Of a stretch of 64,000 nt of DNA, positions 1 through 64,000 are shown in pieces. Source of the stretch: an uncultured Acidimicrobiia bacterium. Its GTDB lineage: Bacteria; Actinomycetota; Acidimicrobiia; Spongiisociales; UBA5794. The DNA lies in NCBI GenBank assembly GCA_963759175.1, contig CAVWXP010000008.1:10050-74049 (forward strand), given 5' to 3'. How positions within the stretch are numbered: the first letter of the stretch is position 1; every line of letters begins with the position of its first letter. The notes under the pieces are model-generated. The model worked only from the letters and a program-made list of their open reading frames with translations, was not told the origin of the DNA and did no database searches. The position numbers and the translations under genes are program-made.

Positions 1-354
1 GAACAGCCCTTGTGGCGCCAGTCGATCGGGGATTGCCAGCCCAGCGAGAGCGCGGCTAACAGATGCAACGAGACCCTTGTCCTCCGCAACTGCATTTGGA
101 ACCGCTTCGATCGGGAAGCCGTTCGTCCAGGTGAGCAGCTGCGGGATCAGATCGCTCGGTCCCCAACCCATCACGGTGGTGAGTCCCTGCGCATCGGTCG
201 CCTTGTCGACCAGCGAAGGGCCGATATAGCCCACTCCCTCGAAGTAGAGGCCCACCGAATCCGTGGAAACGATGGACGGGTCGTAGGTTACCTCGACCAC
301 CCACCACGCCCACGATGGATCGATACCAACGTCAGCTTTGACTTCCTCGGGCAC
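1..354 (-). CDS. hypothetical protein, partial (5' portion; 3' end beyond window start)
   Basis: Minus-strand frame is open from a GTG at 354 to beyond position 1 (VPEEVKADVGIDPSWAWWVVEVTYDPS...) and reads more protein-like than the overlapping listed ORFs 10..375(+) and 288..848(-). Confidence 0.3.
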   Translation of the reverse strand, partial: MPEEVKADVGIDPSWAWWVVEVTYDPSIVSTDSVGLYFEGVGYIGPSLVDKATDAQGLTTVMGWGPSDLIPQLLTWTNGFPIEAVPNAVAEDKGLVASVSRALAGLAIPDRLAPQGLF

Positions 355-690
355 CTGCGAGAGATCGAGCGGTAGCTGACGATACCTCGGTGGCTGCTCT
401 GCCCACGCTTGGGTCGCAGCAGCCGCGTCAAGCGTCCCCGACCGAGACGCGGAAGCGCGGCGAGTCGTCCCGCCTCAGACGCCTCAGGTGACACTGCCGC
501 AGCACGTCCGTAGATTTCCAGGTCACGAGCGATCTCAAGAAGCGCAGTCTGGGGCGTCGCGTTTCCCATCGCTGCTACTTCGAGGTCGGCTTTGATCGAC
601 TCGGGAAGACCCGCTGCGGGCTGTCCACTCGCGGATTCGAGTACAACGTGCCGAACAGGACCGGTTCGCCACTCGCTGTGTGCCTCACTG

Positions 691-1068
691 TTAGTGCAAC
701 GGTGTAGCGACCCTCGGCGCTGAGCGTAGCCCTGGCCAAGATGCGAACGTGAATTCTTCGCCCTCCACTGGGGCAGGCACATGGATAGCTGGTCCGGACC
801 GTTGGGGGTAGGAGCCTCGCTCATAGCTAACACCCACGGACTCTCCACTCCAGAAGGTCGTTTCGCTCAAGGGGCTGTCCGAAGCGGATTCGGCCACCAC
901 CTCCACGATCGCGGCAAAGGATGACTCGTCAAGGGCTGGCGGTGCTTCGTCCATGATCCCTTGCATGCGACTTGAGACCTCGTTGATAACCGCCGCGGTG
1001 GCAAGCAGGGCGAGCAGGGCTCCAATCAGCAGCAGCTGGTACTTCACGGTCACTCGTCGCACAGTCAT
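691..1068 (-). CDS. small membrane-anchored hypothetical protein (N-terminal TM helix)
   Basis: 125 aa ORF with one hydrophobic helix (LLLIGALLALLATAAV). Its start overlaps the stop of the upstream metalloprotease gene (ATGA at 1065-1068), suggesting co-transcription. Confidence 0.45.
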   Translation of the reverse strand: MTVRRVTVKYQLLLIGALLALLATAAVINEVSSRMQGIMDEAPPALDESSFAAIVEVVAESASDSPLSETTFWSGESVGVSYERGSYPQRSGPAIHVPAPVEGEEFTFASWPGLRSAPRVATPLH

Positions 1069-2198
1069 CGGTTCAACATCACGCGTGTCCGGTCAACCTT
1101 GACGTAGGTTGGGTACCCCGAGCCGTCGATCGGGCGCTCCATGTTGTTGTAGACCGCGACGCGAGTGTGCAATCGACCGTTCGTCCCACCGGTGTCCTGC
1201 CACATGACAGGTGTACTGCAGTACGACCAGTACGTACCGGGATAGCACGTGGTACTCACATCCACCCAGCCGCCAGGGGACAATGTCGAGTTGAGGTTGG
1301 CGCACGACGACACGATGTTGCCTTGGTACATGTGCCAGCGCGCGTAGAGGAAGAGCTTGACGTTTCCACTATCGATCGACGACGCTTTGCGGTAGTTGAC
1401 GCGGGCCTTCAAGTTGCCTGAAACCGTCCACGGGATGATGGTGCTGTTCTCGATTCGGGTATACCAGTGTTGGTTCTTGAAGAGGGCGTACCACGGCGAA
1501 CCGTCGGCGCCACCGCCAGACGATGAGGCATAGAAGCTCGGAGAACCGACCTGTGTCCACCACTCGAGATGGCCCGATTCGTTCTCCTCGAACGATGCGT
1601 TCGCAGTGATCGTGTCATAGCCACCCGAGGTCTCGAACTGTGAGGTGAGAGCCGCCTCGTCATCGTTCGAGAGGGTCTCCCTAGCGGTGCTCGTCACGCA
1701 CGTCGCCATTGTCGCCGGTCCGCCAGCGAATGCGTCGTCATCCCCAGAGTGACCGAGGCCGAAGGCGTGGCCCCACTCGTGCGCAGCAACCTGGGTCAGC
1801 GTGAGCGGATTCGCTGGGTCGTTGTATGCCGAGAGCTTCTGGGTGTTGAACTCGATGTTGTGGACTACGAAGCAGACGGTTCGGGCGTTGCTTGTAGAGC
1901 CGAGGTCTTGCCATCGAGCAGTCCACGATTGGCCACCCTTCGTGATCAGCCAGCCCCCGTTGTACCGCTCAACGTCGTGCGCCCATGCATAGAAGCCGTC
2001 CTCGAACTCGCCCTTCAGGGCCGGGTAGGTATTCCACTCGCTGCCGTTGTACGCCCATGTCGACGTCTGAAGGTCTCCGCAGGGACTTGACCCGTAGGTG
2101 ACGATGTCAGGGTTCGCGGCTGACGCAGCACCGCCAGTGACGACTGTTAGAACCACCATCAGCACCACCGTTGGTGCAATGTCCCTTAGGTTCCGCAA
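1065..2198 (-). CDS. secreted matrixin-like (M10/metzincin) zinc metalloprotease with C-terminal beta-rich domain
   Basis: Signal-peptide-like N-terminus. HEWGHAFGLGHS matches the metzincin HExxHxxGxxH(S) motif, followed by a Met-turn-like GGPATMAT. About 190 aa C-terminal extension. Confidence 0.8.
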   Translation of the reverse strand: MRNLRDIAPTVVLMVVLTVVTGGAASAANPDIVTYGSSPCGDLQTSTWAYNGSEWNTYPALKGEFEDGFYAWAHDVERYNGGWLITKGGQSWTARWQDLGSTSNARTVCFVVHNIEFNTQKLSAYNDPANPLTLTQVAAHEWGHAFGLGHSGDDDAFAGGPATMATCVTSTARETLSNDDEAALTSQFETSGGYDTITANASFEENESGHLEWWTQVGSPSFYASSSGGGADGSPWYALFKNQHWYTRIENSTIIPWTVSGNLKARVNYRKASSIDSGNVKLFLYARWHMYQGNIVSSCANLNSTLSPGGWVDVSTTCYPGTYWSYCSTPVMWQDTGGTNGRLHTRVAVYNNMERPIDGSGYPTYVKVDRTRVMLNR

Positions 2199-2279
2199 GC
2201 GTGCTCACCAACCCTTCGCCGATGATTGCAGAGTGCTCGAGCACATCAGGGTTGTCAATGACCATTTGCACCTAGTCAT

Positions 2280-2311
2280 GGCACCCTTGCGAAGCTGGTC
2301 GCAAGGGTGCC
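2280..2311. repeat. perfect 13-bp inverted repeat (GGCACCCTTGCGA-N6-TCGCAAGGGTGCC) hairpin
   Basis: Seen directly in sequence between the metalloprotease start and the IS remnant. No T-tract follows. Confidence 0.6.
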
Positions 2312-2406
2312 TCCGATCGTCCTTGGTCGAGCTTGCTTCCGCGGCTCAGTCCCGACTGGACTCGTCACCTCGACGCCAGGTTCGCTAGCTGTGACAACCG
2401 AAGACG

Positions 2407-2990
2407 TTGTCCCTGCCTGGATGGAGTGAAGGGGAGCCCTCCGAACGAGACTGTGGGTTGACGGACTCACAACTCGAAGGAAGGCTCGCCCACGGTAGGT
2501 CTCTGCATCCGAATACGCCTCTCACGGTGGAGGGACGTCGTCGGATGATGCGTTGTATCACGGATCGTGGCTGGTCGGTGACCGCGACAGCCGAGCGGTT
2601 CCAGGTCGATGCCAAGACGGTGCGGAAGTGGCGGGACCGGTGGCTGTTTGACGGCGATGCTGTGTTGTGGGATCGATCGTCTCGGCCACGGCGGTCACCG
2701 AACCGCACACCGAGGCACCTGCGACGTCGGGCGCTGCATCTTCGCTCCAAACGCGGTGGAGTGCTGACCACGTCGAGGTCGGGTTGGCACCCTCGACCGT
2801 GCAAAAGATCCTCAACAGTGCCGGTATCGGTCGTCTGGATAGTGGAGACCGGGCCACGCGGCGTGAACCCGTACGCCGGTATCAACGAGAACACCAGGTG
2901 AGCTCATCCACGTTGACATCAAGGAGCTCGCCGGGATCCCACACGGCGGCGGATGGCGCACGAGAGGACGCGGCTACCCCGGTGAAGGCG
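2407..2990 (+). mobile_element. IS481-family transposase remnant (N-terminal half, in three reading frames; truncated)
   Basis: Frame 1 gives MRCITDRGWSVTATAERFQVDAKTVRKWRDRWLFDGDAVLWDRSSRPRRSPNRTP, typical of the IS481 Tnp N-terminus. Frames 2/3 give PVRRYQREH and GELIHVDIKELAGIPHGGGWR, then homology stops. No terminal inverted repeats identified. Confidence 0.65.
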
Positions 2991-3001
2991 CCAGGGTCCG
3001 C

Positions 3002-3898
3002 ATGGTCGGTGATTCTCAGTCCGACATTGGATCGGACGGTTCAGGCCAAGCACCAGCGGCAGAGGGAGGGCACGACGCTCGCTACAACGCCGCAACCGGA
3101 GTCCAGCATCGTTGTGGTGTTCTTGGAGATCGGTCCGACCGAAGACCGGATGCTGCTGTCGAGATGCTCCGATCTCGCCCCGAATCCGTCGAGCTGCTCG
3201 CGGTGACTACCACGGAAGCGGAGGCAGAGATCCGGGCGGGTATGCCACCTGGAGAGCCGATGTGGAGCGACGGACCGGGATTGGTCGCCTCCGTGCGGAT
3301 CCGTGTCGACACTGATGCCGATGCCAACACGCTGATCAAGTATGCCGCCGACCTCCAGGGTGTCTCGTGGGCTGATGCCTATGTCGGCGCGATCGACGCG
3401 TACCCGCCGTGGAGCTACCAGGGATCAACCGTCGTCGAGTACGACGTGACCACGACGACATCCGTCGGCCCCGTAGCAACCGAGGCAGACCTCCCCTCGA
3501 TAACCCTCAACGCATTCGGCGGCAGCGAATCGGTCAACCTGTCGGAACTTGAACGGCCTCTGCTGATGGTGCTGTGGGCACCGTGGTGTGTCCCATGCAA
3601 CTCGCAGGTCGCGGTCGTCGAACAAGTCGCTGCCGCTCGCCCGGGCCTGAACGTGGTCGGGGTCGCCGTCGAGACAACGGGAACCGTGCCGGCAACGTGG
3701 GCCGATGATCTCGATTCATGGCTTTCTGAGTGGCAACCCACATATCGGAACTACCAAGACGACGGCGAGCTGTGGGCCGCGCTCGATGCATACGGCCTAC
3801 CTGTCGTGGTCCTCGTCCAACAGGGCGACGCCGCTCAGCTCATCCCCGGCGAACTCACCACCGATGAGCTACTGCGGGAGATCGACGAACGATCGTAG
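3002..3898 (+). CDS. TlpA/ResA-like thiol:disulfide oxidoreductase (thioredoxin fold); N-terminus possibly replaced by IS-derived sequence
   Basis: C-terminal about 140 aa has LWAPWCVPC (WCxxC) in thioredoxin-like context. The ORF starts inside the IS481 remnant and lacks a signal peptide or membrane anchor. Confidence 0.5.
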   Translation: MVGDSQSDIGSDGSGQAPAAEGGHDARYNAATGVQHRCGVLGDRSDRRPDAAVEMLRSRPESVELLAVTTTEAEAEIRAGMPPGEPMWSDGPGLVASVRIRVDTDADANTLIKYAADLQGVSWADAYVGAIDAYPPWSYQGSTVVEYDVTTTTSVGPVATEADLPSITLNAFGGSESVNLSELERPLLMVLWAPWCVPCNSQVAVVEQVAAARPGLNVVGVAVETTGTVPATWADDLDSWLSEWQPTYRNYQDDGELWAALDAYGLPVVVLVQQGDAAQLIPGELTTDELLREIDERS

Positions 3899-3915
3899 CC
3901 CTGCCGCGAACGCCA

Positions 3916-4455
3916 TCACGCGCCATCTGGTGAGCCTCGGCGTCCACTGGCGGCGTAGCGTGTGGATGCGCCGTGGCAGCGCTTGTACTTGTCGCCGGAC
4001 CCGCACGGACACGGTTTGTTGCGACCGATCTTGGTACCGGGTCGAGAAGGCAGGCCTGACATCTTCTGAGTGGCCTCAAGCTGCCGTTCACGGACCTCAA
4101 CCTCGTACTCGGCTCGTCGAAGCTGCTCGCTCCACCTGACAAGCCGCTCCTCACCTTCGGCGAGCATCCGCTCTCGCCCGTCGAGCGCTTCTTCCCGTTC
4201 GTCGAGACGACGCTCAGCCCGCTCCAGAAGCGGCAGCGCATCATCGCCATCGCCCGCAGACACCAGCTCACCATTGATCAACTCGGCAATCGCCCGACCC
4301 ATCGAAACCCCGACCAGGTGGCAATAGCGCTTCCAGGTCGACCACACCGCCTCTCTGACCGGAACCCGCACCATCCGGTACCGCTCATCACGACCGAGCC
4401 CCGCTAACAGCTTCCGATCCAATCTCGCCAATGTGCCACGGTTGAGGTCCATCAC
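3916..4455 (-). CDS. SEC-C motif (SecA C-terminal-like zinc-binding) protein with coiled-coil region
   Basis: C-terminal [21 protein letters not shown] matches the SEC-C metal-binding motif. The central region is Arg/Glu-rich coiled coil. Confidence 0.55.
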
Positions 4456-4468
4456 CTCCGCCTCACCC

Positions 4469-4482
4469 GTCTACATGTAGAC
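4469..4482. promoter_or_regulatory. perfect 14-bp palindrome GTCTACATGTAGAC, 14 bp upstream of the SEC-C gene start
   Basis: Seen in sequence; candidate operator. Confidence 0.4.
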
Positions 4483-5067
4483 ATCGGGCAACTTGTTGCA
4501 CGTGCGTGTGGTTTTGGAGGGTGGCAGGCGCGCATCGCGATCGCGATCCGGGATGCGCTGGCGAGTCGACTGCTGGGCTGATGCGGTTGGTGTGACATCG
4601 GGTTCCTTTGTCGCGATTGGCTAAGTGCTCATCGTGGAGTAGGACCCTGTCATCTCGTGACCATTCGCCGCGACCGTCGGGGATCGAGGGGATGTCCGGA
4701 CACCGTTGGGGCGCTTGGTGAAGTGCTCTGGGCGCTCTCGACGTCCACGAGGATGCTCGCAACAACCGATACGAACGTTCCTGGCTGTCCAACCGCCACG
4801 AGGCCGTGACGGCCTGTTTCAACGCTCGCGACGGCCGGGGCTCCGGCATCCGCGGACGCATCCAGCTCCGTCGTTGCGCGTGCGACCCCTTTCCGCAGAG
4901 TGTCAGGAGACCTGTCGCGAACCTTCCAACTCGAACGTTCGGCGAGCCTTGAGGCCTACCCAGCGAGGTTGCCGGAGCGTTGGGCGGCGAACCCGCCGAC
5001 CCCGATTCTCTGTCAATGAGCGTCGAGTTGGAGGGTTGCTGACACTCTGGCGACAGGGTCATCCGGC

Positions 5068-6183
5068 ATGGTCGCCACAGAGAACGCGTCGAAGGGACGT
5101 GAGGTGGCTTCGATCCGCAGAGTTGTTCACCGGACCGGTCGCACGTCGTGGCAGGCCCGGTGGAGGGACCCCACCGGGGCGCAGCGGTCGAAGAACTTCG
5201 GTCGTCGTATCGACGCTGAACGGTTCCTCGTTACCGTCGAGGCCCGCAAGCTCGCCGGCACCTACATCGACCCCGGTGCAGGACGTGTCCGCCTCGGCGA
5301 CTTCACTGAACAGGCCACCTCGGGGTGGGTGAACCGACGCGACTCGACGAAAGCCCGCGACGAGTCGTATCTGCGCAGCCTCGTCCTCCCCGCCTTCGCC
5401 GACATGCCGATCGGCGCCATCGGTGTCTTCGACGTCCAGGAATGGGTGGGGGACCTCGACGCCGACGGGTACGCCCCAGCCACCATCCGCAAGGCCCACC
5501 AGCTGCTCGGACGAATCCTCAACGACGCGGTCAGCGGCGGAATCATCGCCGCCAGCCCGTGCCGCAACATCACCCTGCCCAGGATCGAAGACACCGAGAA
5601 GCGGTTCCTCTCCCCCGACGAGATCACCCACCTCGCCGACACCATCGATCCCCGCTACCGAGCCCTCGTCATCACCGCCGCGTACACCGGGTGCCGCATC
5701 GGGGAACTCATCGCCCTCGACACCGACCGCTACCAACCCGACCAGCAGATCATCCGCGTCGAACGATCACTCGCCGAGGTGCGCGGGCACCTCCGCTTCG
5801 GGCAACCCAAAACCGCAGCCGCCCGCCGCGCCGTGTCGCTACCGCACTGGCTACCCGACGTGATCGACCGGCACCTGGCGGACTATCCGCCCGGACCCGA
5901 CGGCTTGCTGTTCACCGCCTCCGAAGGCGGGCCCATCCGCCGCAACGCCTTCCGATCCCGCGTCTGGCTCCCCGCCGTCGACGACTCCGTCGGTGAGCCG
6001 ATGCGGTTCCACGACCTGCGCCACAGCCACGTCGCCCTCCTCATCGCCCAAGGTGCCCACCCGGCCGTGATCGCCTCCCGCCTCGGGCACACCAGCGTCA
6101 AGACCGTCCTCGACGTCTACGGCCACCTCTACGAAGGCCTCGACCGCAACGCCGCCGACACCCTCGACCCGCCCTGGGACTGA
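5068..6183 (+). CDS. int: tyrosine-type site-specific recombinase/phage integrase
   Basis: Catalytic-domain motifs RFHDLRHSH and GHTSVKTVLDVYGHL. About 370 aa. Ends 98 bp from the 3' end of tRNA-Val. Confidence 0.9.
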   Translation: MVATENASKGREVASIRRVVHRTGRTSWQARWRDPTGAQRSKNFGRRIDAERFLVTVEARKLAGTYIDPGAGRVRLGDFTEQATSGWVNRRDSTKARDESYLRSLVLPAFADMPIGAIGVFDVQEWVGDLDADGYAPATIRKAHQLLGRILNDAVSGGIIAASPCRNITLPRIEDTEKRFLSPDEITHLADTIDPRYRALVITAAYTGCRIGELIALDTDRYQPDQQIIRVERSLAEVRGHLRFGQPKTAAARRAVSLPHWLPDVIDRHLADYPPGPDGLLFTASEGGPIRRNAFRSRVWLPAVDDSVGEPMRFHDLRHSHVALLIAQGAHPAVIASRLGHTSVKTVLDVYGHLYEGLDRNAADTLDPPWD

Positions 6184-6188
6184 TCGTG

Positions 6189-6209
6189 ATGTGGACGCAA
6201 TGTGGACGC
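6189..6209 (+). repeat. tandem direct repeat 2x (A)ATGTGGACGC between int stop and the tRNA 3' end
   Basis: Seen in sequence; candidate arm-type integrase binding sites in the attachment region. Confidence 0.4.
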
Positions 6210-6280
6210 GACGCAACCGGCACCGCGACCAAGGAAGGGGATTGACCTAGGAAATCCAACAGCACAAGGGCTTCCGGTCG

Positions 6281-6352
6281 TGGGCGCTACTGGGATCGAA
6301 CCAGTGACCTCTGCCGTGTGAAGGCAGCGCTCTCCCGCTGAGCTAAGCGCCC
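6281..6352 (-). tRNA. tRNA-Val (anticodon CAC)
   Basis: Reverse complement folds as GGGCGCT acceptor stem, anticodon loop TTCACAC and GGTTCGATCC T-arm. CCA not encoded. Confidence 0.85.
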
Positions 6353-6432
6353 GAATGCATCGGCATTGTAGGTGCCTGCGCTCGTGCACCGGCACCGCCA
6401 CCGGGCAAGGTGCTGGCGACGAACCAGTCCTC

Positions 6433-7362
6433 CTACAGGTCGACGACCCGTCGGAATCCCAGGTGGCTCATGCCGGTATCGATCATCTGGGGTTGCCTCG
6501 CAGCCGGCCGATATCGGTAGCAGTACTGCGGCGTGCACAGGTGGCTGCCACCCTTGACGACCTTGCGGGGAATCGGGGTGCCCGGCATGTGTGGGTCGAG
6601 GCTGTCGTCGCGCAGCGCGCCCCTGGGATCGGGCGGCGCACAACATGATGGCTCCCCCACCAAGGAAGCGGGATCGTTCGTGTACCAGTCGTCGGTCCAC
6701 TCCCACGTGTTGCCGGTCATGTCGTGGAGGCCGTAGCCGTTCGGAGGAAACGACCCCACGGGCGAGGTCCGGATCCAGCCGTCGAGTTCGGTGTTTTCGA
6801 AGGGGAACGTCCCTTGCCACGTGTTGGCGAGCGGCGCCGACTCCTGGGGGTCGTCATCGCCCCAGGCGAATCGTGCACCGTCGAGACCTCCCCGGCACGC
6901 GTATTCCCACTCGGCCTCGGTCGGTAGCCGCCCTCCCGCCCATGCACAGAAGGCCGCAGCGTCCTCGTGGGACATGTGCACCACGGGATGGTCCTCGATC
7001 CCCGCGACGCTCGATCCCGGACCGAGGGGCCGGGACCAGCTCGCACCGGGCGTCCACCGCCACCACTGGCGGAAGTCGGTCAGCGGTACCGGGCCGCTCG
7101 TCATGGTGAACACGAGGGCACCCGGGGTGAGATCGGCGGGCGATGCACCCGGATACAACGAGGGGTCGAGATCTCGCTCGGCGACCGTCACGTAGCCTGT
7201 CGCTTCGACGAAGTCGGCGAATCGGGCATTGGTCACCGGGTACGGGTCGATGCCGAACGAGTCAACACGCAAACGTCGCACCGGCGCCTCGTCCGGGTAG
7301 AACTCATTCGATCCCATGGCGAACTCGCCACCATCGATGGGTATCGGATCGGGCTGTGTCAT
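6433..7362 (-). CDS. formylglycine-generating enzyme (FGE/SUMF1) family protein
   Basis: Motifs MTGNTWEWT, RGGS and C-terminal SHLCTPQYCYRYRPAAR (catalytic Cys pair). Confidence 0.85.
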   Translation of the reverse strand: MTQPDPIPIDGGEFAMGSNEFYPDEAPVRRLRVDSFGIDPYPVTNARFADFVEATGYVTVAERDLDPSLYPGASPADLTPGALVFTMTSGPVPLTDFRQWWRWTPGASWSRPLGPGSSVAGIEDHPVVHMSHEDAAAFCAWAGGRLPTEAEWEYACRGGLDGARFAWGDDDPQESAPLANTWQGTFPFENTELDGWIRTSPVGSFPPNGYGLHDMTGNTWEWTDDWYTNDPASLVGEPSCCAPPDPRGALRDDSLDPHMPGTPIPRKVVKGGSHLCTPQYCYRYRPAARQPQMIDTGMSHLGFRRVVDL

Positions 7363-7429
7363 CTCGCTCGCACGCTAGCCCGAGCGCTGGGGTGGTCGAC
7401 ATCGGTCGAGGCGTGGCGGTCAGCGACCT

Positions 7430-8851
7430 TCAACGGGGCACAGCCGTTCGGACGGCGTGGCCGACAGCCGCCCGTTTCGCCACCACCTGTTCACCTATCG
7501 CCTCCACCCTGCGGCCACGAATCCACTGCTTGGCGACCTTCGCGATACGAACGACGCGCTCAGATGCATATACGAGGGCGGCGAGGCTCAAGGGGAGCAG
7601 GATCCCGGTGACGACACCGGCGATCACCGACTCACGGAAGGCCTGCCACACCGCGATCGCCCAGGCAATGCCGAAGAACACGATCGCACCGGCTGGCTTT
7701 GCGGTGGCCTTCACCGCGGGTTCGACGGGCAGGAAGCCGATGGCACCGACGAGGAGGAGCGGCCAGATGTTGACCGTCAGCCCGACGAGGGCGAGGGGTA
7801 TCGCTACGAGCAGAACGAGGGCGCTGCGGATGAGGAAACCGACGAAACTCCCCGTGCCCATCTTGTGATAGACCTCGGCATCGGTCAGTCCCACACCAGA
7901 GAGGTCGCCATCGAGCTCCTCGGTTGCCGTCATGATCGCTGACTTGTCCGAGGCATCGACTCTCGCGAGATCGGCTGCGAGGAGATCGCGATCCGCTATC
8001 GACACCGGGGCGGCGGGGTCGGCGGCTTCTGATCTGAGCGTCACCTCGGCGGCGTGGGTCAGGGTCTTCGCCTCGTGCCAATCGGAGAAGTTGGGTGCAA
8101 CCCTGCGCAGGTACAACTCGATGTCGGCTGTCAGGCGCGCTACCGCATCGCGATTGTCCGGCGACGCTTGACCTTCTGGCGCGTACTGCTCGATCGATGC
8201 GTCGAGGTCGATCGGGGTCCCGGCGTTGATGAACACGTTCGACCGCAGCGCCGCCTTGTTCTCGTAGTGGATGCCGATCGGGAGGATCCGGATGCCAGCC
8301 GTCCCCTCCTGCCTGGCGCCGAGGGCGATGCGGGCCGCACCGGTCTTCACCGGGGCGATGGACGGGTCCTCCCTCGTGATGCCCTCGGGGAAGATCAACA
8401 GCGGTTCCCCTGCGGCCAGGGCTGCGTAGCACGACGCGAACATGTCCTTGTTCGACGAAGGACCCTTCTGCTCCTTGGGCTTGTGGACCGGTATGGCCCC
8501 GATCGCGTTCATGATCCAACCTGCGAAGGGCACCTTCCAGATCTTGTCGCGAGCGACGATGCGAGGGACCACCGGGGATGCATAGACCAGCAGGAACGGA
8601 TCAGCGAATCCGCCAAAGTGGTTCGACACAGCGAGCACGGGCGCCCCATCCGGTAGGTCGGCGCTGGTCGAAGCGAGAACCTCGACCCGCTCGTAGAGGA
8701 AGAACACCGCGAACGAGACCAGTCGCTTGATGAATCGGTCACGCCATCGCAGGTTCGAGCGAGCCGGTCGCCGTTCGTCGTCGTGCTCACCCATGGGCGA
8801 CCCGTTCGTGGATTCCGAGTCCCACCGCGATCGTCTCCTCACGCCGAGCAT
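7430..8851 (-). CDS. PlsC/LPLAT-family acyltransferase with C-terminal multi-TM domain
   Basis: NHFGGFADP (HxnD-like; the spacing is non-canonical) and IFPEGITRED (FPEGTR) motifs. Four hydrophobic helices in the C-terminal 150 aa. Confidence 0.6.
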   Translation of the reverse strand: MLGVRRRSRWDSESTNGSPMGEHDDERRPARSNLRWRDRFIKRLVSFAVFFLYERVEVLASTSADLPDGAPVLAVSNHFGGFADPFLLVYASPVVPRIVARDKIWKVPFAGWIMNAIGAIPVHKPKEQKGPSSNKDMFASCYAALAAGEPLLIFPEGITREDPSIAPVKTGAARIALGARQEGTAGIRILPIGIHYENKAALRSNVFINAGTPIDLDASIEQYAPEGQASPDNRDAVARLTADIELYLRRVAPNFSDWHEAKTLTHAAEVTLRSEAADPAAPVSIADRDLLAADLARVDASDKSAIMTATEELDGDLSGVGLTDAEVYHKMGTGSFVGFLIRSALVLLVAIPLALVGLTVNIWPLLLVGAIGFLPVEPAVKATAKPAGAIVFFGIAWAIAVWQAFRESVIAGVVTGILLPLSLAALVYASERVVRIAKVAKQWIRGRRVEAIGEQVVAKRAAVGHAVRTAVPR

Positions 8852-8963
8852 CGGCTTGTCGTCCGTTCCCTGTTCGCGCCTGAGTATGGCCCCCGCGACC
8901 GCGTTCCTCCACTCACGCGGGTGGTGTGCTCGGACCCATCACGTCGACGGGTACGATCGCTCC

Positions 8964-9317
8964 GTGCACATCGAGGAGTTCGAACGGGAGGTGGAGGTCG
9001 TCCTGGCTCGCCTGCCCGATTGGGTGAAGGAGGCCATGGACAACGTCTATGTCGTCGTCGAACGGCGGCCGTCGAAGGCGCAGGACCCTACAGGGGATGG
9101 ACTGCTCGGGCTGTACGAGGGGGTATCCCTCGACGAACGGGGGTTCGACTACTTCGGCGTGGCTCCCGACAGCATCTTCGTCTTCTATGAGCCACACATG
9201 GCCCTCGGCCTCACGGGCCAGGCGCTTCGGGACGAGATTCGTACAACGGTCCTCCACGAACTCGGACATCACCTCGGCATGACGGACGAGCGGCTTCACG
9301 AGCTCGGATGGGCCTGA
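8964..9317 (+). CDS. zincin-like metallopeptidase family protein (DUF1025-like)
   Basis: TTVLHELGHHLGMTDERLHELGW motif. GTG start chosen at 8964; an ATG at 8886 is also possible. Divergent from the acyltransferase gene. Confidence 0.5.
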   Translation: MHIEEFEREVEVVLARLPDWVKEAMDNVYVVVERRPSKAQDPTGDGLLGLYEGVSLDERGFDYFGVAPDSIFVFYEPHMALGLTGQALRDEIRTTVLHELGHHLGMTDERLHELGWA

Positions 9318-9679
9318 ACGTCGCGGGTAGCATGGTTCCAGAACGAAGGGAGTCCCACGTGGAAGATCTGATCAAGGACATCCAGGCCCGCACGGGCCTT
9401 CCCGCCGACAAGGTGCTCGAGGTGGTGACGATGGTCACCGACTACATGCGCAACGCGCTACCCGAGGACCTGGTCGCACAGATCACCCAGTACCTCGGTT
9501 CAGCGGCCGAACAGGCCGGAGGCGCTGCCGGCTCGGCGCGATCGGTCGCCTCATCCGCGACCGCAGCAGCCGCGACCGCCGCATCCGGCGTCATCGGAGC
9601 AGCATCCGGTGCTGCAGGAACGGCGTACACGGCGGCGCGCACGGTGGTCAACGACGCCATGACGAACGACGATCAGTGA
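9308..9679 (+). CDS. hypothetical protein (Ala-rich C-terminus)
   Basis: ORF overlaps the stops and starts of its neighbours (translational coupling into plsB). No recognised motif. Confidence 0.4.
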   Translation: MGLNVAGSMVPERRESHVEDLIKDIQARTGLPADKVLEVVTMVTDYMRNALPEDLVAQITQYLGSAAEQAGGAAGSARSVASSATAAAATAASGVIGAASGAAGTAYTAARTVVNDAMTNDDQ

Positions 9680-12105
9680 CCGCACCGACCCCTATCGATC
9701 TCCACGACCACGATCCCCCGTGGCCGGTCAAGGGCGGACCGTACGTCCTCCTGATCGACGCCTCGAGTCCCGTAGAGGACAGCCTCATCCGAGCCTGGTT
9801 CGCTCGCGTGGCAAACGGCGTGACCGATCCGGTCGACATCTTCCGACTCCCACCGTCGAGACGTCGACGTGCCTTTGCATCGGTGGATCCCATCATCGAC
9901 CAGCGCCTGTCCGAGGAGGACGATCCGCTCCTGATCCCGGTACGCGTCGTGTGGCTCGCACCCGAACGCGACGGAGTGCGAAGGGTCACCGTCCGCGACA
10001 GCATCAGGCTCGGCGACCCCAGGGACCCGAACCGCCTCCGCCAACGTGCCATCCTCGCCACCCATCCGGAACGAGCTCGTGTCATCGTCGGCGAACCAGC
10101 GCGACGAACCACCCTCATGCGTCGCTGGCTCGAGCCGGAGGGTCGTGGTCCTGCCGATGGAACCACGTTCGGCGAGTTCGTGGCCCTGCGGGCGTGGCTC
10201 GCCCTGGAACGCTCGGAACGGCGTCTCCGCGGTCAGCGCTACAAGGTGCCGCGTTTCCTCGAGGAGGACCTGTTCTGGAGTCGCCCGTTCCAGTACGGCG
10301 TCCAGAAGCTCGCCGAGGAGGAGGGCCGCTCGGAACGTCGCATGCAGCAGCGCACCAAGCGATACCTCAAGGAAATCGCCGCCAAGCACACACCGTACGT
10401 CATCGACCTCGTCAACCACATCACCCAGATCCTCATCCAGGCCGCACACCAGAGCGTGGACTACTCCCCTGAGGAGCTCGCATCGATCGTCCGCCTCGGC
10501 GAGTCCGACCCGTTGGTGTACCTGCCCTCCCACAAGTCGAACTTCGACCATCTCGTGCTCCAGCACGTCCTCTTCGAGAACGAGCTGCCCCTCAACCACA
10601 CGGCCGGCGGCATCAACCTCAACTTCTTCCTCGTCGGCCCGCTCCTGCGCCGATCAGGGATCTTCTTCATCCGGCGTGAGTTCAAGAAGAACGAGCCCTA
10701 CAAGTTCGTTCTCCGCCAGTACCTGGACTATCTGCTCGAGAAGCGATTCGCGCTCGAGTGGTACATCGAAGGTGGCCGCTCACGCACGGGGAAGCTACGC
10801 GAGCCGCGCCTCGGGTTGCTTGCGTACGTCGCCGACTCCTACCAGCGAGGCATCGTCGATGACGTCGTCCTGGTCCCGGTGTCCATCAACTACGACCAGA
10901 TCACCGACATCGCATCGTATGCCGATGAGCAGAAGGGCCGCGAGAAGGAGAAGGAGTCCTTCATGTGGGCCGTCAAGTTCATCTCGGGCCTCCGACGCCG
11001 CAACGGCAGCATCCACGTCCGTTTCGGTGAACCCCTCCCGCTCAGCAGCCGGATCGGGCGCGACGACGACCTCACGGAGGGAGAAGGCAGGCTCGCTCTG
11101 CCAAAGGTGGCGTTCGAAGTGAGTACGCGCATCAACGATGTGACCCCGATCACCGCCACAGGCCTCGTGACGTTGGCGCTGCTCTCAGGGGGCTCCCGCG
11201 GATTCACCGTCAACCAGACGATCGAGATACTCGACCCGTTCCTCGCCTTCGTGACGGAGCGGAACCTGCCGACCACGTTCGATCACGCCATGTCCTCCCG
11301 CATCGAGGTCGAAGGCGCACTCGAGTCGTTGCGCGCCAACGATGTGGTGGCGCGCACCGACGGGTTGACGGAGACCCTCTATGCCATCGGCGCCGACCAG
11401 TATCTCGAGGCCGCCTACTACCGCAACACGATCATCCACTTCTTCGTCACCACCGGCATCACCGAACTCGCCATAGCCCGCGGCGTCCTGTCACAGGGCC
11501 CCATGGACGAGGAGTCGATCGTCGAACGGGCGCTCGAGCTGCGTGACCTCCTCAAGTTCGAGTTCTTCTTCGCTCCCAAGAAGGAGTTCGCCGATGAGAT
11601 CCGCGTCGAGATCGACCGCTACCGACTCGATCGGGGCGACCCCGGTGCACCCGTGATGGTGGATATCACGGCGATGCTGCCAGCCAAGAGCCCGATCGTC
11701 CTCCGCCCGTTCCTCGAGGCGTACTTCGTGGTTGCCTCGGCGCTTGCGTCGTTTGCCGATCTGGAGGTCCAGGTCGACGAGTTGCGCAAGGCCTCCCTCC
11801 AGATGGGCGAGCAGCTCTACTCCCAGGGCAAGATCAAGAACCACGAAGCGGTCTCGACGGCGCTGTTCGCCTCGGGTGTCGAACTCATCGACAATCGGGG
11901 TCTGCTCGCGGCAGACAGCGTTGCCCGTCAAGGCCTTCGGACGGAACTCGACCAGATCCTGGCCGCTCTCGACGAGCATCGCCTCCATCTGAGCGATATA
12001 GGTCGCTGGACCCATATATCCGCTCAACTTCGCCGTATCCCTGCCGATACAGGGAAGAAGGGCAAGCGGAGTTGTGCGTGCAGTGCACGCAGGAGACGTC
12101 GATGA
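9676..12105 (+). CDS. plsB: glycerol-3-phosphate 1-O-acyltransferase PlsB
   Basis: 809 aa with SHKSNFDHL (HxxxxD), GIFFIRR and EGGRSRTGKL motifs, diagnostic of PlsB. Confidence 0.85.
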   Translation: MTAPTPIDLHDHDPPWPVKGGPYVLLIDASSPVEDSLIRAWFARVANGVTDPVDIFRLPPSRRRRAFASVDPIIDQRLSEEDDPLLIPVRVVWLAPERDGVRRVTVRDSIRLGDPRDPNRLRQRAILATHPERARVIVGEPARRTTLMRRWLEPEGRGPADGTTFGEFVALRAWLALERSERRLRGQRYKVPRFLEEDLFWSRPFQYGVQKLAEEEGRSERRMQQRTKRYLKEIAAKHTPYVIDLVNHITQILIQAAHQSVDYSPEELASIVRLGESDPLVYLPSHKSNFDHLVLQHVLFENELPLNHTAGGINLNFFLVGPLLRRSGIFFIRREFKKNEPYKFVLRQYLDYLLEKRFALEWYIEGGRSRTGKLREPRLGLLAYVADSYQRGIVDDVVLVPVSINYDQITDIASYADEQKGREKEKESFMWAVKFISGLRRRNGSIHVRFGEPLPLSSRIGRDDDLTEGEGRLALPKVAFEVSTRINDVTPITATGLVTLALLSGGSRGFTVNQTIEILDPFLAFVTERNLPTTFDHAMSSRIEVEGALESLRANDVVARTDGLTETLYAIGADQYLEAAYYRNTIIHFFVTTGITELAIARGVLSQGPMDEESIVERALELRDLLKFEFFFAPKKEFADEIRVEIDRYRLDRGDPGAPVMVDITAMLPAKSPIVLRPFLEAYFVVASALASFADLEVQVDELRKASLQMGEQLYSQGKIKNHEAVSTALFASGVELIDNRGLLAADSVARQGLRTELDQILAALDEHRLHLSDIGRWTHISAQLRRIPADTGKKGKRSCACSARRRRR

Positions 12106-12764
12106 CGACGACAGACATGCAGCACGAAGCATCACATGCAGCGTCCCGGGACGCGTCCGATGGACCGTCGTCCGCAACCTCGATTCCCACGACATCGGAC
12201 CCAGCATCCGAACTCCTCGCCAAGGCGCGCTACGAGGCATTCCGCCTCGTGACCGAGGCCCGTCAGGAGGCCGAGGAGATCCTCGACGAGGCCCGCGCAG
12301 AAGCGGCCAGCATCCGCAAGGACGCCGAGGTGCAGGCCGAGTCGATCGTCGACGCCGCCCACGTCCGCTCCAAGGAGATCATCGCATCGTCGGAACCCGA
12401 CGGCGACACCCACGCAGCCGAGGCCGTGGCGAACCTCGAGCACGAACACGAGGCATTGACCCAGAGGGTCAGTTCACTCCGCACGCTTGCCGACCAACTC
12501 GAGGAGAGGTTCGCCGCCCTCGCAGCCACCGCCAACGCGACGCACCCGACGATCGAGGAGCCTCCGCGCCCGGTCCTGGACTACTCGCCGTCCGTCCCGC
12601 GCCGTGTAGCGGCCGAACCCGTCGATGACGAGGACGAACCGGTGACCGAGCGGGGATCGTTCTACAGCCGCCGGTCGGCGAAGCTCCCGCGTATCGGTGA
12701 CGCGGGTGGCAAGGACGCGCTCGACATGATGCGATCGCTCAGGGAGTCATTCGACGACGAGTGA
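12102..12764 (+). CDS. hypothetical coiled-coil protein (DivIVA/ATP-synthase-b-like helical region)
   Basis: ATGA overlap with the plsB stop. EAEEILDEARAEAASIRKDAEVQAESI helical repeat. Confidence 0.45.
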   Translation: MTTTDMQHEASHAASRDASDGPSSATSIPTTSDPASELLAKARYEAFRLVTEARQEAEEILDEARAEAASIRKDAEVQAESIVDAAHVRSKEIIASSEPDGDTHAAEAVANLEHEHEALTQRVSSLRTLADQLEERFAALAATANATHPTIEEPPRPVLDYSPSVPRRVAAEPVDDEDEPVTERGSFYSRRSAKLPRIGDAGGKDALDMMRSLRESFDDE

Positions 12765-12770
12765 GCCGGC

Positions 12771-13394
12771 TCAGGCGTAGAAGGGGTTCGTTCCGAGGGA
12801 GTGATCGGTGACGTCGACGACCTCGTCGATCTCGGGAATCGCTTCGAGGATGGCCCGCTCGATTCCCTGACGAAGGGTCACCGCAGCGAGGCCACAGCCC
12901 TGGCATCCACCGCCGAGCTCGAGCATCGCCGTCGTGTCCTGCACCGAGATCAGATGCGCTACGCCGCCATGGGAGGCGATGGCCGGGTTGATCCGCTCAC
13001 TCAACAGGGTGCGGATCTTCTCCTCCGGCGTCCCGACCAGCTCGAGGTCTCCCAATTCGCCACCCGGCAGCTCCGGGGAGGGGACGTTCGGATTCCGCAT
13101 CACGAGGCCGGGACCGGCACCGTCACCTGAGAGGTCGAGGACGGCACCACGGAGGTTCTCGACCGAATCGAGGGCGATCGCAACCGGCAACCCACCATGG
13201 TCCTCGACCAGGTCGGTCGACGAGATGTCGTCTCCGCGCAGGAACGCCGTCTCGTAGATGAATCCTTGGGCGCCGACACCGGTGATCCGCAACCCGAGGT
13301 GCAGGTCCGGGATTCCTTCGCCGTCTCGCAGCGACAGGATCTTGTCGCGTGCGGCCTCGGTGATTTCAACGATGGACGTAGTGGTATCGCTCAT
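12771..13394 (-). CDS. nfuA: Fe-S cluster biogenesis protein NfuA-like (HesB/IscA-like N-terminal domain plus Nfu domain)
   Basis: C-terminal GGGCQGCGLAAVTL (CxxC Nfu motif). N-terminal A-type carrier-like fold. Confidence 0.75.
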   Translation of the reverse strand: MSDTTTSIVEITEAARDKILSLRDGEGIPDLHLGLRITGVGAQGFIYETAFLRGDDISSTDLVEDHGGLPVAIALDSVENLRGAVLDLSGDGAGPGLVMRNPNVPSPELPGGELGDLELVGTPEEKIRTLLSERINPAIASHGGVAHLISVQDTTAMLELGGGCQGCGLAAVTLRQGIERAILEAIPEIDEVVDVTDHSLGTNPFYA

Positions 13395-13436
13395 GATGGC
13401 GGGATGGTACCCACCGGTGCCGGGGTACCGCGACGA

Positions 13437-13751
13437 TCACGGTTTGAGGATGACCAACTCGTTCGTGCGTAGATCGAGCACCTGCTCGTCGGCGCTGGCG
13501 CGGTCGGCGATCCACCGTGCGAGGGACTCCCCCGGCACCCTGACGATCCACCACATCACGTCCGTGGTATCGGATGCACGCATGTCATGCCACCGTTGAC
13601 GACCGACGGCGATCGCCTCGGCCTCGACGTCGAACACACCGAGAACCTGCTGCGACGTCCCGGGAAACGGGCGTCCGGGTTCCGGCGATGGTTCGCAAAA
13701 CTCAACGACTTCGAATGCCATGCTGTGTCCACTCCTCGAGCCCACGAGCAT
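13437..13751 (-). CDS. hypothetical protein
   Basis: ORF with reasonable composition and no recognisable motif. The start may be at the internal Met (13721). Confidence 0.3.
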   Translation of the reverse strand: MLVGSRSGHSMAFEVVEFCEPSPEPGRPFPGTSQQVLGVFDVEAEAIAVGRQRWHDMRASDTTDVMWWIVRVPGESLARWIADRASADEQVLDLRTNELVILKP

Positions 13752-13926
13752 GCTACCAAGCGGCCGAGAGGCGGGCGAGGGTCAACTCCGCCCCGCACGA
13801 CGTGACTAGTCGGTGGAACGGATGCCGGAGGAACCGGAAGAAGGCTGAAACGTCGCCTATCGTCGGAGGGTCCTAGGATCGAGATCGCCCAACACCCCAA
13901 ACCGCCCACTCCATCGGAGGAACATC

Positions 13927-15362
13927 GTGGCACGAGACCTTCCGGTCATCATCCAGGGCGGCATGGGCGCCGCCGTGTCGGACTGGCGTCTCGCACGCGC
14001 CGTGTCATCGTACGGCCAACTCGGCGTCGTCTCCGGTACGGCACTCGACGCCCTCCTGGTGAGACGACTCCAGGTCGGCGATCCCGGTGCACACATGCGT
14101 CGTGCGCTTGCTGCGTTCCCCATTCCCGAGGTCGGCCAACGGATCATCGACCGGTACTTCGTGGATGGCGGCACTGGCGAAGGGGAACGCTACGCAACCA
14201 AGCCGATGGTCTCGCACCGTTCATCGGATCGCACCGAGGAACTGATCGTCGCGGCCAACTTCGTCGAGGTGTTCCTCGCCAAGGAGGGACACGACAACCC
14301 GGTCGGTATCAACTTCCTCGAAAAGATCCAGGTACCGACACTCCCCTCCCTCTATGGAGCGATGCTCGCACGCGTCGACTACATCCTGATGGGCGCAGGG
14401 ATTCCCCGGGCGATCCCTGGGATCCTCGATCGGCTCGCCGAGGGCTTCGACGTCGAGATGCGCATCGATGTCAAGGGCGTCACCGACAAGGGGGACCCGT
14501 TCGTCCGGTTCTCACCGGCTCGCATCGCCAAGGGAGTCGTCGATCGGCTCCCGACGTCCCCGTTTCCTGGCCATCGTGTCCTCACACGTCCTTGCGAAGA
14601 TGCTCGCAACCAAGGCGTCGGGCGAGGTGGACGGCTTCGTCGTCGAGCTTCCCGTCGCCGGTGGGCACAATGCACCTCCGCGTGACCAAGGGGGTCTTCA
14701 ACGATCTCGGTGAACCACTCTACGGAGAGCGGGACGAGCCGGACCTCGAAGCCATCGCCGATCTCGGCAAGCCGTTCTGGCTCGCCGGTGGATTCGGCGA
14801 GCCCGGCCAGGTCGTCGCTGCCCTCGAGAAGGGCGCAACTGGCGTCCAGGTGGGCACCGCATTTGCCTACTGCAACGAGTCCGGGTTCACGAGGGAGGTC
14901 AAGGACGAGGTGATCCTCAAGTCACGTGCCGGTGAGCTCGAGGTCTTCACCGACGCCATCGCCTCCCCCACCGGGTTCCCGTTCAAGGTCGTCCAACTCG
15001 ATGACACCGCTTCGAACGCCGTGGTGTACGAGAAGCGCGAGCGGATCTGCGATCTCGGCTACCTGCGCCACGCCTACGAGAAGGAGAACGGATCGATCGG
15101 ATGGCGATGCCCGTCCGAGCCAGTGGACGACTACCTCGCCAAAGGCGGCGACATCGCCGACACGATCGGTCGCAAATGCCTGTGCAACTCACTGGTCGCC
15201 AACGTCGGTATGCCCCAGATCAAGAAGAACGGTGAGGTCGAACCCATGCTCGTGACGTCTGGTGACGATGCCGTCACGGTGAGCCGGTTCGCCCCCGAGG
15301 GATCGACCGAGTACTCGGCCGCCGACGTGCTCGACTACCTCCTCCAGGACGTCCACGCCTGA
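13927..15362 (+). CDS. nitronate monooxygenase (2-nitropropane dioxygenase/FabK-like), apparently frameshifted twice
   Basis: [14 protein letters not shown]-terminus and [14 protein letters not shown] core. The protein continues across three frames near 14556 (cccc run) and 14686 (ggggg run). GTG start with GGAGGA Shine-Dalgarno. Confidence 0.7.
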
Positions 15363-15382
15363 CACCCGCGGCGGCAGCGACG

Positions 15383-15787
15383 TCAGGGGGAACCGGGCAT
15401 CCACGTCTCGCTCACGGCGATCCATCGCCATCCGTGCCGCACCGACGGGTCCGCGGTCATGGCGACGGACGTTCGACGAGCGGTGCTCACATCGCCGTGG
15501 GTCTGGTGTTCCTCGTACGTTGCGAACACCACACCTCCCACTTGGCTCCTCACGACGGCGTTTGCGATCCGGATGGCAACGGTGCGGCGACCGAAACCCG
15601 CCTCCACGAGCTCGACGATCTCGGAGCGGTTCCGGATCGTGGCATCGGGACCGATGATGTAGAACCCGGGTCCGAGGGTGGAGGTGAACTCGTCGAGGTT
15701 GCGTGACGGGTCGCCGGCGAACCACCCCACGAAGAAGTCGTGGAGCCGCTCGATCTCTGCGACCACATCGCCTTCGGAGCTGATCAC
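15383..15787 (-). CDS. DUF4440/SnoaL-like (NTF2 fold) protein
   Basis: VVAEIERLHDFFVGWFAGD ... HGWRWIAVSETWMP matches the DUF4440 pattern. GTG start at 15787. Confidence 0.55.
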   Translation of the reverse strand: MISSEGDVVAEIERLHDFFVGWFAGDPSRNLDEFTSTLGPGFYIIGPDATIRNRSEIVELVEAGFGRRTVAIRIANAVVRSQVGGVVFATYEEHQTHGDVSTARRTSVAMTADPSVRHGWRWIAVSETWMPGSP

Positions 15788-15799
15788 GCCAGTGGTAGA

Positions 15800-16823
15800 C
15801 CGGAGATGTCGGAGGGTCCGGCGGCACGAGGAAACCACGTTCGGTGAGGATGAAGAGCCAGATGAGCGCTGGCACGGCAAGCACGGCCGAGGCTCCAAAG
15901 GCGATGAGAAGGCTCCATAGGACGGCCGCGGATGCAGCGCCTTCCTCGATGGTCAGGACGTCGGGCAGCAGCCATGGGTACTGGCCGATACCCCAGCCCC
16001 AGATGATTGCAGCTGTCGCCACCACGGCGAGGACACGCGAGAGATGCTGGCGTCGCCACCACACAGCCATGAGCGAACCTGCCCCCGCTACGGCAGACAG
16101 ACCTACCACCGCGATGCCTGCAGGCGACATCAACCCGTCATGCAGTGTCGGGTCATCGACGCTGATCACCGCGATTCCGCCGAGGGCGATCAATCCGGCC
16201 AAGGCACCCGATCCCATGGCTCGGTTGCGGAAATAGGAGGCGAGGTCGTCCCGGCCAGCCCGTGCCGCATCCCGTGACACCAGGACAGCAGCGAGATACG
16301 CACAGGTGACGACGGCCAGAAGGGCCCCAAGTCCTGAGGTGGGGTTGAGCCACGAGGTCCACGGGTCGCCCGCTGCATTGCCCAGGGGAACCCGTCCCGA
16401 CGCCACTCCGCCCGCGACCGCACCGAGGAACATCGGCGTCACGAACGATGATGCTGCGAACAGCGCCCCCATGACGCGTCGTTTCGACAGGGTCGGCGCC
16501 CATTTGCGGAAGGCGAATGCCGAACCGCGCATGATGATGCCGAATCCAGCAACCATCATCGGGATGTACATTGTCGTCATGATCGACACGAACGCAGTCG
16601 GAAAGGCCGTCCACAGGTAGACCAACACGAAGATCAGCCAGACGTGGTTCGCTTCCCACACAGGGCCTATCGATCGCTCCAGCTGGGAGCGAACATCGGA
16701 CCCGTCGTGAGCGCTCCCCGCGAACAGGTCCCAGATTCCCGCACCGAAGTCAGCCCCACCGAAGAGCGCATACGCAGTGACCCCAACCCAGATGATCGCA
16801 ACAACGACCTCGGCGAGGGTCAT
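15800..16823 (-). CDS. cydB: cytochrome bd ubiquinol oxidase subunit II (CydB); 3' end uncertain
   Basis: Starts MTLAEVVVAIIWVGVTAYALFGGADFGAGIWDL. About 331 aa of CydB-like TM sequence. The frame has no stop until 15189 and overlaps the DUF4440 gene. Confidence 0.75.
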
Positions 16824-17335
16824 GCATCCACCTTGGGGGGCCCGTACGGCGTCGGCACGTCCTCGCCAGCACGCATTCTTCGCGCAATGATCCGCAAGAC
16901 GGCAATCGTCAGGAACGTCAGCACGATGTAGAGGGCACTGATGGTCACGGCCGAAGCCACGACTCCCGTCGACGCTGACACCGCTCCAACGGTTCGCACC
17001 TGCTGCCAGACGATCCATGGCTGGCGACCGACCTCTGTCGTGACCCAACCAGCCTCCATGGCAACGATGGCAGCTCCACCCGCTGCGACGGCCGCCCACC
17101 AGAACACTCGCTGCTCGGGTGGCGCACGGCGTCTCCACCACGACCATGCAAACCACGCAGCCAGCACGAGAAGCGCCGACCCGATGCCGACCATGATCTG
17201 GAATGACCAATGCACGACGTTGACCGGCGGCAGGTCAGCCGCATCGACCGCATCGAATCCAGGGACCTCGGCGTTCACGTCGCGTGCGGCAAGGAACGAG
17301 GCGAGTCCCGGGATCTCGATGGCTCCCACGACCCT
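16820..17335 (-). pseudogene. cydA: cytochrome bd oxidase subunit I (CydA) C-terminal fragment only (5' two-thirds absent)
   Basis: HWSFQIMVGIG and EAGWVTTEVGRQPWIV (CydA C-terminal signatures) present. No CydA N-terminal sequence (heme b558 His, KLAAxEAxWET Q-loop) in any frame upstream. ATGA overlap with cydB retained. Confidence 0.65.
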
Positions 17336-17777
17336 CCTCGTCGGGCCTCGGGGCCCGTGGGTTGTCGGTGAAGCCTGCCTCGCGGTGCGACAGATCACAG
17401 AACGGTTGGTTGCCGCTCGCCCCGCACCGACACAGCGCCGCGCGTGGGCTCGCCGTGAATGCGTTGCCATCACGATCGGTCACCTCGATGGCGCCGCGCA
17501 CCATGAGCGGACCGTTGGGCCACGGGACGATCGTCGTCGGGACGTCCGGCACCTCACCCCGGGCCCCGTCGAGCCGCTCGTAGCGCAGCGCACCCGACGG
17601 ACACGACTCGATGGCCGCCACGACGGTCGCTGTCTCAGCCGCTTCCAGGTCGACCCATGGTCGCCGTCGCGTGTCAAAGGCTCCGTTGCCCTTGCGCAAG
17701 CAGATACCACTGTGGATGCAGAGGCTCGAGTCCCAGAGGACCCTGATCGCGTCGGATTCGTAGGTCCGGTGTGCCAC
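17235..17777 (-). CDS. iron-sulfur protein: divergent 4Fe-4S mono-cluster ferredoxin-like domain plus CDGSH-type domain
   Basis: CIHSGIC...CPSGAL (Fer4_13/DUF1271-like) and LCRCGASGNQPFCDLSH (CDGSH-like). The Arg-rich tail after about 17370 looks like read-through into the cydA deletion junction. Confidence 0.6.
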   Translation of the reverse strand: MAHRTYESDAIRVLWDSSLCIHSGICLRKGNGAFDTRRRPWVDLEAAETATVVAAIESCPSGALRYERLDGARGEVPDVPTTIVPWPNGPLMVRGAIEVTDRDGNAFTASPRAALCRCGASGNQPFCDLSHREAGFTDNPRAPRPDEEGRGSHRDPGTRLVPCRTRRERRGPWIRCGRCG

Positions 17778-17787
17778 GGCCGGAACC

Positions 17788-19455
17788 CTACTCCGCGCGT
17801 CGCTCGGTGCGAGCGGCGCCTAGACGAGGATCCACGCCGAACAGTCCGTCGCGAGCTTGCCATCGGTGATGCGGTCCACTTGCCACCAATACCTCGCCGG
17901 CCGGGAGGGGTACCTCTGACGTTGACATGTTGACGACACATGCCACACCCGATCCCCTGCGGAAAGCGACGACGCCAGCGCCAAGATCCAGCCACTCGAG
18001 ATCCTCGTCGTTCATCATGTGGAGCCGACGTAGTTCGAGTGCCCGCCGGTACAGGTCCAGGGTGGACGATGGATCGGTGTTCGATGCGGCGGCGAATGCG
18101 CCCCATCCCGGGGGTTGCGGCAACCATGGTTCCACCGAGCCGAACCCCGCCGAGGGTCCGTCATCAGACCACGGGATGGGCACCCGACATCCATCGCGGC
18201 CCTTCTCCGTGTGTCCCGACCGTGTCCATACGGGATCGTCGAGTACCTCGACCGGGAGGTCATACACCTCGGGTAGCCCGAGCTCCTCCCCCTGATACAT
18301 ATAGGTCGAACCGGGAAGGGCGAGCATCAGCAGCGTTGCGGCTCGGGCGCGGCGCAGACCGAGGGCGTCGTCGACCTCGTCGCGGTCCCCGTCGAGGAGC
18401 CACGTCTTCGAACGGGTTCCGGGCGGAAGGGCGTATCGGGTTGCATGGCGCACGACGTCATGGTTCGAGAGCACCCAGGTCGGAACCGCACCCACGGATG
18501 CGGCACCTTCGATCGATGTCACGATGGCGTGGCGCATCTGGGCGGCGTCCCAATCGGCTTCGAGGAAGTCGAAGTCGAACACCTGGTGGAACTCATCGGC
18601 CCGCAGGTACCGCGCAAGTCGGTCCCAGTTCGCCACCCATGCCTCAGCGACCATGACCGTGTCGGGATACTCATCGAGCACGGTTCGCCATCCCCTGATG
18701 ATGTCGTGGACGTCGTCGCGGTCCCAATGGGGATGTGCTCCGCGTGCGAGGACACGGTCCTGATCGGTCTCGTCGGCATCGTCTGCGTCATGGTCGATGT
18801 CGGGGAAGCTCTGGTCTTTTGCGAGACCATGGGCGACATCGACCCTGAAACCACATGCGCCGAGATCGAGCCAGAACCGGAGGATGTCGTGGAACGCCTC
18901 CCGCACCCTCGGGTTCTCCCAGTTCAGGTCGGGTTGGCTGGGGTCGAACAGATGGAGGTACCACTGGCCATCGGGAACCCGCGTCCACGTCGACCCACCG
19001 AAGACGCTTCGCCAATTGTTCGGGGGTAGTTCTCCGTCGGGGCCCCTGCCGTCGCGGAAGATGTAACGATCGCGTTCCGGCGAGCCCGGCGGCGCCGCAA
19101 GGGCTTCGCCGAACCAGCGGTGGGCTGATGACGTGTGGTTGGGAACCAGGTCGACCATCACCTTGATGCCGTGGTCCCCGGCCTCGGCGATCAGCGCCTT
19201 CGCCTCGTCGAGGGTCCCGTAGAGGGGGTTGATGTCGACGTAGTCCGCCACGTCGTAGCCGCCGTCGTTGAGCGGGGACGGATACCACGGGTTGACCCAG
19301 ATCGCATCGACCGATAGTGACGCCAGGTAGGGCAATCGTGACCGGATACCTGCGATATCGCCCGTTCCGTCACCGTTCCCATCGGCGAATGACCGGATGT
19401 AGACCTGGTAGAAGGCGCCGCGTCGCCACCACGGAACGGGGATCTGGGAATGCAT
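17788..19455 (-). CDS. GH13 alpha-glucosidase / oligo-1,6-glucosidase family
   Basis: Start MHSQIPVPWWRRGAFYQVYIRSFADGNGDGTGDIAG. Motifs DLVPNH, GFRVDVA and EAW, characteristic of GH13_31-type enzymes. Confidence 0.85.
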   Translation of the reverse strand: MHSQIPVPWWRRGAFYQVYIRSFADGNGDGTGDIAGIRSRLPYLASLSVDAIWVNPWYPSPLNDGGYDVADYVDINPLYGTLDEAKALIAEAGDHGIKVMVDLVPNHTSSAHRWFGEALAAPPGSPERDRYIFRDGRGPDGELPPNNWRSVFGGSTWTRVPDGQWYLHLFDPSQPDLNWENPRVREAFHDILRFWLDLGACGFRVDVAHGLAKDQSFPDIDHDADDADETDQDRVLARGAHPHWDRDDVHDIIRGWRTVLDEYPDTVMVAEAWVANWDRLARYLRADEFHQVFDFDFLEADWDAAQMRHAIVTSIEGAASVGAVPTWVLSNHDVVRHATRYALPPGTRSKTWLLDGDRDEVDDALGLRRARAATLLMLALPGSTYMYQGEELGLPEVYDLPVEVLDDPVWTRSGHTEKGRDGCRVPIPWSDDGPSAGFGSVEPWLPQPPGWGAFAAASNTDPSSTLDLYRRALELRRLHMMNDEDLEWLDLGAGVVAFRRGSGVACVVNMSTSEVPLPAGEVLVASGPHHRWQARDGLFGVDPRLGAARTERRAE

Positions 19456-19512
19456 GGCGACAGTATGCACGGTTCCGGTTCCTTCGTCGGCACCGAGCGA
19501 TACTGTTCCGGG

Positions 19513-21438
19513 ATGCGCAAGCGCCTTGCATTCACGGTAGGCATGGCCGTCATCGGCGCGTTGATCGTGATGTCCCCGGCCCTGGCGACCGGGGGCGAGG
19601 GTGAGGCGTGGCCTTCGTTCACGGAATCGAGCGCATGCGGCGCCCAGAGGATCAGCACCCCCCACGCCGAACGTACGGGGGGCCTGTCGACCGACACGAT
19701 CCTGCGTGGTGAATTCGGTGCCTATTTCGGCCGCACCGTCGCCGATGTCTTCTCCTCCAGGGTGCTGTGGCCTGTCCCTGGTTCGACCGAGGTCCTGGCG
19801 GTGCATGCTGCGATGGTCCCGGCCCTCGACGAGGCAGCGCGCTCGCTCGAAGAGGCGTTCGCTCGCGGCGACCAGTACGAGATCGACAATCGATCGACCT
19901 TCTCGACGGCAGCACGCACGATCGGCGGCAGCCTTCGCATCTCGCGTCACACCTACGGCATCGCATTCGATGTGAACGCTTCCACCAATCCGTTCCGTGG
20001 GGACAACCGATTGGTGAGCGACCTGCCATCGTGGTGGATCGACCCGTTCCTCGATGCCGGGTTCTGCTGGGGTGGCTTGTGGATCGGCAAGAAGGATGCC
20101 ATGCACTTCGCATGGCAGGGTCCCGCGTTCAGCGGATACGAGAGCATTCCCCTCCCCGCTCCCCCGCTCACGGATACGGCTCGCTTCACGACGCCTGACG
20201 TCACCCAGCTCGTCGTGCCTCGCTCTGGCTCCGACGTCGTTGCCACCGTTCTCGCCGATGCCCAGGGCAATGGCGCCATCGACGTCGTCCGTATCGAGGT
20301 CGACGGCGACGACGTGATCCTCGACACCTCCGTGGCTTCGCGCCGCCACAACGCATGCTCGGCGCGTCGGTCGATCGTGAGCGGCCTCGGCGCCGAGGCC
20401 GCTGGTGCCCACACGATCGGGATGGGAGATTGGGATGGAAGGGGCGGTCAGGACCTCTGGCTCGTCAGCGACAAGGACGGGATTCTGCGCCTCACGGTTC
20501 GGTGGGCGTTCGGTGGCTACGCGGCGGAGACGACGACCAACACGGCCGTTCCGACGCCCTCACCCTCGGCTTGGATCTCGACTGCCGACTTCGATGTCGA
20601 TGGCAGCCTCGACCTGGTCGTCGCCGATCGCGGGACGGTCACGGTGTGGTCGGTTGATCCCGATTCCGGTGCCACATCGATCCTCGATGAGTTCGCCGAT
20701 CCGTTCCCCGGAGCCGACGAGCGATTCATCGGGGATCAGGATCTCGACAACCTCCCGGACCTGTGGGCCATAGAAGACGGTGCCGTCACCACGGCACGGG
20801 CAGCTGACGGCTACATCGCTTCGGGACTGACACAGCAACCGACCTCGCTGGGCACCAACTTCGAGGACGTGGTCGCTGCTGACTACGACGGCGACGGACG
20901 CGCCGATCTGATCAGCTTCGATGGGACCATGAAGCGGGTGTGGCTCGGCAACACCCGGCTCCCGGACGACCTTCCCCTCGACGTGTGGTTCGTCTACGAG
21001 GAACCCGAATGCGAGGAGGGCGAGCCGACGTGGGACCGCGAGGAGCTGCGCTTCTCCACCAGTGGCTGGGTGGCTGAGGGCTCGTATGGGTGGAGGACGT
21101 GGAACGGTCTCCCCACCACGTGCGACCCCGAGGACGAGGGCTGTGCTGTCGGACCCGTCACGGCACGATCCTTCGCCGAGTTCCTGGCCTGGATCGATGG
21201 TCTGACGCCTGCGACCGAGGATGTGTCTCTCGCAGCTCCGCGTGCCGTGACGATGGCCGGATACCGGTTGCCGTGCGCCCTCGACGACCGAGCGTGCTGG
21301 GATCGACCGATGGAACGAGCTGATGTCGCGGCCTACTTCGGGGTCTTCATGGCGGATCGTCGTGGCGACACCCCCTCACCGCACCGATGGGTCTTCGCGG
21401 TGCCGCCAGCGGATGTGACGATCCTCATTCCCGAATGA
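19513..21438 (+). CDS. secreted M15-family (LAS/VanY-like) peptidase domain fused to FG-GAP/VCBS repeat region
   Basis: Signal peptide MRKRLAFTVGMAVIGALIVMSPALA. SRHTYGIAFD...DAMHFAW zinc-ligand pattern. Repeats DWDGRGGQDLW, DFDVDGSLDLVVAD and DYDGDGRADLISFD. Confidence 0.6.
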   Translation: MRKRLAFTVGMAVIGALIVMSPALATGGEGEAWPSFTESSACGAQRISTPHAERTGGLSTDTILRGEFGAYFGRTVADVFSSRVLWPVPGSTEVLAVHAAMVPALDEAARSLEEAFARGDQYEIDNRSTFSTAARTIGGSLRISRHTYGIAFDVNASTNPFRGDNRLVSDLPSWWIDPFLDAGFCWGGLWIGKKDAMHFAWQGPAFSGYESIPLPAPPLTDTARFTTPDVTQLVVPRSGSDVVATVLADAQGNGAIDVVRIEVDGDDVILDTSVASRRHNACSARRSIVSGLGAEAAGAHTIGMGDWDGRGGQDLWLVSDKDGILRLTVRWAFGGYAAETTTNTAVPTPSPSAWISTADFDVDGSLDLVVADRGTVTVWSVDPDSGATSILDEFADPFPGADERFIGDQDLDNLPDLWAIEDGAVTTARAADGYIASGLTQQPTSLGTNFEDVVAADYDGDGRADLISFDGTMKRVWLGNTRLPDDLPLDVWFVYEEPECEEGEPTWDREELRFSTSGWVAEGSYGWRTWNGLPTTCDPEDEGCAVGPVTARSFAEFLAWIDGLTPATEDVSLAAPRAVTMAGYRLPCALDDRACWDRPMERADVAAYFGVFMADRRGDTPSPHRWVFAVPPADVTILIPE

Positions 21439-21475
21439 TGTGGTCACCGCGGCGGTGGCGTGGGACACTGGACCA

Positions 21476-21679
21476 ATGAGCGAGAGGCCAACCTACCGCC
21501 CCGGCGAGCAGCCCTATGACCGGTTGAATGGCATCCGGATCGGCGCCCTCGCCGGCGGTATCGCCGGTGCGGTTCCTGCGGCGATCCTGCAGGGATGGTT
21601 CGCCCTCCTGATCGCTGTCGGCGCAGTGGTCGGCGCGGTGCTCGGTGGTCGGTGGGCAGCACGGGAACGCCCGGAATAG
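21476..21679 (+). CDS. small hypothetical membrane protein
   Basis: Gly/Ala-rich TM segments. Weak. Confidence 0.25.
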   Translation: MSERPTYRPGEQPYDRLNGIRIGALAGGIAGAVPAAILQGWFALLIAVGAVVGAVLGGRWAARERPE

Positions 21680-21867
21680 CTACCGTCGTCCTCGATGCCA
21701 TCCCGGCCGTCGATCGCGATCCACGAGGGACAAGATGAACATCCGAGAACGCCTCGAGCCGCTCCCACCGTGGGTCAGGTTCATCGCCATCAGTGCGATA
21801 GCGCTGTTCGCAGGCCTCGGATTGATGATCCTCTTCCTGCTGTTCGGCTTGATGTTCACCGTGTGAT

Positions 21868-22236
21868 TCAGGCCACCGTCCAGGTCCACGCGTACCAGAT
21901 GATCAGCCCGTTGAAGACGAATCCGACGACGATCAGGAAGTTGTCGTAGAGGCCGTCGTAGGGCAGACCTGCGAGGTTGAACAGCACGAGCGCTGCTGCA
22001 GCGACGATGCTGACCCATCGGATCGATGGATACGCGAGGGTGAGGGACAGCACCACCATGACGATCGGGATCAGCATCGTGAGCGCAGCCAGCATCCACA
22101 TCCACTGCGTCGCAGGTTCGCCGTCGATCTCGCCAGGGGTGAAGTCCCCAGCGAAGATCCGTAGTACGTCCCCGAGCAGGTAGGTGAGCATGAGTGCCGT
22201 CCAGACACCGGCGAGGATGATTCTCACGGACTCCAC
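21868..22236 (-). CDS. hypothetical 4-TM membrane protein
   Basis: 122 aa with four hydrophobic helices and good codon bias. Confidence 0.45.
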   Translation of the reverse strand: MESVRIILAGVWTALMLTYLLGDVLRIFAGDFTPGEIDGEPATQWMWMLAALTMLIPIVMVVLSLTLAYPSIRWVSIVAAAALVLFNLAGLPYDGLYDNFLIVVGFVFNGLIIWYAWTWTVA

Positions 22237-22279
22237 GGTTGATCGTCTCCCTTCGGGTCACATGGTGCCGACACCGTCG

Positions 22280-23252
22280 TCACATCGTGATGACGGTCGT
22301 TCCACGGTTGTGCCCTTCGCCGACATGGGTGACCGCATCGATGCCCGTCGTCCAGCGGGTAGGTCCGATCGATAACTGGCATCACTGCGCCGCTCTCGGC
22401 CAGATCCCTGAGCGTGGCGAGGTCATCCTCGTTCGCGACCGACAGGAACGGGCGCCCTTGTTGCTTGTGCACCACCGATGCGAACGCCGACTTCACGGGC
22501 GTTCCGAGTCCTCCGAACCATCCGGTGGGAGCGGGCGCACCGTTGGCGAGGAGCAGGCCGTCGGGGCGAAGCACCTGACGCATGGCCTTGAGCGAGTGTT
22601 GACCGACGTTGTCGAAGACCAGGTCGTACACCGGCTCACCTTGCGTGAAGTCCTCACTGGTGTAGTCGATGACGTGGTCGGCGCCGAGGGACCGGACCAG
22701 GTCGATCGCCCCCGTCGAACACACACCCGTCACCTCGGCGCCCATCGACTTGGCGATCTGCACCGCAAAGGTGCCCACGCCCCCCGATGCGCCGGTGATC
22801 AGGACGTGCTGCCCGGGCGTCAAGTTGCCGTGGGTACGCAACGCCTGGAGGGCCGTCATCGCTGACACGCCGACTGCCGCGGCCTGCTCGGATGTCAGGT
22901 TGCCGGGCTTGGGAACCAGCGACTCGGGCTTGGTGGAAGCGTATTCGGCGAATGCACCCTTGCACGAACCGAACACCTCGTCTCCCGGTTCGAGAACGGT
23001 GACGTTCCTACCGACGGCCTCGACGGTCCCGGCGATATCGGTTCCGATGACGCCGCTCGGGCCTCGCATCGTTCGGAACATGGGCCGCATGACCTTCGGG
23101 TAGCCACGGACTCCGTAGACGGCGCCGATGTTGATTCCCGCTGCTGCGACGCGGACGACGACGCCGTCGTCATCGAGCGTTGGTTCGTCGATGTGAGAAA
23201 GTTCGAGTGCCTCTTTCGGCGTACCGAACCCAACTTGGACGATTCCCCTCAT
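22280..23252 (-). CDS. NAD(P)H:quinone oxidoreductase / zinc-type MDR alcohol dehydrogenase family, frameshift near C-terminus
   Basis: MRGIVQV...GASGGVGTFAVQIAKSMGA (Rossmann GxGxxG). The true C-terminus GIDAVTHVGEGHNRGTTVITM* lies in an adjacent frame after an extra G in a GGG run (about 22343). Confidence 0.75.
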
Positions 23253-23400
23253 GATGCTCCCTCGGCGGTCGCAGGAGATCTGAAGTCCTTGCGACGCATT
23301 GCGTGTGCGCCCTGTCGGCGCTCCCCCGATCCTACGCAGCGGGTCGATGAAACCCTGGTCGGGCTCGCATTCGACCACTCGGGGGTCGTACGATCCGCCA

Positions 23401-23586
23401 ATGGACGATCAAGCACCATCAACCACCGAGTCCGATTCCGTCGAACCCGACCAAGTTCCAGACGCCGTTGCCGTCGCCAACGACGAGCTCACGATCGCCC
23501 TGACTCCGCCGCAACTGGCGATCGTCGTGGCTGTACTCGCCATCATCGTCATCTGGGTGGTCCGGCGGAGGCGCACAAAGGACTGA
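23401..23586 (+). CDS. small hypothetical protein with C-terminal TM helix
   Basis: 61 aa; weak. Confidence 0.25.
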   Translation: MDDQAPSTTESDSVEPDQVPDAVAVANDELTIALTPPQLAIVVAVLAIIVIWVVRRRRTKD

Positions 23587-23659
23587 TCATCGAAGTGGGA
23601 CGAGCCGACCAGACGGGATGGGGACGCGCTCCCGAAGGTCCGGGGAACACACCGGCCTC

Positions 23660-25396
23660 TCAGTCGGAGGGACTCCCCGCTCCGTCTGCAAGAGGTGGCT
23701 GCTGATCCTCGGCCAATTGCATTCGGCGGAGGAAGTCGGTGACGCCGTCGTCGACTTCGAGGTAGATGCCCTCGCCGGCGAGACGGTCAACGATGCCGGT
23801 CGACACAAGTTCGCCCTGTATCTCGGTTCTCACTCGCGCCATCGCGAATCCGATGGTCTCCTGGTCGAGTTGGTCGAGCATCTCGACGAGCACCTGGGCG
23901 CCGGTCGAATCGATGTCGGTGACGGCCTCGGCGTCGAGCAGCACCTCGGTGACCGCGTCTTCGGCCGTGTCGATGGCTGAGCTGATGTCGTTGCGGAGTT
24001 GGGTCGCGTTGGCGAAGAAGATCGGGGCGTCGAACCGGTAGATGAGGAGTCCGGGGAACGTCGTGGTGTCGGTGTGATCTTCAACGTCCCGGTAGGTGTC
24101 GGTTCCATCGAGACGCCCGAGCACCGCTGTGTGGGGGGACGACGCTCGCAGCACGACGGCGAGAAGCGACAGCGCCACGGCAACCAGGATCCCTCCGAGC
24201 ATCCCGATGATCAGCACGGCAAAGATCGTGAAGACGCCCATCCAGAACTCGGTTCGCCGATAGTGCCACAACGCGGTGAACTCGACGGTGTCGAGCAACC
24301 CGAGGCCGGCGACGATCACGACGCCGGCGAGGGTCGCATCCGGGAGATACGCGAAGACCGGAGCGAGCACGAGCAGGGTGAGGAGGACGAAAGCCGCCGC
24401 CCATAGATTCGCGACCTGGCTCTTCGCTCCCGCATCACCGAGCACGAAGCTCCTCGACTGGCTCCCGTTGACCGGGAACCCACCCAAGAACCCAGATCCG
24501 ATGTTGGCGGCACCGATCCCGAAGAACTCCCGGTTGGCGTCGAGGCGATAGTTGCTGATGCTGGCGAGGGAGCGGCCGGTGAGCACGCTGTCGGGATAGA
24601 CCAGCAGCGCCACGGCGAAGGCCGGACCCAGCAGACCAAGCGTGTCGCTGAGCGGAACCCCCGGCAGGCTCGGGATCGGAATGCCGGAGGGGAACTCTCC
24701 GACCACGGCAACGTCGATATTGAAGATCCATACGAGCGCCGTGAACACCACCACGGCCACGAGGGCTCCCGGAATCGCCCGTGCGAAGCGCTTGAACAGC
24801 ATGACGATCGCGATCGTGCCGACACCGATCGCCAGCGCAGCAAGATCGGTGTCGCCGAGGTTGCGAAGAACGCCACCGATGTCGGTGATGTAGAGACTCG
24901 CGTCGATGTCGATGCCGAACAGCTTCGGCAACTGGCTTGCGACGATCAGGATCCCCGATCCGAACACGTATCCGGCGAGGATGGGACGCGAGAAGAAGTC
25001 GGCGATTCGGCCGAGGCGCAGGAAGCCACCGATGAGCAGCATCGCTCCGACGAAGATGCTGAGCATCGCCGCCATGGCGATGTACTCCTCGGACCCCATC
25101 GCGGCTCGCGGCGCCAGGATCGTGGCGACCATGATCGCAACAGTGGACTCGGGCCCGACGTTGAGTTCCTTGCTCGAACCCCATATCCAGTAGAGGACGA
25201 GCGCCCCGACGGCGGCGTAGAGGCCGTTGACCGACGGCATGCCGGCAAGCGCGGCATATCCGAGCGACTGGGGGACCAGCATCGCCCAGACGGTCAACCC
25301 GGCGAGCATGTCGGGGCGAACCCAGGATCGCTTGTACCGCCTGAGCATCCCGATGCCCGGCGCAAACCGGTCGATTCCGTCCGTGTGTTCAGTCAT
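23660..25396 (-). CDS. SulP-family anion transporter with C-terminal STAS domain
   Basis: N-terminal LAGLTVWAMLVPQSLGYAALAGMP (SulP signature), about 10 TM helices and a STAS-like C-terminus. Confidence 0.85.
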   Translation of the reverse strand: MTEHTDGIDRFAPGIGMLRRYKRSWVRPDMLAGLTVWAMLVPQSLGYAALAGMPSVNGLYAAVGALVLYWIWGSSKELNVGPESTVAIMVATILAPRAAMGSEEYIAMAAMLSIFVGAMLLIGGFLRLGRIADFFSRPILAGYVFGSGILIVASQLPKLFGIDIDASLYITDIGGVLRNLGDTDLAALAIGVGTIAIVMLFKRFARAIPGALVAVVVFTALVWIFNIDVAVVGEFPSGIPIPSLPGVPLSDTLGLLGPAFAVALLVYPDSVLTGRSLASISNYRLDANREFFGIGAANIGSGFLGGFPVNGSQSRSFVLGDAGAKSQVANLWAAAFVLLTLLVLAPVFAYLPDATLAGVVIVAGLGLLDTVEFTALWHYRRTEFWMGVFTIFAVLIIGMLGGILVAVALSLLAVVLRASSPHTAVLGRLDGTDTYRDVEDHTDTTTFPGLLIYRFDAPIFFANATQLRNDISSAIDTAEDAVTEVLLDAEAVTDIDSTGAQVLVEMLDQLDQETIGFAMARVRTEIQGELVSTGIVDRLAGEGIYLEVDDGVTDFLRRMQLAEDQQPPLADGAGSPSD

Positions 25397-25405
25397 CTCG
25401 GTCCC

Positions 25406-25882
25406 TCACGGGTGTCTCGGGGTCGGTCGGCTCATGTCGGCTGGGGCGTCGTCGTGAGAGCCGTCTTTGGCGTTCCCGATCCGGGTGCCTCGCTCGACTT
25501 CGAGCTCGAGCAGCACATCGACAACATGATTCATCTGCTCATCGGTGACGGGATCGAACCGGTATGCCTCGTGGACGAAGGCCGCCGTGTCGCCTCGGAA
25601 GTCGTGTCCGAAGGACTTGAACTGTCCAGGAATCACTCGCATTGCGTTCATGGCATCCACCATCACCTGAACGAATGAGATCAGCGGCACCCATTCCATC
25701 CGTTCCGGCACCCCACGTCCCCTGGTGTCGGATGCAAGCCAAGCAGGGCGTTTCACCGCCATGCGGAATGACATCTGAGCGATCGGATCATTGTCGTGGT
25801 CCAGCACGATCGCCCGAAGCTGATTGGCTTCCGCTCGAGGGAGTCCATGCAACTCTTCGATGCGGTCGAACGCATCGTTCAT
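25406..25882 (-). CDS. hypothetical protein (operon partner upstream of SulP)
   Basis: 158 aa, 9 bp upstream of the SulP start. No recognised motif. Confidence 0.45.
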   Translation of the reverse strand: MNDAFDRIEELHGLPRAEANQLRAIVLDHDNDPIAQMSFRMAVKRPAWLASDTRGRGVPERMEWVPLISFVQVMVDAMNAMRVIPGQFKSFGHDFRGDTAAFVHEAYRFDPVTDEQMNHVVDVLLELEVERGTRIGNAKDGSHDDAPADMSRPTPRHP

Positions 25883-25943
25883 ATTCGATCTTTGGGGAAA
25901 TGGTTGGCGCTCATCGCGGTCGCCACTTCGTGTTCGAGATGCT

Positions 25944-26525
25944 TCAGGTTGAGATCCGTACGTACGTGATGGAGGGAACGTCGGCCAGGGTGTCTTCGAC
26001 GATCGACACCAGGCTCTCGGGACATCCGATCACCAGGCTCACTCCACAACGGTCTGTCTGACCACCGACGCGGGCGAGATCCCCCCACGACATCGACCTC
26101 CGGGTCTCAGCAGCGAGCGTTGAGAGCCCTGCGCGCTCCCCTGGTTTGCCTGCGAGGTAGCCGGTTCCATCAACAGCCGACGGGTATAGCCAAAGGACGA
26201 GGCCGGTTGCCGGCCCCCAACCGTCCCCGAGCGCTCGACCGATAGTTGATGAAAGAGCGAACTTCCTGAGGATCTTCGTTGCCCCGCCGTCTTGTGGTCC
26301 GACGATCGCCATATCGACCTGGTCGACAACGTTCCTCTCGACGAGGAGGTCCTTCACCGCCTGATAGGCATTTCGGGCCGCTTCAACGGACTCCAGACAT
26401 GCTGTGATGAGGACGATGGTCTCAGGCCCTGGGGATTCGCTGTCGTCATACCGATCCGGAGGCACAGCGTCACTCCAACGACGGCGCTGTGGCTGAGACA
26501 CCAGCCGATGCACCAGATCGCTCAC
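25944..26525 (-). CDS. DUF1269-like (general-stress-type, tandem ACT-like fold) protein
   Basis: ETIVLITAC...AARNAYQAVKDLLVERNVVDQVDMAIV pattern resembles DUF1269/YflT-type proteins. Weaker than the second copy at 36001. Confidence 0.45.
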   Translation of the reverse strand: MSDLVHRLVSQPQRRRWSDAVPPDRYDDSESPGPETIVLITACLESVEAARNAYQAVKDLLVERNVVDQVDMAIVGPQDGGATKILRKFALSSTIGRALGDGWGPATGLVLWLYPSAVDGTGYLAGKPGERAGLSTLAAETRRSMSWGDLARVGGQTDRCGVSLVIGCPESLVSIVEDTLADVPSITYVRIST

Positions 26526-26574
26526 GAGGTTCGTACTTCATATGCGAGACCATTGCGCGCTTCGATCAATGGCG

Positions 26575-26592
26575 CATCACCCGAAACGGGTG
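26575..26592. promoter_or_regulatory. palindromic motif CATCACCCGAAACGGGTG (copy 1 of recurring CACCCG-N3-CGGGTG element)
   Basis: 50 bp upstream of the DUF1269-like gene start. An identical 15-bp palindrome architecture recurs four more times in the window. Confidence 0.6.
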
Positions 26593-26614
26593 CGATTGGT
26601 GGAAGGTCCGCGGC

Positions 26615-29282
26615 TCAGTCGACCAGGTGAAGGAAGCGAGCGGCTGCAACCGCTTCACTGCGCTTCCCGGCGCCGAGCTTTCGGTAGATGATCTTGAGGT
26701 GGGATTTCACGGTGTTGCGGGAGATCATCAGCTCCTCCGCCAGTTCGGCATAGGTCATGTGGCTCGGCAAGAGCCTCAAGAGAGTCAACTCGCTCTGCGT
26801 GAGTGGTTCGAGAAGGGTGAACTCATGGACTCCGGGAGACGGTGGAGTCGCCGTTGATGCGGGAGCAATCAGATGCCCGCTGATGGCGACCGCGTTGTCG
26901 AACGTCGCACCAAACCTGGATCGCTCGTCGAGGAATCGCTGGATATGACCGGTCTCCGAGGCGAGGCGCATTGCGGCGGCAAGGGCGGTGATCGCATCCT
27001 CTTGTTCGCCTACCGTGAGCAGCCAGCGTGCCTCGACGAGGAACCCATCCATGCGATGCACAACCGTCACTTCTCGGTTGTCTGGAAGTGCCTCGAGCAG
27101 CGTTCGTGGATCCTGGCCTTGCTGCGCAACGAGCCATGCTTTCAACAGGGCGTGTCGGATCGAGGGCCCCCCGACATCTTCGAATTGCCCGATCAACTCT
27201 GCTGCCTTGTCGACATCTCCTTCGAGCAAGTGGAACCGCACGGATTCCTCGAGGATCCGGTCGTGGTACACACCCTTAACGTGACGCCCTGCTGGCGTGA
27301 TCCGTGCGCGATCGAGTTCCTTGCGAACGGACGCCATATCGCCAAGGGACCACGACGCACGCGCCCGGACAAGATGCGCCTCGACGAACGCCGGGACATA
27401 CGCGCTCGTGTCGATCCTATCCATGACTGGATCGAGGAGTTCGAACACGTCCTGCAGTTCGCCCCGTTCCCAGGCGACACGTGCTGCGGGAACCGTCACC
27501 ATGCCGAACTGTGTCGTCGAGCCGAAGCCGGACGACATGAGTTCGTCTCTGGAGGAGAACGTCAGAGCCTCGACCTCGCTGAGCTGACCGCGACCAAACT
27601 CCAGATTCGCTCGCTTCGTGATCCCGTCGGCCCGATTCGCCGGAATCTTGCTCTCGGGGGAGAAGATCCACTCGTACCATCGCTCGAGTTGTCGCATACC
27701 CAAGCTGTACTGCTCATCAGCGGACAGGAGAGCACCGAATACCGACTCGACGAAGCCGTTCTTGCCGGGCACGCCTGCCATCCCCTTGACCAACTCAACG
27801 ACGCGGGCAAGGTCTCCCCTGCGATACGCAGACATCGCGATCGCTTCATCCAGGAACTGAGCAGAGGTCATTCCAAGCGGCCCCGTTTCACCTATCCACG
27901 CATCATCGACTGAACTATCCCGAGCCTCGATGAGTCCGTCGATGGCATAGTCGAGGACGTGATCGAGCTCTGATTCGGGTTTGTCAAGGTAGACAGCGGC
28001 CATACACCACGCCGTACGCATGAGAATTGACACGTCCGAACTCAAGCTGTTGAGCTCGCTGATCATGTCGTAGAGGGTGGACGCCTGGCCTGCGCCGAGC
28101 AATTCCGGGAGAGCCTCGGTGATCCAAACGTCGACCTCGTCGGCGACGCCACCTCGCGCAGCGAGCGAAACCGCCTCGAGCGTGTTCCCATGACCGTGCA
28201 TCCATCGTGCCGCAACCCCACACAGGTCTGCGGCACGCTTCGGCTGCTGACGCCACAGGACTGCTCGCATCGACATCTTGAGTATGTCGTGGTAGGCGTA
28301 TTCGGTACCGCCGTCGTTGCTTGCGCTCGTGAACAACCCCGATTGCTCGAGTTGGTGGAGAATCGCTGCGCTGTCCGCCCTCCCTGTGAGGTGATCGCAC
28401 AGCTCCGTCGGCATGACGTCGAGGATCGAGGTGTCGAGGAGGAACTGTCTTTCGGCGCCATCGAGATGATCAAGGACCTCCTCGACCAGGTAGCGACCAA
28501 CGGCGTCATAGGCGCCATCGAAGGACCCCACCGCCGGCACTTCTGAAATCGACGCTTCGGTACCACGGAACGATGCTGCCCCGGCAGCAAGCCGAATCCC
28601 GCCGATCCACCCCATGGCTCGGCGATTCAGCTCCGTTCGCGACGCTGTCCGTGGTCTCGTGGCCGTAGACCCTGGTGATGAGATCGGTGGCCTCCGCGTC
28701 GGTGCACCTCAGGTGAGCGGTCCTGATCTCGAGCAGGTCCCCCGAAACGCGATACCGAGAGATGCTGAAGGAAGGATCCGACCGCCCGATGAGAACGATG
28801 TGGACCCGCTCGGGCATCTGGGCCACGACCTGCGCCAGAAGATCGCTTGAGCCACCCGCGGACAGGGCCTGGATGTCATCGATGACCAGGATGCACGAGT
28901 CAGAGCCCTCAGCGAATGCGGCCGACATCGCGTCAATTGCACGCACGAGGCCGTTCGACGGGTTCGACATGACCTCGAGGGTCGCGCCTGCGACATCCGG
29001 GTAGACGGTCGCCACGGATTCCACGAGATGCGTTGCCAGCCTGACCGGGTCGTTGTCATACCGATCGAGCGAGAGCCAACCGACGGGAAGTTCCGGGTGG
29101 TAGGACAGCCAGTCTGCAACCAACCAGGTCTTCCCGAACCCCGCAGGCGCCGTCACGACGGTGATCCGATGGTCGAGGATTCCCTCGGACAACGCGAGCA
29201 ACGCTCTTCGCTCGATGGCGGATGCGGGCAACCGAACAGGTCGGACCTTCGTTGGGACGGCCGTGACCTGTTGTTCACCCAT
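26615..29282 (-). CDS. LAL-family (MalT-like) large ATP-binding LuxR-type transcriptional regulator, one frameshift
   Basis: Walker A ITVVTAPAGFGKTW, central helical/TPR-like region and C-terminal LuxR HTH (ELAEELMISRNTVKSHLKIIYRKLG). The two ORFs are joined across a GGGG run near 28611. Confidence 0.8.
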
Positions 29283-29343
29283 GAGGAATCCAGACTCTCG
29301 TGCCGACACTATACGGATGGCGAGGCCGCTCACCGACCGAAAA

Positions 29344-29358
29344 CACCCCATTCGGGTG
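29344..29358. promoter_or_regulatory. palindrome variant CACCCCATTCGGGTG in divergent LAL-regulator / AI-2E promoter region
   Basis: One mismatch to the CACCCG-N3-CGGGTG core. 62 bp upstream of the LAL start. Confidence 0.45.
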
Positions 29359-29368
29359 AGGCAGGCAC

Positions 29369-30517
29369 ATGGCATCAACGGATACATTCGCCAGACCAAC
29401 AGCGAGCCAAGGAGCACCGGTGGCTGCCAAGCAAGACACGCAGATCCAGATGGATGGAGTCACCAGCACCGGCCGCAAGGCATGGGGTTTCGTGGGGATC
29501 ATCGTCCTCTCGGTGATCATCTATGTCGCGCTCGCATCCCTCTCGGGCCTTGTCATCCCGCTCATCGTGGCTTCGGTGATCGGCGCACTCTTCGTTCCTC
29601 TCGTCGATCGGCTCGCAGGGTTCCTTCCGAGGAAGGGAGCCGCTGCCATCGTGCTCGTCGGTCTTCTCGTCGTCGGGTTCGGGGCGGTGGCCGTCGCCGT
29701 GAACGGGGTCGTCGACCAGGGGCCCGAGATTCGGGTCCAGATGGCCAGCGGTATCGAGACGATCCGGGAATGGCTTGCCGATGCAGGAATCGACATCTCG
29801 AGCGGCGAGCAGGTCGTCGACAGCGGCGAGGAGTCCATCACAGATATGGCTCCCGGCCTGACATCATTGGTCGGCTCGATCTTCTCGAGCGCCGGCGCTT
29901 TCGTGGCGGGAACGGCAGTGTCGCTCTTCCTGCTGTTCTACCTCCTCACTGACTGGAAGATGATGACCGAGTGGGCGGGAACCCACCTGGGGCTTCCCCG
30001 GGACCTGGGGGCGGGAGTCGTCGACGACGCTGTCTGGTCGGTTCGCAGATACTTCTATGCGCTCACGCTCACAAGCCTTTTCACAGCGGTCGTCATCGGG
30101 ATAACCGCCGCCATCATCGGTGTTCCCCTCGCCTTCACGATCGCCCTCGTCACCTTCATCACGTCGTACGTTCCGTACGTCGGGGCATTCGTGTCCGGTG
30201 CCTTCGCTGTTCTGATAGCCCTGGGAGGCGGCGGGATCGAGGATGCCCTGGTGATCCTCGCAGTGATTCTGCTCGTCCAGATCGTGCTCCAGCCAATTCT
30301 CCAGAATCGCATGACGGCGTCGGAACTCGACCTGAATCCCGTCGTGAGCTTCGGATCGACGATCGTCGGTGGAGCATTCGCCGGTGTGCTCGGAGCGACG
30401 CTGTCCGCACCCGTCGTAGCCGCGGTCATTCGCATCAACGCCCGCGTCAAGGACTACGAGCAGCACGGACAGGTCGACCGAACCAACGCTGCCACCCATG
30501 GTGGCGACGGGTCGTGA
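29369..30517 (+). CDS. AI-2E family transporter (UPF0118/PerM-like)
   Basis: Eight TM helices with the AI-2E pattern (...LLFYLLTDW...ITSYVPYVGAFVSG...). The true start may be the Met at 29450. Confidence 0.75.
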   Translation: MASTDTFARPTASQGAPVAAKQDTQIQMDGVTSTGRKAWGFVGIIVLSVIIYVALASLSGLVIPLIVASVIGALFVPLVDRLAGFLPRKGAAAIVLVGLLVVGFGAVAVAVNGVVDQGPEIRVQMASGIETIREWLADAGIDISSGEQVVDSGEESITDMAPGLTSLVGSIFSSAGAFVAGTAVSLFLLFYLLTDWKMMTEWAGTHLGLPRDLGAGVVDDAVWSVRRYFYALTLTSLFTAVVIGITAAIIGVPLAFTIALVTFITSYVPYVGAFVSGAFAVLIALGGGGIEDALVILAVILLVQIVLQPILQNRMTASELDLNPVVSFGSTIVGGAFAGVLGATLSAPVVAAVIRINARVKDYEQHGQVDRTNAATHGGDGS

Positions 30518-30548
30518 CGGACAACCAGGTCCCGGACCACAAGGAGCG

Positions 30549-30947
30549 ATGATGGCAAGGGAAACAAGCGGCTGGGCTGTTGGCTGGACGATGTTCGCCG
30601 CGATCATGATGCTGATGATGGGCGGCTGGTGGATCATCGCCGGATTCGTCGCGGTCGTGAACGACGAGTTCTTCGTCGTCACGCAGGACTGGATCTTTCA
30701 ATTCGATGTCTCGACGTGGGGCTGGATCCACCTCATCATCGGGGCGATCGTGCTCATCGCAGGATTCGGTCTGTTCACGGCCGCGACCTGGTCTCGGGTC
30801 GTGGGAGTCATCCTCGCCGTGCTTTCGGGCCTCATCGCCTTCGCATGGCTGCCCTGGTATCCGGTCTGGGGTGCGATATTCATCGCCGTATCGATCTTCG
30901 TCGTGTGGGCACTCACAGCCCATGGCGAAGACATAACACACGCATAG
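30549..30947 (+). CDS. hypothetical Trp-rich 4-TM membrane protein
   Basis: AAGGAG Shine-Dalgarno 7 bp upstream; strongly hydrophobic. Confidence 0.5.
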   Translation: MMARETSGWAVGWTMFAAIMMLMMGGWWIIAGFVAVVNDEFFVVTQDWIFQFDVSTWGWIHLIIGAIVLIAGFGLFTAATWSRVVGVILAVLSGLIAFAWLPWYPVWGAIFIAVSIFVVWALTAHGEDITHA

Positions 30948-30966
30948 GAACGGCGTAGATTCCCTC

Positions 30967-31275
30967 ATGACGGCCGAACCCATGTCAAACACCGAGACCC
31001 TCTTCGACAAGCACGTGTATCAGTTCCTCGCGGGAGGAGCCGTCCTTCTTGTCGTCACGGGAACGATCGTCTACCGAATCCTCGAGGACTGGAGTTGGGT
31101 CGATTCCGTCTACTTCAGTGTTGTTGCCATAACGACGGTTGGGTTCGGTGATCTGAGCCCGTCGACGGATGCGTCGAAGATCTTCACTGTGGTGTACATC
31201 ATGGTGGGGATATCGCTGATCACGACCTATCTGAACGCACGGCTCAAGGTCAGGGCCGCCAAGCGCATCGGCTGA
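30967..31275 (+). CDS. minimal two-TM potassium-channel-like protein (pore helix plus TVGFGD filter)
   Basis: TM1, pore helix YFSVVAITTVGFGD (K+ selectivity-filter-like; F replaces the usual Y), then TM2. 102 aa. Confidence 0.55.
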   Translation: MTAEPMSNTETLFDKHVYQFLAGGAVLLVVTGTIVYRILEDWSWVDSVYFSVVAITTVGFGDLSPSTDASKIFTVVYIMVGISLITTYLNARLKVRAAKRIG

Positions 31276-31334
31276 CGTCTGTGCGCGGGCCACGGTCTAG
31301 CCAGGCGGTCCTGAGCCTGTTGATCTCCGGCACA

Positions 31335-31349
31335 CACCCGAATCGGGTG
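31335..31349. promoter_or_regulatory. palindrome CACCCGAATCGGGTG followed by ATG (copy 3)
   Basis: 61 bp upstream of the lipoprotein gene (31414), in the same orientation relative to the gene as the other copies. Confidence 0.55.
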
Positions 31350-31413
31350 ATGATTCGAACTCGATTTCGTGACAGGTTGCCAGCATCAACTCATGGCCAG
31401 AGAGAGGGCAGCA

Positions 31414-32283
31414 ATGCGTCGCTTCCGCAACATTCCAAACGTGATCCTCATGGTGGTTCTGGCCCTGGCGGTCGGACTCGCCGCGTGCGACAGCGACACT
31501 TCCATCGAATTGCGCCCCGAGGATGGGACCGCAGCTCCAGAATCCCCTGAGGCCACCACGCCACCCGAGACGGCACCTCCCGAAACCCCAGATGTGGGAG
31601 GCAACGGTGACGCCGCTCAACCCGCCGACGGAGAAGACGGCGACGGTATCCCGCCCTGGGTGTGGATCGTCGGACTTCTTGCGCTCGTCGGACTCGTCTC
31701 GTGGCTCGGAGCGCGCTCAGGGTCCAATCGTTCAGAACCCGCCGATGCAGCTCAACCTCCGCCAACTCCGGACGAACCAGCGGCCGCGGCCGTTCGCCAA
31801 GCGCTTGGTGATGCCCAATGGCTCCACGACAAGTTCGACACGATTGCGGTCGTCTCCCATGCCGACGCGACATATGCATCCACCACGAACCCGGATTCCC
31901 CACCGCCCCTGTCTACAGATTGGGATGCGATTCCGTCACGTCTCGCCGATGCGAGAAGCAGCCTCACTACGGCATCAGGGGTGACACGTGATCCAGCAAT
32001 CGCCAACGCATGCACGCAGCTGATGTCGCATATGGATTCGACGAGCACGGCCATCTCCGGTTGCCACGACGCTCGGGTTGCTCGTCGGGCAGCCGATGAC
32101 GGTCTACCCAACGCAATTCCGCAACAAGAAGCGTGGGCTGCGGATCAGCGAGCCCAGGACGACCTGTCGGTTTCGCGGTCCGCCCTGCAGGTCGGGATGC
32201 GACCGCCTCGTCCGCGCGCGGCATCTGAGCATTCAGGCGAGGCCTCGGCGATCCGGTCCCGGGCGAAAGGGAACATGAAATGA
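31414..32283 (+). CDS. Pro/Glu/Thr-rich lipoprotein with a second TM segment
   Basis: Lipobox LAAC after a signal peptide. A low-complexity acidic/proline region, then a TM helix. Confidence 0.45.
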   Translation: MRRFRNIPNVILMVVLALAVGLAACDSDTSIELRPEDGTAAPESPEATTPPETAPPETPDVGGNGDAAQPADGEDGDGIPPWVWIVGLLALVGLVSWLGARSGSNRSEPADAAQPPPTPDEPAAAAVRQALGDAQWLHDKFDTIAVVSHADATYASTTNPDSPPPLSTDWDAIPSRLADARSSLTTASGVTRDPAIANACTQLMSHMDSTSTAISGCHDARVARRAADDGLPNAIPQQEAWAADQRAQDDLSVSRSALQVGMRPPRPRAASEHSGEASAIRSRAKGNMK

Positions 32284-32636
32284 CGACTGAGGGAAGTCCC
32301 TCCCCGACTCGTCTGGCAGAACAACGGACCTACTTGGCGGCCGAGCGGACGCTCTTCGCCGTGCTGCGGACTGGTTTGGCCATCGCTGCCGGAGGCTCGG
32401 TGATCGTCTCCTTGCTTGGGGACCGCTGGCCATCGTGGATCCAGGTCCCCCTCGCGTCCGTGTTCCTCGTCGTGGGTTACGCCTTGGTACTCCTGGGCCT
32501 TCGCCGCTACCAAAATATCGCGAGGCGAGTCGAAGCTCGGGGTGGGAAGGAGCTCGACATCGTTCCCGTTCGCACCATGACGATCCTCACCTACTCGCTC
32601 GAGATCGCGATCACGGTGGTCGTCGTCCTTTTCTGA
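32280..32636 (+). CDS. DUF202 (YidH-like) membrane protein
   Basis: LAEQRTYLAAERTLFAVLRTGLAIAAGG matches the DUF202 signature. ATGA overlap with the upstream gene. Confidence 0.6.
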   Translation: MTTEGSPSPTRLAEQRTYLAAERTLFAVLRTGLAIAAGGSVIVSLLGDRWPSWIQVPLASVFLVVGYALVLLGLRRYQNIARRVEARGGKELDIVPVRTMTILTYSLEIAITVVVVLF

Positions 32637-32903
32637 CCGGCTCGTTCAACAGCTGAGGGCCGGACCGGACGCATCCGATCACCTCCCGCCCGATGGCACC
32701 AGAGCCGGTACCACCAAAGGGGGGCGACCTCACGGTCGCCCCCCCCTCGTGTACGCGTTGTCCGACTGCTACTGCCTCGCCATCATCCTCTGATACTTGA
32801 GGTCGTCTGGCTCGAGATGGCTGACATCGTCATCCTCGAGGTCGATCCGAACCCAGTTCAGCGTGCCCTGATATGCAATCGCGGCACCAGGGAGCTTTGG
32901 CGA

Positions 32904-34573
32904 TCATCCCTCGTCCGATGATTCGTCTGCGATCCAGACATGACCGCGGTCGATCGCCTCCTCGACCTCGGCTCGCATCTCGGCTCTCGCTTGGCTCACG
33001 TTCCCTTCGCCGATCGAGGCCGCTGCCCCCGTCACCTCGAGTTGAGCGAGGGCGGTCTCCTCGACTCCTACCAACTGGAGGCGGCACGACGCAGACTCCA
33101 ACGCCTTGGCATACCGCTGAAGCGTGTCGGTGAAGGTGGTCCCGAGGTCCTCCAACCCTCGCAAACGGAGAATCACGACAGAACGTTCGGAGTCGTCGGT
33201 GATGACTGGCAGGAGTTCCTCGAATACGGCTGCGGAGGCGAAGAAGACTGACCCGTATGGTTGGAGAACGATCACCTCGCGACGACCGACGGCCTCGGGA
33301 GCGTCCGATTCGACGGCTCCCTTGTCGGTCAGCTCGATGCGGCGGATCGAGACATTCGCCGAACTCCCGATGATGTAGAGAAGCATGGAGAGGACCACTC
33401 CAACGAGGACCGCGTATTGCAGGGGGATCACGATCGTGAGCACCAATGTCGCTCCCATGCCGATTCTCTGGATCCTTCCTGCATTCCAGATGGCCACGAT
33501 CTCGGGAACCTTCACCGTTCGGTACCCGACGACCATCAGAAGGGCCGCCAGGGCGGGCATGGCTATGTATCCGACCACGCCGGCCAGGAAGATGATCGTG
33601 ACGGCCATGACGCCACCGGCGATGAGCTGGGCGAGGGATGTACGCATCCCAGCTTCTTTCACGAGGGACGTCGCAGAAGCCGAACCCCCGACGGGCATGC
33701 CACGGAACAGCCCAGATACCAGGTTGCCGACTCCCTGACCGATGAAGTCCTTCGAGGCGTCCCCGTAGCTGCCGTCCGGATTCGGGAACGCACTGGTGAT
33801 TCCCGCTCCTTGGACGAGGCCCACAAACGCGAGGGCGATCGCCGGGATGATCAGCGATGGAACGGCATCGAGCACGGGAATGCTCGGAACAGGCAACCCG
33901 CTCGGGATGTCTGCGATCGACCGCAGTTGGAGCACGTCGCCACCGAAGGCCAGAGCTGCAACAGAACCAGCAGCAACCGCGACAACCATCCCGAGAGCGC
34001 CCAGTCGAGTCCGTTCCAAAAGGACGATCGCCGCGACTGTCCCCAGTCCGATTGCGAGTGTGGCCGAATCGACCTGCAATGGGTGCGCTACGAGGTCCAG
34101 GGTTCGTGCGAGCCTGTTGCTCCCCTCTGCCGCGTAGCCGGTGAAATTGTCGAGCTGCCCAAGGACGATGTTGATCCCAACGGCGCTCATGAAGCCCACC
34201 ATCACCGACTTCGAGACGAATCGGAGGATGAATCCGAGCTTCAGGAGGCCAGCGACGAGCATGACAACCCCGGTTAGGAGCGCGAGGCGAAGAGAACACG
34301 ATCGGCGTCTTCGCCGACTCGTACGATGCCGACGTCAGCCACCACCAGACTCATGGCTCCCGTCGCCTGGACAGTCATGTACACGGTCGATGTGGCAAAT
34401 GCTGCCCCCACCATGCCGTACAGATATCCGTACAGGCCGAATACGGGGTTCACCCCCGCGACGAGGCCTTGTGCAAGGCCGTCGGGAATACTCTCGACAC
34501 CAAGCACGAGTCCCGCTACCGAGTCCCGCTTGAGGTGAGCCGGATCGAATCTCGCACGAATCCGTTCGAGCAT
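32904..34573 (-). CDS. SulP-family anion transporter with STAS domain (second copy), one frameshift
   Basis: N-terminal SulP signature (GLAQGLVAGVNPVFGLYGY) in ORF 34274..34573 and the transporter body plus STAS in 32904..34262. The frames join near 34270-34290. Confidence 0.75.
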
Positions 34574-34580
34574 GGGCCAG

Positions 34581-35930
34581 CTAACTCCTTCGATCCGTCA
34601 TGGCACGACGATGCAGCGATCGACACGACGCTTCATCACCCGTTTCGGGTGCTTCGGGCGGGACGGAATGCCGTGCTGACGCATCAGCCGGTTTCGGCAC
34701 CCCGAGCTTGGTGATCTCCGACGGGGCTCGGCCCGAGACGAGGAGTCGACACATGAGCTTCATGGCTGGATCGATGTGGGAGAACAGCCCCTTGTATGAC
34801 GGGCAGAGGTAGTTGAGCCCGGGGTCGCCATCCGGGGTCTCGGTGAACCGGTTCCGTGGGCACCCGCCGTGGCACGCGAAACGGACGTCGCAGTCGAGGC
34901 AATACTCTGGAAGGGTGTCGCGCTTGGCCCGTCCGAACGCCTTCTGCTTGTCGGAGGCTACGAGGTCGATCATCGGGGTCTCGGTGATGTTGCCCAGTAG
35001 ATGGTCGGGCTCGACGAAGTGATCACACGAGTACACATCGCCGTTGTGTTCCATCGCCAGGGCCAGTCCACACGTCTCCTGATGGATGCACAGTCCTCCC
35101 GGCTCGCCGTACCAGCTTGCGAGAGCAGTATCGAACGTCTGGACGTACACCTCACCGACGTCACGCTTCACCCACTCATCGAATATCTCGATGAGGAAGC
35201 GGCCGTATCCCCCCGGCGACACCGAGCGGTCGGTCACGAACGTGCCCGTCTGCGTATACAAGGGCCGCTTGTCCTTCTTCGACGTAGACCATCCGAGATT
35301 CGCCAGCGGGAGGAATGTCTCCGTGGACCGCTCGATGATCGGAATGAACTGGATGAATCGCGCCCCGAGTTCGTCACGGAAGAACCGATACACCTCGGGG
35401 CCCCGCTTCTCGTTCGCGGCATGAACGGTGCACAGAATGTTCACATCCACCCCGGCCTCGATGAGGTGCCGGTGACCGCCCATCACGCGGTCGAACGAGC
35501 CAACCCCGCGACGATCGGTCCGATACGCATCATGCACATCCTTCGGCCCGTCAACGGAGAGTCCAACGAGGAACCCGTTCTCCCTGAAGAACTCGGCCCA
35601 CCGATCATCGATGAGAACCCGTTCGTCTGGATCGTGTAATCGATCTGCTGGCCCGGTCGACGGTGCCGGTCAACGAGTTCAACAGACCGACGGAAGAAGT
35701 CGAGCCCCATCATTGTCGGTTCGCGCCCTGCCATGCCACGGTGACATTCGGGGTCTTATGGGATTCGAGTAGCTGCCTCAGGTACTCCTCGAGCAACTCG
35801 TCAGCCATCCGGAACCGATCACCGGGATACAGCATCTCCTTCGACAGGAAGAAGCAGTAGTCACAATCGAGGTGCAGATCGGTCCGGTCGGCTTCGCCAA
35901 CATGTGATAGGCCGGAGGCTTGACCGCCAT
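34581..35930 (-). CDS. anaerobic sulfatase-maturating enzyme-like radical SAM/SPASM protein (AslB/AtsB family), at least three frameshifts
   Basis: HMLAKPTGPIC...DCDYCFF (CxxxCxxC region), GLDFFRRSVELVDRH...IQTNG, and a SPASM Cys cluster (CIHQETC...CDHF...CLDCDVRFACHGGCP). The pieces are in different frames via single-base deletions. AAGGAG Shine-Dalgarno upstream of 35930. Confidence 0.7.
34633..34650. promoter_or_regulatory. palindromic motif CATCACCCGTTTCGGGTG (copy 4)
   Basis: 60 bp upstream of the SulP #2 start codon. It lies within the doubtful 3' tail of the anSME ORF. Confidence 0.55.
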
Positions 35931-36000
35931 CAGTGACTGACTCCTTCAGGTGAGCGACTCCGGGAGGACACTGCCTCCGAAGACCGATGCGCGATGCGAG

Positions 36001-36786
36001 TTATGCCTCGGGTGCGGCCTCTTCCTCTTGTTCATCATCTGCCGGTTCTTCCTCTTTCGCAACTGCTGCACCGTCAGGGGTGTCGACGGTATCCACGACG
36101 GCCGCCACCTCGTTGTACGTGACGCCATCTTCGTCAGCGACCGCAGTCCGAATGTCGACGGCACCCTCGGTTGCATCGATGCTGAACACGGCAAGCTCGT
36201 CAGCGCTTGCAACGACTTTCCTGGCCGCTACGCCGTCCTCGGTGACCACCACGGCCATGAGAACGTCCTCTTCGGCTGCAAGGTGATCGCGGATGATGGC
36301 CGAGATCTCCTGCGCTGTGGCCATCGTCTCTTCATCGGTCGACTCGGACCTGACTGCCTCGATGAACGCCGTGCTGGTCGTCACGACAATCGCCGACGAG
36401 CCCTCCGGAAGAGCAGCGCCGAGCTCGTCGAGCGATCGATTGTCAAAACCCGCATCAGAGTGTGCCGCGACCCCACCGACCGCTGCGCCGGCGCCTGCCC
36501 CGAGTGCCACTCCGGCTGGTCCACCCAACACACCGATGAGTCCACCGATCAGCGCTCCGATTCCTGCTCCCTTGCCGGTGCTCATGTCACCGGATTCATT
36601 GATGTGTACGTGCCCGCCCGTGTCCCGGCGGACAATGGCCGCATCCTCGAAGTCGATCAAGCCATCCATGCGTACTTGTCGGGCCCTGTCCAAGGTCTCC
36701 TTGGCTGCTGATTCATCGCCGTACGCCGCAATCACGACACCGACCCCGATTGGGCCCTCTACCTGGGATTCATCGCTCACGATCAT
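36001..36786 (-). CDS. DUF1269-family protein (tandem repeat, Gly-zipper membrane segment)
   Basis: VIAAYGDESAAKETLDRARQVRMDGLIDFEDAAIVRRDTGGHVHINE followed by a GxxxG-rich segment. The second half repeats the fold. Confidence 0.6.
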   Translation of the reverse strand: MIVSDESQVEGPIGVGVVIAAYGDESAAKETLDRARQVRMDGLIDFEDAAIVRRDTGGHVHINESGDMSTGKGAGIGALIGGLIGVLGGPAGVALGAGAGAAVGGVAAHSDAGFDNRSLDELGAALPEGSSAIVVTTSTAFIEAVRSESTDEETMATAQEISAIIRDHLAAEEDVLMAVVVTEDGVAARKVVASADELAVFSIDATEGAVDIRTAVADEDGVTYNEVAAVVDTVDTPDGAAVAKEEEPADDEQEEEAAPEA

Positions 36787-36887
36787 TCGCTCCTTCTGGG
36801 TGTCCTCACTGGTGCCTGACGCGGATGATGGATCCGCTGCAGGCTCTGTCGTCCATGACGCATGGTCAAGGATCCGACACCGAGCGG

Positions 36888-36905
36888 CATCACCCGTTTC
36901 GGGTA
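36888..36905. promoter_or_regulatory. palindromic motif CATCACCCGTTTCGGGTa (copy 5)
   Basis: The 17-mer CATCACCCGTTTCGGGT is identical to copy 4. 102 bp upstream of DUF1269 #2, in the divergent region shared with the MBL hydrolase. Confidence 0.55.
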
Positions 36906-37183
36906 TTGCGAAGCCATCCAGGTCGGGTGCGCGACCGCCCGAGATCGTTCCACAGGCCGGTCGTCCGTGGCGCCGGAAGCGGGACCGGATCCACCTACGA
37001 CGAGAACCTCCGGTTGCGTGACGTCATGATCCACGATGTTGACAATGCGCGAGGCGCTCGGGTTCTCAACAGGGCCCGACAAGCAGCACACACGATGGTG
37101 CGTCACCGTTTCGAGGATCGGAAGGGCCGTCGCCGCCAACACGCGTAGGGTTGGCGACCTGAGCGGCGATCTGGAAAGGCTCG

Positions 37184-37951
37184 ATGCAGACGAACGTGAT
37201 CGAGGTGGCATCGGACGTCTTCTTCGTAAAGGGGCCTCGCACCAACTGGTGTCTGATGCACAATGAGGACGCTGTCACCCTCATCGATGCTGCCTGGCCC
37301 AGGGATTACTCGTTCGTCATCGACTCTCTACGCCAGATCGGGGCTTCTCCGCAGCAGGTCGAGGCGGTTGTCCTGACGCATGCCCATCCGGACCATGTCG
37401 GTGTGGCGGAGCGATTCCGCGCCGATCACGGTGCGGTCGTTCACACGCATCGTGCGGAGGAGGGCCACGCAATCGGCCGGTACCACGAGCATGTGCGAAC
37501 AGTCGATCTCGTCGTCCGGATGTGGAGGCCTTCGGTCTTCGCCTTCGCGATCAACGCGATCGCTCGGGGAGGCTCAAGGACGACCCCGGTGGCTTCGGTC
37601 GACACATTCGACGTATCGGCCATCAGCGTTCCGGGAGGACGTCTCGTACCGGTACCCACACCCGGCCACACGAGCGGCCATTGCTCGTTCCATCTGCCGG
37701 ATCACGGAGTCGTCATAACCGGCGATGCGCTCGTGAACCGCAATCTTCTCACCGATCGCCCCGGACCGCGGCTGATGCCATCCATCTTCAGCCACGATCC
37801 ATCCGAGGCAGTGAGATCCCTCGATGCCCTTGCCGGACTCGAGGCCGATGTGCTGTTGCCCGGTCACGGACAAGCCATGCGCATGACGCCCGACGATGCT
37901 GTTGCCAAAGCAAGAAGCCGATTCATGCACGCAGGGAGATGGGACCGCTAG
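37184..37951 (+). CDS. MBL-fold metallo-hydrolase
   Basis: THAHPDH metal-binding motif, plus downstream His/Asp ligands. Confidence 0.8.
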   Translation: MQTNVIEVASDVFFVKGPRTNWCLMHNEDAVTLIDAAWPRDYSFVIDSLRQIGASPQQVEAVVLTHAHPDHVGVAERFRADHGAVVHTHRAEEGHAIGRYHEHVRTVDLVVRMWRPSVFAFAINAIARGGSRTTPVASVDTFDVSAISVPGGRLVPVPTPGHTSGHCSFHLPDHGVVITGDALVNRNLLTDRPGPRLMPSIFSHDPSEAVRSLDALAGLEADVLLPGHGQAMRMTPDDAVAKARSRFMHAGRWDR

Positions 37952-37980
37952 CACAGCCATATCCAGGCATCACCTGACGG

Positions 37981-38262
37981 GCTTCAAATTCGTCGCCGTG
38001 CCGCTTGCACGGCAAGCTTCTCCTTCTCCAAAGCCTCCGTGGCGTCTGAACGGCCAGAGCGGAGCGGAACACCGGAGCGCAGAGAGCCCACACAGGAGAA
38101 GCCCCACGGCTTGGCCGCAGGGCTTCGAATCCGTCGCCGTACCGCTTGCGCGGCGGGCTTCTCCTGTTCTCCAAAGCCTCCGTGGCGCTTGAACGGCCCG
38201 AGCGGAGCGGACACCGGAGCGCAAGGCGCCCACGATTGGGGAGAACCCACGCCGACGAACGT
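37981..38262. repeat. tandem duplication of an approximately 141-bp unit (2 copies, about 85% identity) downstream of tRNA-Val(GAC)
   Basis: The copies align. Each contains a tRNA T-arm-like GGCTTC(A/G)AAT(T/C)CG segment and internal stems (GCCGTGC-N5-GCACGGC). Confidence 0.6.
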
Positions 38263-38314
38263 GCCGGTCAATGAATTGGGGGGAAGACCGCCAAGCAATC
38301 GTTCTCCCCAATCG
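38233..38314. repeat. 14-bp perfect inverted repeat CGATTGGGGAGAAC ... GTTCTCCCCAATCG (54-nt spacer) abutting the 3' end of tRNA-Val(GAC)
   Basis: Seen in sequence. The right arm ends one base before the tRNA 3' end. Confidence 0.6.
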
Positions 38315-38386
38315 TGGGCGCTACTGGATTTGAACCAGTGACCCCTGCCGTGTCGAGGCAGTGCTCTGCCGCTGAGCTAAGCGCCC
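38315..38386 (-). tRNA. tRNA-Val (anticodon GAC)
   Basis: GGGCGCTTAGCTCAGCGG..., anticodon loop CTCGACACG? read as TCGACAC, GGTTCAAATCC T-arm. Confidence 0.85.
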
Positions 38387-38440
38387 GGGTTTGTCGGTGA
38401 CCAGAAGATAGCCATCGAGGATGACATACCACTGCGGTCG

Positions 38441-38511
38441 AGGCGACGCCGGGAATCGAACCCGGGTACAGGGTTTTGCAGACCCTTGCCTCGCCACTCG
38501 GCCACGTCGCC
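38441..38511 (-). tRNA. tRNA-Cys (anticodon GCA)
   Basis: GGCGACGTGGCCGAGTGG..., anticodon loop CTGCAAA, GGTTCGATTCC T-arm. Confidence 0.8.
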
Positions 38512-38544
38512 AATAGGAAGGGCGGTCCTCGAGACCGCCCTCTC

Positions 38545-38620
38545 TGGAGCGGACGACCGGGTTCGAACCGGCGACCTCAACCTTGGCAAGGTTGCGCTCT
38601 ACCAGCTGAGCTACGTCCGC
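38545..38620 (-). tRNA. tRNA-Gly (anticodon GCC), CCA encoded
   Basis: GCGGACGTAGCTCAGCTGGTAGAGC..., anticodon loop TTGCCAA, GGTTCGAACCC, ...TCCA. Confidence 0.85.
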
Positions 38621-38653
38621 GTTCGGGCGATGGTACCACTCGATCGCGTCTTT

Positions 38654-39295
38654 CTACTGTGTGGAGCTTCGCTCGTCGATCGGCACCACATGGACGAGTT
38701 GACCCTGATCGCTGTCGTGTGTTGCGCTCGGTGCGCGCTGCAGCGCCGTGGCGACATCGGCCACGCCGCGGTCGATGATCGTGAGTTCTGGCATGTCGTA
38801 CGCATAGTCCCAACCGTGTGACGTCACGAGGATGAGCAGGCCGACGAGTTCGCGAAGGGTGAGCAGGAGGATGACGAGGCCGAGGACGAAGAACGCCACG
38901 CGTCGATTGGACTCCCCCGGTCCCATGAGCGCGAACGCCGGGATGGCGACCATCACGCCAACCACGGCGAGGACGGCGTGGCGAATCATCTTGGTGCGTC
39001 GGGTGACCAACACCTCGTGATGGATAACGGCTGCCTTGGCAGCGCGCAGGCTCGTGAAGTGAGTGGCTTCGATGGATCCGAGAACCGGGTGGCGAGATTC
39101 CTGCACGTGGACGACCCAACCGCCGTCGACCGGTCCCCCGGCGGGTTCGATGCGGTACCCGTCGTGACAGTGGGTGTCCCCATATGTGGTCCAACCCGGA
39201 AGATCCACGAGCTCCTCGTTCCAGTCCTCCCCAACGGTACCAACGAGATCACGGCGGCGGTACGGTTCTGGCGACCTCGACCGAGAGCATGCCAT
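38654..39295 (-). CDS. hypothetical membrane protein
   Basis: The C-terminal half has two or three TM helices. The start is uncertain because the ORF overlaps the divergent YihY start. Confidence 0.35.
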   Translation of the reverse strand: MACSRSRSPEPYRRRDLVGTVGEDWNEELVDLPGWTTYGDTHCHDGYRIEPAGGPVDGGWVVHVQESRHPVLGSIEATHFTSLRAAKAAVIHHEVLVTRRTKMIRHAVLAVVGVMVAIPAFALMGPGESNRRVAFFVLGLVILLLTLRELVGLLILVTSHGWDYAYDMPELTIIDRGVADVATALQRAPSATHDSDQGQLVHVVPIDERSSTQ

Positions 39296-40175
39296 GGAGA
39301 TCCCCAGACCACTGCGGTACCCCCTCGCCATCGCCAACGATGTGCGCATCGAGAGCAGTCACGACAACGTCGTCATCGTCGCAGCCGGCGTTGCGTTCTA
39401 TGCGGTGTTGGCTCTCCTGCCCGCCCTGTTCGTGTCCCTGTCGCTGTACGGCATCTTCACCGACATCGCGGAGGCCGAACGCCAGATCGACGCCTTGCTC
39501 GAGGTCTTTCCCGCGAGCGCCAGCATGGCCCTCGACACGCAGATTCGATCGATCGCCGCGGCGTCCCATGTGAATCTCAGCCTCGGATTCGCGGCATCGA
39601 CGGTCGCTCTTCTCTGGACCGTCTCCAACGCGACGCGGGCCATGATCCGTGCGGTGAAGATCGCCTACGACCAGGAAGAGGAGACATCACCGCTCGAGAA
39701 GCGTGTCGTCGCCATAGCCATCACCGTCGGCGTGATCATCGCAGTCGTGGTCGCTCTGGCCCTCATTGCGGCGGTTCCCGTGTGGTTGCGCCGATTCGAC
39801 CCAACGGATGCCATCGTGACGATCGGCAACTTCCGCTGGCTCGCCGTGGGAGCGGGCATGGCGCTGACCGTCGGCCTGCTGTACCGCTATGCGCCGCCGA
39901 TACGGCCGGATGGCTGGCGATCGGTGGTGCCGGGCGTCATCTTCGCAGCCGTCACCTGGACCGCTGCATCGATCGGCTTCAGCATCTACGTCTCATCGTT
40001 CGCGAACTACAACGAGACGTACGGGACCCTCGGCGCGGCGGTGATCCTGTTGTTGTGGTTCTGGTTCACTTCACTGGCGGTGATCGTCGGCGCCGAGGTC
40101 AACGAGGCGCTGGCCCTCCGGCCATACGACCGGAACCGTGCCAATGCGACGATCACGGCACCACCGGGGAGTTGA
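39294..40175 (+). CDS. YihY/BrkB-family inner membrane protein
   Basis: GVAFYAVLALLPAL ... six TM helices; YihY family pattern. Confidence 0.75.
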   Translation: MEIPRPLRYPLAIANDVRIESSHDNVVIVAAGVAFYAVLALLPALFVSLSLYGIFTDIAEAERQIDALLEVFPASASMALDTQIRSIAAASHVNLSLGFAASTVALLWTVSNATRAMIRAVKIAYDQEEETSPLEKRVVAIAITVGVIIAVVVALALIAAVPVWLRRFDPTDAIVTIGNFRWLAVGAGMALTVGLLYRYAPPIRPDGWRSVVPGVIFAAVTWTAASIGFSIYVSSFANYNETYGTLGAAVILLLWFWFTSLAVIVGAEVNEALALRPYDRNRANATITAPPGS

Positions 40176-40613
40176 TCAAGACGAGGCCACGCCTGTTGAT
40201 CCGAAGCCTCCGTCGCCGCGTGCGGATTCCTCGAGGGTGGCTACCCCTTCATACGTCGGTCGCTCCACAGCGACGATCACGAGTTGGGCGATCCGGTCGC
40301 CACGTTCGATGGCAAAGACCTCGCGTCCGTGGTTGATGAGCGCCACCCGCAGCTCTCCTCGATACCCCGCATCGATCAGGCCCGGAGCGTTGATCACGGT
40401 CACCCCCGATCGGATGGCCAACCCGCTGCGTGGGAGGACGAGCCCGGCATAGCCCTCCGGAATCGCCATCGCCATGCCGGTCGGGACGAGGGAGCGGTCC
40501 CCCGGCTCGAGGACAACAGCCTCGGAGGCCGTCAGATCGGCGCCGGCATCACCGTCGTGGGCAAAGCGGGGAAGCTGATACATGGCATCGGATGGCAGGA
40601 CCGGTATCTTCAT
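40176..40613 (-). CDS. dut: dUTP diphosphatase (dUTPase)
   Basis: dUTPase motifs AGADL, GLVLPRSG, GVTVINAPGLIDAGYRGEL and RIAQLV. Confidence 0.9.
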   Translation of the reverse strand: MKIPVLPSDAMYQLPRFAHDGDAGADLTASEAVVLEPGDRSLVPTGMAMAIPEGYAGLVLPRSGLAIRSGVTVINAPGLIDAGYRGELRVALINHGREVFAIERGDRIAQLVIVAVERPTYEGVATLEESARGDGGFGSTGVASS

Positions 40614-40643
40614 GGGTGGATTCTCCCACGAAGCGACACCACC

Positions 40644-41801
40644 ATGTCACGCACCACCTCCAACGGTTCAAACGGCAACGACGGCAGCTGGTTCCTCGAG
40701 GCAGTTGGTGCCAAGGAACGGGCGCCCACGCCCATCGAGTCCGTTGCCGAGCTCGAGGCAGAGAACACGGCCACGGACATCGAGGTATTGGCGACCGTAC
40801 CGGCGCAGGCGGCACCGATCGTCGCCTTCGATGGCGACCCCGGCACCTCCACATCGTCGTTCCACCCGGTCCCGGTGGCGCCGCCACCACCGGCCCTCGA
40901 GGAGGACACAGCGTCGGAGCTGGCGACGTCCTCACCGGCCCCGTCCGCTTCCGACGATGCCGACCTGGCGCCCGTCTTGCGCTCCAGACGTCGCTTCCGA
41001 TGGCCGGTCGTCATCGGTCTCTTCGCCATCATCGGTCTCATTGCTGTTGCAGCCTGGTGGCTACCCCGATCGGTCCAGGACCAAGCCCTGGCTGTTCGCC
41101 AGGGCTACTACGACGCGGCCGCCGAGCTGCGCGCGTACCTACCCACGGCACAGACCGGACTCGACGCCATCACGAACCCGACGTCGGACGAGGCAGCCGT
41201 GTCAGGAGCGGTGCCCATCGTCGCCGAGTTCGACACGAAGGCGTTTGCCCTGGCGAGTGCCACGGCCGAACCCCTTCCGTCGGTTCCCCCGCTCGTCCCG
41301 TCCTCGCCGGTGGACGAGTTGGTTCCCCTCAAGGCGACAGGGTCGATCCTCGGTGCGGCAGCGTCGGAGCTCGCACGGTCCCTCGGTGGCGCCTACGTGT
41401 ACCGCACCTCGATACCGCTCCTCCTCGACACGGGGCCGCTGCCGACGTCGGCGACGACACAGGAAGTCAACGAGATCAGTGTCAGACTCGCCGAATCCCT
41501 CGCGACGGACGCCGGGATCATCGCAGATCTTCCCGACCAACCGATCTTCGCCGAGGTCCTCGTAGGGGCAACGGCCGCTGCCGAGCGGTACGCCGCATGG
41601 CAGGATGAGTACCTCGCCTCCCTGACAGGCGAGGATCCCGAGGCGGCCACCATCCTGATCGAGGAGATCGACACCATGCGCGACACGCTCGACGCCATCA
41701 ACGAAGCGGCGCTCCTGGACTACCGAACGGCGAACGACGCGGGGATCGTCACGCTCGCCAACGAACTCGACGCCTATCTCGTGGCCATCAGTCGCCCGTA
41801 G
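40644..41801 (+). CDS. hypothetical Ala/Pro-rich single-pass membrane protein
   Basis: Real start placed after the divergent dut. One TM helix (WPVVIGLFAIIGLIAVAAWWL). Confidence 0.5.
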   Translation: MSRTTSNGSNGNDGSWFLEAVGAKERAPTPIESVAELEAENTATDIEVLATVPAQAAPIVAFDGDPGTSTSSFHPVPVAPPPPALEEDTASELATSSPAPSASDDADLAPVLRSRRRFRWPVVIGLFAIIGLIAVAAWWLPRSVQDQALAVRQGYYDAAAELRAYLPTAQTGLDAITNPTSDEAAVSGAVPIVAEFDTKAFALASATAEPLPSVPPLVPSSPVDELVPLKATGSILGAAASELARSLGGAYVYRTSIPLLLDTGPLPTSATTQEVNEISVRLAESLATDAGIIADLPDQPIFAEVLVGATAAAERYAAWQDEYLASLTGEDPEAATILIEEIDTMRDTLDAINEAALLDYRTANDAGIVTLANELDAYLVAISRP

Positions 41802-42246
41802 GGAGTTCGACCTCGAGGTTGGCGGCTTCCTTCTCGAAGTCGCTGGCGTTCTGGAACTCCTTGTACACCGAGGCGAACCGCAGGTAACCCACTTCGTCCA
41901 GATCCCTGAGCCCCTCGAGGACGATGCGTCCGATCTCATCGGCGTGGATCGAGCCCTGCGAGGTGTAGGCGGCACGCTCCACCGTCGCGACGAGGTCATC
42001 GACGGCATCCTGGGGAACGGGCCGGTCGGCGAGTGTGATCTCCACCCCGAGGCGCACCTTCGAGGCGTCGAAGGGTTGACGGCGCCCGTCGCGTTTGATG
42101 ACCACGACCGCCGACGCACGCTCGAAGGTGGTGAACCGGTGACCACAGCGCGGACAGGAGCGTCGCCGCCGAATGGCCCGACCCTCTTCCGCGGGTCGGC
42201 TGTCGATGACTCGAGTGTCGGCTGTCATGCAGAGGGGGCAACGCAC
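41788..42246 (-). CDS. nrdR: transcriptional repressor NrdR
   Basis: VRCPLC...CPRCGHRF zinc ribbon followed by an ATP-cone. GTG start. Confidence 0.85.
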   Translation of the reverse strand: MRCPLCMTADTRVIDSRPAEEGRAIRRRRSCPRCGHRFTTFERASAVVVIKRDGRRQPFDASKVRLGVEITLADRPVPQDAVDDLVATVERAAYTSQGSIHADEIGRIVLEGLRDLDEVGYLRFASVYKEFQNASDFEKEAANLEVELPTGD

Positions 42247-42342
42247 GGGACGAGCGTACCCCGTCATTCACTCCAGTGCTGATGCGACCAGTCTCCACGA
42301 TCGTCCCTTGAGCCGTACCGACAGCAGGGATACAGTCGGTAC

Positions 42343-43779
42343 ATGACCCGTATTGCGGTCGTCGGCGTGCTCGTATGTGCTCTTGCAGCCACGTCGTGTG
42401 GCACCTCGGAGCCTTGGGCGGAACAGGTTGACGTGGTCGTGGCATCGCTCGAGAGCGCCTATGACGCCGAAGACGCATACGCACTCGCCAGGTTCTTCTC
42501 CGCTGGCGGCACGCTCGACCTCATGATTTGGGAACGCGGAATCGCACGGACGCCGGCGGAGGTCGTCGAAGCAGTTCCGCAGCTCTGGTTCTCGGAGCGT
42601 GGTTTCGCAAACGTGTCCGCAGACCACGTCTTCGTCTCCCCCGACGCTGCGATGATCTGGTGGTTCGCCGGTGCCGATGGCGGATTCCAGAACTGGTTGC
42701 AGACCTACACGTTCGGTGCTGCAGGAACAGCGTCACGCGCCTATCGAGCCCTCGAGGTTCCGATGGATCAGGTCTCGGAGACCGAACTCGCCGTGCTCGA
42801 TTTCGTCGATCGCTATCTGGAAGCGTGGGGATCCGGCGACGCGTCAGCTATCGGGGCCTTGTATGCCGATGATGCTCTCGTCGTGGACGAGCTGAACGCT
42901 CGTGAGTGGCGTTCTCGGTCACAGGTGGTCGATGACCTCGCCTCTCAACCACCGCTCGAAGCCGGTCCGTGGCCAGGGGTCTTCGTCTACGAGGATGGAG
43001 ATGTGATCGAGGCGATCTCGCTCGTGCAGACACGTGAGGACTGTCCGAGCCTCGAGGCCCGGCGATGGGTCTTTGCCCAGGGAACCATCTCGCACGAGCG
43101 TCGTTTCGTCCACGTCCCCTCAGCCCGTCGATGCGAAAGGGACCTCCCCTCGGGATGGTGGGTCGACTACCAGCTTCCGCCAGATCTCCAGGAGAACGTG
43201 ACAGAAGTGATCGACGTTGGCGGTGCGCGTGTGGATCTCGTCAACGCCGAGCCTCTCCACGAGGAGTTCTCCAGCTACCTGTTCGCCAAATATGCAGCGT
43301 CGGGTATCGGACTGCCACAGGTCGAAGCCGTTTGGTTCCCTCCAGCGCCCGAGTGCCTCAGCTACTCCGGCCTCGCCATTGAGTCTGATGCCAGGTACGC
43401 CGATCGTCACACCGTCATCGTGTGCCGCACGGTTGATCAGCTCGCGGGTGATTCGGCATCCACGTGGTCATACACAGCCTCGACATGGGGTCTCCACGAA
43501 CTCGCACACATCTGGATGCTCGACCATCTCACCGACGACATCCGTACCGACTTCAACCAAGCATCGGGTGTCGACGTCTGGCGGAGCAATGATGTCCCAT
43601 GGCGTGAACGGGGCGTGGAGCTCGCTGCAACGACCATCGGATGGGGTGTCGCCGGGAACGACCAGGCGAAATGGCCTCTCTTCCCCGTACCCCCGTGCGA
43701 GCGACTCGCAACGTGGTACGAGCTGTTGACCAAGAGCAACCCCGTGACCACCTGCGGCATCGACGGGTGGTCGCAGTGA
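42343..43779 (+). CDS. lipoprotein with two NTF2/SnoaL-like regions and a C-terminal HExxH (HELAHIWMLDH) domain
   Basis: Lipobox LAATSC. DFVDRYLEAWGSGDASAIGALYADDALVV (NTF2-like). Possible zinc-binding HELAH. Confidence 0.55.
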   Translation: MTRIAVVGVLVCALAATSCGTSEPWAEQVDVVVASLESAYDAEDAYALARFFSAGGTLDLMIWERGIARTPAEVVEAVPQLWFSERGFANVSADHVFVSPDAAMIWWFAGADGGFQNWLQTYTFGAAGTASRAYRALEVPMDQVSETELAVLDFVDRYLEAWGSGDASAIGALYADDALVVDELNAREWRSRSQVVDDLASQPPLEAGPWPGVFVYEDGDVIEAISLVQTREDCPSLEARRWVFAQGTISHERRFVHVPSARRCERDLPSGWWVDYQLPPDLQENVTEVIDVGGARVDLVNAEPLHEEFSSYLFAKYAASGIGLPQVEAVWFPPAPECLSYSGLAIESDARYADRHTVIVCRTVDQLAGDSASTWSYTASTWGLHELAHIWMLDHLTDDIRTDFNQASGVDVWRSNDVPWRERGVELAATTIGWGVAGNDQAKWPLFPVPPCERLATWYELLTKSNPVTTCGIDGWSQ

Positions 43780-44285
43780 TCGGCGCCGCGAGGCTGGTGC
43801 TCAGCGTTGCCGCCGCAGTGATCGCGACATCGTGTGGCTCGACCGCGAACACCATCGAAATGACCGTGCATCTGGATCGAGGCCAATCCTGGGAGCTCCA
43901 GGGGGACCCCGTGGACAGGGGCGTGGTCTGCGAGAGTGGCCGTCGCCAGCCCATCGGGTGGGTCGACCTCGAAGGGAATCCCTTGACCTTCGAGGAATGG
44001 GTACCGCTCCTGGAGATGGCAGAGGCCTCGAACGGGGAAGTCATCGCGTTCGAGGTCATCCACCAGTACGTCTGTGCCGACGGTTCTGGATCCTTCACGA
44101 TCCGAGAGCTCGCTGATCCGGATGCTGCCACCTGGCACATCGACGGCGGAACCACCGCCTACGCCCATCTGAAGGGATCAGGCGAATGCGACCTCGTCAC
44201 TGCCCCAGTCGAGCCCGGTGATCCTCCCGGCGGCATGCCGATGCGCCTCGATTGCGTCGGATCGATCACCGAAGAGAGCCCGTGA
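43776..44285 (+). CDS. lipoprotein, hypothetical
   Basis: GTGA overlap with the upstream gene. Lipobox AVIATSC. Confidence 0.45.
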   Translation: MIGAARLVLSVAAAVIATSCGSTANTIEMTVHLDRGQSWELQGDPVDRGVVCESGRRQPIGWVDLEGNPLTFEEWVPLLEMAEASNGEVIAFEVIHQYVCADGSGSFTIRELADPDAATWHIDGGTTAYAHLKGSGECDLVTAPVEPGDPPGGMPMRLDCVGSITEESP

Positions 44286-44304
44286 AGATGGCGCTCCGGG
44301 CGAT

Positions 44305-44595
44305 CTAGCGAGTGGTCACGACGGGGATCTCGAGGACCTGGCCCGCTTGCAGGATCCCGCCGTTCAGATCGTTGATCCGTTCGATGGTGGCGATGATGGC
44401 CCTCGGGTCACGGTTGTCGGGTCCGTGATCCTCGGCGATCTGCCAGAGCGTGTCCCCGGGCCTGACCCGGTAGTCGAAGGTATCGGTGACGTCGCCGGTT
44501 GCGTACGACGCCGAGGCGAGCAGAAGGAGCACGACCACCACCGTGATGGAGATGATGGAGAGCGCCCGTATGCGTGCGCTGTTCGTGATGGTCAT
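44305..44595 (-). CDS. LysM-domain membrane protein (SOS-regulated Rv2719c-like position)
   Basis: TM helix then LysM (YRVRPGDTLWQIAEDHG...). Divergent from lexA with three LexA boxes in the spacer. Confidence 0.6.
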   Translation of the reverse strand: MTITNSARIRALSIISITVVVVLLLLASASYATGDVTDTFDYRVRPGDTLWQIAEDHGPDNRDPRAIIATIERINDLNGGILQAGQVLEIPVVTTR

Positions 44596-44720
44596 GCGTC
44601 CTTCTCCTCGTTCCTCAGCAGCCCAGTTGCGGGCGGAGCGTGAGCTCCTATCCCCGAACCTATCGACCGGGTGTGACACGTTCCGGTGCCGTGGGCGCCG
44701 CACCGGGAGCCACCACCAGG

Positions 44721-44736
44721 CCGAACATGCGTTCGG
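44721..44736. promoter_or_regulatory. LexA (SOS) box cCGAACatgcGTTCGg
   Basis: Matches the actinobacterial/Cheo-type TCGAAC-N4-GTTCGA consensus. Confidence 0.7.
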
Positions 44737-44752
44737 TGCATGGATCAAGGTA

Positions 44753-44767
44753 TCGAACGTCTGTTCG
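44753..44767. promoter_or_regulatory. LexA (SOS) box TCGAACgtctGTTCG
   Basis: Consensus match. Confidence 0.7.
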
Positions 44768-44776
44768 CTTGTCAAG

Positions 44777-44791
44777 TCGAACATATGTTTG
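44777..44791. promoter_or_regulatory. LexA (SOS) box TCGAACatatGTTCG
   Basis: Consensus match, 50 bp upstream of the lexA start. Confidence 0.7.
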
Positions 44792-44840
44792 GTCCCGACG
44801 CAACAACGCACTACCCTTCCGTCAACGACCAGGAGGGAAT

Positions 44841-45473
44841 GTGCCCGATCGCACCGAGCTCACCGACCGCCAACGCCAGATCCTCGACCTCATCCGCTCC
44901 ACGGTCGCCCAGCGCGGCTATCCGCCGTCGGTCCGCGAGATCGGCGACGCGGTCGGGCTCAGCTCGCCGTCGACGGTCCACAGCCACCTGTCGTCGCTGG
45001 CCGAAGCCGGCTTCATCCGCCGTGACCCGACCAAGCCTCGCGCCATCGAGGTCGTCGACGACGACGATGGCGCCATCCCGATCTCACGGGCAGCGGTTCG
45101 CGATGTCCCCCTCGTCGGCCACATCGCAGCCGGTAGCCCGATCCTCGCCGAGGAGGACATCGAGGAGGTCTACCCCCTACCCACGGAACTCGTTGGTACC
45201 GATCCCGTCTTCATGCTCCGGATCCGGGGCGATTCCATGATGGACGTCGGGATCTACGACCGCGACTACGTCGTCGTCCAGAAGCAGTCCACGGCGAAGA
45301 ACGGCGACATCGTCGCTGCGCTCGTCGGTGGTGAGGAGGCCACGGTGAAGCGGTTCGAGCGCACCGACACGGGCGTCGTCCTGCATCCCGAGAACGATGC
45401 CTACGAGCCGATGGTCTTCACCAAGGACATCGAGGTTCTCGGTGTCGTCGTAGCGGTGTTGCGAAGGCTCTGA
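44841..45473 (+). CDS. lexA: LexA repressor
   Basis: N-terminal winged HTH (LTDRQRQILDLIRS...), AAG cleavage region and S24 peptidase (GDSMMDVGI...). GTG start with AGGAGGG Shine-Dalgarno. Confidence 0.9.
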   Translation: MPDRTELTDRQRQILDLIRSTVAQRGYPPSVREIGDAVGLSSPSTVHSHLSSLAEAGFIRRDPTKPRAIEVVDDDDGAIPISRAAVRDVPLVGHIAAGSPILAEEDIEEVYPLPTELVGTDPVFMLRIRGDSMMDVGIYDRDYVVVQKQSTAKNGDIVAALVGGEEATVKRFERTDTGVVLHPENDAYEPMVFTKDIEVLGVVVAVLRRL

Positions 45474-45494
45474 GCACCTTCCAGGCAACCACGA

Positions 45495-46250
45495 TCAGTC
45501 GACGGATCCCCTGAAGACGACCTCGGCCGGACCCTCCATCCATGCGCCGGACTCGTCGAACGAGATCGTGAGCACTCCCCCGCGCAGGTGCACGGCGACA
45601 GGAGCCTCGACGCCACGGATCGTATGGGCCATGTAGGCAGCTGCGGTGGCTCCCGTTCCGGATGCCATGGTCTCCCCGACGCCCCGCTCCCAGATCCTCA
45701 CCCGGATACCACCGTCGTCGAGGATCTCCACGAATTCGACGTTCGTCCGGTTCGGGAAGATCGGGTCGCGCTCGATCCGCGAGCCCACCTCCGCAACATC
45801 GGCGGCATCGACATCATCGACGAAGAGGACGGCATGGGGATTGCCGATGGCGAAGGGATGGACATCCCAACCGGCCACACGCAACGTGCCGGTGCGGAAT
45901 CCCACCGGGTCGCCAACGAAGGCCACCACGGTGTCCGCCTTGACCGTCACCGGATGGTCCCCGGCCTTCGTTTCGACCACGAACTCGCGGCCGTCGACCC
46001 AGCCACGCTCGTACCCGAGCCGCGCAACGCAACGGAGGCCGTTGCCGCACATCTCGGCCTCTGAACCGTCGGCATTCCAGTAACGCATCCGGATGCGGGT
46101 CTGGTCGATCGAATCGATGACGAGGACGCCGTCGGCACCGATCCCCGTCTGACGCTCGCACCAGCGCACGACGACGTCCGAAGCCGGATCGAACGGTCCG
46201 TCGATGACGATGAAGTCGTTGCCCAATCCCTGGACCTTCACGAAGTCCAT
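45495..46250 (-). CDS. dapF: diaminopimelate epimerase
   Basis: MDFVKVQGLGNDFIVID ... CGNGLRCVA (DapF active-site Cys motifs). Confidence 0.9.
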   Translation of the reverse strand: MDFVKVQGLGNDFIVIDGPFDPASDVVVRWCERQTGIGADGVLVIDSIDQTRIRMRYWNADGSEAEMCGNGLRCVARLGYERGWVDGREFVVETKAGDHPVTVKADTVVAFVGDPVGFRTGTLRVAGWDVHPFAIGNPHAVLFVDDVDAADVAEVGSRIERDPIFPNRTNVEFVEILDDGGIRVRIWERGVGETMASGTGATAAAYMAHTIRGVEAPVAVHLRGGVLTISFDESGAWMEGPAEVVFRGSVD

Positions 46251-47150
46251 CCCGCAGCCTCCCCTATCGCTGCCACTGCGTCGTCGATTCGCCGTGCACG
46301 GTCATCCTGCCACGCCAGCCACTCAATCCGCGGATCTCGTCGGAAGAAGGTGCGTTGGCGCTTCACGAGGCCCATCGTCGCAGAGAGCACCTCCACGGTG
46401 GCCTCGGTGAGCGTCGTGTCGCCGTGCACCACGGGGATCAGCTCCTTGTACCCGACCGCCTGACGAGCCGTGCGTCCGAGCGAATCGAGCGAGACCGGCA
46501 ACCTCATCGACGAGCCCCGCTGCGACCATGTCGTCGAATCGGGCCTCGACTCGCTCCCGAACGGCCTCTCCCGGATCGATGCCGACGGCTGTGAACGACA
46601 GATAGCGGCCGATACTCGGCCACGTCAGCGGCCTTCGTTCGAAGTCGCCCGAGCCGTGGGCGTCAATCCGGTCAGCTGCTCCACTTCCACGGCTCGGATC
46701 ACACGCCGCGGATTGTCGAGGTCGACGAGCTCACCCGCGGAGGGGTCGGAGACCAGCAGGCGATCCACGAGGTCGTCGAGGTCCATGGCCTCGAGCTCTG
46801 CACGAACCGCCGGGTCCGTCGGCGCAAACGTCAACGGGTCGACGAGAGCACGGAAGTGCAGACCGGACCCGCCACAGACGATGACGCGACCCCGACGGGC
46901 GATCTCCTCATCGATCGCCGATCGCCCCAGGTCCTGGTACGTACGGACATCGAAGTCCTCGGAGGGATCAGCGACATCGACCATGCGGTAGGTGATCTCG
47001 GACCGGATGGCCGCCGATGGCTTTGCGGTTCCGATGTCCATGCCCCGATACGCCTGCATCGAGTCGATGGAAACGATCGAGGCACCGAACCGGCGTGCTG
47101 CCGCCTCGGCAACCTCGGACTTACCCGAAGCAGTCGGCCCGACGATCGCG
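46238..47150 (-). CDS. miaA: tRNA dimethylallyltransferase MiaA (frameshift between 46507 and 46625; start codon unclear)
   Basis: IVGPTASGKSEVA P-loop just after the miaB stop. SMQAYRGMDIGTAKP. C-terminal AVGYKEL region in ORF 46238..46507. Confidence 0.7.
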
Positions 47151-47157
47151 ACGATGT

Positions 47158-48546
47158 TCAGGAGACCGCCACTCCTTCGAGATAGTGCGGCGCTCCACGG
47201 GTGATGTCCACATCGAACGTCGTACCCGGTGGCCAGGTGCCCGGCACATGGACGATGCGATTTCCACGGGTTCGGGTCGTCGCCACGGCGGCATTGCGTT
47301 TCGAAGGGCCTTCGACCATGACCTGTTCCCTCTTGCCGACCTGACCGCGGTTGCGCTCGAACGTGATCTCGTTCTGGAGTTCCACAAGACGGTCGAATCG
47401 AGCCTGGACGACGTCCCTGTCAACCTGATCCGGCATCGTTGCCGCTGGCGTACCTGGTCGGGGTGAGAACTGGAACATGAAAGCGTTGTCGAACCGTCCG
47501 CGTTCCATCACGGCGAGCGTCTGGTCGAAGTCGGCCTCTGTCTCTCCGGGGAACCCGACGATGACGTCGGTCGAGGCTGCCAGGTCGGGCACGATGTTGC
47601 GCATCATCTCGAGTCGCTCGAGGAACCGCTCCGCCGTGTAGCCGCGGTGCATGGCAGCGAGGATGCGATCCGAACCGGATTGGAGCGGGAAGTGGATCTG
47701 CTCGCACACCGCAGGCGTCTCTGCCATGGCCAGGGCGACGTCCTCGCGGAAGTCCTTGGGGTGCGGGCTCGTGTACCGGATGCGCTCGATGCCGCGAACA
47801 TCGCCGACCCGCCGTAGGAGGTCAGCGAAGAGCGGTTTGCGGCCATTGAGATCGAGGTCGCGACCATACGAGTTGACGTTCTGCCCCAACAAGGTGACTT
47901 CCTTGACGCCGCTGAGTGCAAGGGCTTCGACTTCTCGTATGACGTCACCTGGGCGTCGCGAGATCTCGGCACCGCGCACGATGGGGACGATGCAAAACGT
48001 GCACGAGTTGTTGCAGCCGATCGTGATGGTGACCCATGCCGAGTGATCCGACTCCCGCAGGACCGGCAGCCCGCTCGGGATGTCGGCGGTCGACGTGGTC
48101 TCCTCCCAGATCTCGGTGACCGGTCCCCACTCCTCGGCGTGATCGAGGAGATCGACCACACGATGGACGTTGTGCGTGCCGAAGACGACGTCGACCCAAC
48201 CAGCCCGTTCCTGGATGATGTCGCGCTCCTTCTGGGCGGAACACCCTCCGACGGCGATCCTCAGGTTCGGATTGCGGTTCTTGGCCGCCTTGAGTGAGCC
48301 GAGGTATCCGTACAACTTCACATCAGCGTTCTCGCGGATCGTGCAGGTGTTCACGACGATCAGGTCGGCGCCGTCTGGTGACTCGGCAGGAACCATGCCG
48401 TCGGATTCGAGTAGCCCCGCGATCCGTTCCGAGTCGTGTTCGTTCATCTGACATCCGAACGTACGGACGAAATACGACTGACCCACGCGAGTGGGCGTGC
48501 GCACGGGCTTGACGCCCGGCATCCCGAGCATGGTGACTTCCGACAT
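47158..48546 (-). CDS. miaB: tRNA-2-methylthio-N6-dimethylallyladenosine synthase MiaB
   Basis: FVRTFGCQMNEHDSERIAGLLE (MTTase N-terminal domain), radical SAM CNNSCTFC, TRAM C-terminus. The start could be 48531. Confidence 0.85.
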   Translation of the reverse strand: MSEVTMLGMPGVKPVRTPTRVGQSYFVRTFGCQMNEHDSERIAGLLESDGMVPAESPDGADLIVVNTCTIRENADVKLYGYLGSLKAAKNRNPNLRIAVGGCSAQKERDIIQERAGWVDVVFGTHNVHRVVDLLDHAEEWGPVTEIWEETTSTADIPSGLPVLRESDHSAWVTITIGCNNSCTFCIVPIVRGAEISRRPGDVIREVEALALSGVKEVTLLGQNVNSYGRDLDLNGRKPLFADLLRRVGDVRGIERIRYTSPHPKDFREDVALAMAETPAVCEQIHFPLQSGSDRILAAMHRGYTAERFLERLEMMRNIVPDLAASTDVIVGFPGETEADFDQTLAVMERGRFDNAFMFQFSPRPGTPAATMPDQVDRDVVQARFDRLVELQNEITFERNRGQVGKREQVMVEGPSKRNAAVATTRTRGNRIVHVPGTWPPGTTFDVDITRGAPHYLEGVAVS

Positions 48547-48559
48547 GGGGCTCGCCGAT

Positions 48560-50086
48560 CTACCGGGCGTAGTCCTTGGCCCGATACTCGCGGATGACCG
48601 TGATCTCGATCTGGCCGGGATACTGTAGGTCGTCTTCGAGCTTTCGCGCGATGCGCCGTGCCAGGTCCTTGGATCCGACATCGTCGAGGCTCCCGGGATC
48701 CACCACGACCCGGACTTCGCGTCCTGCCTGGAGTGCGAAGACCTTCTCCACGCCATCGAAGCCCTGGGCGATCTCCTCGAGCCGTTCGAGCCGACGGACA
48801 TAGGCCTCGAGGGCTTCGCGCCGGGCACCCGGCCGAGCTGCCGACACGGCATCGGCCGCTTGGACGAGGACGGCCGTGAGGGTTCGCGGCTCAACCTCGT
48901 TGTGGTGGGCCTCGATCGCATGGACGATCGCTGCATCCTCGTCGAAGCGTCTGGCGATCTCGGCACCGATGAGGGCGTGGGAACCCCCGACTTCGTGGCT
49001 CACGGCCTTCCCGATGTCGTGGAGGAATGCGGCTCGCTTGGCCTCCGTGCCGTCGACGCCAAGCTCGTTGGCGAGCATCCCCGCGATGTGAGCGGATTCC
49101 ACGATGTGATCGAGGACGTTCTGCCCATAGCTGGTGCGGTACTTGAGCCGACCGACGAGAACCGTCAGTTCCGGGTGCAGGCGGGTGATGCCGACTTCGA
49201 GCATCGCCCACTCCCCCGCATCGCGGATGGACTGCTCGACCTCGTCGCGTGATTTCTCGTACGCCTCTTCGATGGACGTCGGATGGATGCGTCCATCCTC
49301 CACGAGACGCTCGAGCGCGCGACGTGCGATCTCGCGACGCACCGGATCGAAGGTGGAGACGGCGACCGACTCCGGTGTGTCGTCGACGATCAGGTCCACT
49401 CCGGTCACGGCCTCGAACGTTCGAATGTTGCGACCGTCCCTACCGATGATCCGACCCTTCATGTCGTCGGACGGGAGCGGCACCGACGCCATCGTGGTCT
49501 CCGACACGACATCCGATGCCATCCTCTGAATCACCGTCGCAAGGATCCTTCGGCCTCGCTTCTCGGCCTCCTCACGGGCACGGCTCTCCATGTCGCGTAC
49601 GAGGACCATGGCGTCGCGCCGTGCCTCGTCCTCCACCTTCTGGAGCAGCTCCTCCTTCGCCGCCCGCGAATCGAACCCTGCGAGGGCCTCCAACTCGAGG
49701 CGTGCCTCCTCCTGGGATCGAGCCGCCTCGGCCATGGCATCAGATGCCGCCCGCTCCTTGTCGATGACCAGCTCCTCGCGCTGGGCGAGGTTCGCCGCCC
49801 GCTGCTCGAGCGTTGCTTCGCGTTGTTCGATGCGGCCCTCCATCGTCCCCATCTCGACACGACGATGCTCGATCGTGGCTTCCTCTCGGTCGCGATACGT
49901 ATCAGCGAGCGCACGCGCCTCTTCCTGGGCACGGGCGAGGATGCGCTGGGCTTCCATGCGTGCATCGCCGAGCACCTCTTCGGGTGCCGGCGGTTGCTTG
50001 ACGATTCGTCGTCCGACGAGCAGGCCTGCGACGAACATCCCGGCAACGACCAATCCGGGTATCAGCAGGTTGAGGGCCTGGTCCAT
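48560..50086 (-). CDS. rny: ribonuclease Y
   Basis: N-terminal TM helix, long coiled coil, KH domain (GRIIGRDGRNIRTFEAVTGVDLIVDD) and HD domain (HDIGK...). Confidence 0.85.
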   Translation of the reverse strand: MDQALNLLIPGLVVAGMFVAGLLVGRRIVKQPPAPEEVLGDARMEAQRILARAQEEARALADTYRDREEATIEHRRVEMGTMEGRIEQREATLEQRAANLAQREELVIDKERAASDAMAEAARSQEEARLELEALAGFDSRAAKEELLQKVEDEARRDAMVLVRDMESRAREEAEKRGRRILATVIQRMASDVVSETTMASVPLPSDDMKGRIIGRDGRNIRTFEAVTGVDLIVDDTPESVAVSTFDPVRREIARRALERLVEDGRIHPTSIEEAYEKSRDEVEQSIRDAGEWAMLEVGITRLHPELTVLVGRLKYRTSYGQNVLDHIVESAHIAGMLANELGVDGTEAKRAAFLHDIGKAVSHEVGGSHALIGAEIARRFDEDAAIVHAIEAHHNEVEPRTLTAVLVQAADAVSAARPGARREALEAYVRRLERLEEIAQGFDGVEKVFALQAGREVRVVVDPGSLDDVGSKDLARRIARKLEDDLQYPGQIEITVIREYRAKDYAR

Positions 50087-50305
50087 GCGTCCTCGTTTCC
50101 TCCGATACGGAAACGAACGTGCCGAGCTACACGAGCTCGGCACTCACAGCACATGTAGTTGATGGAGCGGGAGCTACCCCGGGCGATCACCTCATGGTGC
50201 GTTGTTGTTCGTCACGGTTGGAGTATCGGTTTCAGTAGTGGTGTGTATGTGAATGCCCTCGGATGGTACCGCATGGGGCCGTGTCTCGGAGCACATTCCT
50301 CGCGG

Positions 50306-51370
50306 TCACTCCTCGTCGGGCGCCTCGGTTTCGGCGGTCGCGACGGCGTCAGTGGCTTCGGCTTCGTCGTCCACGATCACCCCGACCGCACGGAGTACCT
50401 GATCCTGCAGCTGCATCGCCAGTTCCGGGTTCTGGCGGAGGAAGTCCTTCGCCTTCTCACGGCCCTGTCCGAGCTGTTCGTTCTCGTAGGTGAACCACGC
50501 TCCTGCCTTGCGAACGATGCCTTCCTCGACGGCGACGTCGAGCAGGCTTCCCTCACGCGAGATGCCCTCGCCGAACATGATGTCGAACTCGGCGATACGG
50601 AACGGCGGAGCGACCTTGTTCTTCACGATCTTGGTGCGCACCCGGTTCCCGATGTTCTCGGTCCCGACCTTGATGGCCTCGATGCGTCGGATGTCGATGC
50701 GAACACTCGAGTAGAACTTGAGGGCTCGGCCACCGGGGGTCGTCTCCGGCGAGCCGAACATGACACCGATCTTCTCGCGCAGCTGATTGATGAAGATCGC
50801 GGTCGTGTCGGATCGGTTGATGGTCCCGGCGAGCTTGCGCAGCGCCTGGGACATGAGCCGTGCCTGGAGGCCGACGTGGGTGTCACCCATGTCGCCTTCG
50901 AGCTCGGCACGGGGTACGAGGGCTGCCACCGAATCGATCACGACCACGTCGAGGGCACCCGACCGGATCAGCATGTCGGCGATCTCGAGGGCCTGTTCCC
51001 CGGTGTCGGGCTGAGCGATGAGCAGTTCGTCGATGTCGACCCCGATGGCGCGGGCATAGCTGGGATCCAGGGCGTGCTCTGCGTCGATGAATGCCGCCGT
51101 ACCGCCGTTGCGCTGCGCTTCTGCGACGACGTGAAGGGCGAGGGATGTCTTGCCGGAGGACTCGGGACCGTAGATCTCGACGATGCGGCCGCGGGGCACC
51201 CCACCGATGCCGAGGGCGAGGTCGAGCGAGAGGGCGCCCGTGGGGATGGCCTTGATCCTCGTGATCTGGTCGGTGCCGAGGCGCATGATGGCACCCGTAC
51301 CGAACTGCCGTTCGATCTGGGACATCGCCATCTCGAGGTTCTTGTCCTTGTCGGTGTCCTTCGTCGCCAT
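50306..51370 (-). CDS. recA: recombinase RecA
   Basis: [12 protein letters not shown] Walker A; classic RecA throughout. Confidence 0.95.
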
Positions 51371-51466
51371 GGTTTCCCTTTCTCTGTGGTGTCCGACACG
51401 GTATCGAGTGCCTGTGACACGATCGCGTCGGACGACCATCCGGGTGCAATCGTCACGCCATGGTAA

Positions 51467-51482
51467 CCGAACAGACGTTCGA
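51467..51482. promoter_or_regulatory. LexA (SOS) box cCGAACagacGTTCGA upstream of recA
   Basis: Consensus match, about 97 bp upstream of the recA start. Confidence 0.7.
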
Positions 51483-51494
51483 TGCGAGTATTTC

Positions 51495-51623
51495 GAGCTA
51501 TGAGCTTTGAGCTGTGAGCTCATGAGCCATGAGCGCGGCGGTTGGCGGTCGACGGTCCTTCCTGCTGTGAACCGTGAACCGTGAACTGTGAACCGAACTC
51601 AAAGCTCAAAGCTCAAAGCTCAG
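51495..51623. repeat. cluster of tandem heptamers (6x TGAGCTN, 4x GTGAACC, 3x CAAAGCT) with a 13-bp long-range inverted repeat TGAGCTTTGAGCT / AGCTCAAAGCTCA
   Basis: Seen in sequence between the thpR stop and the recA SOS box. Confidence 0.6.
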
Positions 51624-51641
51624 CCCCTTCCACCAGTGTGG

Positions 51642-52196
51642 TCAGCTGGCGAGGGGGAACCGTTCGAGCGGGGTGTAGGTGATCCCGCGAGGCGTGGGGT
51701 CGGTCCGGAACAGGGTGACCGCATCGACGCGGAACGGGACCGTGAACTCGGCGAAGGAGTCGAGGAGCTTGCGCACGTCCCTGGGCGGCCGCACTCGTGC
51801 GAGGGTGATGTGGGGCACGAAACGTCGTTCGGTGGGTTCGAGGCCCGCGTCCCTGCACGCCGCTTCGCAATGTGCGGCAACATCATCGAGCACACCGGAG
51901 ACATCATCGATCGCGACGTGGATGACGGCTGCCTTCGATGGTCGTGGGAAGGCGCCGAGACCGCTGCATCGGACCGACCCGGGAGGCACCGGTATCGCAT
52001 CGCCGAGCTCGTGCGACACACGGTCGACCTCGAGGTCATCGATCGGCCCCAGGAATCTGACCGTCACGTGCCAGTTCGCAGGAACGACTCGTTTCCCCGG
52101 TATGACCGGGCCCGGACTCGCCGTGTCGAGGGACGCAGCGAGTCGGTGACGGACTTCGTCGGACAGGTCGACGGCCAGGAAGGCATTGCCCGTCAC
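51642..52196 (-). CDS. thpR: RNA 2',3'-cyclic phosphodiesterase (ThpR/LigT, 2H family)
   Basis: Two H-x-T/S-x motifs (HVTVRFLG; HITLARV). GTGA overlap with the cinA stop. Confidence 0.7.
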   Translation of the reverse strand: MTGNAFLAVDLSDEVRHRLAASLDTASPGPVIPGKRVVPANWHVTVRFLGPIDDLEVDRVSHELGDAIPVPPGSVRCSGLGAFPRPSKAAVIHVAIDDVSGVLDDVAAHCEAACRDAGLEPTERRFVPHITLARVRPPRDVRKLLDSFAEFTVPFRVDAVTLFRTDPTPRGITYTPLERFPLAS

Positions 52197-53431
52197 GAGT
52201 CTGCGATGGCCAATCGGAGGTGGTGCAGAGCCGCCGTCGACGTGTAGGTCCTGACCCGTTCGCGATCGCCTGGCATCCGGATGGTCCTGGCCCGCTCGAG
52301 CGTCGGCGTGGCGACGGCGACGCACATCGTTCCCACGTCGCGTTCGAGCGGTTCGGGCCCCGCCGACCCGGTGACGGACACTGCGACGTCGACGCCGAGG
52401 CGTTCCCGCGCTCCGCGCACCATCTCGAGCGCTGTCTCCTCCGAGACCACACCGTGGGTTTCCATGACAGCCACCGGAACAGCGAGCAACGACGCCTTGA
52501 CGTCGGGCGCGTAGGAAACGATCGACCCCCGGAACGTCGCGCTGCAACCGGGGACCGATGTCAAGCGACCAGCGATCATCCCACCGGTGGCGGATTCGGC
52601 CGTTCCAACGGTCCAGTTGCGCTCGAGCAGCATCTGGTGGATGACGGCCTCGATCGTGTCCTCATCCGCACCGAACACGTGCGACCCGAGGCGGTCGCGC
52701 ACGATGTCCTCGACCGGACCGATGAGCGATCGGGCCGCATCCGGCGTCGGTGCGCGTGCCGTGAGCCGGACCTTGATCTCGCCTGACGAAGCCAGGAAGG
52801 CGACGGTGGGGTTCTCCGACGCGCCGAAGAGATCCTCGAACAGCTCCCCGACGGCGGCCTCGGACATCCCCCAGCTGCGGATCAGGCGACTCATCACGAC
52901 GCCGTCGACGTCGCCGGAGAGCTCCTGGAAGAACGGAAGGACCTGCTCGTCGAGCATCGGCAGCATCTCAGCCGGCACGCCCGGAAGACTGGCGACCCAG
53001 CAGCCGTCGATCTCGATGAGAAAGCCCGGTGCGCTGCCCTTGTCGTTGCGAATCACTTCGGCGCCCTCTGGCCGGTACGCCTGACGCAGGTTCGAGGACG
53101 GGAAGTCGCGCCCGAGGGCTTGCCACCGTTGCCGCATCGCATCGGCGTACGCATCGTCGTAGGTGAGGGGAACGCGAGCTACCTCAGCCACCACCTCGCG
53201 CGTGATGTCGTCCTGTGTCGGGCCGATGCCGCCGGTGATGATGAGGGCATCGGAGCGACGGATGGCGGCGGAGATGGCCTCGGCCATGCGTTCAGCGTTG
53301 TCGCCGACGACGACCTGATGGTGGTGGCTGAATCCCCGATCGGCGAGACGCTGGGCGATCGCCGTGGCGTTGCTGTTGACGATCTGGCCGAGAAGGAGCT
53401 CGGTTCCGACGGCGAGGATCTCGACGTTCAC
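52193..53431 (-). CDS. cinA: CinA (competence/damage-inducible protein; NMN deamidase domain)
   Basis: VNVEILAVGTELLLGQIVNSNA MoCF-biosynthesis-like N-terminal domain plus C-terminal CinA domain. GTGA overlap with the rimO stop. Confidence 0.85.
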   Translation of the reverse strand: MNVEILAVGTELLLGQIVNSNATAIAQRLADRGFSHHHQVVVGDNAERMAEAISAAIRRSDALIITGGIGPTQDDITREVVAEVARVPLTYDDAYADAMRQRWQALGRDFPSSNLRQAYRPEGAEVIRNDKGSAPGFLIEIDGCWVASLPGVPAEMLPMLDEQVLPFFQELSGDVDGVVMSRLIRSWGMSEAAVGELFEDLFGASENPTVAFLASSGEIKVRLTARAPTPDAARSLIGPVEDIVRDRLGSHVFGADEDTIEAVIHQMLLERNWTVGTAESATGGMIAGRLTSVPGCSATFRGSIVSYAPDVKASLLAVPVAVMETHGVVSEETALEMVRGARERLGVDVAVSVTGSAGPEPLERDVGTMCVAVATPTLERARTIRMPGDRERVRTYTSTAALHHLRLAIADS

Positions 53432-54765
53432 GACACGACCGTTGCCGACGTGTCCGCTCCGTACACACCGTCGATCGTGGCGCGCACCCACTGCCCTGCC
53501 GTGCCGCGGTCGAGCACGATCATGCCATCGATCTCGGGAGCCTCCCGGTACGAGCGACCGACAGGAGTGCCGTCCTCGACCTGGTCCACCAACACGTCGA
53601 CGGTCGATCCGACGGAAGCTGCGTTCTCGCCGGCCGTGATGTCGTCCTGGAGTCGCTGGAGGTACCTGAGCCGCTCCTCGATCGCGGTGCGATCCACCTG
53701 GTCCGGCAGCTCGGCGGCGGTGGTTCCGTCCTCGAGCGAGTACGGGAAGAAGCCAGCCCACGACAGGCGCGCCTCCGAGAGGAACGACGCGAGCTCCTCC
53801 ACGTCATCATCCGTTTCCCCGGGGTATCCGACGATGAAGCTGGATCGGGTTGCGGCGGCGGGGGCTGCCGTACGGATCCGTGAGATGAGGTCGAGGTGCT
53901 GCTCGCCACTCCCGGGCCGACGCATGGATCGCAACAGGTTCGCCGAGGCATGCTGGAGCGACAGGTCGAAGTAGTCGGCGATCACGTCGTGGCCGGCCAT
54001 GAGGTCGATCAGGCCCTGGCGGATCTCCCTGGGATACAGGTAGTAGAGCCGAAGGCGCCGCAGGTCCGGCACGTCCGCGGCGCTTGCGACGAGGCGTTCG
54101 ATCGACCCGGCACCGTTGTCCCTGCCGTAGGCGGCGAGATCCTGTGCCACGAGGACGATCTCCTGCACACCCTGGGACGTGAGTCCCTCGATCTCGGCGA
54201 TGATGCCGTCATGGGCCCTGGACCGTTGCTTGCCCCGGATGAGCGGTATCGCACAGAACGAGCAGGTCTTGTTGCACCCCTCGGCGACCTTCACGTACGC
54301 ATAGGGGGTGGAGGGGGTTGGGCGAGCGACGACGTCGAGGATGTCCATCTTGGAGCTCCGCACACCGGTGATGGAGATCGGTTCCCACGTCTCGCGATAG
54401 TGGGTCATCCGATCGAGCTCTCCGACGAGTTCGGGGTATCGGTCCAACCCGATCACCGCATCGGCCTCGGGAAGTGCCTCGATCAGCTCCTGCTCGTATC
54501 GCTGGGCCATGCAGCCCATCACTACGAGCTTCGCGTCGGCGCGTTTGGCCCCGGCCAGATCGAGGATGGTCTCGACGGACTCCCGCCTCGCGGCATCGAT
54601 GAAGCCGCATGTATTGACCATCACGACGTCGGCCGTCGCCGGATCATCGGCATCCACATAGCCCGCCTGGCCGATCACCGAGGCGATCTTGTCGGAGTCG
54701 ACCTGGTTCTTGGAGCATCCGAGCGTGGTGATCCACACGGTCGGTTGGGTGGTGGGAAGGGCCAT
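53428..54765 (-). CDS. rimO: ribosomal protein S12 methylthiotransferase RimO
   Basis: VWITTLGCSKNQVDSDK N-terminus, radical SAM CNKTCSFC and a TRAM-like C-terminus. About 445 aa. Confidence 0.8.
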   Translation of the reverse strand: MALPTTQPTVWITTLGCSKNQVDSDKIASVIGQAGYVDADDPATADVVMVNTCGFIDAARRESVETILDLAGAKRADAKLVVMGCMAQRYEQELIEALPEADAVIGLDRYPELVGELDRMTHYRETWEPISITGVRSSKMDILDVVARPTPSTPYAYVKVAEGCNKTCSFCAIPLIRGKQRSRAHDGIIAEIEGLTSQGVQEIVLVAQDLAAYGRDNGAGSIERLVASAADVPDLRRLRLYYLYPREIRQGLIDLMAGHDVIADYFDLSLQHASANLLRSMRRPGSGEQHLDLISRIRTAAPAAATRSSFIVGYPGETDDDVEELASFLSEARLSWAGFFPYSLEDGTTAAELPDQVDRTAIEERLRYLQRLQDDITAGENAASVGSTVDVLVDQVEDGTPVGRSYREAPEIDGMIVLDRGTAGQWVRATIDGVYGADTSATVVS

Positions 54766-54804
54766 CCGTGGGAGCGTACTTGGACGGGGAGGTTGACGGC
54801 CTGC

Positions 54805-55686
54805 TCAGTCGAGGGGCACAAGACGGCCGACTCGTCGCCGAAACGCGATCCTCTCGGTGTATCCGACGGATCGGGCGAGTTCGATGGCTCGGTCACGATC
54901 CCTGCCGCAGTCCTGCGGGTAGTGGGCATCGGATGCCAGCGTGATCGGCACCGCATGGTTGTGGAACCGTCGGAGGAGCTCGGGGGACGGGTACATCTCC
55001 CCGGCCGGCTGGTACAGCCCGGCCGTCGACACCTCGACCGCGGTCCCGCCCCGCGCCGCCGCCACCGCGAGCTCCTCGTACAGGTCGAACGGTGTCTGCT
55101 CGAGGAACACGCCCTGCTTCTTGACGACATCGGCATGGGCGAGAACGTCGAACAGGCCCGACGCAGCGAGTTGGGTCTCGATGGCGAAGTAGTCCTCGTA
55201 GGCAGCTCGCGCACCCCGGTTGTCGAATTCGAATCGCTGCTCAGGGAGGTCGATGCCCCACGCGCCGATCCAATGCGTCGAGGCGATCAGGACGTCGAAC
55301 GGGTAGGGGGCGAGAAAGGCCGCTATCTCGTCTGCGACCTCAGGGAAGTAATCGACCTCGAGACCGAGGAGGACAGGGAGTCCACGATCCTTCGCGTCGA
55401 CGACTGCCTGGACGTACCGTTCGAGCGACAGGACACGCTCGGAGCGCACGTAGGCGCTGGTCGCCGCTGCCAGATCCGTACGTGGGTCGTTCGCCCACCA
55501 TGCCCCGAGGACGTCCTTGGACTCGATGCATCGGTAGAGATGCTCCGTGAACGCGATCTCCGTCGCTCCTCTCGCGGCTGCGGCCTCCACGTAGGCCTCG
55601 ATGTGATCGATCGGGTAGTGGCCCGGCGGCGGACCGACCCCTTCGTAGGGCCCATGGGGGTGGAGGTGCACGTGATAGTCGCCCAT
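54805..55686 (-). CDS. PHP-family histidinol-phosphatase (HisK-like)
   Basis: MGDYHVHLH... and His/Asp/Glu metal ligands of the PHP fold. Confidence 0.7.
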   Translation of the reverse strand: MGDYHVHLHPHGPYEGVGPPPGHYPIDHIEAYVEAAAARGATEIAFTEHLYRCIESKDVLGAWWANDPRTDLAAATSAYVRSERVLSLERYVQAVVDAKDRGLPVLLGLEVDYFPEVADEIAAFLAPYPFDVLIASTHWIGAWGIDLPEQRFEFDNRGARAAYEDYFAIETQLAASGLFDVLAHADVVKKQGVFLEQTPFDLYEELAVAAARGGTAVEVSTAGLYQPAGEMYPSPELLRRFHNHAVPITLASDAHYPQDCGRDRDRAIELARSVGYTERIAFRRRVGRLVPLD

Positions 55687-55717
55687 CGCGACGAGCGTAG
55701 CCCCGTGGCGGCAGGGT

Positions 55718-56131
55718 TCAGTTTGCGTCTGGCGTGTCCACACCGCGGTCGGTCAGGATGCCCTTGATCACGCCGATGCGTGCCGTGATGCGGGGCAGTC
55801 CGTGGGCATCGCCGATCCCTTTGTTGATCTGCACGCCGCCGAGGTTCCCCATCTCTGACGTCGTGGCGCCGCCGCCACCGGCCTGGGTGACGAGGTCGAT
55901 CCGCTGCTTCTCGATCGCCCGCACCTGGGAGCGCAGACCGGCCAGTTCGGCGAGGAGCTCCTCCGTGCTCCTCGCTGCATCGAGGGGGTTGTCACTCGAA
56001 CGGGCGATCGCCCTCAGGTCGTCCTGGCGTTTCTGGAGTTCGTACCGCTCGGCGAAGGCGTCCCGCGGGAGGTCGATCAGCTGCTTCTGGATGTCGGCGA
56101 GTTCCCTGGTGATGTCGTGCGATGCATCCAT
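55718..56131 (-). CDS. hypothetical coiled-coil protein
   Basis: 137 aa ORF from the internal Met. No motif. Confidence 0.35.
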   Translation of the reverse strand: MDASHDITRELADIQKQLIDLPRDAFAERYELQKRQDDLRAIARSSDNPLDAARSTEELLAELAGLRSQVRAIEKQRIDLVTQAGGGGATTSEMGNLGGVQINKGIGDAHGLPRITARIGVIKGILTDRGVDTPDAN

Positions 56132-56141
56132 GGACGTGACG

Positions 56142-57932
56142 CTAGCGACCGGGCTGCGATGCGCCCACGCCCGATGGAACGAGCGTGGCCGGGACCCACC
56201 CCCGGACCGAATTGAACACGGCCAGTGCTGGCGCCTCGACGACATCACGAACCGACACCGATCGCTCGACCAGTTGGCCGGACTCGATGAGGTGACGGCG
56301 CATGATGCCCGGGAGGAGACCATCCGACACCGGGGGCGTGACCCACCCTCCGGCTACGGCGACGGCCAGGTTCGCGATGGTGGACTCGGTCACCATGCCG
56401 CGATCGTTCGTCAACAGGACGTCGTCCCATTCCCGGTGGCGCTGTGCACGCTGGTCGTACAGCGATCGGTCAACGGTCTTGTGGAACAACCGGAGGTCCG
56501 ACGGATCGACCGGATCGAAGTCGATGCCGAGCCTCACGATGTCACCGTCGGGACCGGGTCCGGTCGAGAACCGAGCGGGGGCTTCCTCCGCCGTGAACGA
56601 CGGTGGTCCCGATCGCTCCACGGCGACACGCACGCGCATCGGCCCGTCGAACCCTGCCGCCACCTCGTCGAGGCCACGACGGATCGCCGCCTCGTCGAAG
56701 GGCAGGGCGAAACGGGAACAGGATGCTGCAAGGCGTCCCACGTGCTCGTCGAGCCAGACCCACGATCCATCCCAACGCGCCGTGGTGAAGACTCCGGGGA
56801 CCATGGCGTCGGCGGCGAGCACATTCGCCTTCGTCAGAGCCTCCTCGTACTCGGTGTGCACGTCGGACCCCCAGGTGATGCCGCCGCCCACCCCGTAGCA
56901 ACCGACGCCCTCCGATGTGTCCAGGACGACGGTGCGGATCGCAACGTTGAACGATGCCCCGTCGAGGCCGTCCCCCGGGGGGATGAACCCGATCGCTCCG
57001 CAGTACACGCCGCGGGCCCGGGGCTCGAGTCGCTCGATGATCTCCATGGAGCGCGCCTTCGGGGCTCCGGTCACCGAACCGCAAGGGAACAGGGCCGAGA
57101 ACACATCGATGAGCGAGACATCGCTACGGAGGTTGGCCGACACCTGGGATGTCATCTGCCACACCGTTCGGTAGCCCTCGATGGCGAAGAGCTCCTCCAC
57201 CTCGACGGACCCGAACTCGGCGATCCTCCCGAGGTCGTTGCGGATGAGGTCGACGATCATGAGGTTCTCGGCCCGGTCCTTGTCTGATGCTCCGAGATCC
57301 GAACGCAACCGATCATCCTCGCCGTCCCATCGTCCCCGGGGCCTGGTGCCCTTCATCGGACGTGTGGTGATCGAGCCGCCGTCGACGGCGAAGAACCGCT
57401 CGGGCGACACCGAGAGCACCGCGAGGTCGTCATGCGCGACGTGGCATGCGAACCCAGCCTCCTGTGCCTCGAGCAGGTCCTCGTACAACGCTCCGGGATC
57501 TCCGGAGAAGGCGGCCCGTAGGGGGAACGTCAGGTTCACCTGATAGGTGTCGCCGAGGCGGATGTGGTCCCGAACGGTCGCGAAGGCGTCCTCGTACGCG
57601 GGGCGGTCCACCATCGGGCGCCAACGTGACATGTCATACCGACCTGCGATGGGCCGGTCGGTCCGTCTGGTCACGACGTGCCGACCGGCGAACGCCCCGA
57701 ACCAGGCATAGGGGACGTCGGGACGGTGACTCGCAGCGAGCGCCGGGTCGAACGCCGGGGCGGCGTCGTAGCTGACGTAGCCGGCGACCCAGCGTCCTTC
57801 GCGGGACTGGCGTTGTGCCCACTCCAGAGCGGAGGTGACGTCGGCGAGTTCGTGCGCCGTGTAGCTCCCGACCGGATCGGACAGGGCGAAGGACGTGCCC
57901 CGGGCGAGGTCGTCGAAGCGGGCGATCGGCAT
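56142..57932 (-). CDS. pabB: bifunctional aminodeoxychorismate synthase component I / aminodeoxychorismate lyase (PabB-PabC fusion)
   Basis: Chorismate-binding domain (PMKGTRPRG, GAIGF) followed by a class-IV aminotransferase-like domain. Confidence 0.8.
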   Translation of the reverse strand: MPIARFDDLARGTSFALSDPVGSYTAHELADVTSALEWAQRQSREGRWVAGYVSYDAAPAFDPALAASHRPDVPYAWFGAFAGRHVVTRRTDRPIAGRYDMSRWRPMVDRPAYEDAFATVRDHIRLGDTYQVNLTFPLRAAFSGDPGALYEDLLEAQEAGFACHVAHDDLAVLSVSPERFFAVDGGSITTRPMKGTRPRGRWDGEDDRLRSDLGASDKDRAENLMIVDLIRNDLGRIAEFGSVEVEELFAIEGYRTVWQMTSQVSANLRSDVSLIDVFSALFPCGSVTGAPKARSMEIIERLEPRARGVYCGAIGFIPPGDGLDGASFNVAIRTVVLDTSEGVGCYGVGGGITWGSDVHTEYEEALTKANVLAADAMVPGVFTTARWDGSWVWLDEHVGRLAASCSRFALPFDEAAIRRGLDEVAAGFDGPMRVRVAVERSGPPSFTAEEAPARFSTGPGPDGDIVRLGIDFDPVDPSDLRLFHKTVDRSLYDQRAQRHREWDDVLLTNDRGMVTESTIANLAVAVAGGWVTPPVSDGLLPGIMRRHLIESGQLVERSVSVRDVVEAPALAVFNSVRGWVPATLVPSGVGASQPGR

Positions 57933-58003
57933 GCGACGAAGGCTACGCGCCGATTCGGCCCAACGCGTATGCTGGCGGTCCCGGACGCGGAGGTTCCGAA
58001 GCG

Positions 58004-59614
58004 ATGCACATGCAGGACGACTTCCCTCTTCTCCTGAGCACCCTCTACGACAACGCCGTGTGGCAGTACGGGCGTCAGGAGATCGTCTCGGTCGAAGCCG
58101 ACCTCAGTATCCACAGGACGACGTATGCGGCCACCGACGACCGCATCCGCCGGCTCGCCACGGCCCTCGGGACCAAGCTCGGAACGGAGGCCGGCGACGC
58201 CATCGGCACGTTTGCATGGAACAACCACCGGCACCACGAGCTCTACTGGGCTACCGCCAACACCGGTCGGGTGTGCCACACCCTGAACATCCGGCTGTTC
58301 CCGGAGCAACTCGTGTACATCGTCAACCACGCCGAGGACCGGGCGATCTTCGTCGATCCCGACCTCGCTCCCGTCCTTGCGCCCCTCATCGATCAGTTCA
58401 CGTCGGTCGAGCACGTGGTCGTGATGGGAGCGGATGCCTCGGCCATTCCCGGAGCGATCGCCTACGAAGACCTGATCGCCGACGTGCCACCCATCGCGTC
58501 ATGGCCCATCCTCGACGAGCGGAGCCCGATGATGTTCTGCTACACGTCTGGGACGACAGGCAATCCCAAAGGGGTGGCATACACGCAGCGATCGACCTAC
58601 CTGCACACGATCTCGAACCTCGCGGCCAACCCGGTTGGCGCCGATGACAACGTCCTGCCGGTGGTGCCGATGTTCCATGCCGCGGCGTGGGGATATCCGT
58701 TCATGGCGGTCACCGTCGGGGCCAAACTGACCTATCCGGGTCCCGACCTGTCGGGAGAGGGCATCACGAACCTGTTCGTCGATGAGCGGGTCACGTTCTC
58801 GGCGGGGGTCCCAACGGTGTGGCTGGGTATCCAGCACCATCTCGAAGCGAACCCCGGCATCGACCTGTCCCATGTCCGGGCACTGTTCTGCGGCGGATCC
58901 GCCGTGCCGCGAGCCATGATCGATTGGTTCGAGCGCAACACCGGTGTTCGGGTCGTCCAGGGGTGGGGCATGACCGAGATCAATCCGATCGCGTCGGCGG
59001 CGACGGTCAAACCCTGGATGGCCGACTGGCCGTGGGAGGACCAGCTCGATGTGCTCGAGACGGCCGGGCGGCCCATACCCGGCCTCCAGGTGAAGATCGT
59101 GGACGAGTTGAACGAGCCACTTCCCCACGATGGTGAGGCATTCGGTGAGCTCCTGATCCGTGGGCCCTGGGTCACCGCCGAGTACTACCGGGATCCTCGT
59201 TCGGCCCAATCCTTCGAGGACGGATGGCTGAGGACCGGCGACGTGTGCAAGATCACGCCCGACGGCTACATACGCATCACCGATCGGGCCAAGGACGTGA
59301 TCAAATCGGGTGGCGAATGGATCTCGTCACTCGATGTCGAGAATGCGATCATGGCCCACCCCGATGTCGCTGAAGCCACAGTGGTGGGTCTCGAGCACGC
59401 CAAGTGGCAGGAGCGACCGGCTGCCTTCATCGTCCCGAAACCCGGCAGCGCCATCACGCCGGAATCCGTCCGCGAGTTCCTCGCACCGCGCATCGCCCAT
59501 TGGTGGATGCCGGATGAGATCGTGTTCATCGATGCCATCCCCAAGACGGGCACCGGCAAGTTCGACAAGAAGGTCGTGCGTGAGCGCTACGCCGACCTGC
59601 TCCTCGAAACCTGA
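58004..59614 (+). CDS. AMP-dependent synthetase / long-chain fatty acyl-CoA ligase
   Basis: MFCYTSGTTGNPKGV AMP-binding motif. About 535 aa. Confidence 0.85.
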   Translation: MHMQDDFPLLLSTLYDNAVWQYGRQEIVSVEADLSIHRTTYAATDDRIRRLATALGTKLGTEAGDAIGTFAWNNHRHHELYWATANTGRVCHTLNIRLFPEQLVYIVNHAEDRAIFVDPDLAPVLAPLIDQFTSVEHVVVMGADASAIPGAIAYEDLIADVPPIASWPILDERSPMMFCYTSGTTGNPKGVAYTQRSTYLHTISNLAANPVGADDNVLPVVPMFHAAAWGYPFMAVTVGAKLTYPGPDLSGEGITNLFVDERVTFSAGVPTVWLGIQHHLEANPGIDLSHVRALFCGGSAVPRAMIDWFERNTGVRVVQGWGMTEINPIASAATVKPWMADWPWEDQLDVLETAGRPIPGLQVKIVDELNEPLPHDGEAFGELLIRGPWVTAEYYRDPRSAQSFEDGWLRTGDVCKITPDGYIRITDRAKDVIKSGGEWISSLDVENAIMAHPDVAEATVVGLEHAKWQERPAAFIVPKPGSAITPESVREFLAPRIAHWWMPDEIVFIDAIPKTGTGKFDKKVVRERYADLLLET

Positions 59615-59694
59615 GACCGTCGGGGCCCGCGACGATCTGCCCGTGCCGGCCCCGGCTCGGCGTGCTCGTGCATGGGTCCTGTGTTCAACCCTCG

Positions 59695-59979
59695 TCAGCC
59701 CATCGGGTAGTAGGTGGGAACGTCCTCGACCCATGTGCTCGCGTCGCACGACGGACACCGGTATTCGACCTCGACGGCGGTCCAACCCGACCATTCCCCG
59801 GTGGTCATCGAGCGCACCGCGCCGGTCCGGACGAAGTGCCGCTGCTTGGCGACCTGCCCGCAGCTGCCGCAGGCGAGCGGTGGCGAGCACAGGTCGGCGA
59901 TCGCCTCGAACAACCGATGCATCGGTCCGTGATGCGCGGGACCCTGACGGGATGGAGCCGTTCCGTGCCTCGTCTCCAT
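59695..59979 (-). CDS. small Cys-rich (zinc-ribbon-like) hypothetical protein
   Basis: CGSCGQ ... YRCPSCD Cys pairs; weak. Confidence 0.3.
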   Translation of the reverse strand: METRHGTAPSRQGPAHHGPMHRLFEAIADLCSPPLACGSCGQVAKQRHFVRTGAVRSMTTGEWSGWTAVEVEYRCPSCDASTWVEDVPTYYPMG

Positions 59980-60123
59980 GACACACCTCCTCCTCATGAT
60001 CTCGCACCCACCGACCGGGTTCAAGGAGATCCGCGTCGGATCGTCGCCTGTCGATGCGAAGCCCCTCCATGACGAAGAGCGCCGTTTTCACGACGCTCCT
60101 CTCTGGCTCGGACCGGCGACGTC

Positions 60124-62373
60124 CTAACCGAGTACCTGCTCCAGCTCATCCTCCGATATGAGGACCGCACGGGCCTTGGAACCCTCTGAGGGCCCCACGA
60201 CACCCTTCGACTCGAGGATGTCCATCACGCGTCCGGCACGGGCAAACCCGATGCGGAGCTTGCGCTGGAGCATCGAGGTCGACCCCAGCTGCGATCTCAC
60301 GACCAACTCGATGGCCTCGCGCATGATCTCGGGATCCTCACCATCGAACTCCTCGACATCCGCTGCCTTCTGGTGGGCCTGCTCGAAGACCTCCGAGTCC
60401 CGGTACTGGGCGTCGCGCTGCTCGCGAACCCAATCGACGACGGCATGGATCTCGGGCTCGGACACGAATGATCCCTGGATACGTTCCGGCTTGGGGTCGC
60501 GGGCGGTCACGACGAGCATGTCCCCGAGGCCGACGAGTTTGTCAGCCCCTCCCTGGTCGATGATCACGCGGCTGTCGGTCTGGGACGCGACCGAGAAGGC
60601 GAGGCGTGATGGCACGTTCGCCTTGATCACGCCCGTGATCACGTTGACCGATGGTCGCTGCGTGGCGAGCACGAGGTGGATGCCCACGGCACGTGCCATC
60701 TGTGCGATCCGGACGATGGAGTCCTCGACCACCCTGCCCGCCACCATCATCAGGTCGTTCAACTCATCCACGACGATCACGATGTAGGGGAATCGATCGA
60801 ACATCTCCTCGTCGAGACCACCCGCGTCGTACTGCTCACGGAACGAGTCGATGTCCCTGACCCCGGCGTCGGCGAGGAGGTCGTAGCGCCGATCCATCTC
60901 CGCGACCGCCCATTGCAGGGCATCGGCGGCCTTCTTCGGGTTCGTGATGACCCTGGTGAGGAGATGGGGGGCGTCGTTGTACTGGCCCAGTTCGACGCGC
61001 TTGGGATCCACGAGGATCAGGCGTACCTCCTCGGGCGTCGAACGCATGAGGATCGATGTGAGCAGTGAGTTGATGCACGAGGACTTGCCTGCGCCTGTCG
61101 CTCCGGCGATGAGCACGTGGGGCAGCTCGGTGAGTCGGAGGAAGCGCGGGGTGCCTGACACGTCCACGCCGAGGCTCACCAGCATGGGATCGTGGTCGGC
61201 CTGCGCCTCGTCGGACGTGAGCACGTCGCCGATCGTCACGAGGTGGCGCTTGCGGTTCGGGACCTCGACGCCGATGGCCGACTTGCCCGGGATCGGCGCG
61301 AGTATGCGGACATCGGCAGCAGCGAGCGCGTAGGCGATGTCGTTGCTCAGGTTCGTGACCTTGTTGACCTTCACTCCCGGTGCGAGCTCGATCTCGTAAC
61401 GGGTCACGGTGGGACCGGGAACGATCCGCACGAGGCGGGCATCGACACCGTGCTGGAGGAGCGCCTCCTCGAGTGCTTCACCGGTCTCCTTGAGACCACG
61501 GCCGTCATGACCTTTGGCGCCGCTCAGCTTGAGGATGTCGAGCGGGGGCAGCTCGTATCCCTCACGCGTGGGCGGCGCCGATACCTTGGGCTTGGTGCGC
61601 TTCTTGGGCGCAGGAGGGGCGACGACGTCGGCCTCGGTGGCGTACTCCTCGGGGAGGAGGTCGTTCGGCACATCGGCCGGGCCGGACTCGCGCAGGTCCA
61701 CGACCACCTCGGTGGCGGGTTCGACATCGTTGGTGCGGCCACCCGCCACGGCTCCCCAGGTCGTTCGGACGGATGCCGCGAGCGATCGCAGCACGTCGCC
61801 GAGCGATGCCCGCGTCACGAGGAGCGCTCCCACGCCGATGATCGCCACGAGCACGACGAAGGCTCCCCAGTAGCCGATGAGCCGCTCGAGCGGGAAGGCG
61901 ATGATCGAACCGACGGCGCCACCGTTCTCGCTGACGCTCTCCTGACCGCCTGCCAACGGGACATTGCCGGTCATGAGGTGGAAGAGGGCGACCGAACCGA
62001 GGAACAGGACGGCGACCCCGCTGAGCGTGCGTGTGCTGTCGTCCTTGTTGATGACCCCGATCATGGCGAGGCCGGCGAACATGAGCGCGAGCGGGACGAC
62101 GAAGGCCCACATGCCGACCAGGAATCGGATGCTCGCCGAACTCGAGGTGCCGATCGGACCCGAGAGGTCGAAGAACGACAGGAACACGAGGGCTCCCGCC
62201 ACGATGAGGACGACGCCCCACACATCGGACTTGTGGTGGCCGAGATGATCGCCGATGCGTGTCGGAACCGCCCGTAGCGCTTGGGCTGTCCGCTTGATCA
62301 ACGATGGTTTCTTCTGTTTGCGCTTCGCAGCACTCCGCCCCGTGGCCCGACCGCTCGAGGTCTTCGTTGCCAT
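60124..62373 (-). CDS. ftsK: DNA translocase FtsK/SpoIIIE
   Basis: N-terminal four-TM region, linker, motor domain with AGATGAGKS Walker A and a C-terminal gamma (winged helix) domain. Confidence 0.9.
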   Translation of the reverse strand: MATKTSSGRATGRSAAKRKQKKPSLIKRTAQALRAVPTRIGDHLGHHKSDVWGVVLIVAGALVFLSFFDLSGPIGTSSSASIRFLVGMWAFVVPLALMFAGLAMIGVINKDDSTRTLSGVAVLFLGSVALFHLMTGNVPLAGGQESVSENGGAVGSIIAFPLERLIGYWGAFVVLVAIIGVGALLVTRASLGDVLRSLAASVRTTWGAVAGGRTNDVEPATEVVVDLRESGPADVPNDLLPEEYATEADVVAPPAPKKRTKPKVSAPPTREGYELPPLDILKLSGAKGHDGRGLKETGEALEEALLQHGVDARLVRIVPGPTVTRYEIELAPGVKVNKVTNLSNDIAYALAAADVRILAPIPGKSAIGVEVPNRKRHLVTIGDVLTSDEAQADHDPMLVSLGVDVSGTPRFLRLTELPHVLIAGATGAGKSSCINSLLTSILMRSTPEEVRLILVDPKRVELGQYNDAPHLLTRVITNPKKAADALQWAVAEMDRRYDLLADAGVRDIDSFREQYDAGGLDEEMFDRFPYIVIVVDELNDLMMVAGRVVEDSIVRIAQMARAVGIHLVLATQRPSVNVITGVIKANVPSRLAFSVASQTDSRVIIDQGGADKLVGLGDMLVVTARDPKPERIQGSFVSEPEIHAVVDWVREQRDAQYRDSEVFEQAHQKAADVEEFDGEDPEIMREAIELVVRSQLGSTSMLQRKLRIGFARAGRVMDILESKGVVGPSEGSKARAVLISEDELEQVLG

Positions 62374-62464
62374 GGGACACCAACTGTACCCAACGTCGTC
62401 GCTACATCCAACCACCCTTCGCGCGATCGTCCGCGCGGAGAGTTACACACCTGTGATTTCCCGC

Positions 62465-63508
62465 TCAGGGCACCGATGCGAGGCGGGTCCGATTCGGTCC
62501 GAACACGTGGAACCGGCGCGTCCAGAGTTCGACGGTGTCCCCGACCGACGGGTAGCCGTCCCGGGTGCGCACGATGGCCGGGTCGCCGGCGAGGTCGACG
62601 TGCACGAAGCCATGGTCGCCGTGGTGCTCGACCGACACCACCGTCGCGTTGAGGCCTGCCATGGGAACGATCTCCCAGTCCTCGGGCCGGACACCGACGG
62701 TGACGTCCAGAGACTCGAGCGGCTTCGGCATGGGAAGGGCGCCGGATGCGAGGACGATCTCGCGCTCGCCCACCCGACCAGGGAGCATCGACATCGGCGG
62801 GCTCCCCACGAACGATGCAACGAAGGCGTTGGCGGGCCGGTGGTAGATGTCATGGGGGGTCCCCAGTTGCACGACCCGGCCGCGATCGATCACGAGGATG
62901 CGGTCACCGAGGGCCATCGCCTCGATGGGATCGTTCGTGGCGTACATGGCCGTCACGTCATATCCGCGTTGCAGGAGCCGGATCTCGGATCGCATGTCCT
63001 GGCGCAGGACCGGATCGACACGGGCGAGCGGTTCGTCGAGGAGGAAGACCGATGGCCTGCGCACGAGCGCCCTTGCGGCCTGCACGAGCTGTTGGTGGCC
63101 TGCCGCGAGTTTGTTTGGCATGCGTTGGAGGAACCGCTCGATGGTCATGGCACGCGACTCTGCCCCGACCCGGCGATCGATCTCGTCGCGATGGACACCA
63201 TGCACCTCGAGGGGGAACGCCACGTTGTCCCGGACGGAACGGAACGGGATCAGCGCGTTGTCCTGGAACACCATCGCGACGTCGCGCCTGGCCGGGGGCG
63301 TCTCGGTGACGACGACACCGCCGAAGAGGACGTCGCCTCGCGTCGGCATGTCGAGGCCCGCCACCAAGCGCAACAGGGATGTCTTGCCGCTGCCGGAGGG
63401 TCCGATCACCGCCAACATCTCACCGTCGTCGATCGTGACCGACACATTGTGGAGTATCTCGACGCCGGACCGCTCGAGGGTGACACCGTCGAGCACGATG
63501 TTCGCCAT
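62465..63508 (-). CDS. ABC transporter ATP-binding protein (MalK/PotA-like importer ATPase)
   Basis: GPSGSGKTSLL Walker A, LSGGQ-like signature region, Walker B LLDEP, C-terminal TOBE-like domain. Confidence 0.85.
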   Translation of the reverse strand: MANIVLDGVTLERSGVEILHNVSVTIDDGEMLAVIGPSGSGKTSLLRLVAGLDMPTRGDVLFGGVVVTETPPARRDVAMVFQDNALIPFRSVRDNVAFPLEVHGVHRDEIDRRVGAESRAMTIERFLQRMPNKLAAGHQQLVQAARALVRRPSVFLLDEPLARVDPVLRQDMRSEIRLLQRGYDVTAMYATNDPIEAMALGDRILVIDRGRVVQLGTPHDIYHRPANAFVASFVGSPPMSMLPGRVGEREIVLASGALPMPKPLESLDVTVGVRPEDWEIVPMAGLNATVVSVEHHGDHGFVHVDLAGDPAIVRTRDGYPSVGDTVELWTRRFHVFGPNRTRLASVP

Positions 63509-63547
63509 GACGTGAGCGTACCGTCCCCGATCTACCCGTTCGGGTGA

Positions 63548-64000
63548 TCAGATCTCGATGACCACCGGGAGGACGACGGGGCGACGCTTCACGGAGCTCT
63601 TGACGGCCCTCGTGGCGGTATTGCGCACCCGACGGCGGAGGGTGTCCGGATCGATCGGATGATCGAGGCTGGCGACCGAGGCACGGACCCGTTCCGCGAC
63701 CACGGCATGGAGGTCCTCGTCATCGGACGTGACACCGTGCGAGTCGACATCGGGTCCGATGAGGATCTCGCCGGTGCTGAAATTGACGCCGATCGTCACG
63801 ATGAGCACACCGTCATCGGCGAGGTGCCTGCGGTCGCGGATGATCGTGTCGGCGTCGCCGACCTCGGCCCCGTCGACGTAGACGTATCCGCCGGGGATGG
63901 CGCCGCGTTCGACCGTGAGCTGCCCGTTCTCGAGGACCACGACGTCGCCGTCCTCGCAGATCTCGACCTCGGGGATCTGCATGGCACGCCCGAGGGCCGC
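63548..64000 (-). CDS. rnj: ribonuclease J, C-terminal portion (gene continues beyond window end)
   Basis: The C-terminal domain pattern of RNase J (...GEILIGPDVDSHGV...). The frame is open to the window edge. Confidence 0.55.
   Translation of the reverse strand, partial: AALGRAMQIPEVEICEDGDVVVLENGQLTVERGAIPGGYVYVDGAEVGDADTIIRDRRHLADDGVLIVTIGVNFSTGEILIGPDVDSHGVTSDDEDLHAVVAERVRASVASLDHPIDPDTLRRRVRNTATRAVKSSVKRRPVVLPVVIEI

Follow-up and report, generated by a model that had tools for sequence, protein, structure and literature searches.

A probable 7.9-kb tyrosine-integrase island at the tRNA-Val(CAC) 3' end in a marine-sediment Acidimicrobiia bacterium

We analyzed a 64-kb stretch of DNA (the window) from an Acidimicrobiia bacterium of marine sediment and concluded, with a probability of about 0.85, that its positions 1-6324 cover all but the left 20% of an integrative genomic island of 7.9 kb, which is inserted into a tRNA-Val(CAC) gene at the 3' end. 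An integrated element at this tRNA had been proposed by an earlier, sequence-only reading of the window, and the proposal was borne out by 45-nt direct repeats, a variable tRNA 3' side, and an atypical composition. The core module of the island comprises the integrase, a divergently oriented SEC-C protein, and the conserved regulatory DNA (~600 bp) that separates the two; all genes outside it are exchangeable cargo. Within the window, this cargo includes a thioredoxin-fold protein, an IS481 remnant, and a secreted metzincin protease together with its membrane partner of ~403 aa; further cargo genes, located outside the window, are those for a small membrane protein and an XRE-type regulator and one that is nucleotidyltransferase-like. 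The features of the window are as follows.

1-1068, minus strand: first ~357 codons of the ~403-aa membrane-anchored protease partner (tblastn)
1065-2198, minus strand: secreted metzincin-type zinc protease, cargo (motif HEWGHAFGLGH; Pfam Peptidase_M10)
2407-2901, plus strand: IS481-family transposase remnant (Pfam HTH_28, 1e-10; LZ_Tnp_IS481, 2.5e-5)
3002-3898, plus strand: thioredoxin-fold CxxC protein of 298 aa, cargo (C-terminal WCVPC domain)
3916-4455, minus strand: SEC-C protein (PF02810, 1.5e-9)
4469-4510: conserved cis-element just 5' of the SEC-C gene (alignment)
4887-5058: long inverted repeat 5' of the integrase start, arms 4887-4934 and 5023-5058 (repeat search)
5068-6183, plus strand: tyrosine integrase (Pfam Phage_integrase PF00589, 6e-16; PHROG integrase phrog_1, 3e-68)
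6188-6250, plus strand: out-of-frame remnant of the integrase tail, DVDAMWTRRNRHRDQGRGLT followed by a stop (family alignments)
6190-6198 and 6201-6209, plus strand: candidate arm-type sites, a pair of TGTGGACGC repeats within the integrase-tail remnant
6280-6324: att core, tRNA-proximal copy, GTGGGCGCTACTGGGATCGAACCAGTGACCTCTGCCGTGTGAAGG (perfect second copy in L059/L067)
6280-6352, minus strand: intact tRNA-Val(CAC), the integration target (ARAGORN; Rfam tRNA, 68 bits)

The 45-nt att core covers the part of the tRNA-Val(CAC) gene that starts at the anticodon stem and reaches the 3' end. A perfect copy of window positions 6280-6324 was found at positions 2545-2589 of L059rc/L067, a 10.5-kb ENA contig from another assembly that is 99.6% identical to window 1-6280 and ends exactly at the proximal att, so that the left end of the island was read from a molecule separate from the source. 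This distal copy lies ~1,654 bp left of the position equivalent to window position 1, in agreement with the earlier expectation of a distal att site upstream of the window, and 7,936 bp from the tRNA-proximal copy, which defines a 7,936-bp element bounded by direct repeats. Past the distal att, the same contig carries a gene for a Kup K+ transporter. The window itself had been described as devoid of a second repeat of the tRNA 3' end, and a search with a 22-mer allowing up to 3 mismatches indeed gave no match left of the tRNA; partial copies of the 45-mer were likewise absent from this region down to 12-nt exact matches or 20 nt with 4 mismatches. No excised circle of the element was seen.

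Comparison with related genomes, suggested by the same reading, demonstrated that the right flank of the site is kept while the DNA on the tRNA 3' side either differs or is devoid of an integrase. The right flank (tRNA-Val, Zincin_1, a small ORF, a GPAT acyltransferase, and NifU) keeps its gene order in L006, in L008, and in 49 metagenome loci, where the tRNA 3' side is variable, and the tRNA-Val(CAC) sequence is identical in L006, L008, L032, and L041. Integrases and cargo differ next to the kept flank in L006, L008, L020, L032, L035, L040, and L058, and no integrase was present within 0.7-2 kb in L012, L015, L024, and L042. The site is occupied by integrases of 46-89% identity in nine loci, and many related metagenome contigs carry members of the integrase family (46-93% identity) at this tRNA, with cargo that differs from contig to contig. 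A complete 5.8-kb element was recognized in L008, with the identical 45-mer at positions 5474-5518 and 11246-11290; its integrase is 87% and its SEC-C homolog 48% identical to those of the window, and its cargo is different. Elements of this family range from 5.8 to 8.5 kb and are known from uncultured Acidimicrobiia only. In addition, the contig end falls within 110 nt of tRNA-Val in 13 of the 28 related contigs, the mark of a variable hot spot. An empty tRNA-Val site was not found in any conspecific genome.

The integrase, whose true start is likely the GTG at 5104, has N-terminal arm-binding, SAM-like, and catalytic domains and more than 100 homologs sharing 56-93% identity; the catalytic set R210, K248, H315, R318, H341, and Y351 is invariant in the family alignment. 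Its gene is convergent with the tRNA, as previously noted, but the 98-bp gap given for the pair was corrected to 96 nt, since the last base of the integrase stop codon is 6183 and the tRNA 3' end lies at 6280. The inverted repeat in front of the gene contains the motif AGAGTGTCA at 4897 on the plus strand and at 5040 on the minus strand, its sole two occurrences in 64 kb, and the same motif pair was found upstream of tyrosine integrases of 46-90% identity at other loci. The stem of the repeat is conserved, with almost no covariation. Although an HTH_17 gene adjoins the integrase in the relative L063/L064, no excisionase was identified in the present element. With regard to mechanism, a heterobivalent tyrosine integrase would recombine the 45-bp core of a circular form of the element with the identical sequence of the tRNA gene, which would rebuild an intact tRNA and leave 45-bp direct repeats at both island ends. 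The paired TGTGGWCGC repeats inside each end are the likely arm-type integrase-binding sites: such pairs, with 11-bp spacing, lie immediately within each end of L059 and of L008, the two complete elements, and elsewhere in the 64-kb window a pair occurs only once.

The SEC-C protein had been counted as cargo, a view overturned by its position in other loci, where it behaves as a conserved core gene of the element family. Homologs of the SEC-C protein numbered 1131, and in the loci compared its gene was always divergent from a recombinase. This recombinase is of the serine type in L065 and L066, and it is a tyrosine integrase in L008, L032, L007, L063, and L064. The protein, the structure of which was modelled with AlphaFold2, begins with a conserved N-terminal domain of ~65 aa, continues as a long coiled coil, and ends in a SEC-C zinc knuckle. 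The cis-element upstream of the gene combines a perfect palindrome, GTCTACATGTAGAC (4469-4482), with an invariant block, GCAACTTGTTGCACGTGCGTGTG (4488-4510). The palindrome is located 17-30 nt 5' of the start codon in eight of nine SEC-C genes, including those with serine-recombinase neighbors, and is nearly invariant, the L008 variant retaining its symmetry. We regard the cis-element as a candidate operator and promoter, and the SEC-C protein as a candidate for regulating the recombination module. We only tentatively extend this to the rather doubtful proposal that it is an undescribed portable control component of Acidimicrobiia integration modules, acting as a repressor, directionality factor, or excision switch.

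The description of the 1065-2198 product as a secreted matrixin-like protease was upheld by its HExxHxxGxxH site, a Peptidase_M10 (PF00413) score of 28.4 bits compared to the gathering score of 24, and an N-terminus that reads as a signal peptide. Since the match is partial (profile positions 102-155 of 159 only), the protein is best regarded as metzincin-like rather than as a full-length matrixin. Protease homologs of 43-50% identity were identified in five MAGs, and those in L004 and L005 reside in att-bounded islands at tRNA-Ala (44-nt repeat) and tRNA-Arg (46-nt repeat), respectively; in each of the five GTDB loci (L001-L005), the protease gene is followed by one for a membrane-partner homolog. 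The partner itself had been taken for a 125-aa protein. The corresponding ORF (691-1068, minus strand) is real, but it is the N-terminal piece of a ~403-aa gene and not a complete protein: in tblastn searches, the 408-aa partner from L001 and the 403-aa partner from L059 aligned with window positions 981-697, 635-495, and 396-10 in alternating frames. Compared with L059, the gene has lost one base each at 451, 651, and 724, which breaks its reading frame, and it is also cut by the window edge.

For the 298-aa cargo protein encoded at 3002-3898, which is identical in L059 and L060, the proposed TlpA-like function was retained only in part. The thioredoxin fold with its WCxPC motif is confined to the C-terminal half, and the N-terminal half has no family match. 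Membership in the TlpA family was not upheld, as the Thioredoxin, Redoxin, TlpA, and ResA models all scored below cut-off; a TlpA/ResA oxidoreductase was rejected based on the TlpA score (28 bits versus a cut-off of 230) and the lack of an N-terminal hydrophobic segment. The neighboring IS481 remnant, also noted previously, was confirmed by matches to HTH_28 and LZ_Tnp_IS481 and by a partial match to transpos_IS481. The NCBIfam transpos_IS481 model gave 54.5 bits versus a cut-off of 224 and matched at profile positions 1-74 of 284 only, which identifies this copy as a remnant and rules out a complete IS481 insertion sequence; it comprises the N-terminal HTH/leucine zipper part and has no DDE domain.

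An extra base in the integrase gene (indel at 6176) creates the TGA stop at 6181-6183, whereas the full-length family frame would finish at 6250. The window integrase is thereby deprived of a 22-aa C-terminal tail that is conserved in homologs down to 61% identity. Because of this loss and the three single-base deletions in the partner gene, the window copy may be decaying. In the strongest form of this explanation, the island is a fossil of a single past integration, with an integrase disabled by tail loss, decaying cargo, and vertical inheritance only; the reduction of the IS481 transposase to a remnant and the failure to recognize an excisionase gene in the element point in the same direction. 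We consider such a history possible, although less probable than its opposite, given that the att repeats are perfect, the integrase catalytic residues are all intact, and the integrase is identical to that of L059 at 368 of 370 positions, with 8 of the 10 nucleotide substitutions between the two genes being synonymous, which points to an integrase under selection. Moreover, the integrase and partner genes of L059 are intact, and its own protease gene has a different 1-nt indel, a pattern typical of long-read assembly errors. The frame defects can therefore alternatively be explained by assembly errors, and the missing integrase tail may be one of them.

A shift in k-mer composition had been suggested as a check of the island, and no stretch of the 64 kb is more atypical in composition than window 1-3000, whose tetranucleotide z values of 4.7-6.9 change sharply at about position 3000 to less than 1.7 on its right. 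Such a step would also be expected if the region were a composite, in which a unit of integrase, SEC-C protein, and thioredoxin-fold protein stands in tandem with an older protease island and the IS481 remnant indicates where they were joined. Elements of this family do accrete in tandem: at tRNA-Val(TAC), L063 carries two of them in an array with three att copies, and in both L008 and L059 the DNA to the left of the distal att includes relics of the integrase-side arm of an older element. A composite is nevertheless unlikely, since no internal att, even a partial one, was detected in window 1-6250 or between the two 45-mers of L059, and the protease cassette of L004 lies inside a single att-bounded element with a related integrase.

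A remnant of a prophage or phage satellite, or an actinomycete integrative and conjugative element (AICE), is highly improbable: tRNA integration is typical of both classes and the integrase shares 31-33% identity with mycobacteriophage tyrosine integrases, but it has no close relative in IMG/VR (best matches 28-42%), the element is only 7.9 kb long, its ~10 genes have no capsid, terminase, Rep, FtsK-like Tra, or relaxase match, and no AICE was found in Acidimicrobidae (PMC3429521). PHROGs matches were limited to the integrase and the SEC-C motif, no RepSA, RepAM, or Prim-Pol match was obtained for any gene of the 7.9-kb unit in Pfam and NCBIfam, and an FtsK/SpoIIIE-like Tra was absent among the called genes of L059 and the window. 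Overall, profile searches against Pfam, NCBIfam, and PHROGs revealed no replication, transfer, or phage genes in the element, and its passage between cells, if it occurs at all, would require outside help.

The single att-bounded island that we favor thus places a strain-variable integration hot spot at tRNA-Val(CAC) in an uncultured marine-sediment Acidimicrobiia lineage and, for an integrase family of wide occurrence, supplies the exact att sequence and the likely arm sequences, which could help to delimit islands in MAGs and to explain assembly breaks at tRNA-Val(CAC), and the integrase system is perhaps usable as a site-specific integration tool in a group without genetics. The secreted metzincin protease and its membrane partner are joint cargo that moves among tRNA islands in different classes of actinobacteria.

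Mobilization is the defining feature of integrative mobilizable elements (IMEs), and in contrast to them the present element has no identified relaxase, coupling protein, or oriT, the former two having no family match in profile searches of the 7.9-kb unit; of the integration module, the integrase is present and the excisionase is unrecognized. The element resembles IMEs in having a putative site-specific integration module of its own and no conjugation machinery, and its tandem arrangement with relics of an older element at the same att site fits the accretion model reviewed for IMEs and their decayed forms, the CIMEs (PMC5704250). It is not a CIME itself, because the integrase is retained. 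With AICEs such as pSAM2, which are defined by Int together with Rep and an FtsK-like Tra, it shares the actinobacterial host, the tyrosine integrase, and the tRNA 3'-end target, but not the defining Rep and FtsK-like Tra genes (PMC3429521). Compared with typical tRNA islands, members of the family are very small, the present one has no recognizable excisionase, a SEC-C-type protein occupies the usual place of the Xis/repressor gene, and the distribution, as known, is confined to uncultured Acidimicrobiia. The SEC-C-type recombinase companion is the sole component without a described counterpart. The element matches the tRNA-gene islands with lambda-type (heterobivalent) tyrosine integrases, the target of which is the tRNA segment between anticodon loop and 3' end, in several features: the integrase gene adjoins the tRNA 3' end, the integrase has the same three-domain architecture, a 45-bp direct repeat of the tRNA 3' part is found at both ends with the tRNA rebuilt, candidate arm-type repeats lie within both ends, the cargo is variable, the composition is atypical, and elements accrete in tandem at one site. 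Based on these results, we concluded that the 7.9-kb element is most probably an ordinary tRNA-integrated genomic island of the tyrosine-integrase type.

With a probability of about 0.85, the window segment to the left of the tRNA-Val(CAC) gene is part of an att-bounded integrated element of approximately 7.9 kb. Its genes are listed below, together with those beyond the left end of the window, which were read from L059, a near-identical 10,481-bp ENA contig.

Features of the tRNA-Val(CAC) element
6280-6352, minus: tRNA-Val(CAC) (ARAGORN; Rfam agrees)
5068-6183, plus: tyrosine recombinase ORF with N-terminal SAM-like and central domains (Pfam PF00589, 6e-16; PHROG integrase, 3e-68)
3916-4455, minus: 179-aa protein with a SEC-C motif
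3002-3898, plus: 298-aa protein, C-terminal half a WCVPC thioredoxin fold (family matches all under cut-off)
2407-2901, plus: IS481 transposase, N-terminal HTH portion (profile positions 1-74 of 284)
1065-2198, minus: HExxHxxGxxH protease with signal peptide (Pfam M10, 28.4 bits vs. cut-off of 24)
691-1068, minus: ORF with a hydrophobic start
Left of window, from L059: final ~46 codons of the protease partner
Left of window, from L059: 92-aa membrane protein
Left of window, from L059: XRE-type HTH protein (PF01381, 5e-13)
Left of window, from L059: 112-aa and 61-aa ORF pair, reading as one nucleotidyltransferase-type gene split by a stop

The ARAGORN, Pfam, PHROG, and NCBIfam matches agree with the gene layout of the sequence-only reading, an integrase facing the tRNA with further genes to its left, including the IS481 remnant, of which only the N-terminal HTH persists, and the secreted matrixin-like protease. 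The integrase indeed adjoins and points at the tRNA 3' end, although its stop codon lies 96 nt before the tRNA and not the 98 bp first given, and the supposed TlpA-like oxidoreductase retained its thioredoxin fold but not its family assignment. The tRNA was the sole Rfam match.

A search of the window for another copy of the tRNA 3' end, whether full, partial, or decayed, found none, as had been reported for direct repeats. Searching for homologs of the SEC-C protein retrieved an identical protein in L059, which matches window 1-6280 at 99.6% identity (25 differences, 8 of them single-base indels) and stops exactly at the position equal to window 6280. In this contig the sequence of window 6280-6324 (GTGGGCGCTACTGGGATCGAACCAGTGACCTCTGCCGTGTGAAGG) recurs without a mismatch and in the same orientation; the second copy is 7,936 bp upstream from the one at the tRNA and ~1,654 bp outside the left edge of the window. 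The distal att site, read here from the 99.6% identical contig and not from the window's own, is therefore upstream of position 1, as had been guessed. From the tRNA 3' end, the 45-mer reaches back to the final two bases of the anticodon stem's 5' strand, which makes it a tRNA attachment site of the classic anticodon-loop type. Outside the distal att, L059 carries ~350 bp resembling the integrase-att spacer of other elements, followed by a Kup potassium-transporter gene. The closest homologs of this left-flank gene (79% and 72%), used to look for an empty site, had unrelated neighborhoods without a tRNA.

Integration at tRNA-Val(CAC) is supported both by this distal 45-mer and by related loci with the same integrase family. 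More than 100 integrase relatives (56-93% identity) were found, nearly all in Acidimicrobiia MAGs and marine-sediment metagenomes. In two related loci, L006 and L008, an integrase of this family adjoins an identical tRNA-Val(CAC). Both share the window's right flank (window 8.9-13.4 kb: Zincin_1, a small ORF, an ~800-aa GPAT-type acyltransferase, and NifU), whereas their integrase-side genes are wholly different. L008 holds a complete 5.8-kb element with the identical perfect 45-mer at both ends. A metagenome scan seeded with a GPAT alignment yielded 49 loci; in 28 of them Zincin_1 is preceded by tRNA-Val(CAC). Of these 28 contigs, 13 break off no more than 110 nt from the tRNA 3' end, a pattern characteristic of a site that varies between strains. 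Nine loci with sequence past the tRNA carry integrases or integrase fragments (46-87% identity), and in five (L012, L015, L038, L024, and L042) no integrase was found within 0.7-2 kb. Relics lie outside the distal att in both complete elements: a 126-nt remnant of an older integrase 3' end left of the distal repeat in L008 (5307-5432) and, in L067 (L059 in window orientation; 2200-2545), a stretch resembling another element's integrase 3' end and arm region. These relics indicate that integration and decay happened repeatedly at this site.

Two further genes, across the tRNA from the element, separate the tRNA 5' end from Zincin_1: an FGE-sulfatase-family gene (6433-7362, minus) and a 473-aa acyltransferase gene (7430-8851, minus). 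Because both are absent from the more than 40 related loci reaching this region, in which Zincin_1 is ~70-900 bp from the tRNA, window 6433-8851 is a lineage-specific insertion; no flanking repeats were found around it. Farther right, a tRNA cluster, Val(GAC), Cys(GCA), and Gly(GCC), occupies 38314-38620 (minus), 32 kb from tRNA-Val(CAC) compared to 11.4 kb in L012.

Single-base indels distinguish the window from L059 at window positions 451, 651, 724, 1157, 3904, 6176, and 6258. The frameshifts hit different genes in the two contigs: the window's 1-nt deletions at 451, 651, and 724 disrupt the partner gene, and a 1-nt insertion of L059's own disrupts the protease C-terminus, where the window keeps the frame of the homologs. 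The window's frameshifts may be real decay of its copy; however, that the indels differ between near-identical long-read-style contigs suggests assembly errors in one contig or both. The 22-aa C-terminal tail of the integrase, conserved down to 61%-identity homologs, is out of frame in the window (CCCTGGGACTGATCGTGATGTGG, leading to a TGA stop) where the family has CCCTGGGACCCATC-TGATGTGG; L059 reads CCCT-GGACTGATCGTGATGTGG at this site, with the frame restored. The two integrase copies differ by 10 substitutions, 8 of them synonymous, so the gene has been under purifying selection. The odds that the window's copy is mobile at present are roughly even.

Each of the complete elements, L059 and L008, carries pairs of the motif TGTGGWCGC with 11-bp spacing: one pair is 71-140 bp in from the end next to the tRNA, the other 118 bp in from the distal end. 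The window's pair (6190-6209) has one other match in the 64 kb, and the coding region for the integrase tail overlaps the proximal pair. In the excised circle these pairs would flank the core, a position like that of the arm-type sites of heterobivalent integrases, for which they are candidates here.

A GTDB genome scan with the protease recovered only relatives of 43-50% identity, and in all five loci with a homolog it is paired with a membrane-anchored partner of ~400 aa. The cassette recurs in att-bounded islands of different actinobacterial classes. In L004 (Acidimicrobiaceae), an 8.5-kb element (1501-10030) bounded by a 44-nt repeat of tRNA-Ala(CGC) encloses the pair and carries an integrase 54% identical to the window's; in L005 (Nitriliruptorales), the pair has tRNA-Arg(ACG) on one side and a 46-nt repeat on the other (8773-13574) and adjoins a truncated integrase. 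In composition, no part of the 64 kb is as atypical as window 1-3000 (tetranucleotide z of 4.7-6.9, GC z of about -2), and ~3500-6500 is ordinary. The element therefore probably captured the protease-partner cassette from elsewhere, perhaps by way of an IS481 copy of which only the remnant persists. No defense-system or other functional model matched the pair, and PADLOC returned none. A second atypical stretch of the window is located at 25501-28500 (GC z of about -2.3, tetranucleotide z of ~2.7).

The initial view of the SEC-C protein as cargo was not borne out, as its homologs recur divergently beside recombinases across the element family. Homologs with 47-65% identity are divergent beside the integrase in L008, L032, and L007 and twice in L063 and L064, and remnants occur in L006 and L004. 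In L065 and L066, a 53% homolog is divergent beside a serine recombinase adjoining tRNA-Leu(GAG). The family comprises 1131 members at E<1e-3, all of which share a conserved N-terminal domain of ~65 residues, a single helix of ~60 residues, and a zinc knuckle. The N-terminal domain had no Pfam match and no PDB sequence match, and its AlphaFold2 models were of low confidence (pLDDT 45-80); the idea of a ribbon-helix-helix fold comes solely from its pattern of an extended segment and then two helices. We hypothesize that the SEC-C protein binds DNA to regulate the recombination module.

Two conserved cis-elements lie in the ~600 bp that separate the SEC-C gene from the integrase. The first is a perfect palindrome, GTCTACATGTAGAC, 17-30 nt upstream of the SEC-C start and preceded by the invariant block CACACGCACGTGCAACAAGTTGC (window 4469-4510). 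The palindrome is present in eight of nine loci, the serine-recombinase loci included, and the L008 variant is still symmetric. Both sequences are nearly invariant, although the SEC-C proteins are only ~50-60% identical (L063, L064, L065, L066, L007, and L008), and are kept with recombinases of two classes, tyrosine or serine. The second, an inverted repeat with ~45-bp arms containing AGAGTGTCA (window 4887-4934 and 5023-5058), lies just upstream of the integrase start, occurs with tyrosine integrases only, and keeps its sequence across integrases of 46-90% identity. It is possibly an operator pair, arm sites, or a 5'-UTR structure; the conserved stem shows almost no covariation, so that DNA-site and RNA-structure readings are inseparable.

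Among known classes of mobile elements, the IME label was not given because no mobilization function was found (PMC5704250). An AICE is defined by Int, Rep, and an FtsK-like Tra (PMC3429521), and this reading was rejected because neither Rep nor Tra is present. A prophage is contradicted by the lack of phage genes and of any close integrase relative in IMG/VR. At tRNA-Val(TAC), L063 (182-15554) has a tandem of two elements and three att copies (51-52 nt). The first element encodes an integrase, an HTH_17 excisionase, a SEC-C protein, a sigma-70 region-4 protein, and AbiE-like proteins; the second encodes a 381-aa member of the window's integrase family, a SEC-C protein, alkyl sulfatases, and a sulfate transporter. 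This array agrees with accretion as reported for integrative elements (PMC5704250). Literature searches found no papers on SEC-C proteins as recombination factors or on the present element family. The SEC-C-type companion is the sole component of the element without a described counterpart; the unit itself is a small tRNA-targeting integrative island, a kind already well known.

Follow-up and report, generated by a model that had tools for sequence, protein, structure and literature searches.

Frameshifts caused by consensus indels are a known feature of long-read metagenome-assembled genomes (PMC9262707). Flye merges strains that are 97.6-98.65% identical into consensus sequences (PMC8302730, the Strainberry paper), and when an assembly is collapsed, reads become misaligned where allelic variants lie close together, which creates INDEL errors (Cosentino et al. 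2021, PMC8445201).

We analysed a stretch of 64,000 nucleotides from an uncultured Acidimicrobiia bacterium, referred to here as the window. As described for long-read consensus indels that split genes (Sereika et al. 2022, PMC9262707; proovframe preprint, 10.1101/2021.08.23.457338), one-base indels break conserved open reading frames (ORFs) in the window, their counterparts in accurate short-read assemblies are uninterrupted, and a very long contig stands against much shorter pieces (source contig of 243,444 bp versus at most 14.5 kb for the short-read contigs of this population). The classical profile, however, depends on homopolymer length, whereas none of the 72 scored runs of at least 5 bases in the window differed from relatives and most insertions lay outside runs, which suggests a polished or higher-accuracy assembly with residual errors of another cause. 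The resemblance to collapsed-haplotype artefacts (PMC8445201, PMC8302730) is closer. There, nearby allelic variants give misaligned reads, INDEL errors and 'apparent frameshifts'; here, indels occur in the patches of greatest divergence between two near-identical assemblies, and tandem alleles of one single nucleotide polymorphism (SNP) are found. The published case concerns a diploid eukaryote and ours co-occurring bacterial strains, or recombinant patches, of a metagenome, and the tandem-allele signature was deduced here from the sequences of relatives and not from reads. From these comparisons, the one-base indels are very probably consensus or polishing errors of a strain-collapsed assembly, and the 11 affected genes are most likely intact in the organism. 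Since the indels are probable consensus errors, these genes should not be taken for pseudogenes.

Three-frame reading, Pfam profile coordinates and base-by-base alignment to close relatives revealed a total of 16 one-base frameshifts in 11 genes: two in a nitronate monooxygenase gene (NMO), four in an anaerobic sulfatase maturase gene (anSME), three in miaA and one each in a quinone oxidoreductase gene (QOR), a LAL-type regulator gene, SulP #2, a metallo-beta-lactamase-fold gene (MBL), a DUF202 gene and two hypothetical genes (195 and 271 aa). An earlier, sequence-only reading had reported frameshifts in at least seven genes; all seven proved to be shifted by the same three approaches, and the true tally is higher, MBL, DUF202 and the 195-aa and 271-aa genes having been overlooked. 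A possible further frameshift, also overlooked, affects the C-terminus of plsB at 11977. The distribution was uneven, with 16 of 16 frameshifts within 14.5-46.6 kb, and each Pfam-checked gene outside this interval formed one intact ORF. The lesions in the 11 broken genes were exclusively one-base indels; no nonsense codon was seen in them.

The comparison set comprised at least nine short-read contigs of the same population (98.4-99% identity) and sisters at 92-93%, and every tested gene was intact in it. The sister-genome comparison proposed with the earlier reading thus found miaA, anSME, SulP #2, the N-terminal part of MBL, NMO, the LAL gene and the 271-aa, DUF202 and 195-aa genes uninterrupted. 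In a 9-way alignment of 5.6 kb, 28 substitutions and 4 indel events were private to the window, versus 32 private substitutions and no indels for the eight short-read conspecific contigs combined. Fourteen of the 16 coding indels were absent from every other sequence compared. The remaining two (14554 in NMO and ~46604 in miaA) were shared only with a sibling long-read contig, L173/L177, and no window lesion was found in the conspecific short-read contigs. This sibling (217 kb; record 'contig_23971', a Flye-style name) shares 99.7% identity with the backbone of the window and carries private frameshifts of its own in the same genes or patches, at the equivalents of QOR 22427, miaA 46473, NMO 14196 and p210 38701; at the p210 site the relatives agree with the window and not with the sibling. 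Most differences between window and sibling fall in the miaA and QOR patches: 17 of 38 substitutions, together with 3 indels, lie inside a 190-nt stretch of miaA, as against ~0.15% divergence elsewhere.

The features of the first two genes are as follows (here and below, the bases concerned are bracketed).
13927-15362, + strand: NMO, read in three frames (f0, f1, f2), the Pfam NMO profile being split across ORFs
14554, + strand: +1 insertion in NMO, CTCCCG[A]CG, in a Pro codon
14683-14685, + strand: +1 insertion in NMO, CG[T]GACC, absent from L177
22280-23252, − strand: QOR (ADH_N and ADH_zinc_N), with the C-terminal 21 aa in a different frame
22343, − strand: +1 insertion in QOR after a third codon position, gene strand GAC GAC GGG [C] ATC

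The NMO frames were traced by frameshift-aware alignment to P0121 and other homologues, and the gene is uninterrupted in L085 (97% amino acid identity to the window). At 14554, where the window and L177 share the insertion, the Pro codon is CCG in L085 and CCA in L086 and L088, so that the window holds both alleles in tandem. The Arg codon at 14683-14685 likewise has two synonymous alleles, CGG in L177 and L086 and CGT in L085. The CCCC (14558-14561) and GGGGG (14690-14694) runs to which the NMO shifts had been assigned contain neither site, the distance being 4-7 nt. For QOR, the only comparator was the long-read sibling L173, which lacks the 22343 insertion and has its own +1 at the equivalent of 22427. 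An extra G in a GGG run had been proposed here; the effect on the frame is the same, but the added base is a C after GGG.

Further downstream, four genes and an intergenic hairpin are affected.
25879-26465, − strand: hypothetical gene, 195 aa in conspecific L165 and 173 aa in the window
25968-25969: −1 deletion in the 195-aa gene, GG to G, + strand ACGTG[G]ATGG, covered by L165 only
26615-29282, − strand: LAL-type regulator gene (AAA_16, WHD/TPR_MalT and GerE), 888 aa and intact in L165, in two frames in the window
28636-28637, − strand: +1 insertion in the LAL gene after a third codon position, gene strand GTC GCG [A] ACG GAG
31414-32228, + strand: hypothetical 271-aa gene, with a frame-shifted C-terminus in the window
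32197-32198: −1 deletion in the 271-aa gene, TT to T, GGGA[T]TGCG
32280-32656, + strand: DUF202 gene, 125 aa in conspecifics and 118 aa in the window
32629-32630: −1 deletion in the DUF202 gene, GTCCT[G]TTTC, at a third codon position and in no homopolymer
32739-32740: intergenic +2 in the C-run of a G6..C8 hairpin, C6 in conspecifics

Wherever a conspecific contig covers the LAL, 271-aa or DUF202 gene, the reading frame is open; these contigs come from different sequencing runs. The LAL insertion was absent from all eight conspecific contigs and lies outside the GGGG run in which it had been placed. The window also differed from 8 of 8 conspecific contigs at the 271-aa site and from all five contigs spanning the DUF202 site (L165-L169). 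The hairpin C-run was the sole discordant run of at least 5 bases and was left out of the run-length scoring.

The densest cluster of lesions affects genes that adjoin a sulfatase deletion.
32904-34573, − strand: SulP #2 (Sulfate_transp and STAS), 556 aa and intact in L084
34286-34287: −1 deletion in SulP #2 at a third codon position, adjoining a SNP (L084 TTC ACA CTC, window TTC GC- CTC)
34684-35930, − strand: anSME (radical SAM and SPASM), 416 aa and intact in P0146/L084 at 99% amino acid identity
34689-34690: −1 deletion in anSME, CCC to CC, two codons ahead of the stop
35617-35618: −1 deletion in anSME, GGGG to GGG
35723-35724: −1 deletion in anSME, GG to G (GGC G[G]C GAA)
35872-35873: −1 deletion in anSME, AA to A (TGC A[A]C CTC)
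37045-37951, + strand: MBL, with the N-terminal 39 codons in a different frame
37162, + strand: non-duplicative +1 insertion in MBL after a third codon position, CCTG[A]GCGG

Over 4.9 kb, L084 matches the window at 98.9% identity, and none of its four genes is interrupted. Alignment to it confirmed the reported SulP #2 frameshift as a single −1 at ~34286. In anSME the one-base deletions described earlier were real, their number being four instead of three; re-adding the A missing at 35872 gives CNLDCDYC, as that reading had correctly predicted for the NLDCDYC motif. Relative to L084, anSME shows only 7 substitutions (0.56%; 3 non-synonymous and 4 synonymous), yet 4 indels; the substitution ratio in SulP #2 is 5:6. 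At the precise place where the window has a clean junction (32888|32889), conspecific contigs encode an arylsulfatase of at least 650 aa.

The last gene, miaA, contains three insertions.
46238-47150, − strand: miaA (IPPT), read in frames f0, f1, f2 and again f0; intact in P0001-P0005 and L081-L083
46487-46489, − strand: +1 insertion, gene strand CTC G[C][T]C GAT, absent from L173
46603-46605, − strand: +1 insertion, gene strand CCG C[T][A]T CTG, common to L173
46632-46639, − strand: +1 insertion, gene strand GA[A][G] GCC, absent from L173

A miaA frameshift had been noticed before and is real, although it consists of three +1 shifts (~46632, ~46604 and ~46488), not one. The corresponding codons in relatives are GCC (L081) or GTC (L173 and L082) at 46487-46489, CTT (L081) or CAT (L083) at 46603-46605, and GAA or GAG in sisters at 46632-46639. 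MiaA is intact in relatives at 89-91% amino acid identity, and across the 6.6 kb compared with L081-L083 (91.6-93.2% nucleotide identity to the window) the three miaA insertions were the only coding indels. Window-specific codon changes in miaA were 13 synonymous to 3 non-synonymous, the corresponding counts in the intact sisters being 14:8, 15:11 and 14:6. In the old frame, a stop follows the first shift almost immediately (GAA GGC CGC TGA).

Taken together, the sites lie in runs of 1-4 bases or in no run. Discordance did not increase with run length: 8 of 7,086 runs of 2 bases differed, 2 of 1,232 runs of 3, 1 of 262 runs of 4, 0 of 60 runs of 5 and 0 of 12 runs of 6 or more. The homopolymer bias claimed previously is therefore unsupported, as three of the four runs named for it miss the indel and six of the eight insertions do not copy a neighbouring base. 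Replication slippage cannot produce such non-duplicative insertions. Six of eight insertions fall right after a third codon position, and five of the seven that were testable juxtapose two alleles known from relatives at one site, for which we roughly estimate a chance probability of ~1 × 10−4. The deletions were mixed, with 34286, 32198 and 13833 at or near SNPs and 35872, 35723 and 34689 away from them.

Collapsed strain haplotypes fit this indel profile better than raw homopolymer miscalls. The contig was probably built from long reads, an origin suggested by its length, of a community with several strains ~1% apart and locally with far more divergent recombinant patches. Where haplotypes differ, read alignments would conflict, and the consensus could keep both alleles adjacent (+1) or neither (−1). 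Where coverage of the chosen haplotype was thin, for example around the sulfatase-deletion variant, deletions in short runs might remain unpolished.

Some observations count against an artefact. The insertions at 14554 (NMO) and ~46604 (miaA) are common to the sibling, and an ancestral lesion would look identical; anSME, miaA and NMO were hit repeatedly (4, 3 and 2 times) while the housekeeping genes at 47-64 kb were spared, which selection on real mutations would likewise predict; and anSME and SulP #2 have their five deletions in short runs outside SNP-dense patches, beside a clean arylsulfatase deletion. That setting makes a decay scenario biologically coherent, as a minor rival. Under a mixed scenario, which we consider unlikely, the insertions are artefactual and the 32.2-35.9 kb deletions (the four in anSME, that in SulP #2 and perhaps those in the DUF202 and 271-aa genes) are real slippage mutations that followed after arylsulfatase loss had made maturase and permease useless. 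The arylsulfatase of conspecifics sits exactly at the window junction, the seven coding deletions between 32198 and 35872 all surround it, outside SNP-dense patches, and the four anSME deletions are slippage-like, in short homopolymers (AA, GG, GGGG and CCC); that in SulP #2 is complex and beside a SNP. However, neutral decay leaves roughly ten or more substitutions for each indel, and the 4 indels of anSME stand against 7 substitutions, a number near the bottom of the range usual among strains. DUF1269, between anSME and MBL, is untouched, nonsense codons are absent, none of nine conspecific contigs has any of these deletions, and a thinly covered minority structural variant would equally yield such a local clustering of deletion errors. 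If all or most of the frameshifts were real, accessory genes and miaA would have undergone recent pseudogenization, with ancestral lesions common to the sibling strain and later private hits in dead genes. The two lesions shared with L173/L177, the extra private hits in the same genes, the spared housekeeping genes and the nearby structural losses (sulfatase deletion, cydA truncation, IS481 remnant) are consistent with this, and pseudogene-rich reductive genomes such as those of Mycobacterium leprae and recent host-restricted symbionts also show many frameshifts, multi-hit genes and spared housekeeping functions. We nevertheless regard it as improbable. Unlike those genomes, the window shows no relaxed selection (as the miaA ratio indicates) and no nonsense codons against 16 frameshifts, its indel-to-substitution ratio is far too high, and its lesions are not common to the conspecific short-read contigs, eight of which contain no coding indel. 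Slippage cannot account for most insertions, tandem alleles stand at SNP sites, and uniform neutral decay cannot produce the concentration of changes in the 190-nt miaA stretch. The names of the closest contigs are presumably of sediment-metagenome style, apparently a free-living habitat, and give no hint of a host-restricted, bottlenecked lifestyle.

Two further readings take the frameshifts as products of the cell. The tandem-allele insertions could result from, for example, faulty heteroduplex processing during recombination of divergent haplotypes, which we think very improbable; both mismatch bases would then stay in the repaired strand, inactivating, for instance, miaA, NMO and QOR in recombination patches, and the two lesions common to both assemblies would be ancestral in a lineage of free-living Acidimicrobiia. 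Functional recoding, by programmed ribosomal frameshifting or by phase-variable contingency tracts acting as on/off switches, has a negligible probability. Its sole support is that the miaA shifts (+3) and the first three anSME shifts (−3) are net zero and could in principle restore the downstream frame; stops arise almost directly past the first miaA shift, however, the ORFs of relatives are plain and uninterrupted, and the sites are not kept even in the 99.7%-identical sibling. As in phase-variable loci, a one-base length change shifts the frame, but such loci have long homopolymer or repeat tracts, whereas the sites in the window show no repeat tract, with runs of at most 4 bases or none, and are scattered inside unrelated coding regions. 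Consensus error in a strain-collapsed assembly, and with it the earlier judgement of artefact instead of decay, is thus favoured by the intact relatives, the private indels and the lack of relaxed selection; real decay retains a small probability, because two lesions are common to the sibling long-read assembly and real structural losses (the sulfatase deletion and the cydA truncation) lie nearby.

The truncations present in the window affect cydA and the sulfatase, outside the 11 broken genes, and an IS481 remnant is present in the same vicinity. The arylsulfatase deletion neighbours anSME and SulP #2, genes that would serve that enzyme.

Sixteen one-base frameshifts, eight insertions and eight deletions, were found in 11 genes of the window. 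Every gene named as broken in the sequence-only reading was indeed split between frames, as seen by three-frame reading and Pfam profile coordinates. The profile of nitronate monooxygenase (NMO) is spread over two ORFs; the AAA part of the LAL-type regulator (LAL) is out of frame with its TPR_MalT and GerE parts; the second SulP permease gene (SulP#2) changes frame between profile segments 1-68 and 80-372; the main ORF of the anaerobic sulfatase maturase (anSME) is without the first half of the radical-SAM domain; the quinone oxidoreductase (QOR) has lost the end of its ADH_zinc_N_2 domain; and miaA follows the path f0 to f1 to f2 to f0. An extra shift is possible in the C-terminal tail of cydB, which is not conserved.

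The reconstructed MiaA, used as a query, retrieved five intact proteins (89-91% identity). The MEGAHIT or JGI contigs of MiaA relatives, L081-L083, align with window 50916-44315 at 91.6-93.2% identity, and against them the three one-base insertions in miaA are the only coding indels of this segment, rny, miaB, dapF and lexA having none. An early guess that hflX is broken beside dapF was wrong, the neighbours of dapF being lexA and a LysM gene, both intact. The reconstructed anSME recovered an intact protein of a relative (P0146, 99% identical), whose contig L084 matches window 37799-32889 at 98.9% identity. The window differs from L084 by 49 substitutions and six one-base gaps, namely four anSME deletions, one SulP#2 deletion and one insertion in a metallo-beta-lactamase-fold (MBL) gene; the A missing from the anSME motif NLDCDYC had been correctly predicted. 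A metagenome scan for NMO yielded L085 (97% amino-acid and 92% nucleotide identity, frame open), relative to which the window has two insertions, at 14554 and ~14685. Finally, exact matches to the DUF7144 protein of the window led to eight conspecific contigs that come from separate runs and match the window at 98.4-99.0% identity, and among whose intact genes is an 888-aa LAL; they pinned four further window-specific coding indels, at 25969, 28637, 32198 and 32630. Short-read backbone contigs reaching miaA were sought through exact DapF matches, which returned only a sibling, probably long-read contig and one 1.3-kb contig. Among the species representatives searched none exceeds 76% identity to the window DapF, the best matches all being from uncultured Acidimicrobiia, and the G+C content of the window is ~64%. 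Frame changes flagged at 38.3-38.6 kb and 40.64 kb by an automated tblastn screen were actually tRNA genes, shadow-frame or intergenic effects.

The homopolymer bias proposed from the sequence alone was not borne out. Against the four closest references, discordance was seen in 8/7086 runs of length two, 2/1232 of length three, 1/262 of length four and none of the 72 scored runs of at least five, so errors are not driven by run length. Alignment to relatives places the NMO insertions outside the CCCC and GGGGG runs to which they had been assigned, and alignment to conspecifics does the same for the LAL insertion and its GGGG run. The sole long run differing from the references is in an intergenic terminator-like hairpin at 32715-32745 (G6...C8 in the window, whereas conspecifics have C6). 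At 29343 an A-run, also intergenic, varies in length among the short-read contigs themselves, and by this comparison is a genuine natural indel polymorphism. A one-base intergenic deletion lies at 13833-13835, where the sibling locus L177 has C, L085 has T and the window carries neither SNP allele. Relative to L177, an additional base is present in the window at 11977, five codons ahead of the plsB stop of L177, and the window plsB ORF then continues past the point where the next gene starts; it may represent another indel, beyond the range first described, with either the window or L177 as the erroneous copy.

Privacy was tested in a nine-way alignment of 5.6 kb comprising the window and the eight short-read contigs. 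Of the changes private to the window, 28 are substitutions and 4 are indel events; the eight contigs, which diverge from each other by 0.3-1.4%, have 32 private substitutions and 0 private indels between them. Codon changes specific to the window number 13 synonymous versus 3 non-synonymous in miaA, a stronger constraint than in three intact sisters. anSME differs from an intact conspecific copy by just 7 substitutions, but 4 indels; non-synonymous to synonymous ratios in anSME and SulP#2 are ~1:1, as in intact neighbours. None of the frameshifted genes contains a nonsense codon.

The kind of change was also informative. Six of the eight insertions do not copy an adjacent base (CCG[A]CG, CG[T]GACC, GGG[C]ATC, CTG[A]GCG, C[T][A]T and G[C][T]C, the extra base in brackets) and therefore cannot have been made by replication slippage; 6/8 insertions fall after a third codon position. 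In five of the seven testable cases the two neighbouring bases correspond to the two alleles of one site in relatives:

Insertions at which the window holds both alleles of a site, with the codons of relatives after the colon
NMO, CC[G][A]: CCG or CCA
NMO, CG[T][G]: CGT or CGG
miaA, GA[A][G]: GAA or GAG
miaA, C[T][A]T: CTT or CAT
miaA, G[C][T]C: GCC or GTC

The second NMO insertion had been taken for an A; realignment to L177 showed a T/G allele pair to be the better reading. The proposal that all insertions are A on the plus strand of the assembly was dropped, the LAL insertion being a T.

The sibling contig, probably a long-read assembly (ENA ERZ25039603 contig_23971, 217 kb, with a Flye-style name), matches window 50614-38025 at 99.67% identity and the segments 23597-17338 and 15826-6268 at ~99.1%. 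Its miaA, NMO and QOR are likewise broken, mostly at other positions: the window insertions at 46632, 46488, 14683 and 22343 are missing from it, its private frameshifts lie at window equivalents 46473 (miaA), 14196 (NMO), 22427 (QOR) and 38701 (a 210-aa gene), and only the insertions at 14554 and ~46604 are common to both. The shift at 38701 was considered as a window error and rejected, since the proteins of relatives show the window to be correct and the sibling locus L173 wrong. Substitutions between the two assemblies concentrate in the same short patches, with 17/38 within 190 nt of miaA and ~20 within 260 nt at the QOR end, the rest of the alignment differing by 0.15-0.3%. In the patches 46475-46666 and 22237-22497 the assemblies differ by 5-9% plus several indels, with alleles matching different sister lineages, which indicates recombinant haplotypes in the population or a mosaic consensus.

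At the point between window positions 32888 and 32889, conspecific contigs L165, L166, L167 and L084 have a gene for an arylsulfatase of at least 650 aa with a CSPTR motif. In the window this gene is cleanly deleted; about its last 45 codons remain (~32750-32888), adjoining the frameshifted anSME and SulP#2.

Real decay of the operon around this lost gene, with the anSME and SulP#2 deletions genuine, would make a coherent biological story: all seven coding deletions of 32198-35872 flank the deletion point, 5/7 of them within the sulfatase maturase and sulfate permease genes. We nevertheless consider it improbable, because the indel-to-substitution ratio is too high, the lesions are shared by no conspecific contig, DUF1269 is intact in the middle of the stretch, and such local clustering of deletion errors is equally expected from a minority structural variant with thin coverage. 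Real mutation more generally would be favoured by the two insertions common to both assemblies, by the concentration of hits in few genes and by the clean housekeeping block at 47-64 kb (rny, miaB, recA, cinA, ftsK and others). The sign of the indels is clumped along the window. Still, we regard artefacts as the likely source of most of the 16 shifts. The earlier preference for sequencing or assembly indels over decay thus stands, with private indels, intact relatives and no decay signature in its favour, while its homopolymer rationale falls.

Comparison of the sequences most probably places these shifts in a known class, the consensus indel errors of long-read metagenome assemblies, which fragment genes in long-read MAGs (PMC9262707). 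The subtype is most probably collapsed-haplotype rather than classical homopolymer error: unlike the latter, the window errors do not follow run length; the insertions hold tandem alleles at SNP sites. Flye has been reported to collapse strains 97.6-98.65% identical into consensus sequences (PMC8302730), and nearby allelic variants in a collapsed assembly to cause misaligned reads and INDEL errors resembling frameshifts (PMC8445201). Contigs in short-read assemblies of this population reach at most 14.5 kb, against 243 kb for the source contig. The assembly would then be fairly accurate or polished, with residual errors where haplotypes were mixed or the chosen variant was thinly covered. The frameshifts are not a phase-variable or recoding system, and the affected genes did not behave as genuine pseudogenes in the tests applied; together with the probable consensus errors, this means that the shifts are not a biological feature.

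Taken at face value, the window would describe a sediment actinobacterium without miaA, sulfatase maturase, sulfate permease, a LuxR-family regulator and several enzymes, its genome seemingly decaying. The value of the finding is an annotation warning and the tandem-allele signature at SNP sites. The genes should be labelled intact or 'frameshifted, probable assembly error', and gene loss and completeness should be inferred from this MAG with caution. A by-product is a way of recognising strain-collapse errors in long-read MAGs that needs no reads: +1 insertions that duplicate no neighbouring base, follow a third codon position, contain both alleles of a population SNP and cluster in patches of disagreement between sibling assemblies.

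Several segments vary between strains. Window 23598-38024 (14.4 kb; SulP#1, LAL, AI-2E, DUF7144, a K-channel gene, DUF202, SulP#2, anSME, DUF1269 and MBL) adjoins a tRNA-Val/Cys/Gly cluster at 38314-38620 and is missing from sibling loci L173/L177, which have 480 nt of other sequence there instead. It is 98.4-99% identical to at least nine short-read contigs, and given so many near-identical copies it looks like a strain-variable island, seemingly more frequent than the backbone in metagenomes. On the minus strand, cydB is complete at 15830-16862, its ORF running 212 codons past the C-terminus of its sisters. Only the C-terminal ~170 codons of cydA are left (16825-~17335), fused behind a CDGSH/Fer4_19 gene (17357-17777). 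Both cyd genes are missing from the sibling contig and short-read contig L178; sisters L088, L095 and L096 have the order NMO-cydB-cydA, and L086 has no cyd genes. An IS481-like transposase fragment at 2479-3081 is 63% identical to an ORF of L075, against which its frame is broken three times, and probably represents a degraded insertion sequence. Next to tRNA-Val(cac) (6280-6352) there is a tyrosine integrase (5020-6180); in place of the integrase region the sibling has, after an FGE-sulfatase gene, a sulfatase gene divided between ORFs of 162 aa and 329 aa, an arrangement that suggests a second integrated element in the strain of the window.

Follow-up and report, generated by a model that had tools for sequence, protein, structure and literature searches.

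What might a short palindrome be doing that recurs upstream of five transcription units and brackets the gene of a large regulator between two of its copies? The window, that is the whole 64-kb stretch of DNA analysed here, belongs to a genome of Acidimicrobiia-like lineage with a GC content of 64% and carries five copies of (C/T)ACCC(G/C)-WWW-CGGGTG between 26.5 and 36.9 kb (Table 1). A first-pass annotation had picked out these five copies, and they are real: a search with CACCCGNNNCGGGTG allowing up to one mismatch returned six matches where 0.88 are expected, a count that none of 100 shuffled sequences reached. Five of the six are packed into 10.3 kb, and the other 54 kb of the window contain no credible copy in the same search; the sixth match (40863-40877) has a GC spacer, lies within an ORF and is probably a chance occurrence. 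Copy 4 had been placed one base off, at 34636-34650, while the 17-mer said to be common to copies 4 and 5 is indeed there (CATCACCCGTTTCGGGT). As written for a 40-bp probe, the palindrome reads TCACCCGAAACGGGTGATGC. A dispersed repeat of the REP type, or copies clustered by chance, in either case non-regulatory, would account for a short GC-rich palindrome in such a genome, and most lone matches in unrelated phyla do look fortuitous among the matches listed. This explanation is scarcely credible, however, and is already contradicted by the shuffles, by the placement of every copy ahead of a gene with a constant distance to a -10-like element, and by the retention of the motif before homologous genes in different classes and phyla.

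The gene calls around the copies were taken from two contigs that are 99% identical to the window (L127 and L001). The regulator gene, a MalT-like LAL split by a frameshift in the window, is intact in L127 (888 aa), SulP-STAS #2 has 556 aa in both contigs, and the sulfatase-maturase-like gene (anSME) likewise carries a frameshift in the window. Copy 4 seems to lie inside the anSME ORF because of a 1-base homopolymer gap; it is intergenic in L001, and in the intact relatives it follows the anSME stop by 33 nt and precedes the SulP2 start. By these intact calls the distances from palindrome to start codon are 61-112 nt, so that the upstream position first proposed holds and the proposed range of 50-100 bp does not. 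Copy 1 is found 22 nt past the LAL stop, upstream of the unit of p193, the Abhydrolase_9-like ORF and SulP1, and copy 2 is 61 nt from both the LAL start and the AI-2E start. The leading gene p193 (25944-26525) had been called 'DUF1269 #1', but a DUF1269 domain is not detectable in it: it is without any Pfam match, and BLASTP against DUF1269 #2 gives E=0.42. An exact look-up with the DUF1269 sequence of the window returned no record.

Table 1. Palindrome copies, putative -10 elements, transcription units and the regulator gene, in coordinates of the window
Feature	Position	Strand	Sequence or content
Palindrome copy 1	26578..26592	-	CACCCGTTTCGGGTG then ATGCGC
Palindrome copy 2	29344..29358	+	CACCCCATTCGGGTG; one mismatch to CACCCGNNNCGGGTG; divergent LAL / AI-2E region
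Palindrome copy 3	31335..31349	+	CACCCGAATCGGGTG then ATGATT
Palindrome copy 4	34637..34651	-	CACCCGAAACGGGTG then ATGAAG
Palindrome copy 5	36891..36905	-	TACCCGAAACGGGTG then ATGCCG; one mismatch to CACCCGNNNCGGGTG
Putative -10 of copy 1	26549..26554	-	AATGGT, columns 39-44
Putative -10 of copy 2, AI-2E side	29383..29388	+	TACATT
Putative -10 of copy 3	31373..31378	+	CAGGTT
Putative -10 of copy 4	34608..34613	-	CATCGT
Putative -10 of copy 5	36862..36867	-	GACCAT (GATCAT in L002)
Transcription unit 1	23660..26525	-	p193, short Abhydrolase_9-like ORF, SulP-STAS #1
Transcription unit 2	29420..31275	+	AI-2E transporter, DUF7144, Ion_trans_2 K+ channel
Transcription unit 3	31414..32636	+	Pro-rich lipoprotein, DUF202
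Transcription unit 4	32904..34573	-	SulP-STAS #2; frameshifted in the window
Transcription unit 5	34581..36786	-	DUF1269 and radical-SAM/SPASM sulfatase-maturase-like gene (anSME)
MalT-like LAL/STAND regulator	26615..29282	-	Pfam AAA_16/AAA_22, WHD_MalT, TPR_MalT, GerE

The copies are in all likelihood promoter elements rather than RNA: a -10-like hexamer lies at a fixed spacing on their 3' side. Across non-redundant sites from many genomes, NANNNT starts 24-26 nt past the palindrome (columns 39-41) in 33 of 39 cases; in the reverse orientation the same columns hold it in 3 of 39, and other three-column windows yield a mean of 2.3 out of 29. This positional test (A2/T6) was used since a sigma-70 consensus scan of 26.0-37.5 kb, which reported no promoter, is too strict for high-GC promoters. 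The resulting layout has the palindrome in columns 1-15, ATGCSS in 16-21, a spacer of 17-18 nt and NANNNT in 39-44. The CAT/ATG flank that had been noticed on four copies is present as described on copies 1, 3, 4 and 5, facing the downstream gene, and this 'ATG(C)' coincides with the -35 position (ATGCSS); its column 19 is C in 29 of the 39 sites, though it lay outside the search pattern. With transcription starts placed from the -10-like pattern, the centre of the palindrome would fall near -43.5, given that the hexamer stands at a fixed 24-26 nt. Actinobacterial -35 elements are generally weak, and a poor -35 therefore does not prove activator dependence. Copy 5 had also been assigned to the divergent MBL hydrolase gene, but that side is without a -10 at the right spacing and the assignment falls.

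The same geometry speaks to the RNA alternative raised at the outset, in which the motif would form a hairpin of 6-bp arms and a 3-nt loop within the 5' UTR, or would serve the preceding gene as terminator or 3'-end stabiliser. Hairpin free energies of -9 to -11.5 kcal/mol, the location of copy 4 shortly after the anSME stop and some left-arm C-to-T changes compatible with G-U pairing are in keeping with it. Yet the conserved -10-like hexamer lies 3' of the motif, upstream of the transcription start deduced from it, so that the motif would be absent from the regulated transcript; the spacer is strand-symmetric, with a loop of AAA or TTT irrespective of gene orientation; and several copies have a mismatched closing pair (C/C or G/G). 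No U-tract follows the hairpin apart from a spurious match upstream of LAL, folding z-scores are unremarkable in three of the five copies, and an Rfam search gave tRNAs only with no match to the motif. We regard an RNA element as highly improbable. Two further candidates were discarded. A SigF/SigB-type or ECF promoter (GTTT-N15-17-GGGTA and similar) would call for a conserved -35 upstream of GGGTG, which is lacking, and the distal half of the palindrome is as conserved as the proximal half, something a sigma element does not need. Leaderless mRNAs or uORFs beginning at the flanking ATG were set aside as the -10 lies downstream of that ATG; the flanking ATGs open ORFs of 3-34 codons, and that of copy 5 is in frame in L002 too.

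How far does this arrangement extend beyond the window? The comparison of homologous promoters bears out a transcription factor site: the motif is retained in close relatives (L001, L126 and L127), and copy 5 is kept both in L001 and in L002, where DUF1269 identity has dropped to 86% and where TACCCGAAACGGGTGATGCCG persists despite an unrelated upstream flank. ACCC and GGGT do not vary in any of 33 sites, and the spacer is 3 nt, mostly A/T, in all 39 examined. A search starting from the motif returned at least 124 exact 18-mer matches in GTDB genomes. Among the matches listed, 45 of 124 have a -10 at the right spacing (the chance rate is about 8%), promoter-like sites being over-represented in Actinomycetota (25 of 43 loci) and in Chloroflexota (7 of 11 loci). 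The gene families that recur downstream are DUF7144, DUF1269, DUF1254/1214, alkyl sulfatase (three times), sulfatase, anSME, Ppx/GppA (three times) and GH15 (twice), and the cultured genera with the motif include Nocardia, Arthrobacter, Streptomyces and Pseudonocardia, with Nocardia jiangsuensis, Arthrobacter humicola and Streptomyces sp. NPDC004647 among the carriers. A crude ORF caller put 83 of the 124 listed sites 'inside ORF'; it over-calls, and its output was left out of the conclusions.

The regulator between copies 1 and 2 has the architecture of the MalT/LAL (STAND) family, with NOD/AAA, WHD_MalT, TPR_MalT and GerE domains in both the pieces in the window and the intact protein P0121, and its N-terminal 370 aa match the E. 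coli MalT structure (PDB 8bob) at E=2e-36. It is the only ORF with a GerE/LuxR HTH in the 64-kb window, which also holds no REC-GerE protein. Its orthologues form a discrete group (32-36% identity over the full length, E 1e-74 to 1e-113, the next match coming only at 1e-29), and in Acidimicrobiia MAGs they adjoin the same gene families as in the window. Four such loci found from the regulator (L128-L131) have two to five motif copies each, nearly all intergenic, which lie between the divergent LAL and AI-2E genes and ahead of DUF1254/1214, DUF202, DUF7144, SulP and ABC1 genes; together with L127, the motif adjoins the LAL gene in five of five LAL-orthologue loci. The search from the motif led to the same pairing, with LAL genes beside the motif in Thermoleophilia, Nocardia, Streptomyces, Chloroflexota and Desulfovibrio and, among the matches listed, a LAL-type gene inside the 8-kb locus in 11 of 119 cases, often directly abutting the motif. 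The motif-adjacent LALs of other phyla share only 25-28% identity with that of the window, so that they count at most as candidate orthologues. Promoter-like status and LAL presence show no significant association in Fisher's test on the matches listed (p=0.10), a poorly framed comparison because four LAL-abutting loci fail the strict -10 rule. A metagenome scan with LAL returned a single 2-kb contig of the same lineage. The first-pass suggestion of a transcription factor site serving an uncharacterised regulon, with LAL as the candidate binder, has thus gained from the fixed -10 spacing, from conservation upstream of homologous genes in distant genomes, from LAL adjacency in both search directions and from the lack of a second GerE HTH in the window.

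The binder could instead be another GerE-family protein whose gene lies outside this locus, such as a BldM-like NarL/FixJ response regulator, with LAL a mere co-regulated neighbour. Many promoter-like motif sites have no LAL within 8 kb among the matches listed, for which reason an unlinked binder is conceivable at those sites; the half-site matches that of the BldM box exactly, in one LAL-orthologue locus (L131) a histidine kinase is paired with a GerE response regulator at a distance of 7 kb, and three distant LALs (L132-L134, from Gordonia, Chloroflexota and Planosporangium) keep the same neighbour families and show no clean motif in the expected intergenic regions. Against this stand the sole GerE-HTH ORF of the window, the motif beside LAL at every orthologue locus, the abutting LAL genes in unrelated taxa and a spacer of 3 nt in 39 of 39 sites versus 2 nt for BldM, and we think an unlinked protein a rather improbable binder.

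The sign of regulation is a separate matter. With the same geometry, LAL or another protein could act as a repressor that, bound at -51 to -36, keeps sigma region 4 and the alpha-CTD off the -35 region until a ligand dislodges it and the genes are derepressed. The site does overlap or abut the -35 position, and the LAL SCO6993 has been reported as a negative regulator binding short inverted repeats (PMC9628970). Repression is nonetheless unlikely, as the very strict -10 spacing across phyla and the weak -35 (ATGCSS) are typical of activator-dependent promoters, and MalT and most characterised LALs are activators (PMC9628970).

We favour activation by a GerE-HTH dimer, most likely of the adjacent LAL, that would bind the palindrome at about -43.5; judged from sequence, this account of binding and sign is probably correct. 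The consensus (T)YACCCG-WWW-CGGGTR(A) would be the site for a dimer of GerE/LuxR-type HTH domains, with the neighbouring MalT-like STAND ATPase as its likeliest partner, and would abut the -35 position of a housekeeping-sigma-type promoter. By analogy with MalT, LAL may be switched on by ATP and a ligand sensed by the TPR arm; it would then occupy the site and recruit or stabilise RNA polymerase as class-II activators do, turning on the five transcription units of the window. The predicted targets are two SulP-STAS permeases, the AI-2E transporter, DUF7144 and the K+ channel, the lipoprotein with DUF202, and DUF1269 with the sulfatase-maturase-like enzyme. As to the inducing signal, the genes present point to scavenging of sulfate esters and to membrane or ion stress.

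A broader and more tentative proposal, which may well prove wrong, is that an undescribed MalT-like STAND subfamily reads the 7-3-7 repeat TCACCCG-N3-CGGGTGA at -43.5 in a promoter of stereotyped build and controls a conserved 'sulfate-ester and membrane/ion stress' regulon. The subfamily would range over Actinomycetota and Chloroflexota, possibly also Desulfovibrionales, and its regulon would comprise sulfatases, alkyl sulfatases, sulfatase maturase, SulP-STAS, AI-2E, DUF1254/1214, DUF1269, DUF7144, DUF202 and DUF6325 genes. If true, several large DUF families would get their first functional handle, and LAL regulators a defined operator, which is rare among them. To our knowledge, LAL/MalT-like regulators are very numerous in Actinomycetota and very few have a defined site or regulon outside antibiotic clusters. 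The locus offers an operator with a sharp consensus, a promoter whose architecture is stereotyped and a set of targets that keeps recurring. This set ties DUF1269, DUF7144, DUF1254/DUF1214, DUF202 and DUF6325 to SulP-STAS permeases, sulfatases and sulfatase maturase and so hints, through guilt by association, at what those DUFs do. Since the same arrangement is seen in many genomes of Actinomycetota and Chloroflexota, the prediction is sound but unspectacular: the regulon is uncharacterised, and the mechanism is not of a new kind.

The closest known operator is the BldM Group-I box of Streptomyces, 5'-TCACcCgnncGgGTGA-3', defined by ChIP-seq and DNase I footprinting (PMC4125116), which was the only sequence match in literature searches on half-sites and LAL footprints. 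Both are palindromes in Actinomycetota promoter regions with the half-site TCACCCG / CGGGTGA, and the BldM box binds a homodimeric GerE/LuxR-type HTH protein, as we predict for the palindrome. They differ in the spacer, which is 3 nt and A/T-rich here and 2 nt, within a 16-bp palindrome, in the BldM box; in the regulator, a linked MalT-like STAND ATPase of about 890 aa here and an atypical response regulator (REC and GerE) in BldM; in the targets, which are transporters, sulfatase-related and DUF membrane proteins here and developmental genes for BldM; and in distribution, the palindrome also occurring in non-sporulating lineages (Acidimicrobiia, Thermoleophilia and Chloroflexota). MalT itself offers the same series of NOD/AAA, winged helix, TPR-like arm and GerE, and its sites overlie or adjoin the -35 region of promoters that depend on an activator, as predicted here. 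The E. coli MalT boxes (GGGGAKGAGG, core GGA[TG]GA) are asymmetric and form direct or irregular repeats, whereas the present site consists of one 7-3-7 inverted repeat and lacks the GGAKGA core, and its ligand and regulon would have nothing to do with maltodextrins. LuxR/TraR-type lux boxes and other class-II activator sites are centred at about -41.5 to -42.5. Like the lux boxes, the palindrome is an inverted repeat for a (here predicted) GerE-HTH dimer, would lie about one helical turn upstream of -35/-33 and goes with a weak -35 and a fixed spacing to the -10; unlike them, it measures 15-17 bp rather than 20 bp, has another sequence and a centre that would be at about -43.5, and LAL has no autoinducer-binding domain. 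The Streptomyces LALs (PikD, RapH, SCO6993, SCO0877/SCO7173 among others) belong to the same family and are mostly pathway activators beside their targets; the present case stands apart from them in that the consensus is sharp and a non-BGC regulon is conserved across phyla.

The palindromes around the LAL gene hold as a putative operator–promoter module of this LAL/MalT-like regulator, with predicted binding, predicted transcription starts and a predicted sign of regulation. Across the whole 64-kb window, six matches to CACCCGNNNCGGGTG with at most one mismatch were found against 0.88 expected, a count that none of 100 dinucleotide-preserving shuffles reached. One of these, at 40863, lies within an ORF, its spacer is GC, and it looks like chance; the other five are copies 1–5, of which 1, 2, 3 and 5 had been placed correctly in the first-pass annotation and copy 4 one base off. 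Oriented to their genes, they follow the consensus (C/T)ACCC(G/C)-WWW-CGGGTG-ATG, and on the intact contigs all are intergenic, with start codons 61–112 nt away.

Features of the predicted regulon block, in map order (gene order from Pfam scans)
Feature	Position	Strand	Basis or remark
SulP-STAS #1	23660-25396	minus	Pfam
Short Abhydrolase_9-like ORF	between SulP-STAS #1 and p193		Pfam
p193	25944-26525	minus	no Pfam match; copy 1 next
-10, copy 1	26549-26554		AATGGT, predicted
Copy 1	start 26578		≤1-mismatch search
LAL regulator (AAA, TPR_MalT, GerE)	26615-29282	minus	Pfam; between copies 1 and 2
Copy 2	start 29344		≤1-mismatch search
-10, copy 2	29383-29388		TACATT, predicted
AI-2E transporter, DUF7144, Ion_trans_2 channel	between copies 2 and 3	plus	Pfam
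Copy 3	start 31335		≤1-mismatch search
-10, copy 3	31373-31378		CAGGTT, predicted
Pro-rich lipoprotein, DUF202	after copy 3	plus	Pfam
SulP-STAS #2	before copy 4	minus	Pfam
-10, copy 4	34608-34613		CATCGT, predicted
Copy 4	start 34637		≤1-mismatch search
anSME (radical-SAM/SPASM, sulfatase-maturase-like), DUF1269	between copies 4 and 5	minus	Pfam
-10, copy 5	36862-36867		GACCAT, predicted
Copy 5	start 36891		≤1-mismatch search
MBL hydrolase	beyond copy 5	plus	Pfam
Single-base gaps	28506-28615, 34262-34274, 35669-35710, ~34690		vs L001 and L127

The window, the LAL-orthologue loci and the genome scan together supplied 39 non-redundant sites, which were aligned in the direction of their genes. 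In 33 of them a hexamer whose second base is A and whose sixth is T begins at columns 39-41, against 3 of 39 when the same sites are read in the opposite direction; other three-column windows averaged 2.3 in an earlier 29-site set, and strict TANNNT matches are also concentrated at columns 39-41. This fixed position yields the order palindrome (columns 1-15), ATGCSS at the -35 position (columns 16-21), 17-18-nt spacer and -10 element, a geometry in which the gene-facing 'ATG' flank makes sense as supplying the TG of a -35 element. Column 19, outside every search pattern, is C in 29 of the 39. Towards the LAL, copy 2 has a TATAGT placed 7 nt further out; towards the MBL hydrolase, copy 5 has no fitting -10 at the right spacing. 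The palindrome centre would fall near -43.5, upstream of the predicted transcription start; that the site serves a repressor and not an activator is unlikely. The 5'-UTR RNA hairpin originally offered as an alternative has to be rejected, given the downstream -10, a loop of AAA or TTT whatever the gene orientation, a closing pair broken in several copies, and the lack of a U-tract or Rfam match; the hairpin folds at -9 to -11.5 kcal/mol, with z-scores unremarkable for three of the five copies.

Copy 5 has a weak second site, CATCCAGGTCGGGTG, 24 bp away on the MBL side (36915-36929; two mismatches, GC-rich spacer), and paired sites occur in L130 (4518/4593), L037 (2856/2889) and L110 (5964/6018). 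The ATG after copy 5 starts a 34-codon ORF (36786-36890) whose stop codon shares an ATGA with the start of DUF1269 and whose frame is kept in the 86% relative L002 (699-824) despite 21 extra nucleotides; it is probably irrelevant because the predicted transcription start lies downstream of its ATG.

The ORF p193 had been called DUF1269, a domain that is not detectable in it. Compared with contigs L001, L126 and L127, to which it is 99% identical, the window lacks single bases, and this splits its LAL, SulP-STAS #2 and anSME genes; the anSME stop is read through where the window has CC and near-identical contigs CCC; the splits look like homopolymer indels of long-read assembly, not true pseudogenes. 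These three contigs retain all copies. L001 has an additional copy (4972) before a PF00884 sulfatase gene, in the region 4916-6113 after the SulP-STAS #2 stop, whereas the window (~32889) and L127 have DUF202 there, sulfatase and copy being absent from the window: a strain-level gain or loss of a predicted regulon member on the 3' side of SulP-STAS #2. In L002, TACCCGAAACGGGTGATGCCG is kept (DUF1269 86% identical) although the upstream flank is unrelated. Housekeeping genes (miaB, recA, rimO, a pabB fusion and ftsK; 47158-62442) and a plsB-like gene (9331-12105) put the predicted regulon in an ordinary chromosomal context. A three-tRNA cluster (38315-38620, minus), just past the MBL hydrolase, borders the block. 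Elsewhere, a tyrosine recombinase/integrase-like ORF (5020-6183, plus) adjoins a tRNA gene (6281-6352, minus), and 5020-6352 may mark where an integrated element borders the chromosome.

When the 64 kb were searched with an HMM of the C-terminal HTH domains of LALs, the LAL was the one and only GerE-type ORF. Its intact version P0121 (888 aa, from L127) comprises AAA_16/AAA_22, WHD_MalT, TPR_MalT and GerE domains, and its N-terminal 370 residues match the E. coli MalT structure 8bob (E=2e-36). Homologue searches return a discrete orthologue tier from Acidimicrobiia bacterium members (32-36% identity, full coverage, E 1e-74 to 1e-113), followed by a gap to 1e-29. The four orthologue loci compared (L128-L131) have a set of gene families in common: AI-2E, DUF2254, DUF1254/DUF1214, Ion_trans_2, DUF202, DUF7144, SulP-STAS, anSME, MscS and Usp. 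YACCCG-N3-CGGGTR occurs there in 2-5 copies per locus, nearly all intergenic; one falls where the LAL and AI-2E genes diverge, another in the spacer from LAL to DUF7144. A REP-like repeat or chance scatter is contradicted by these copies, the shuffle count for the 64-kb window and the -10 geometry. The more distant LALs of Gordonia (L132), Chloroflexota (L133) and Planosporangium (L134) share neighbour families with the window; the clean motif was not found there, only degenerate or GC-spacer versions. Two LAL paralogues per cluster, in tandem in L128 (6954-12685) and ~2.7 kb apart in L134 (10001-18079), hint at duplication and sub-functionalisation.

Searching GTDB genomes for CACCCGWWWCGGGTGATG gave at least 119 loci and at least 124 sites. 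Among the matches listed, to which all following counts refer, a right-spaced -10 is present in 45 of 124 sites against a chance rate of ~8%, and by taxon, as read from record titles, at 25/43 loci in Actinomycetota, 7/11 in Chloroflexota and 12/65 in other phyla. Recurring downstream genes are DUF7144 (L014, L027, L065), DUF1269 (L007, L125), DUF1254/1214 (L036), alkyl sulfatase (L015, L096, L107), sulfatase (L061), anSME (L113), Ppx/GppA (L030, L068, L098), GH15 (L013, L105), glyoxalase (L066, L122) and MBL (L099). The 8-kb locus contains a LAL-type gene in 11 of 119, often directly abutting the motif (for example L064, L065, L027, L051, L067, L121); between the window LAL and motif-adjacent LALs of other phyla, identity is only 25-28%. 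In Nitratidesulfovibrio/Desulfovibrio (L051 5585-5777, L067 4941-5129, L069 ~1897) a LAL-type gene carries the exact motif 18-mer at its 3' end and is followed by a large protein without Pfam match, and the LAL–motif pairing may thus reach beyond Actinomycetota and Chloroflexota. The motif is common to three Chloroflexota ppx/gppA loci (L030 2503-2570, L098 6300-6382, L068 ~2879), and the leader after the -10, CCTATAGTCGGCGCCCCGCGGCGGATCCGAG, is nearly identical in L030 and L098 and may be a conserved 5'-UTR element. Judged from sequence, the putative operator consensus is unusually sharp and the predicted regulon conserved across phyla. Promoter geometry and the LAL linkage seen from both search directions uphold the initial interpretation of a regulatory site with the LAL as candidate binder.

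Literature searches found no description of the 7-3-7 TCACCCG palindrome or of this predicted regulon. The MalT box, which is asymmetric and has the core GGA[TG]GA (PMC9628970), is unlike the palindrome and was rejected as its identity. The BldM Group-I box, 5'-TCACcCgnncGgGTGA-3', has a half-site equal to that of the window palindrome (PMC4125116), and a GerE protein other than the LAL, for instance a BldM-like response regulator, might be the binder; this is quite improbable. The palindrome is not a BldM box, since window-type sites always have a 3-nt spacer and are linked to a STAND ATPase regulator. As a predicted LAL operator, the palindrome would be functionally akin to class-II activator sites, lux boxes for instance.

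What the first reader, a model, noticed from the sequence alone, without database searches (positions are those of the whole stretch)
37952..38314. About 141-bp tandem duplication with tRNA T-arm-like segments, plus a 14-bp inverted repeat butting the 3' end of tRNA-Val(GAC)
The intergenic region between the MBL hydrolase and a tRNA Val-Cys-Gly cluster holds two diverged copies of a unit containing GGCTTC(A/G)AAT(T/C)CG (T-loop-like) and internal stems. It is followed by CGATTGGGGAGAAC / GTTCTCCCCAATCG flanking 54 nt, ending one base before the tRNA. Both tRNA-Val genes in the window are therefore associated with repeat or integration hallmarks. These could be decayed att-site duplications, a 3'-trailer processing structure, or a small RNA.
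Basis: seen in the sequence. Interest (0 to 1): 0.5.

Follow-up and report, generated by a model that had tools for sequence, protein, structure and literature searches.

The report
Hairpin-repeat trailer after tRNA-Val operon
The DNA just downstream of a three-tRNA operon in an uncultured Acidimicrobiia bacterium is a real array of long hairpins and a conserved 68-base element that differs between strains; it is most likely the operon's structured end region and resembles the repeats after the E. coli tyrT tRNA genes, so it is interesting but not a new kind of system.

Summary
The sequence features are real. TRF finds a 143-bp unit, 1.8 copies, 86% matches, at 37979-38233. The inverted repeat is 21/21 nt, not 14, and its right arm includes the last 8 nt of tRNA-Val(GAC). 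It is the longest perfect inverted repeat in the window. The "T-arm-like" reading fails: no flanking stem and no tRNA-model hit.

The tRNAs are on the minus strand, so this is the 3' trailer of a Gly-Cys-Val operon that converges on an MBL-hydrolase gene. It consists of hairpin modules (W, ZX) and a 68-nt element Y.

- Three ~96%-identical strains carry the modules in three different orders.
- A ~72%-identical relative (L022) keeps "tRNA end + perfect hairpin + Y" with different arm sequences.
- Another relative (L020) has a canonical terminator at the same position.
- W and ZX arms differ at 8 of 13 positions, always on both sides.

No Rfam family, phage, plasmid or protein match was found. 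No second copy lies in the window, and no homologous copy turned up in 185,579 species genomes.

Best reading: structured terminator/processing modules, amplified and shuffled by recombination. The closest analogue is the E. coli tyrT-tyrV 178-bp trailer repeats. The role of Y and of the pairing with the tRNA end is unresolved.

The parts
38314..38386 (-). tRNA-Val(GAC), last gene of the Gly-Cys-Val operon. Its last 8 nt (38314-38321) form part of the right arm of the 21-bp inverted repeat.
   Evidence: ARAGORN; Rfam tRNA 65.7 bits; the repeat finder I1.
38440..38620 (-). tRNA-Cys(GCA) 38440-38511 and tRNA-Gly(GCC) 38545-38620, the upstream genes of the same operon.
   Evidence: The same Gly-Cys-Val order is seen in L016, L020, L022, L023 and L024.
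38226..38321 (-). tRNA-proximal long hairpin (module W, 38234-38313, plus flanks). The arms are 38226-38246 and 38301-38321, 21/21 complementary, with a 54-nt interior. The interior holds a nested local hairpin.
   Evidence: I1, I7. Fold: -58.8 kcal/mol, z -7.2. The nested hairpin folds at -20.4 kcal/mol. It is the longest perfect inverted repeat in the window.
38166..38233 (-). Element Y, copy 2. Read in the tRNA direction it starts GTGGGCGC, which is the complement of the tRNA 3' end GCGCCCAC. It contains three CGCTCC motifs and the conserved core TCCGCTCCGCTCGGGCCGTTCAAGCGCCACGGAGGCT.
   Evidence: nhmmer E 2.9e-18. 87% identity to L022 over 62 nt.
38092..38167 (-). Hairpin module ZX. Arms ACAGGAGAAGCCC / GGGCTTCTCCTGT are 13/13 complementary with a 50-nt interior. 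The interior holds an alternative 13-bp hairpin (38098-38126). In L006 and L016 this module, not W, is the one next to the tRNA.
   Evidence: I2, I4. Folds: -69.6 kcal/mol, z -8.3 and -26.6 kcal/mol.
38024..38091 (-). Element Y, copy 1. It is more diverged and starts GTGGGCTC in the tRNA direction.
   Evidence: D1, D4; nhmmer E 1.8e-19.
37979..38024 (-). Module X, copy 1: half of a ZX module with no Z partner. On the plus strand it holds the hairpin GCCGTGC-CGCTT-GCACGGC followed by TTCTCCTTCTCC. This is the only terminator-like site the scan flags downstream of the MBL gene.
   Evidence: D2; 38003-38017, +; fold -13.4 kcal/mol, z -3.0.
37979..38233 (.). The tandem array as a whole: unit X-Y-Z of 141-143 bp, 1.8 copies.
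   Evidence: TRF; BLAST; alignment.
37184..37951 (+). Convergent MBL-fold hydrolase gene. Its stop codon lies 27 nt before the array. The left edge of the array (37980/37981) is the point where similarity to the window ends or jumps in all three close relatives.
   Evidence: Pfam; BLAST of L006, L007 and L016 against the window.

Best explanation
This is the structured 3' trailer of the tRNA Gly-Cys-Val(GAC) operon. It also serves as the end zone of the convergent MBL-hydrolase gene. It is built from two kinds of module:
- long GC-rich hairpins (W and ZX; 76-80 nt with perfect 13-nt arms and nested, terminator-like inner hairpins facing both directions);
- a conserved 68-nt element Y.

The hairpin directly after the tRNA most likely stops or pauses transcription and blocks 3' exonucleases. 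That would define the ends of both converging transcripts (inferred).

The unit [hairpin + Y] was duplicated in tandem. It keeps being deleted, duplicated and reordered by recombination or replication slippage between its own repeats. The variation itself is shown by comparing strains; the mechanism behind it is inferred.

The stem continues 8-10 bp into the tRNA because Y begins with the exact complement of the tRNA 3' end. Arm sequences differ between lineages while pairing stays perfect, with no G-T pair. This points to maintenance of the palindrome at the DNA level, for example by template switching between arms, or to selection on the stem (inferred).

Y may descend from a shortened tRNA-Val copy (weak evidence). 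Its own role is not known.
For: Position:
- The region lies immediately 3' of the last tRNA of a minus-strand operon, between convergent genes.

Conservation of the architecture (tRNA end GCGCCCAC + hairpin + GTGGGCGC) in independent assemblies:
- window: 21/21, W arms;
- L006 and L016: 21/21, ZX arms;
- L022: 18/18, arms GGAAGCCC/GGGCTTCC;
- L020: an 8-bp base plus a canonical intrinsic terminator AAACCCCCAGAGCTTGGGGGTTTTCTC.
- All four fold far better than shuffles, z -6.9 to -8.3.
- W and ZX arms differ at 8 of 13 positions, always on both sides, never on one side only.

Inner hairpins:
- Minus strand: GAAGCCCUGCGGC-CAA-GCCGUGGGGCUUC followed by UCCUGUGU, -26.6 kcal/mol, z -3.4.
- Plus strand: GCCGUGC-CGCUU-GCACGGC followed by UUCUCCUUCUCC.

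Recombination. In the tRNA direction the module order is:
- window: tRNA | W Y | ZX Y | X;
- L006: tRNA | ZX Y | W Y | hydrolase gene;
- L016: tRNA | ZX Y | ZX' y.
- All three are about 96% identical to the window over the MBL gene.

Not coding:
- A 143-nt period and 1-2-nt indels put the copies in different reading frames.
- A six-frame concatenate of the ORFs found no protein among 5.8 billion.

Known analogue, checked here:
- E. coli tyrT-tyrV is followed by a 178-bp unit repeated 3.1 times that starts inside the tRNA 3' end. It is annotated rttR/tpr.
Against: - Except in L020, the hairpins lack a proper U tract, and the scan flags only one weak terminator-like site. Termination is therefore not demonstrated.
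- In L020 the terminator's U tract comes before GTGGGCGC. Terminated RNA there would not contain the strand that pairs with the tRNA end. RNA-level pairing therefore cannot explain why those 8 nt are conserved.
- A structural-spacer role does not explain why a 38-nt core of Y is 37/38 identical between the window and L022, whose coding DNA is only 70-76% identical.
- It also does not explain a 43-nt Y copy at a locus with no tRNA in the 2.6-kb contig (L017, E 2e-7).
- The predicted minimum-energy fold of tRNA plus trailer takes the 3' acceptor strand out of the tRNA. If that fold formed, it would be harmful rather than useful.
- W and ZX may be unrelated modules that replaced each other. In that case the 8 double differences are not covariation.
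- There are no expression data.
Confidence: 0.45

Rival explanations
1. Relic of tandem tRNA-Val genes. The ancestor had tRNA-Val, a spacer hairpin and a second tRNA-Val. The downstream copies lost their middle and became Y. The stem reaches into the real tRNA simply because the 5' acceptor strand of the next (pseudo)tRNA is complementary to the 3' acceptor strand of the previous one. This concerns origin and can coexist with the best explanation.
For: - Y starts with GGGCGC, the first 6 nt of tRNA-Val.
- In the L016 copy, 14 of the first 18 nt match the tRNA without gaps (sequences).
- Y ends with GTTCAAGCGCCAC, which resembles the tRNA's GTTCAAATCCAGTAGCGCCCAC.
- Global alignment of Y to tRNA-Val, with the first 6 nt held fixed in the shuffles, gives z about 2.5 and p 0.013-0.016 for 3 of 5 copies. 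The same test against tRNA-Cys and tRNA-Gly gives z below 1.
- The E. coli tyrT repeats carry a piece of the tRNA 3' end in each unit.
Against: - Local alignments of Y, and of the whole trailer, to the tRNA are not significant (p 0.07-0.96).
- ARAGORN and the Rfam tRNA model see nothing.
- The complementarity goes beyond the acceptor stem. The GT that pairs with A73-C74 is present in all four lineages. The bases just upstream of the real tRNA are CC, AC or GC, not GT. In L022 the match follows the complement (GGGCGCTA), not the tRNA 5' end (GGGCGCTT).
- A decaying pseudogene should not keep 37/38 identity across genomes that are about 72% identical.
Confidence: 0.3
2. Scars of integrative elements. 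tRNA-Val(GAC) is an attachment site for tyrosine-integrase islands. Y and the hairpins would be leftover arm sequences of such elements, accumulated by repeated integration and decay. The CGCTCC direct repeats would be arm-type binding sites. The elements spread horizontally, which would explain why Y is so similar in distant hosts.
For: - L023 has a Phage_integrase fragment about 40 nt after tRNA-Val(GAC).
- Alignment between L022 and L023 stops exactly at the tRNA 3' end.
- Gene content beyond the tRNA differs in every lineage.
- L006 and L007 carry an extra hydrolase gene next to the array.
- Contigs L019, L021 and L006 break inside this tRNA.
- Y is patchy (present in the window lineage and L022, absent from L023 and L024, a stub in L020) yet 87% identical where it occurs.
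- The other tRNA-Val in the window has an integrase beside it.
Against: - There is no direct repeat of the tRNA 3' part, which is the signature of tRNA-targeted integration.
- No integrase or other mobility gene was found among the ten ORFs scanned between 23660 and 35537.
- The motifs were not found in 2.9 million viral contigs, nor in the phage or plasmid collections.
- The repeat facing the tRNA end is inverted, not direct.
- Core sites of tyrosine recombinases are about 7-bp inverted repeats around a 6-8-bp spacer, not 13-21-bp arms around 50 nt (established knowledge, not tested here).
Confidence: 0.15
3. A low-copy family of small mobile palindromic repeats, MITE-, REP- or BIME-like. The elements insert at or next to palindromic targets such as the sequence GCGCCCAC|GTGGGCGC at the tRNA end. 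W, ZX and the L022 hairpin would be different elements, with the 8-13-nt arms as their terminal inverted repeats.
For: - The modules form a mosaic that changes order and number, and possibly orientation, between near-identical strains.
- W on the plus strand resembles ZX on the minus strand (z 2.6, p 0.013) but not ZX on the plus strand (p 0.55).
- A partial Y lies in another 3' intergenic region, next to a truncated DUF1214 gene (L017).
- In L022 the Y core has an inverted partner 101 nt away (18 nt, 89% complementary).
- Without the insert, GCGCCCAC and GTGGGCGC would form a perfect 16-bp palindrome (read directly from the sequence).
Against: - No second copy of any module lies in the 64-kb window.
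- The Y 20-mer has no homologous hit in 185,579 species genomes; the 5 matches are chance ones.
- The Y core pattern hits only 2 real loci in 241 million metagenome records.
- There are no target-site duplications, and no transposase or RAYT gene was seen.
Confidence: 0.15
4. A functional trailer RNA device. The operon transcript would yield either a stable small RNA (hairpin plus Y, with C-rich CGCUCC motifs that could pair with Shine-Dalgarno-like GGAG sequences) or a switch. In the switch, GUGGGCGC pairs either with the tRNA 3' end or with the local GCGCUC just downstream, and so tunes tRNA-Val maturation.
For: - The Y core is strongly conserved (37/38) against a background of 70-76% identity.
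- Three-way alternative pairings occur in both hairpin types.
- The predicted minimum-energy fold sequesters the acceptor 3' strand.
- There are precedents in E. coli: rtT RNA from the tyrT trailer, and a small-RNA sponge made from the 3' external transcribed spacer of the tRNA operon that includes leuZ (the latter from my own knowledge; I listed such papers but did not read them).
Against: - Y shows no covariation: the covariation term is +0.86 and only 2 of 19 predicted pairs show compensatory change.
- No Rfam family matches.
- All 60 stem base pairs are Watson-Crick with no G-U, which is unusual for RNA-level selection.
- In L020 transcription should stop before GUGGGCGC.
- Y is missing from L023 and L024.
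- There are no expression data.
Confidence: 0.12

Closest known systems
E. coli tyrT-tyrV operon trailer: 178-bp tandem repeats encoding rtT RNA (rttR; Rfam RtT) and the tpr ORF
   Same: - A tandem array of a 140-180-bp unit begins at the 3' end of the last tRNA of an operon. I verified this in NC_000913: 178 bp, 3.1 copies, 95% matches, starting inside tyrV, with rttR and tpr annotated on it.
- Both lie in an intergenic region that varies between strains.
- The function of the E. coli array has been uncertain for decades.
   Different: - There is no sequence or covariance-model similarity. No RtT hit appeared at E up to 10.
- The E. coli unit carries a direct copy of the tRNA 3' end. Here no direct copy is detectable. 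Instead the unit starts with the inverted complement of the tRNA end.
- The units here are only 86% alike and come in two hairpin variants.
- The phylum differs (Actinomycetota, class Acidimicrobiia).
Intrinsic (factor-independent) terminators, including bidirectional ones between convergent genes
   Same: - The position is right: directly after the last gene of each converging unit.
- The stems are GC-rich.
- In relative L020 the same position holds a textbook hairpin plus TTTTCTC.
- The inner hairpins face both directions and are followed by U/C-rich runs.
   Different: - The outer stems are 18-21 bp around 48-54-nt interiors, far larger than terminators.
- Most lack a U tract.
- The stem includes part of the tRNA itself.
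REP/BIME mosaic extragenic palindromes of enterobacteria
   Same: - Both form hairpins at the 3' ends of genes.
- Both are built as mosaics of a few module types.
- The number and order of modules differ between strains. The description of BIMEs is from my own knowledge.
   Different: - The copy number appears very low.
- The arms enclose about 50 nt rather than forming 20-40-nt imperfect palindromes.
- No RAYT-type transposase was seen.
attL/attR scars of tyrosine-integrase islands in tRNA genes
   Same: - The same tRNA is an integration hot spot in relatives.
- The content downstream of the tRNA is variable.
   Different: - The defining direct repeat of the tRNA 3' part is absent.
- No integrase gene was found among the ten ORFs scanned between 23660 and 35537.
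Small RNA derived from a tRNA 3' external transcribed spacer (the E. coli operon that includes leuZ)
   Same: It would be a trailer of a tRNA operon that survives processing and acts as an RNA. The concept is from my own knowledge; I listed such papers but did not read them.
   Different: No evidence of expression, of targets or of an Hfq-like partner exists here. It is a possible analogy only.

Membership tests
RtT RNA / tyrT trailer repeats | Match to the Rfam RtT covariance model | tested here: not met
   cmscan of window 37400-39000 and of L006, L016, L020 and L022 at E up to 10 gave no RtT hit.
RtT RNA / tyrT trailer repeats | Tandem repeat array that starts at the 3' end of the last tRNA of the operon | tested here: met
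   [Hairpin + Y] units follow tRNA-Val directly in the window, L006 and L016. The E. coli reference was verified.
RtT RNA / tyrT trailer repeats | Each unit contains a direct copy of the tRNA 3' end | tested here: not met
   Local alignment of the tRNA plus 25 nt against the rest of the trailer gives p 0.96 in the window. No second copy of the 20-mer with up to 3 mismatches was found. Only a weak, gapped resemblance exists.
RtT RNA / tyrT trailer repeats | A discrete RNA is released from the trailer by processing | not testable with these tools
   No transcript data are available.
   ARAGORN finds only the 4 known tRNAs. The best Rfam hit is tRNA-Sec at 17.4 bits against a gathering score of 47. 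The bases flanking TTCGAAT do not pair (sequence).
Intrinsic terminator | GC-rich hairpin followed within a few bases by a U tract | tested here: inconclusive
   Met in L020. In the window only one weak site passes the scan (38003-38017, +). The other inner hairpins are followed by mixed U/C runs.
Integrative-element att scar at a tRNA gene | Direct repeat of the tRNA 3' segment bounding the element, with an integrase gene next to the tRNA | tested here: not met
   No direct repeat was found. Pfam finds no integrase among the ten ORFs scanned between 23660 and 35537. The feature is met at the other tRNA-Val and in relative L023.
REP/BIME or MITE repeat family | Many dispersed copies per genome | tested here: inconclusive
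   There are no other copies in the 64-kb window, no homologous hit in species genomes, and one extra partial copy in a metagenome (L017). The rest of the source genome could not be searched.
REP/BIME or MITE repeat family | Target-site duplication and/or a cognate transposase | tested here: not met
   The flanks are inverted (CCAC / GTGG), not direct. No transposase was found in the neighbouring ORFs.
Protein-coding gene | Reading frame preserved between copies, and homologues present in databases | tested here: not met
   The 143-nt period and 1-2-nt indels shift the frame between copies. A six-frame ORF concatenate found nothing at E up to 0.001 among 5.8 billion proteins.

The most novel reading that the evidence does not exclude
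The perfect 18-21-bp stem swallows the last 8-10 nt of tRNA-Val(GAC), and lineages keep it with different arm sequences. Together with the conserved Y element, it could be a previously undescribed device. One possibility is an RNA switch or decoy in the precursor that competes with the acceptor stem and so gates tRNA-Val maturation or releases a trailer small RNA. Another is a DNA hairpin or cruciform site used by a recombination system that targets this tRNA locus.
Probability: 0.12. Interest if true: 0.65.

Novelty: new variant of a known kind. Interest (0 to 1): 0.35.

Why it matters
If the reading is right, this is an actinobacterial counterpart of the E. coli tyrT trailer repeats, which remain poorly understood. 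It would show that repeat arrays at the end of tRNA operons arise independently in distant phyla.

It also offers a clean natural series for studying how long palindromes next to essential genes are kept perfect. The series has three strain-level arrangements and two more distant versions with changed arms.

For annotation it has practical value. It marks a hypervariable spot where metagenome contigs break. It also shows that the long ORFs over this region are spurious, including a gene call in L006 that extends a hydrolase into the repeats.

The conserved 38-nt core of Y is a concrete candidate for a new cis element or small RNA in Acidimicrobiia.

Tried and rejected
- T-arm or pseudo-tRNA reading of the GGCTTCRAATYCG motif: rejected.
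- Known RNA family: none was found in the window or in four related loci.
- Coding: rejected on frame shifts between copies and no hits for a six-frame ORF concatenate.
- Diversity-generating retroelement (template and variable repeat): rejected. The differences between the two copies are not confined to adenines, and I saw no reverse transcriptase.
- T-box leader: no Rfam hit. The strand facing the tRNA end lacks the UGG needed to pair with CCA (sequence).
- Integron attC: the arms do not fit RYYYAAC/GTTRRRY (sequence).
- Widespread repeat: the 20-mer TCTCCAAAGCCTCCGTGGCG gave only 5 chance hits in species genomes, none near a tRNA.
- Phage or plasmid origin: blastn found no match, and three pattern scans of viral contigs found none.
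- Synteny through the MBL gene: it led nowhere beyond the closest strains. Relatives at 72-76% identity have other neighbours.
- Exact look-up of the window's MBL protein: not on record.
- The last contig look-up (L026) ended before the tRNAs. The 243-kb contig that carries the 99%-identical neighbour protein was not returned.
- Bosl & Kersten 1991 could not be read.
- A literature search for inverted repeats overlapping tRNA acceptor stems found nothing relevant.
- Assembly artefact: considered unlikely. Four independent assemblies show the hairpin plus Y (window, Logan L006/L007, JGI L016, ENA L022), and L006 and L007 agree on their junction.
Full report
**1. What is in the sequence**

The window holds four tRNA genes. 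Three form a minus-strand cluster: Gly(GCC) 38545-38620, Cys(GCA) 38440-38511 and Val(GAC) 38314-38386 (Rfam 63-70 bits). The gene to the left is a plus-strand MBL-fold hydrolase, 37184-37951. The flagged 362 bp therefore lie between two converging transcription units and form the 3' trailer of the tRNA operon.

TRF reports one array at 37979-38233: period 143, 1.8 copies, 86% matches. Self-BLAST gives E 6e-34.

It is 21/21 nt (38226-38246 and 38301-38321) with a 54-nt spacer, and its right arm includes the last 8 nt of the tRNA gene. It is the longest perfect inverted repeat in the window. The next longest is 13 nt, and Markov simulations reach at most 12-13.

A second perfect 13/13 inverted repeat (38092-38104 / 38155-38167) lies inside the tandem unit.

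The "T-arm-like" motif exists but has no pairing flanks and no support from tRNA models.

**2. Anatomy**

I split the region into modules, giving plus-strand coordinates.

| Module | Coordinates | Nature |
|---|---|---|
| X | 37979-38024 and 38120-38165 | half of the ZX hairpin |
| Y | 38024-38091 and 38166-38233 | conserved 68-nt element |
| Z | 38092-38119 | other half of the ZX hairpin |
| W | 38234-38313 | hairpin next to the tRNA |

- Z plus X form a 76-nt hairpin with 13-nt arms, ACAGGAGAAGCCC / GGGCTTCTCCTGT.
- W is an 80-nt hairpin with arms GATTGGGGAGAAC / GTTCTCCCCAATC.
- Read in the tRNA direction, the window is tRNA-Val | W | Y | ZX | Y | X.
- Y begins GTGGGCGC, the exact complement of the tRNA end GCGCCCAC (A73 plus the next base included). 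This is why the W stem extends to 21 bp.
- Each hairpin has an inner element that can pair with one of the arms instead. The local hairpins fold at -20 to -27 kcal/mol.
- One inner hairpin faces the tRNA direction and is followed by UCCUGUGU. Another faces the MBL direction and is followed by UUCUCCUUCUCC. The latter is the only site the terminator scan flags downstream of the MBL gene.

**3. It is not coding and not a known RNA**

The long ORFs across the region read the two copies in different frames, because the period is 143 nt and the copies differ by 1-2-nt indels. A concatenate of five such ORFs found no protein at E up to 0.001. Rfam at E up to 10 gives nothing on the hairpins or Y in the window or in four related loci.

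**4. Relatives**

MBL homologues place the organism among uncultured Acidimicrobiia.

Three close strains, about 96% identical to the window over the MBL gene, show three arrangements.

| Strain | Order in the tRNA direction | Notes |
|---|---|---|
| window | tRNA, W Y, ZX Y, X | as above |
| L006 (Logan) | tRNA, ZX Y, W Y, then an alpha/beta-hydrolase gene | the extra ~935 bp, most of it the hydrolase gene, is absent from the window; L007 confirms the junction |
| L016 (JGI) | tRNA, ZX Y, ZX' y | no W module and no hydrolase gene |

In L006 and L016 the hairpin touching the tRNA is ZX. There too the stem is 21/21: GCGCCCACACAGGAGAAGCCC ... GGGCTTCTCCTGTGTGGGCGC.

I reached more distant relatives through the small protein next to tRNA-Gly. 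They all keep the Gly-Cys-Val cluster.

- **L022.** Coding DNA is 70-76% identical to the window. It has tRNA end + hairpin + Y again, with an 18/18 stem TAGCGCCCACGGAAGCCC / GGGCTTCCGTGGGCGCTA. Its Y is 87% identical over 62 nt, and a 38-nt core is 37/38 identical.
- **L020.** It has a textbook terminator at this position, followed by GCGTGGGCGC and a stub of Y.
- **L023.** It has an integrase fragment right after the tRNA. L024 has neither the hairpin nor Y.
- **Beyond the tRNA.** Nothing aligns between L022 and L020, even though their coding DNA is 82-85% identical. L022 and L023 stop aligning exactly at the tRNA 3' end.
- **Contig breaks.** L019, L021 and L006 all break inside tRNA-Val.

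The locus is therefore hypervariable, yet hairpin + Y recurs.

**5. Is the stem maintained?**

All four tRNA-proximal versions fold far better than shuffles, z -6.9 to -8.3. With arms aligned from the outside, W and ZX differ at 8 of 13 positions, always on both sides. Relative to ZX, L022 has both arms shortened by 5 nt.

All 60 stem pairs in the three long versions are Watson-Crick, with no G-T pair. I take this as a sign of maintenance. The absence of wobble pairs hints at a DNA-level process, such as template switching between arms, or at DNA-level function. This is inference.

One caveat applies. W and ZX could be unrelated modules that replaced each other. W on the plus strand resembles ZX on the minus strand (p 0.013) more than ZX on the plus strand (p 0.55), so W may be a flipped, diverged ZX.

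**6. What is Y?**

An nhmmer model of Y finds only these copies:

- two in the window;
- two in L006;
- one and a half in L016;
- one in L022;
- a 43-nt partial copy in L017 (E 2e-7).

L017 is a contig from the same metagenome as L016. There the copy sits between a small gene and a truncated DUF1214 gene, with no tRNA in the contig.

Y alone shows no covariation. It has three CGCTCC motifs and a small GCGC-N2-3-GCGC palindrome at its start.

A gapped global alignment to tRNA-Val is mildly better than chance (z about 2.5, p about 0.015, for 3 of 5 copies). Controls with tRNA-Cys and tRNA-Gly give z below 1. Local alignments are not significant. Descent from a shortened tRNA-Val copy is therefore possible but unproven, and it would not explain the strong conservation of the core.

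**7. Distribution**

- No other copy of any module lies in the 64-kb window.
- The Y 20-mer gave only 5 chance hits among 185,579 species genomes.
- The Y core pattern found two real loci in the metagenome collection.
- It found none in viral contigs.
- blastn found no match in the phage or plasmid collections.
- The tRNA 3' 20-mer has no further copy in the window.
- Ten ORFs scanned between 23660 and 35537 include no integrase.

**8. Comparison with known systems**

I checked the E. coli tyrT-tyrV locus directly. A 178-bp unit is repeated 3.1 times at 95% identity, starts inside the tyrV 3' end, and is annotated rttR and tpr. This is the closest known architecture. The present array is not a member of that family: there is no RtT model hit and no direct copy of the tRNA end.

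Other partial analogies are intrinsic terminators, BIME-like mosaics, att scars and small RNAs derived from tRNA spacers. The membership table sets these out.

**9. Verdict**

This is a real, non-random, strain-variable array of hairpin and Y modules forming the trailer of a tRNA operon.

The most likely role is as a transcript-end or processing structure for the two converging units, amplified and shuffled by recombination (confidence 0.45). The positions, the folds, the conservation and the rearrangements are shown. Termination, processing and the maintenance mechanism are inferred.

Two things remain unexplained: the pairing of Y with the tRNA end, and the conservation of the Y core. They carry the residual novelty.

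Noticed in passing
window 5068-6183 (+), next to tRNA-Val(CAC) 6280-6352 (-): A 371-aa tyrosine integrase gene (Pfam Phage_integrase E 6e-16, plus Phage_int_M) converges on the other tRNA-Val, about 96 nt from its 3' end. This is the classic signature of an island integrated at that tRNA. The trailer there starts GACCGGAAGCCC, which resembles the GGAAGCCC arm after tRNA-Val(GAC) in L022.
   Followed up: partly
L006 1199-2133 and L007 993-1798 (close relatives); the matching point in the window is 37980/37981: Two independent Logan assemblies carry about 935 bp between the MBL gene and the repeat array that the window and L016 lack. Most of it is a 265-aa alpha/beta-hydrolase gene (Peptidase_S15 / Abhydrolase_1). 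The public gene call (347 aa) extends the hydrolase into the repeats and is probably too long.
   Followed up: partly
L022 4772-5251 and L023 4771-5273: These relatives have about 480-500 bp inserted between tRNA-Cys and tRNA-Val; the window has 53 nt there. The insert carries a conserved 25-aa hydrophobic ORF on the opposite strand (MNGRYGIIWTVVGILLIIALLIYIF in L022). It looks like a small membrane peptide, possibly a type I toxin.
   Followed up: no
L017 1221-1263 (metagenome Ga0316197): A 43-nt partial copy of element Y (nhmmer E 2e-7) lies away from any tRNA in the 2.6-kb contig. It sits between a 110-aa gene and a DUF1214 gene that appears truncated to its C-terminal 135 aa. Here too the start of Y pairs with the sequence just upstream (ATGCAC...GTGCAT).
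   Followed up: partly
window 39303-39733 compared with L016 2048-2051: L016 lacks 431 bp that the window has. The missing stretch removes the start of the BrkB/YihY-family gene (39174-40175, +). The ORF next to tRNA-Gly listed as 231 aa (38654-39349, -) is probably 184 aa: the closest homologues are 184 aa and none is longer than 191.
   Followed up: no
window 51501-51622: The 13-nt sequence TGAGCTTTGAGCT has two perfect inverted partners (AGCTCAAAGCTCA) 89 and 96 nt away. After the tRNA-Val hairpin, this is the next most conspicuous palindromic structure in the window.
   Followed up: no
L019, L021 and L006 contig ends; L020 6070-6090: Three metagenome contigs end inside tRNA-Val(GAC), which fits strain variation or repeats breaking assemblies at this spot. 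L020 has a (GT)n microsatellite about 180 nt downstream of the tRNA, in a roughly 900-bp stretch with no called gene.
   Followed up: no
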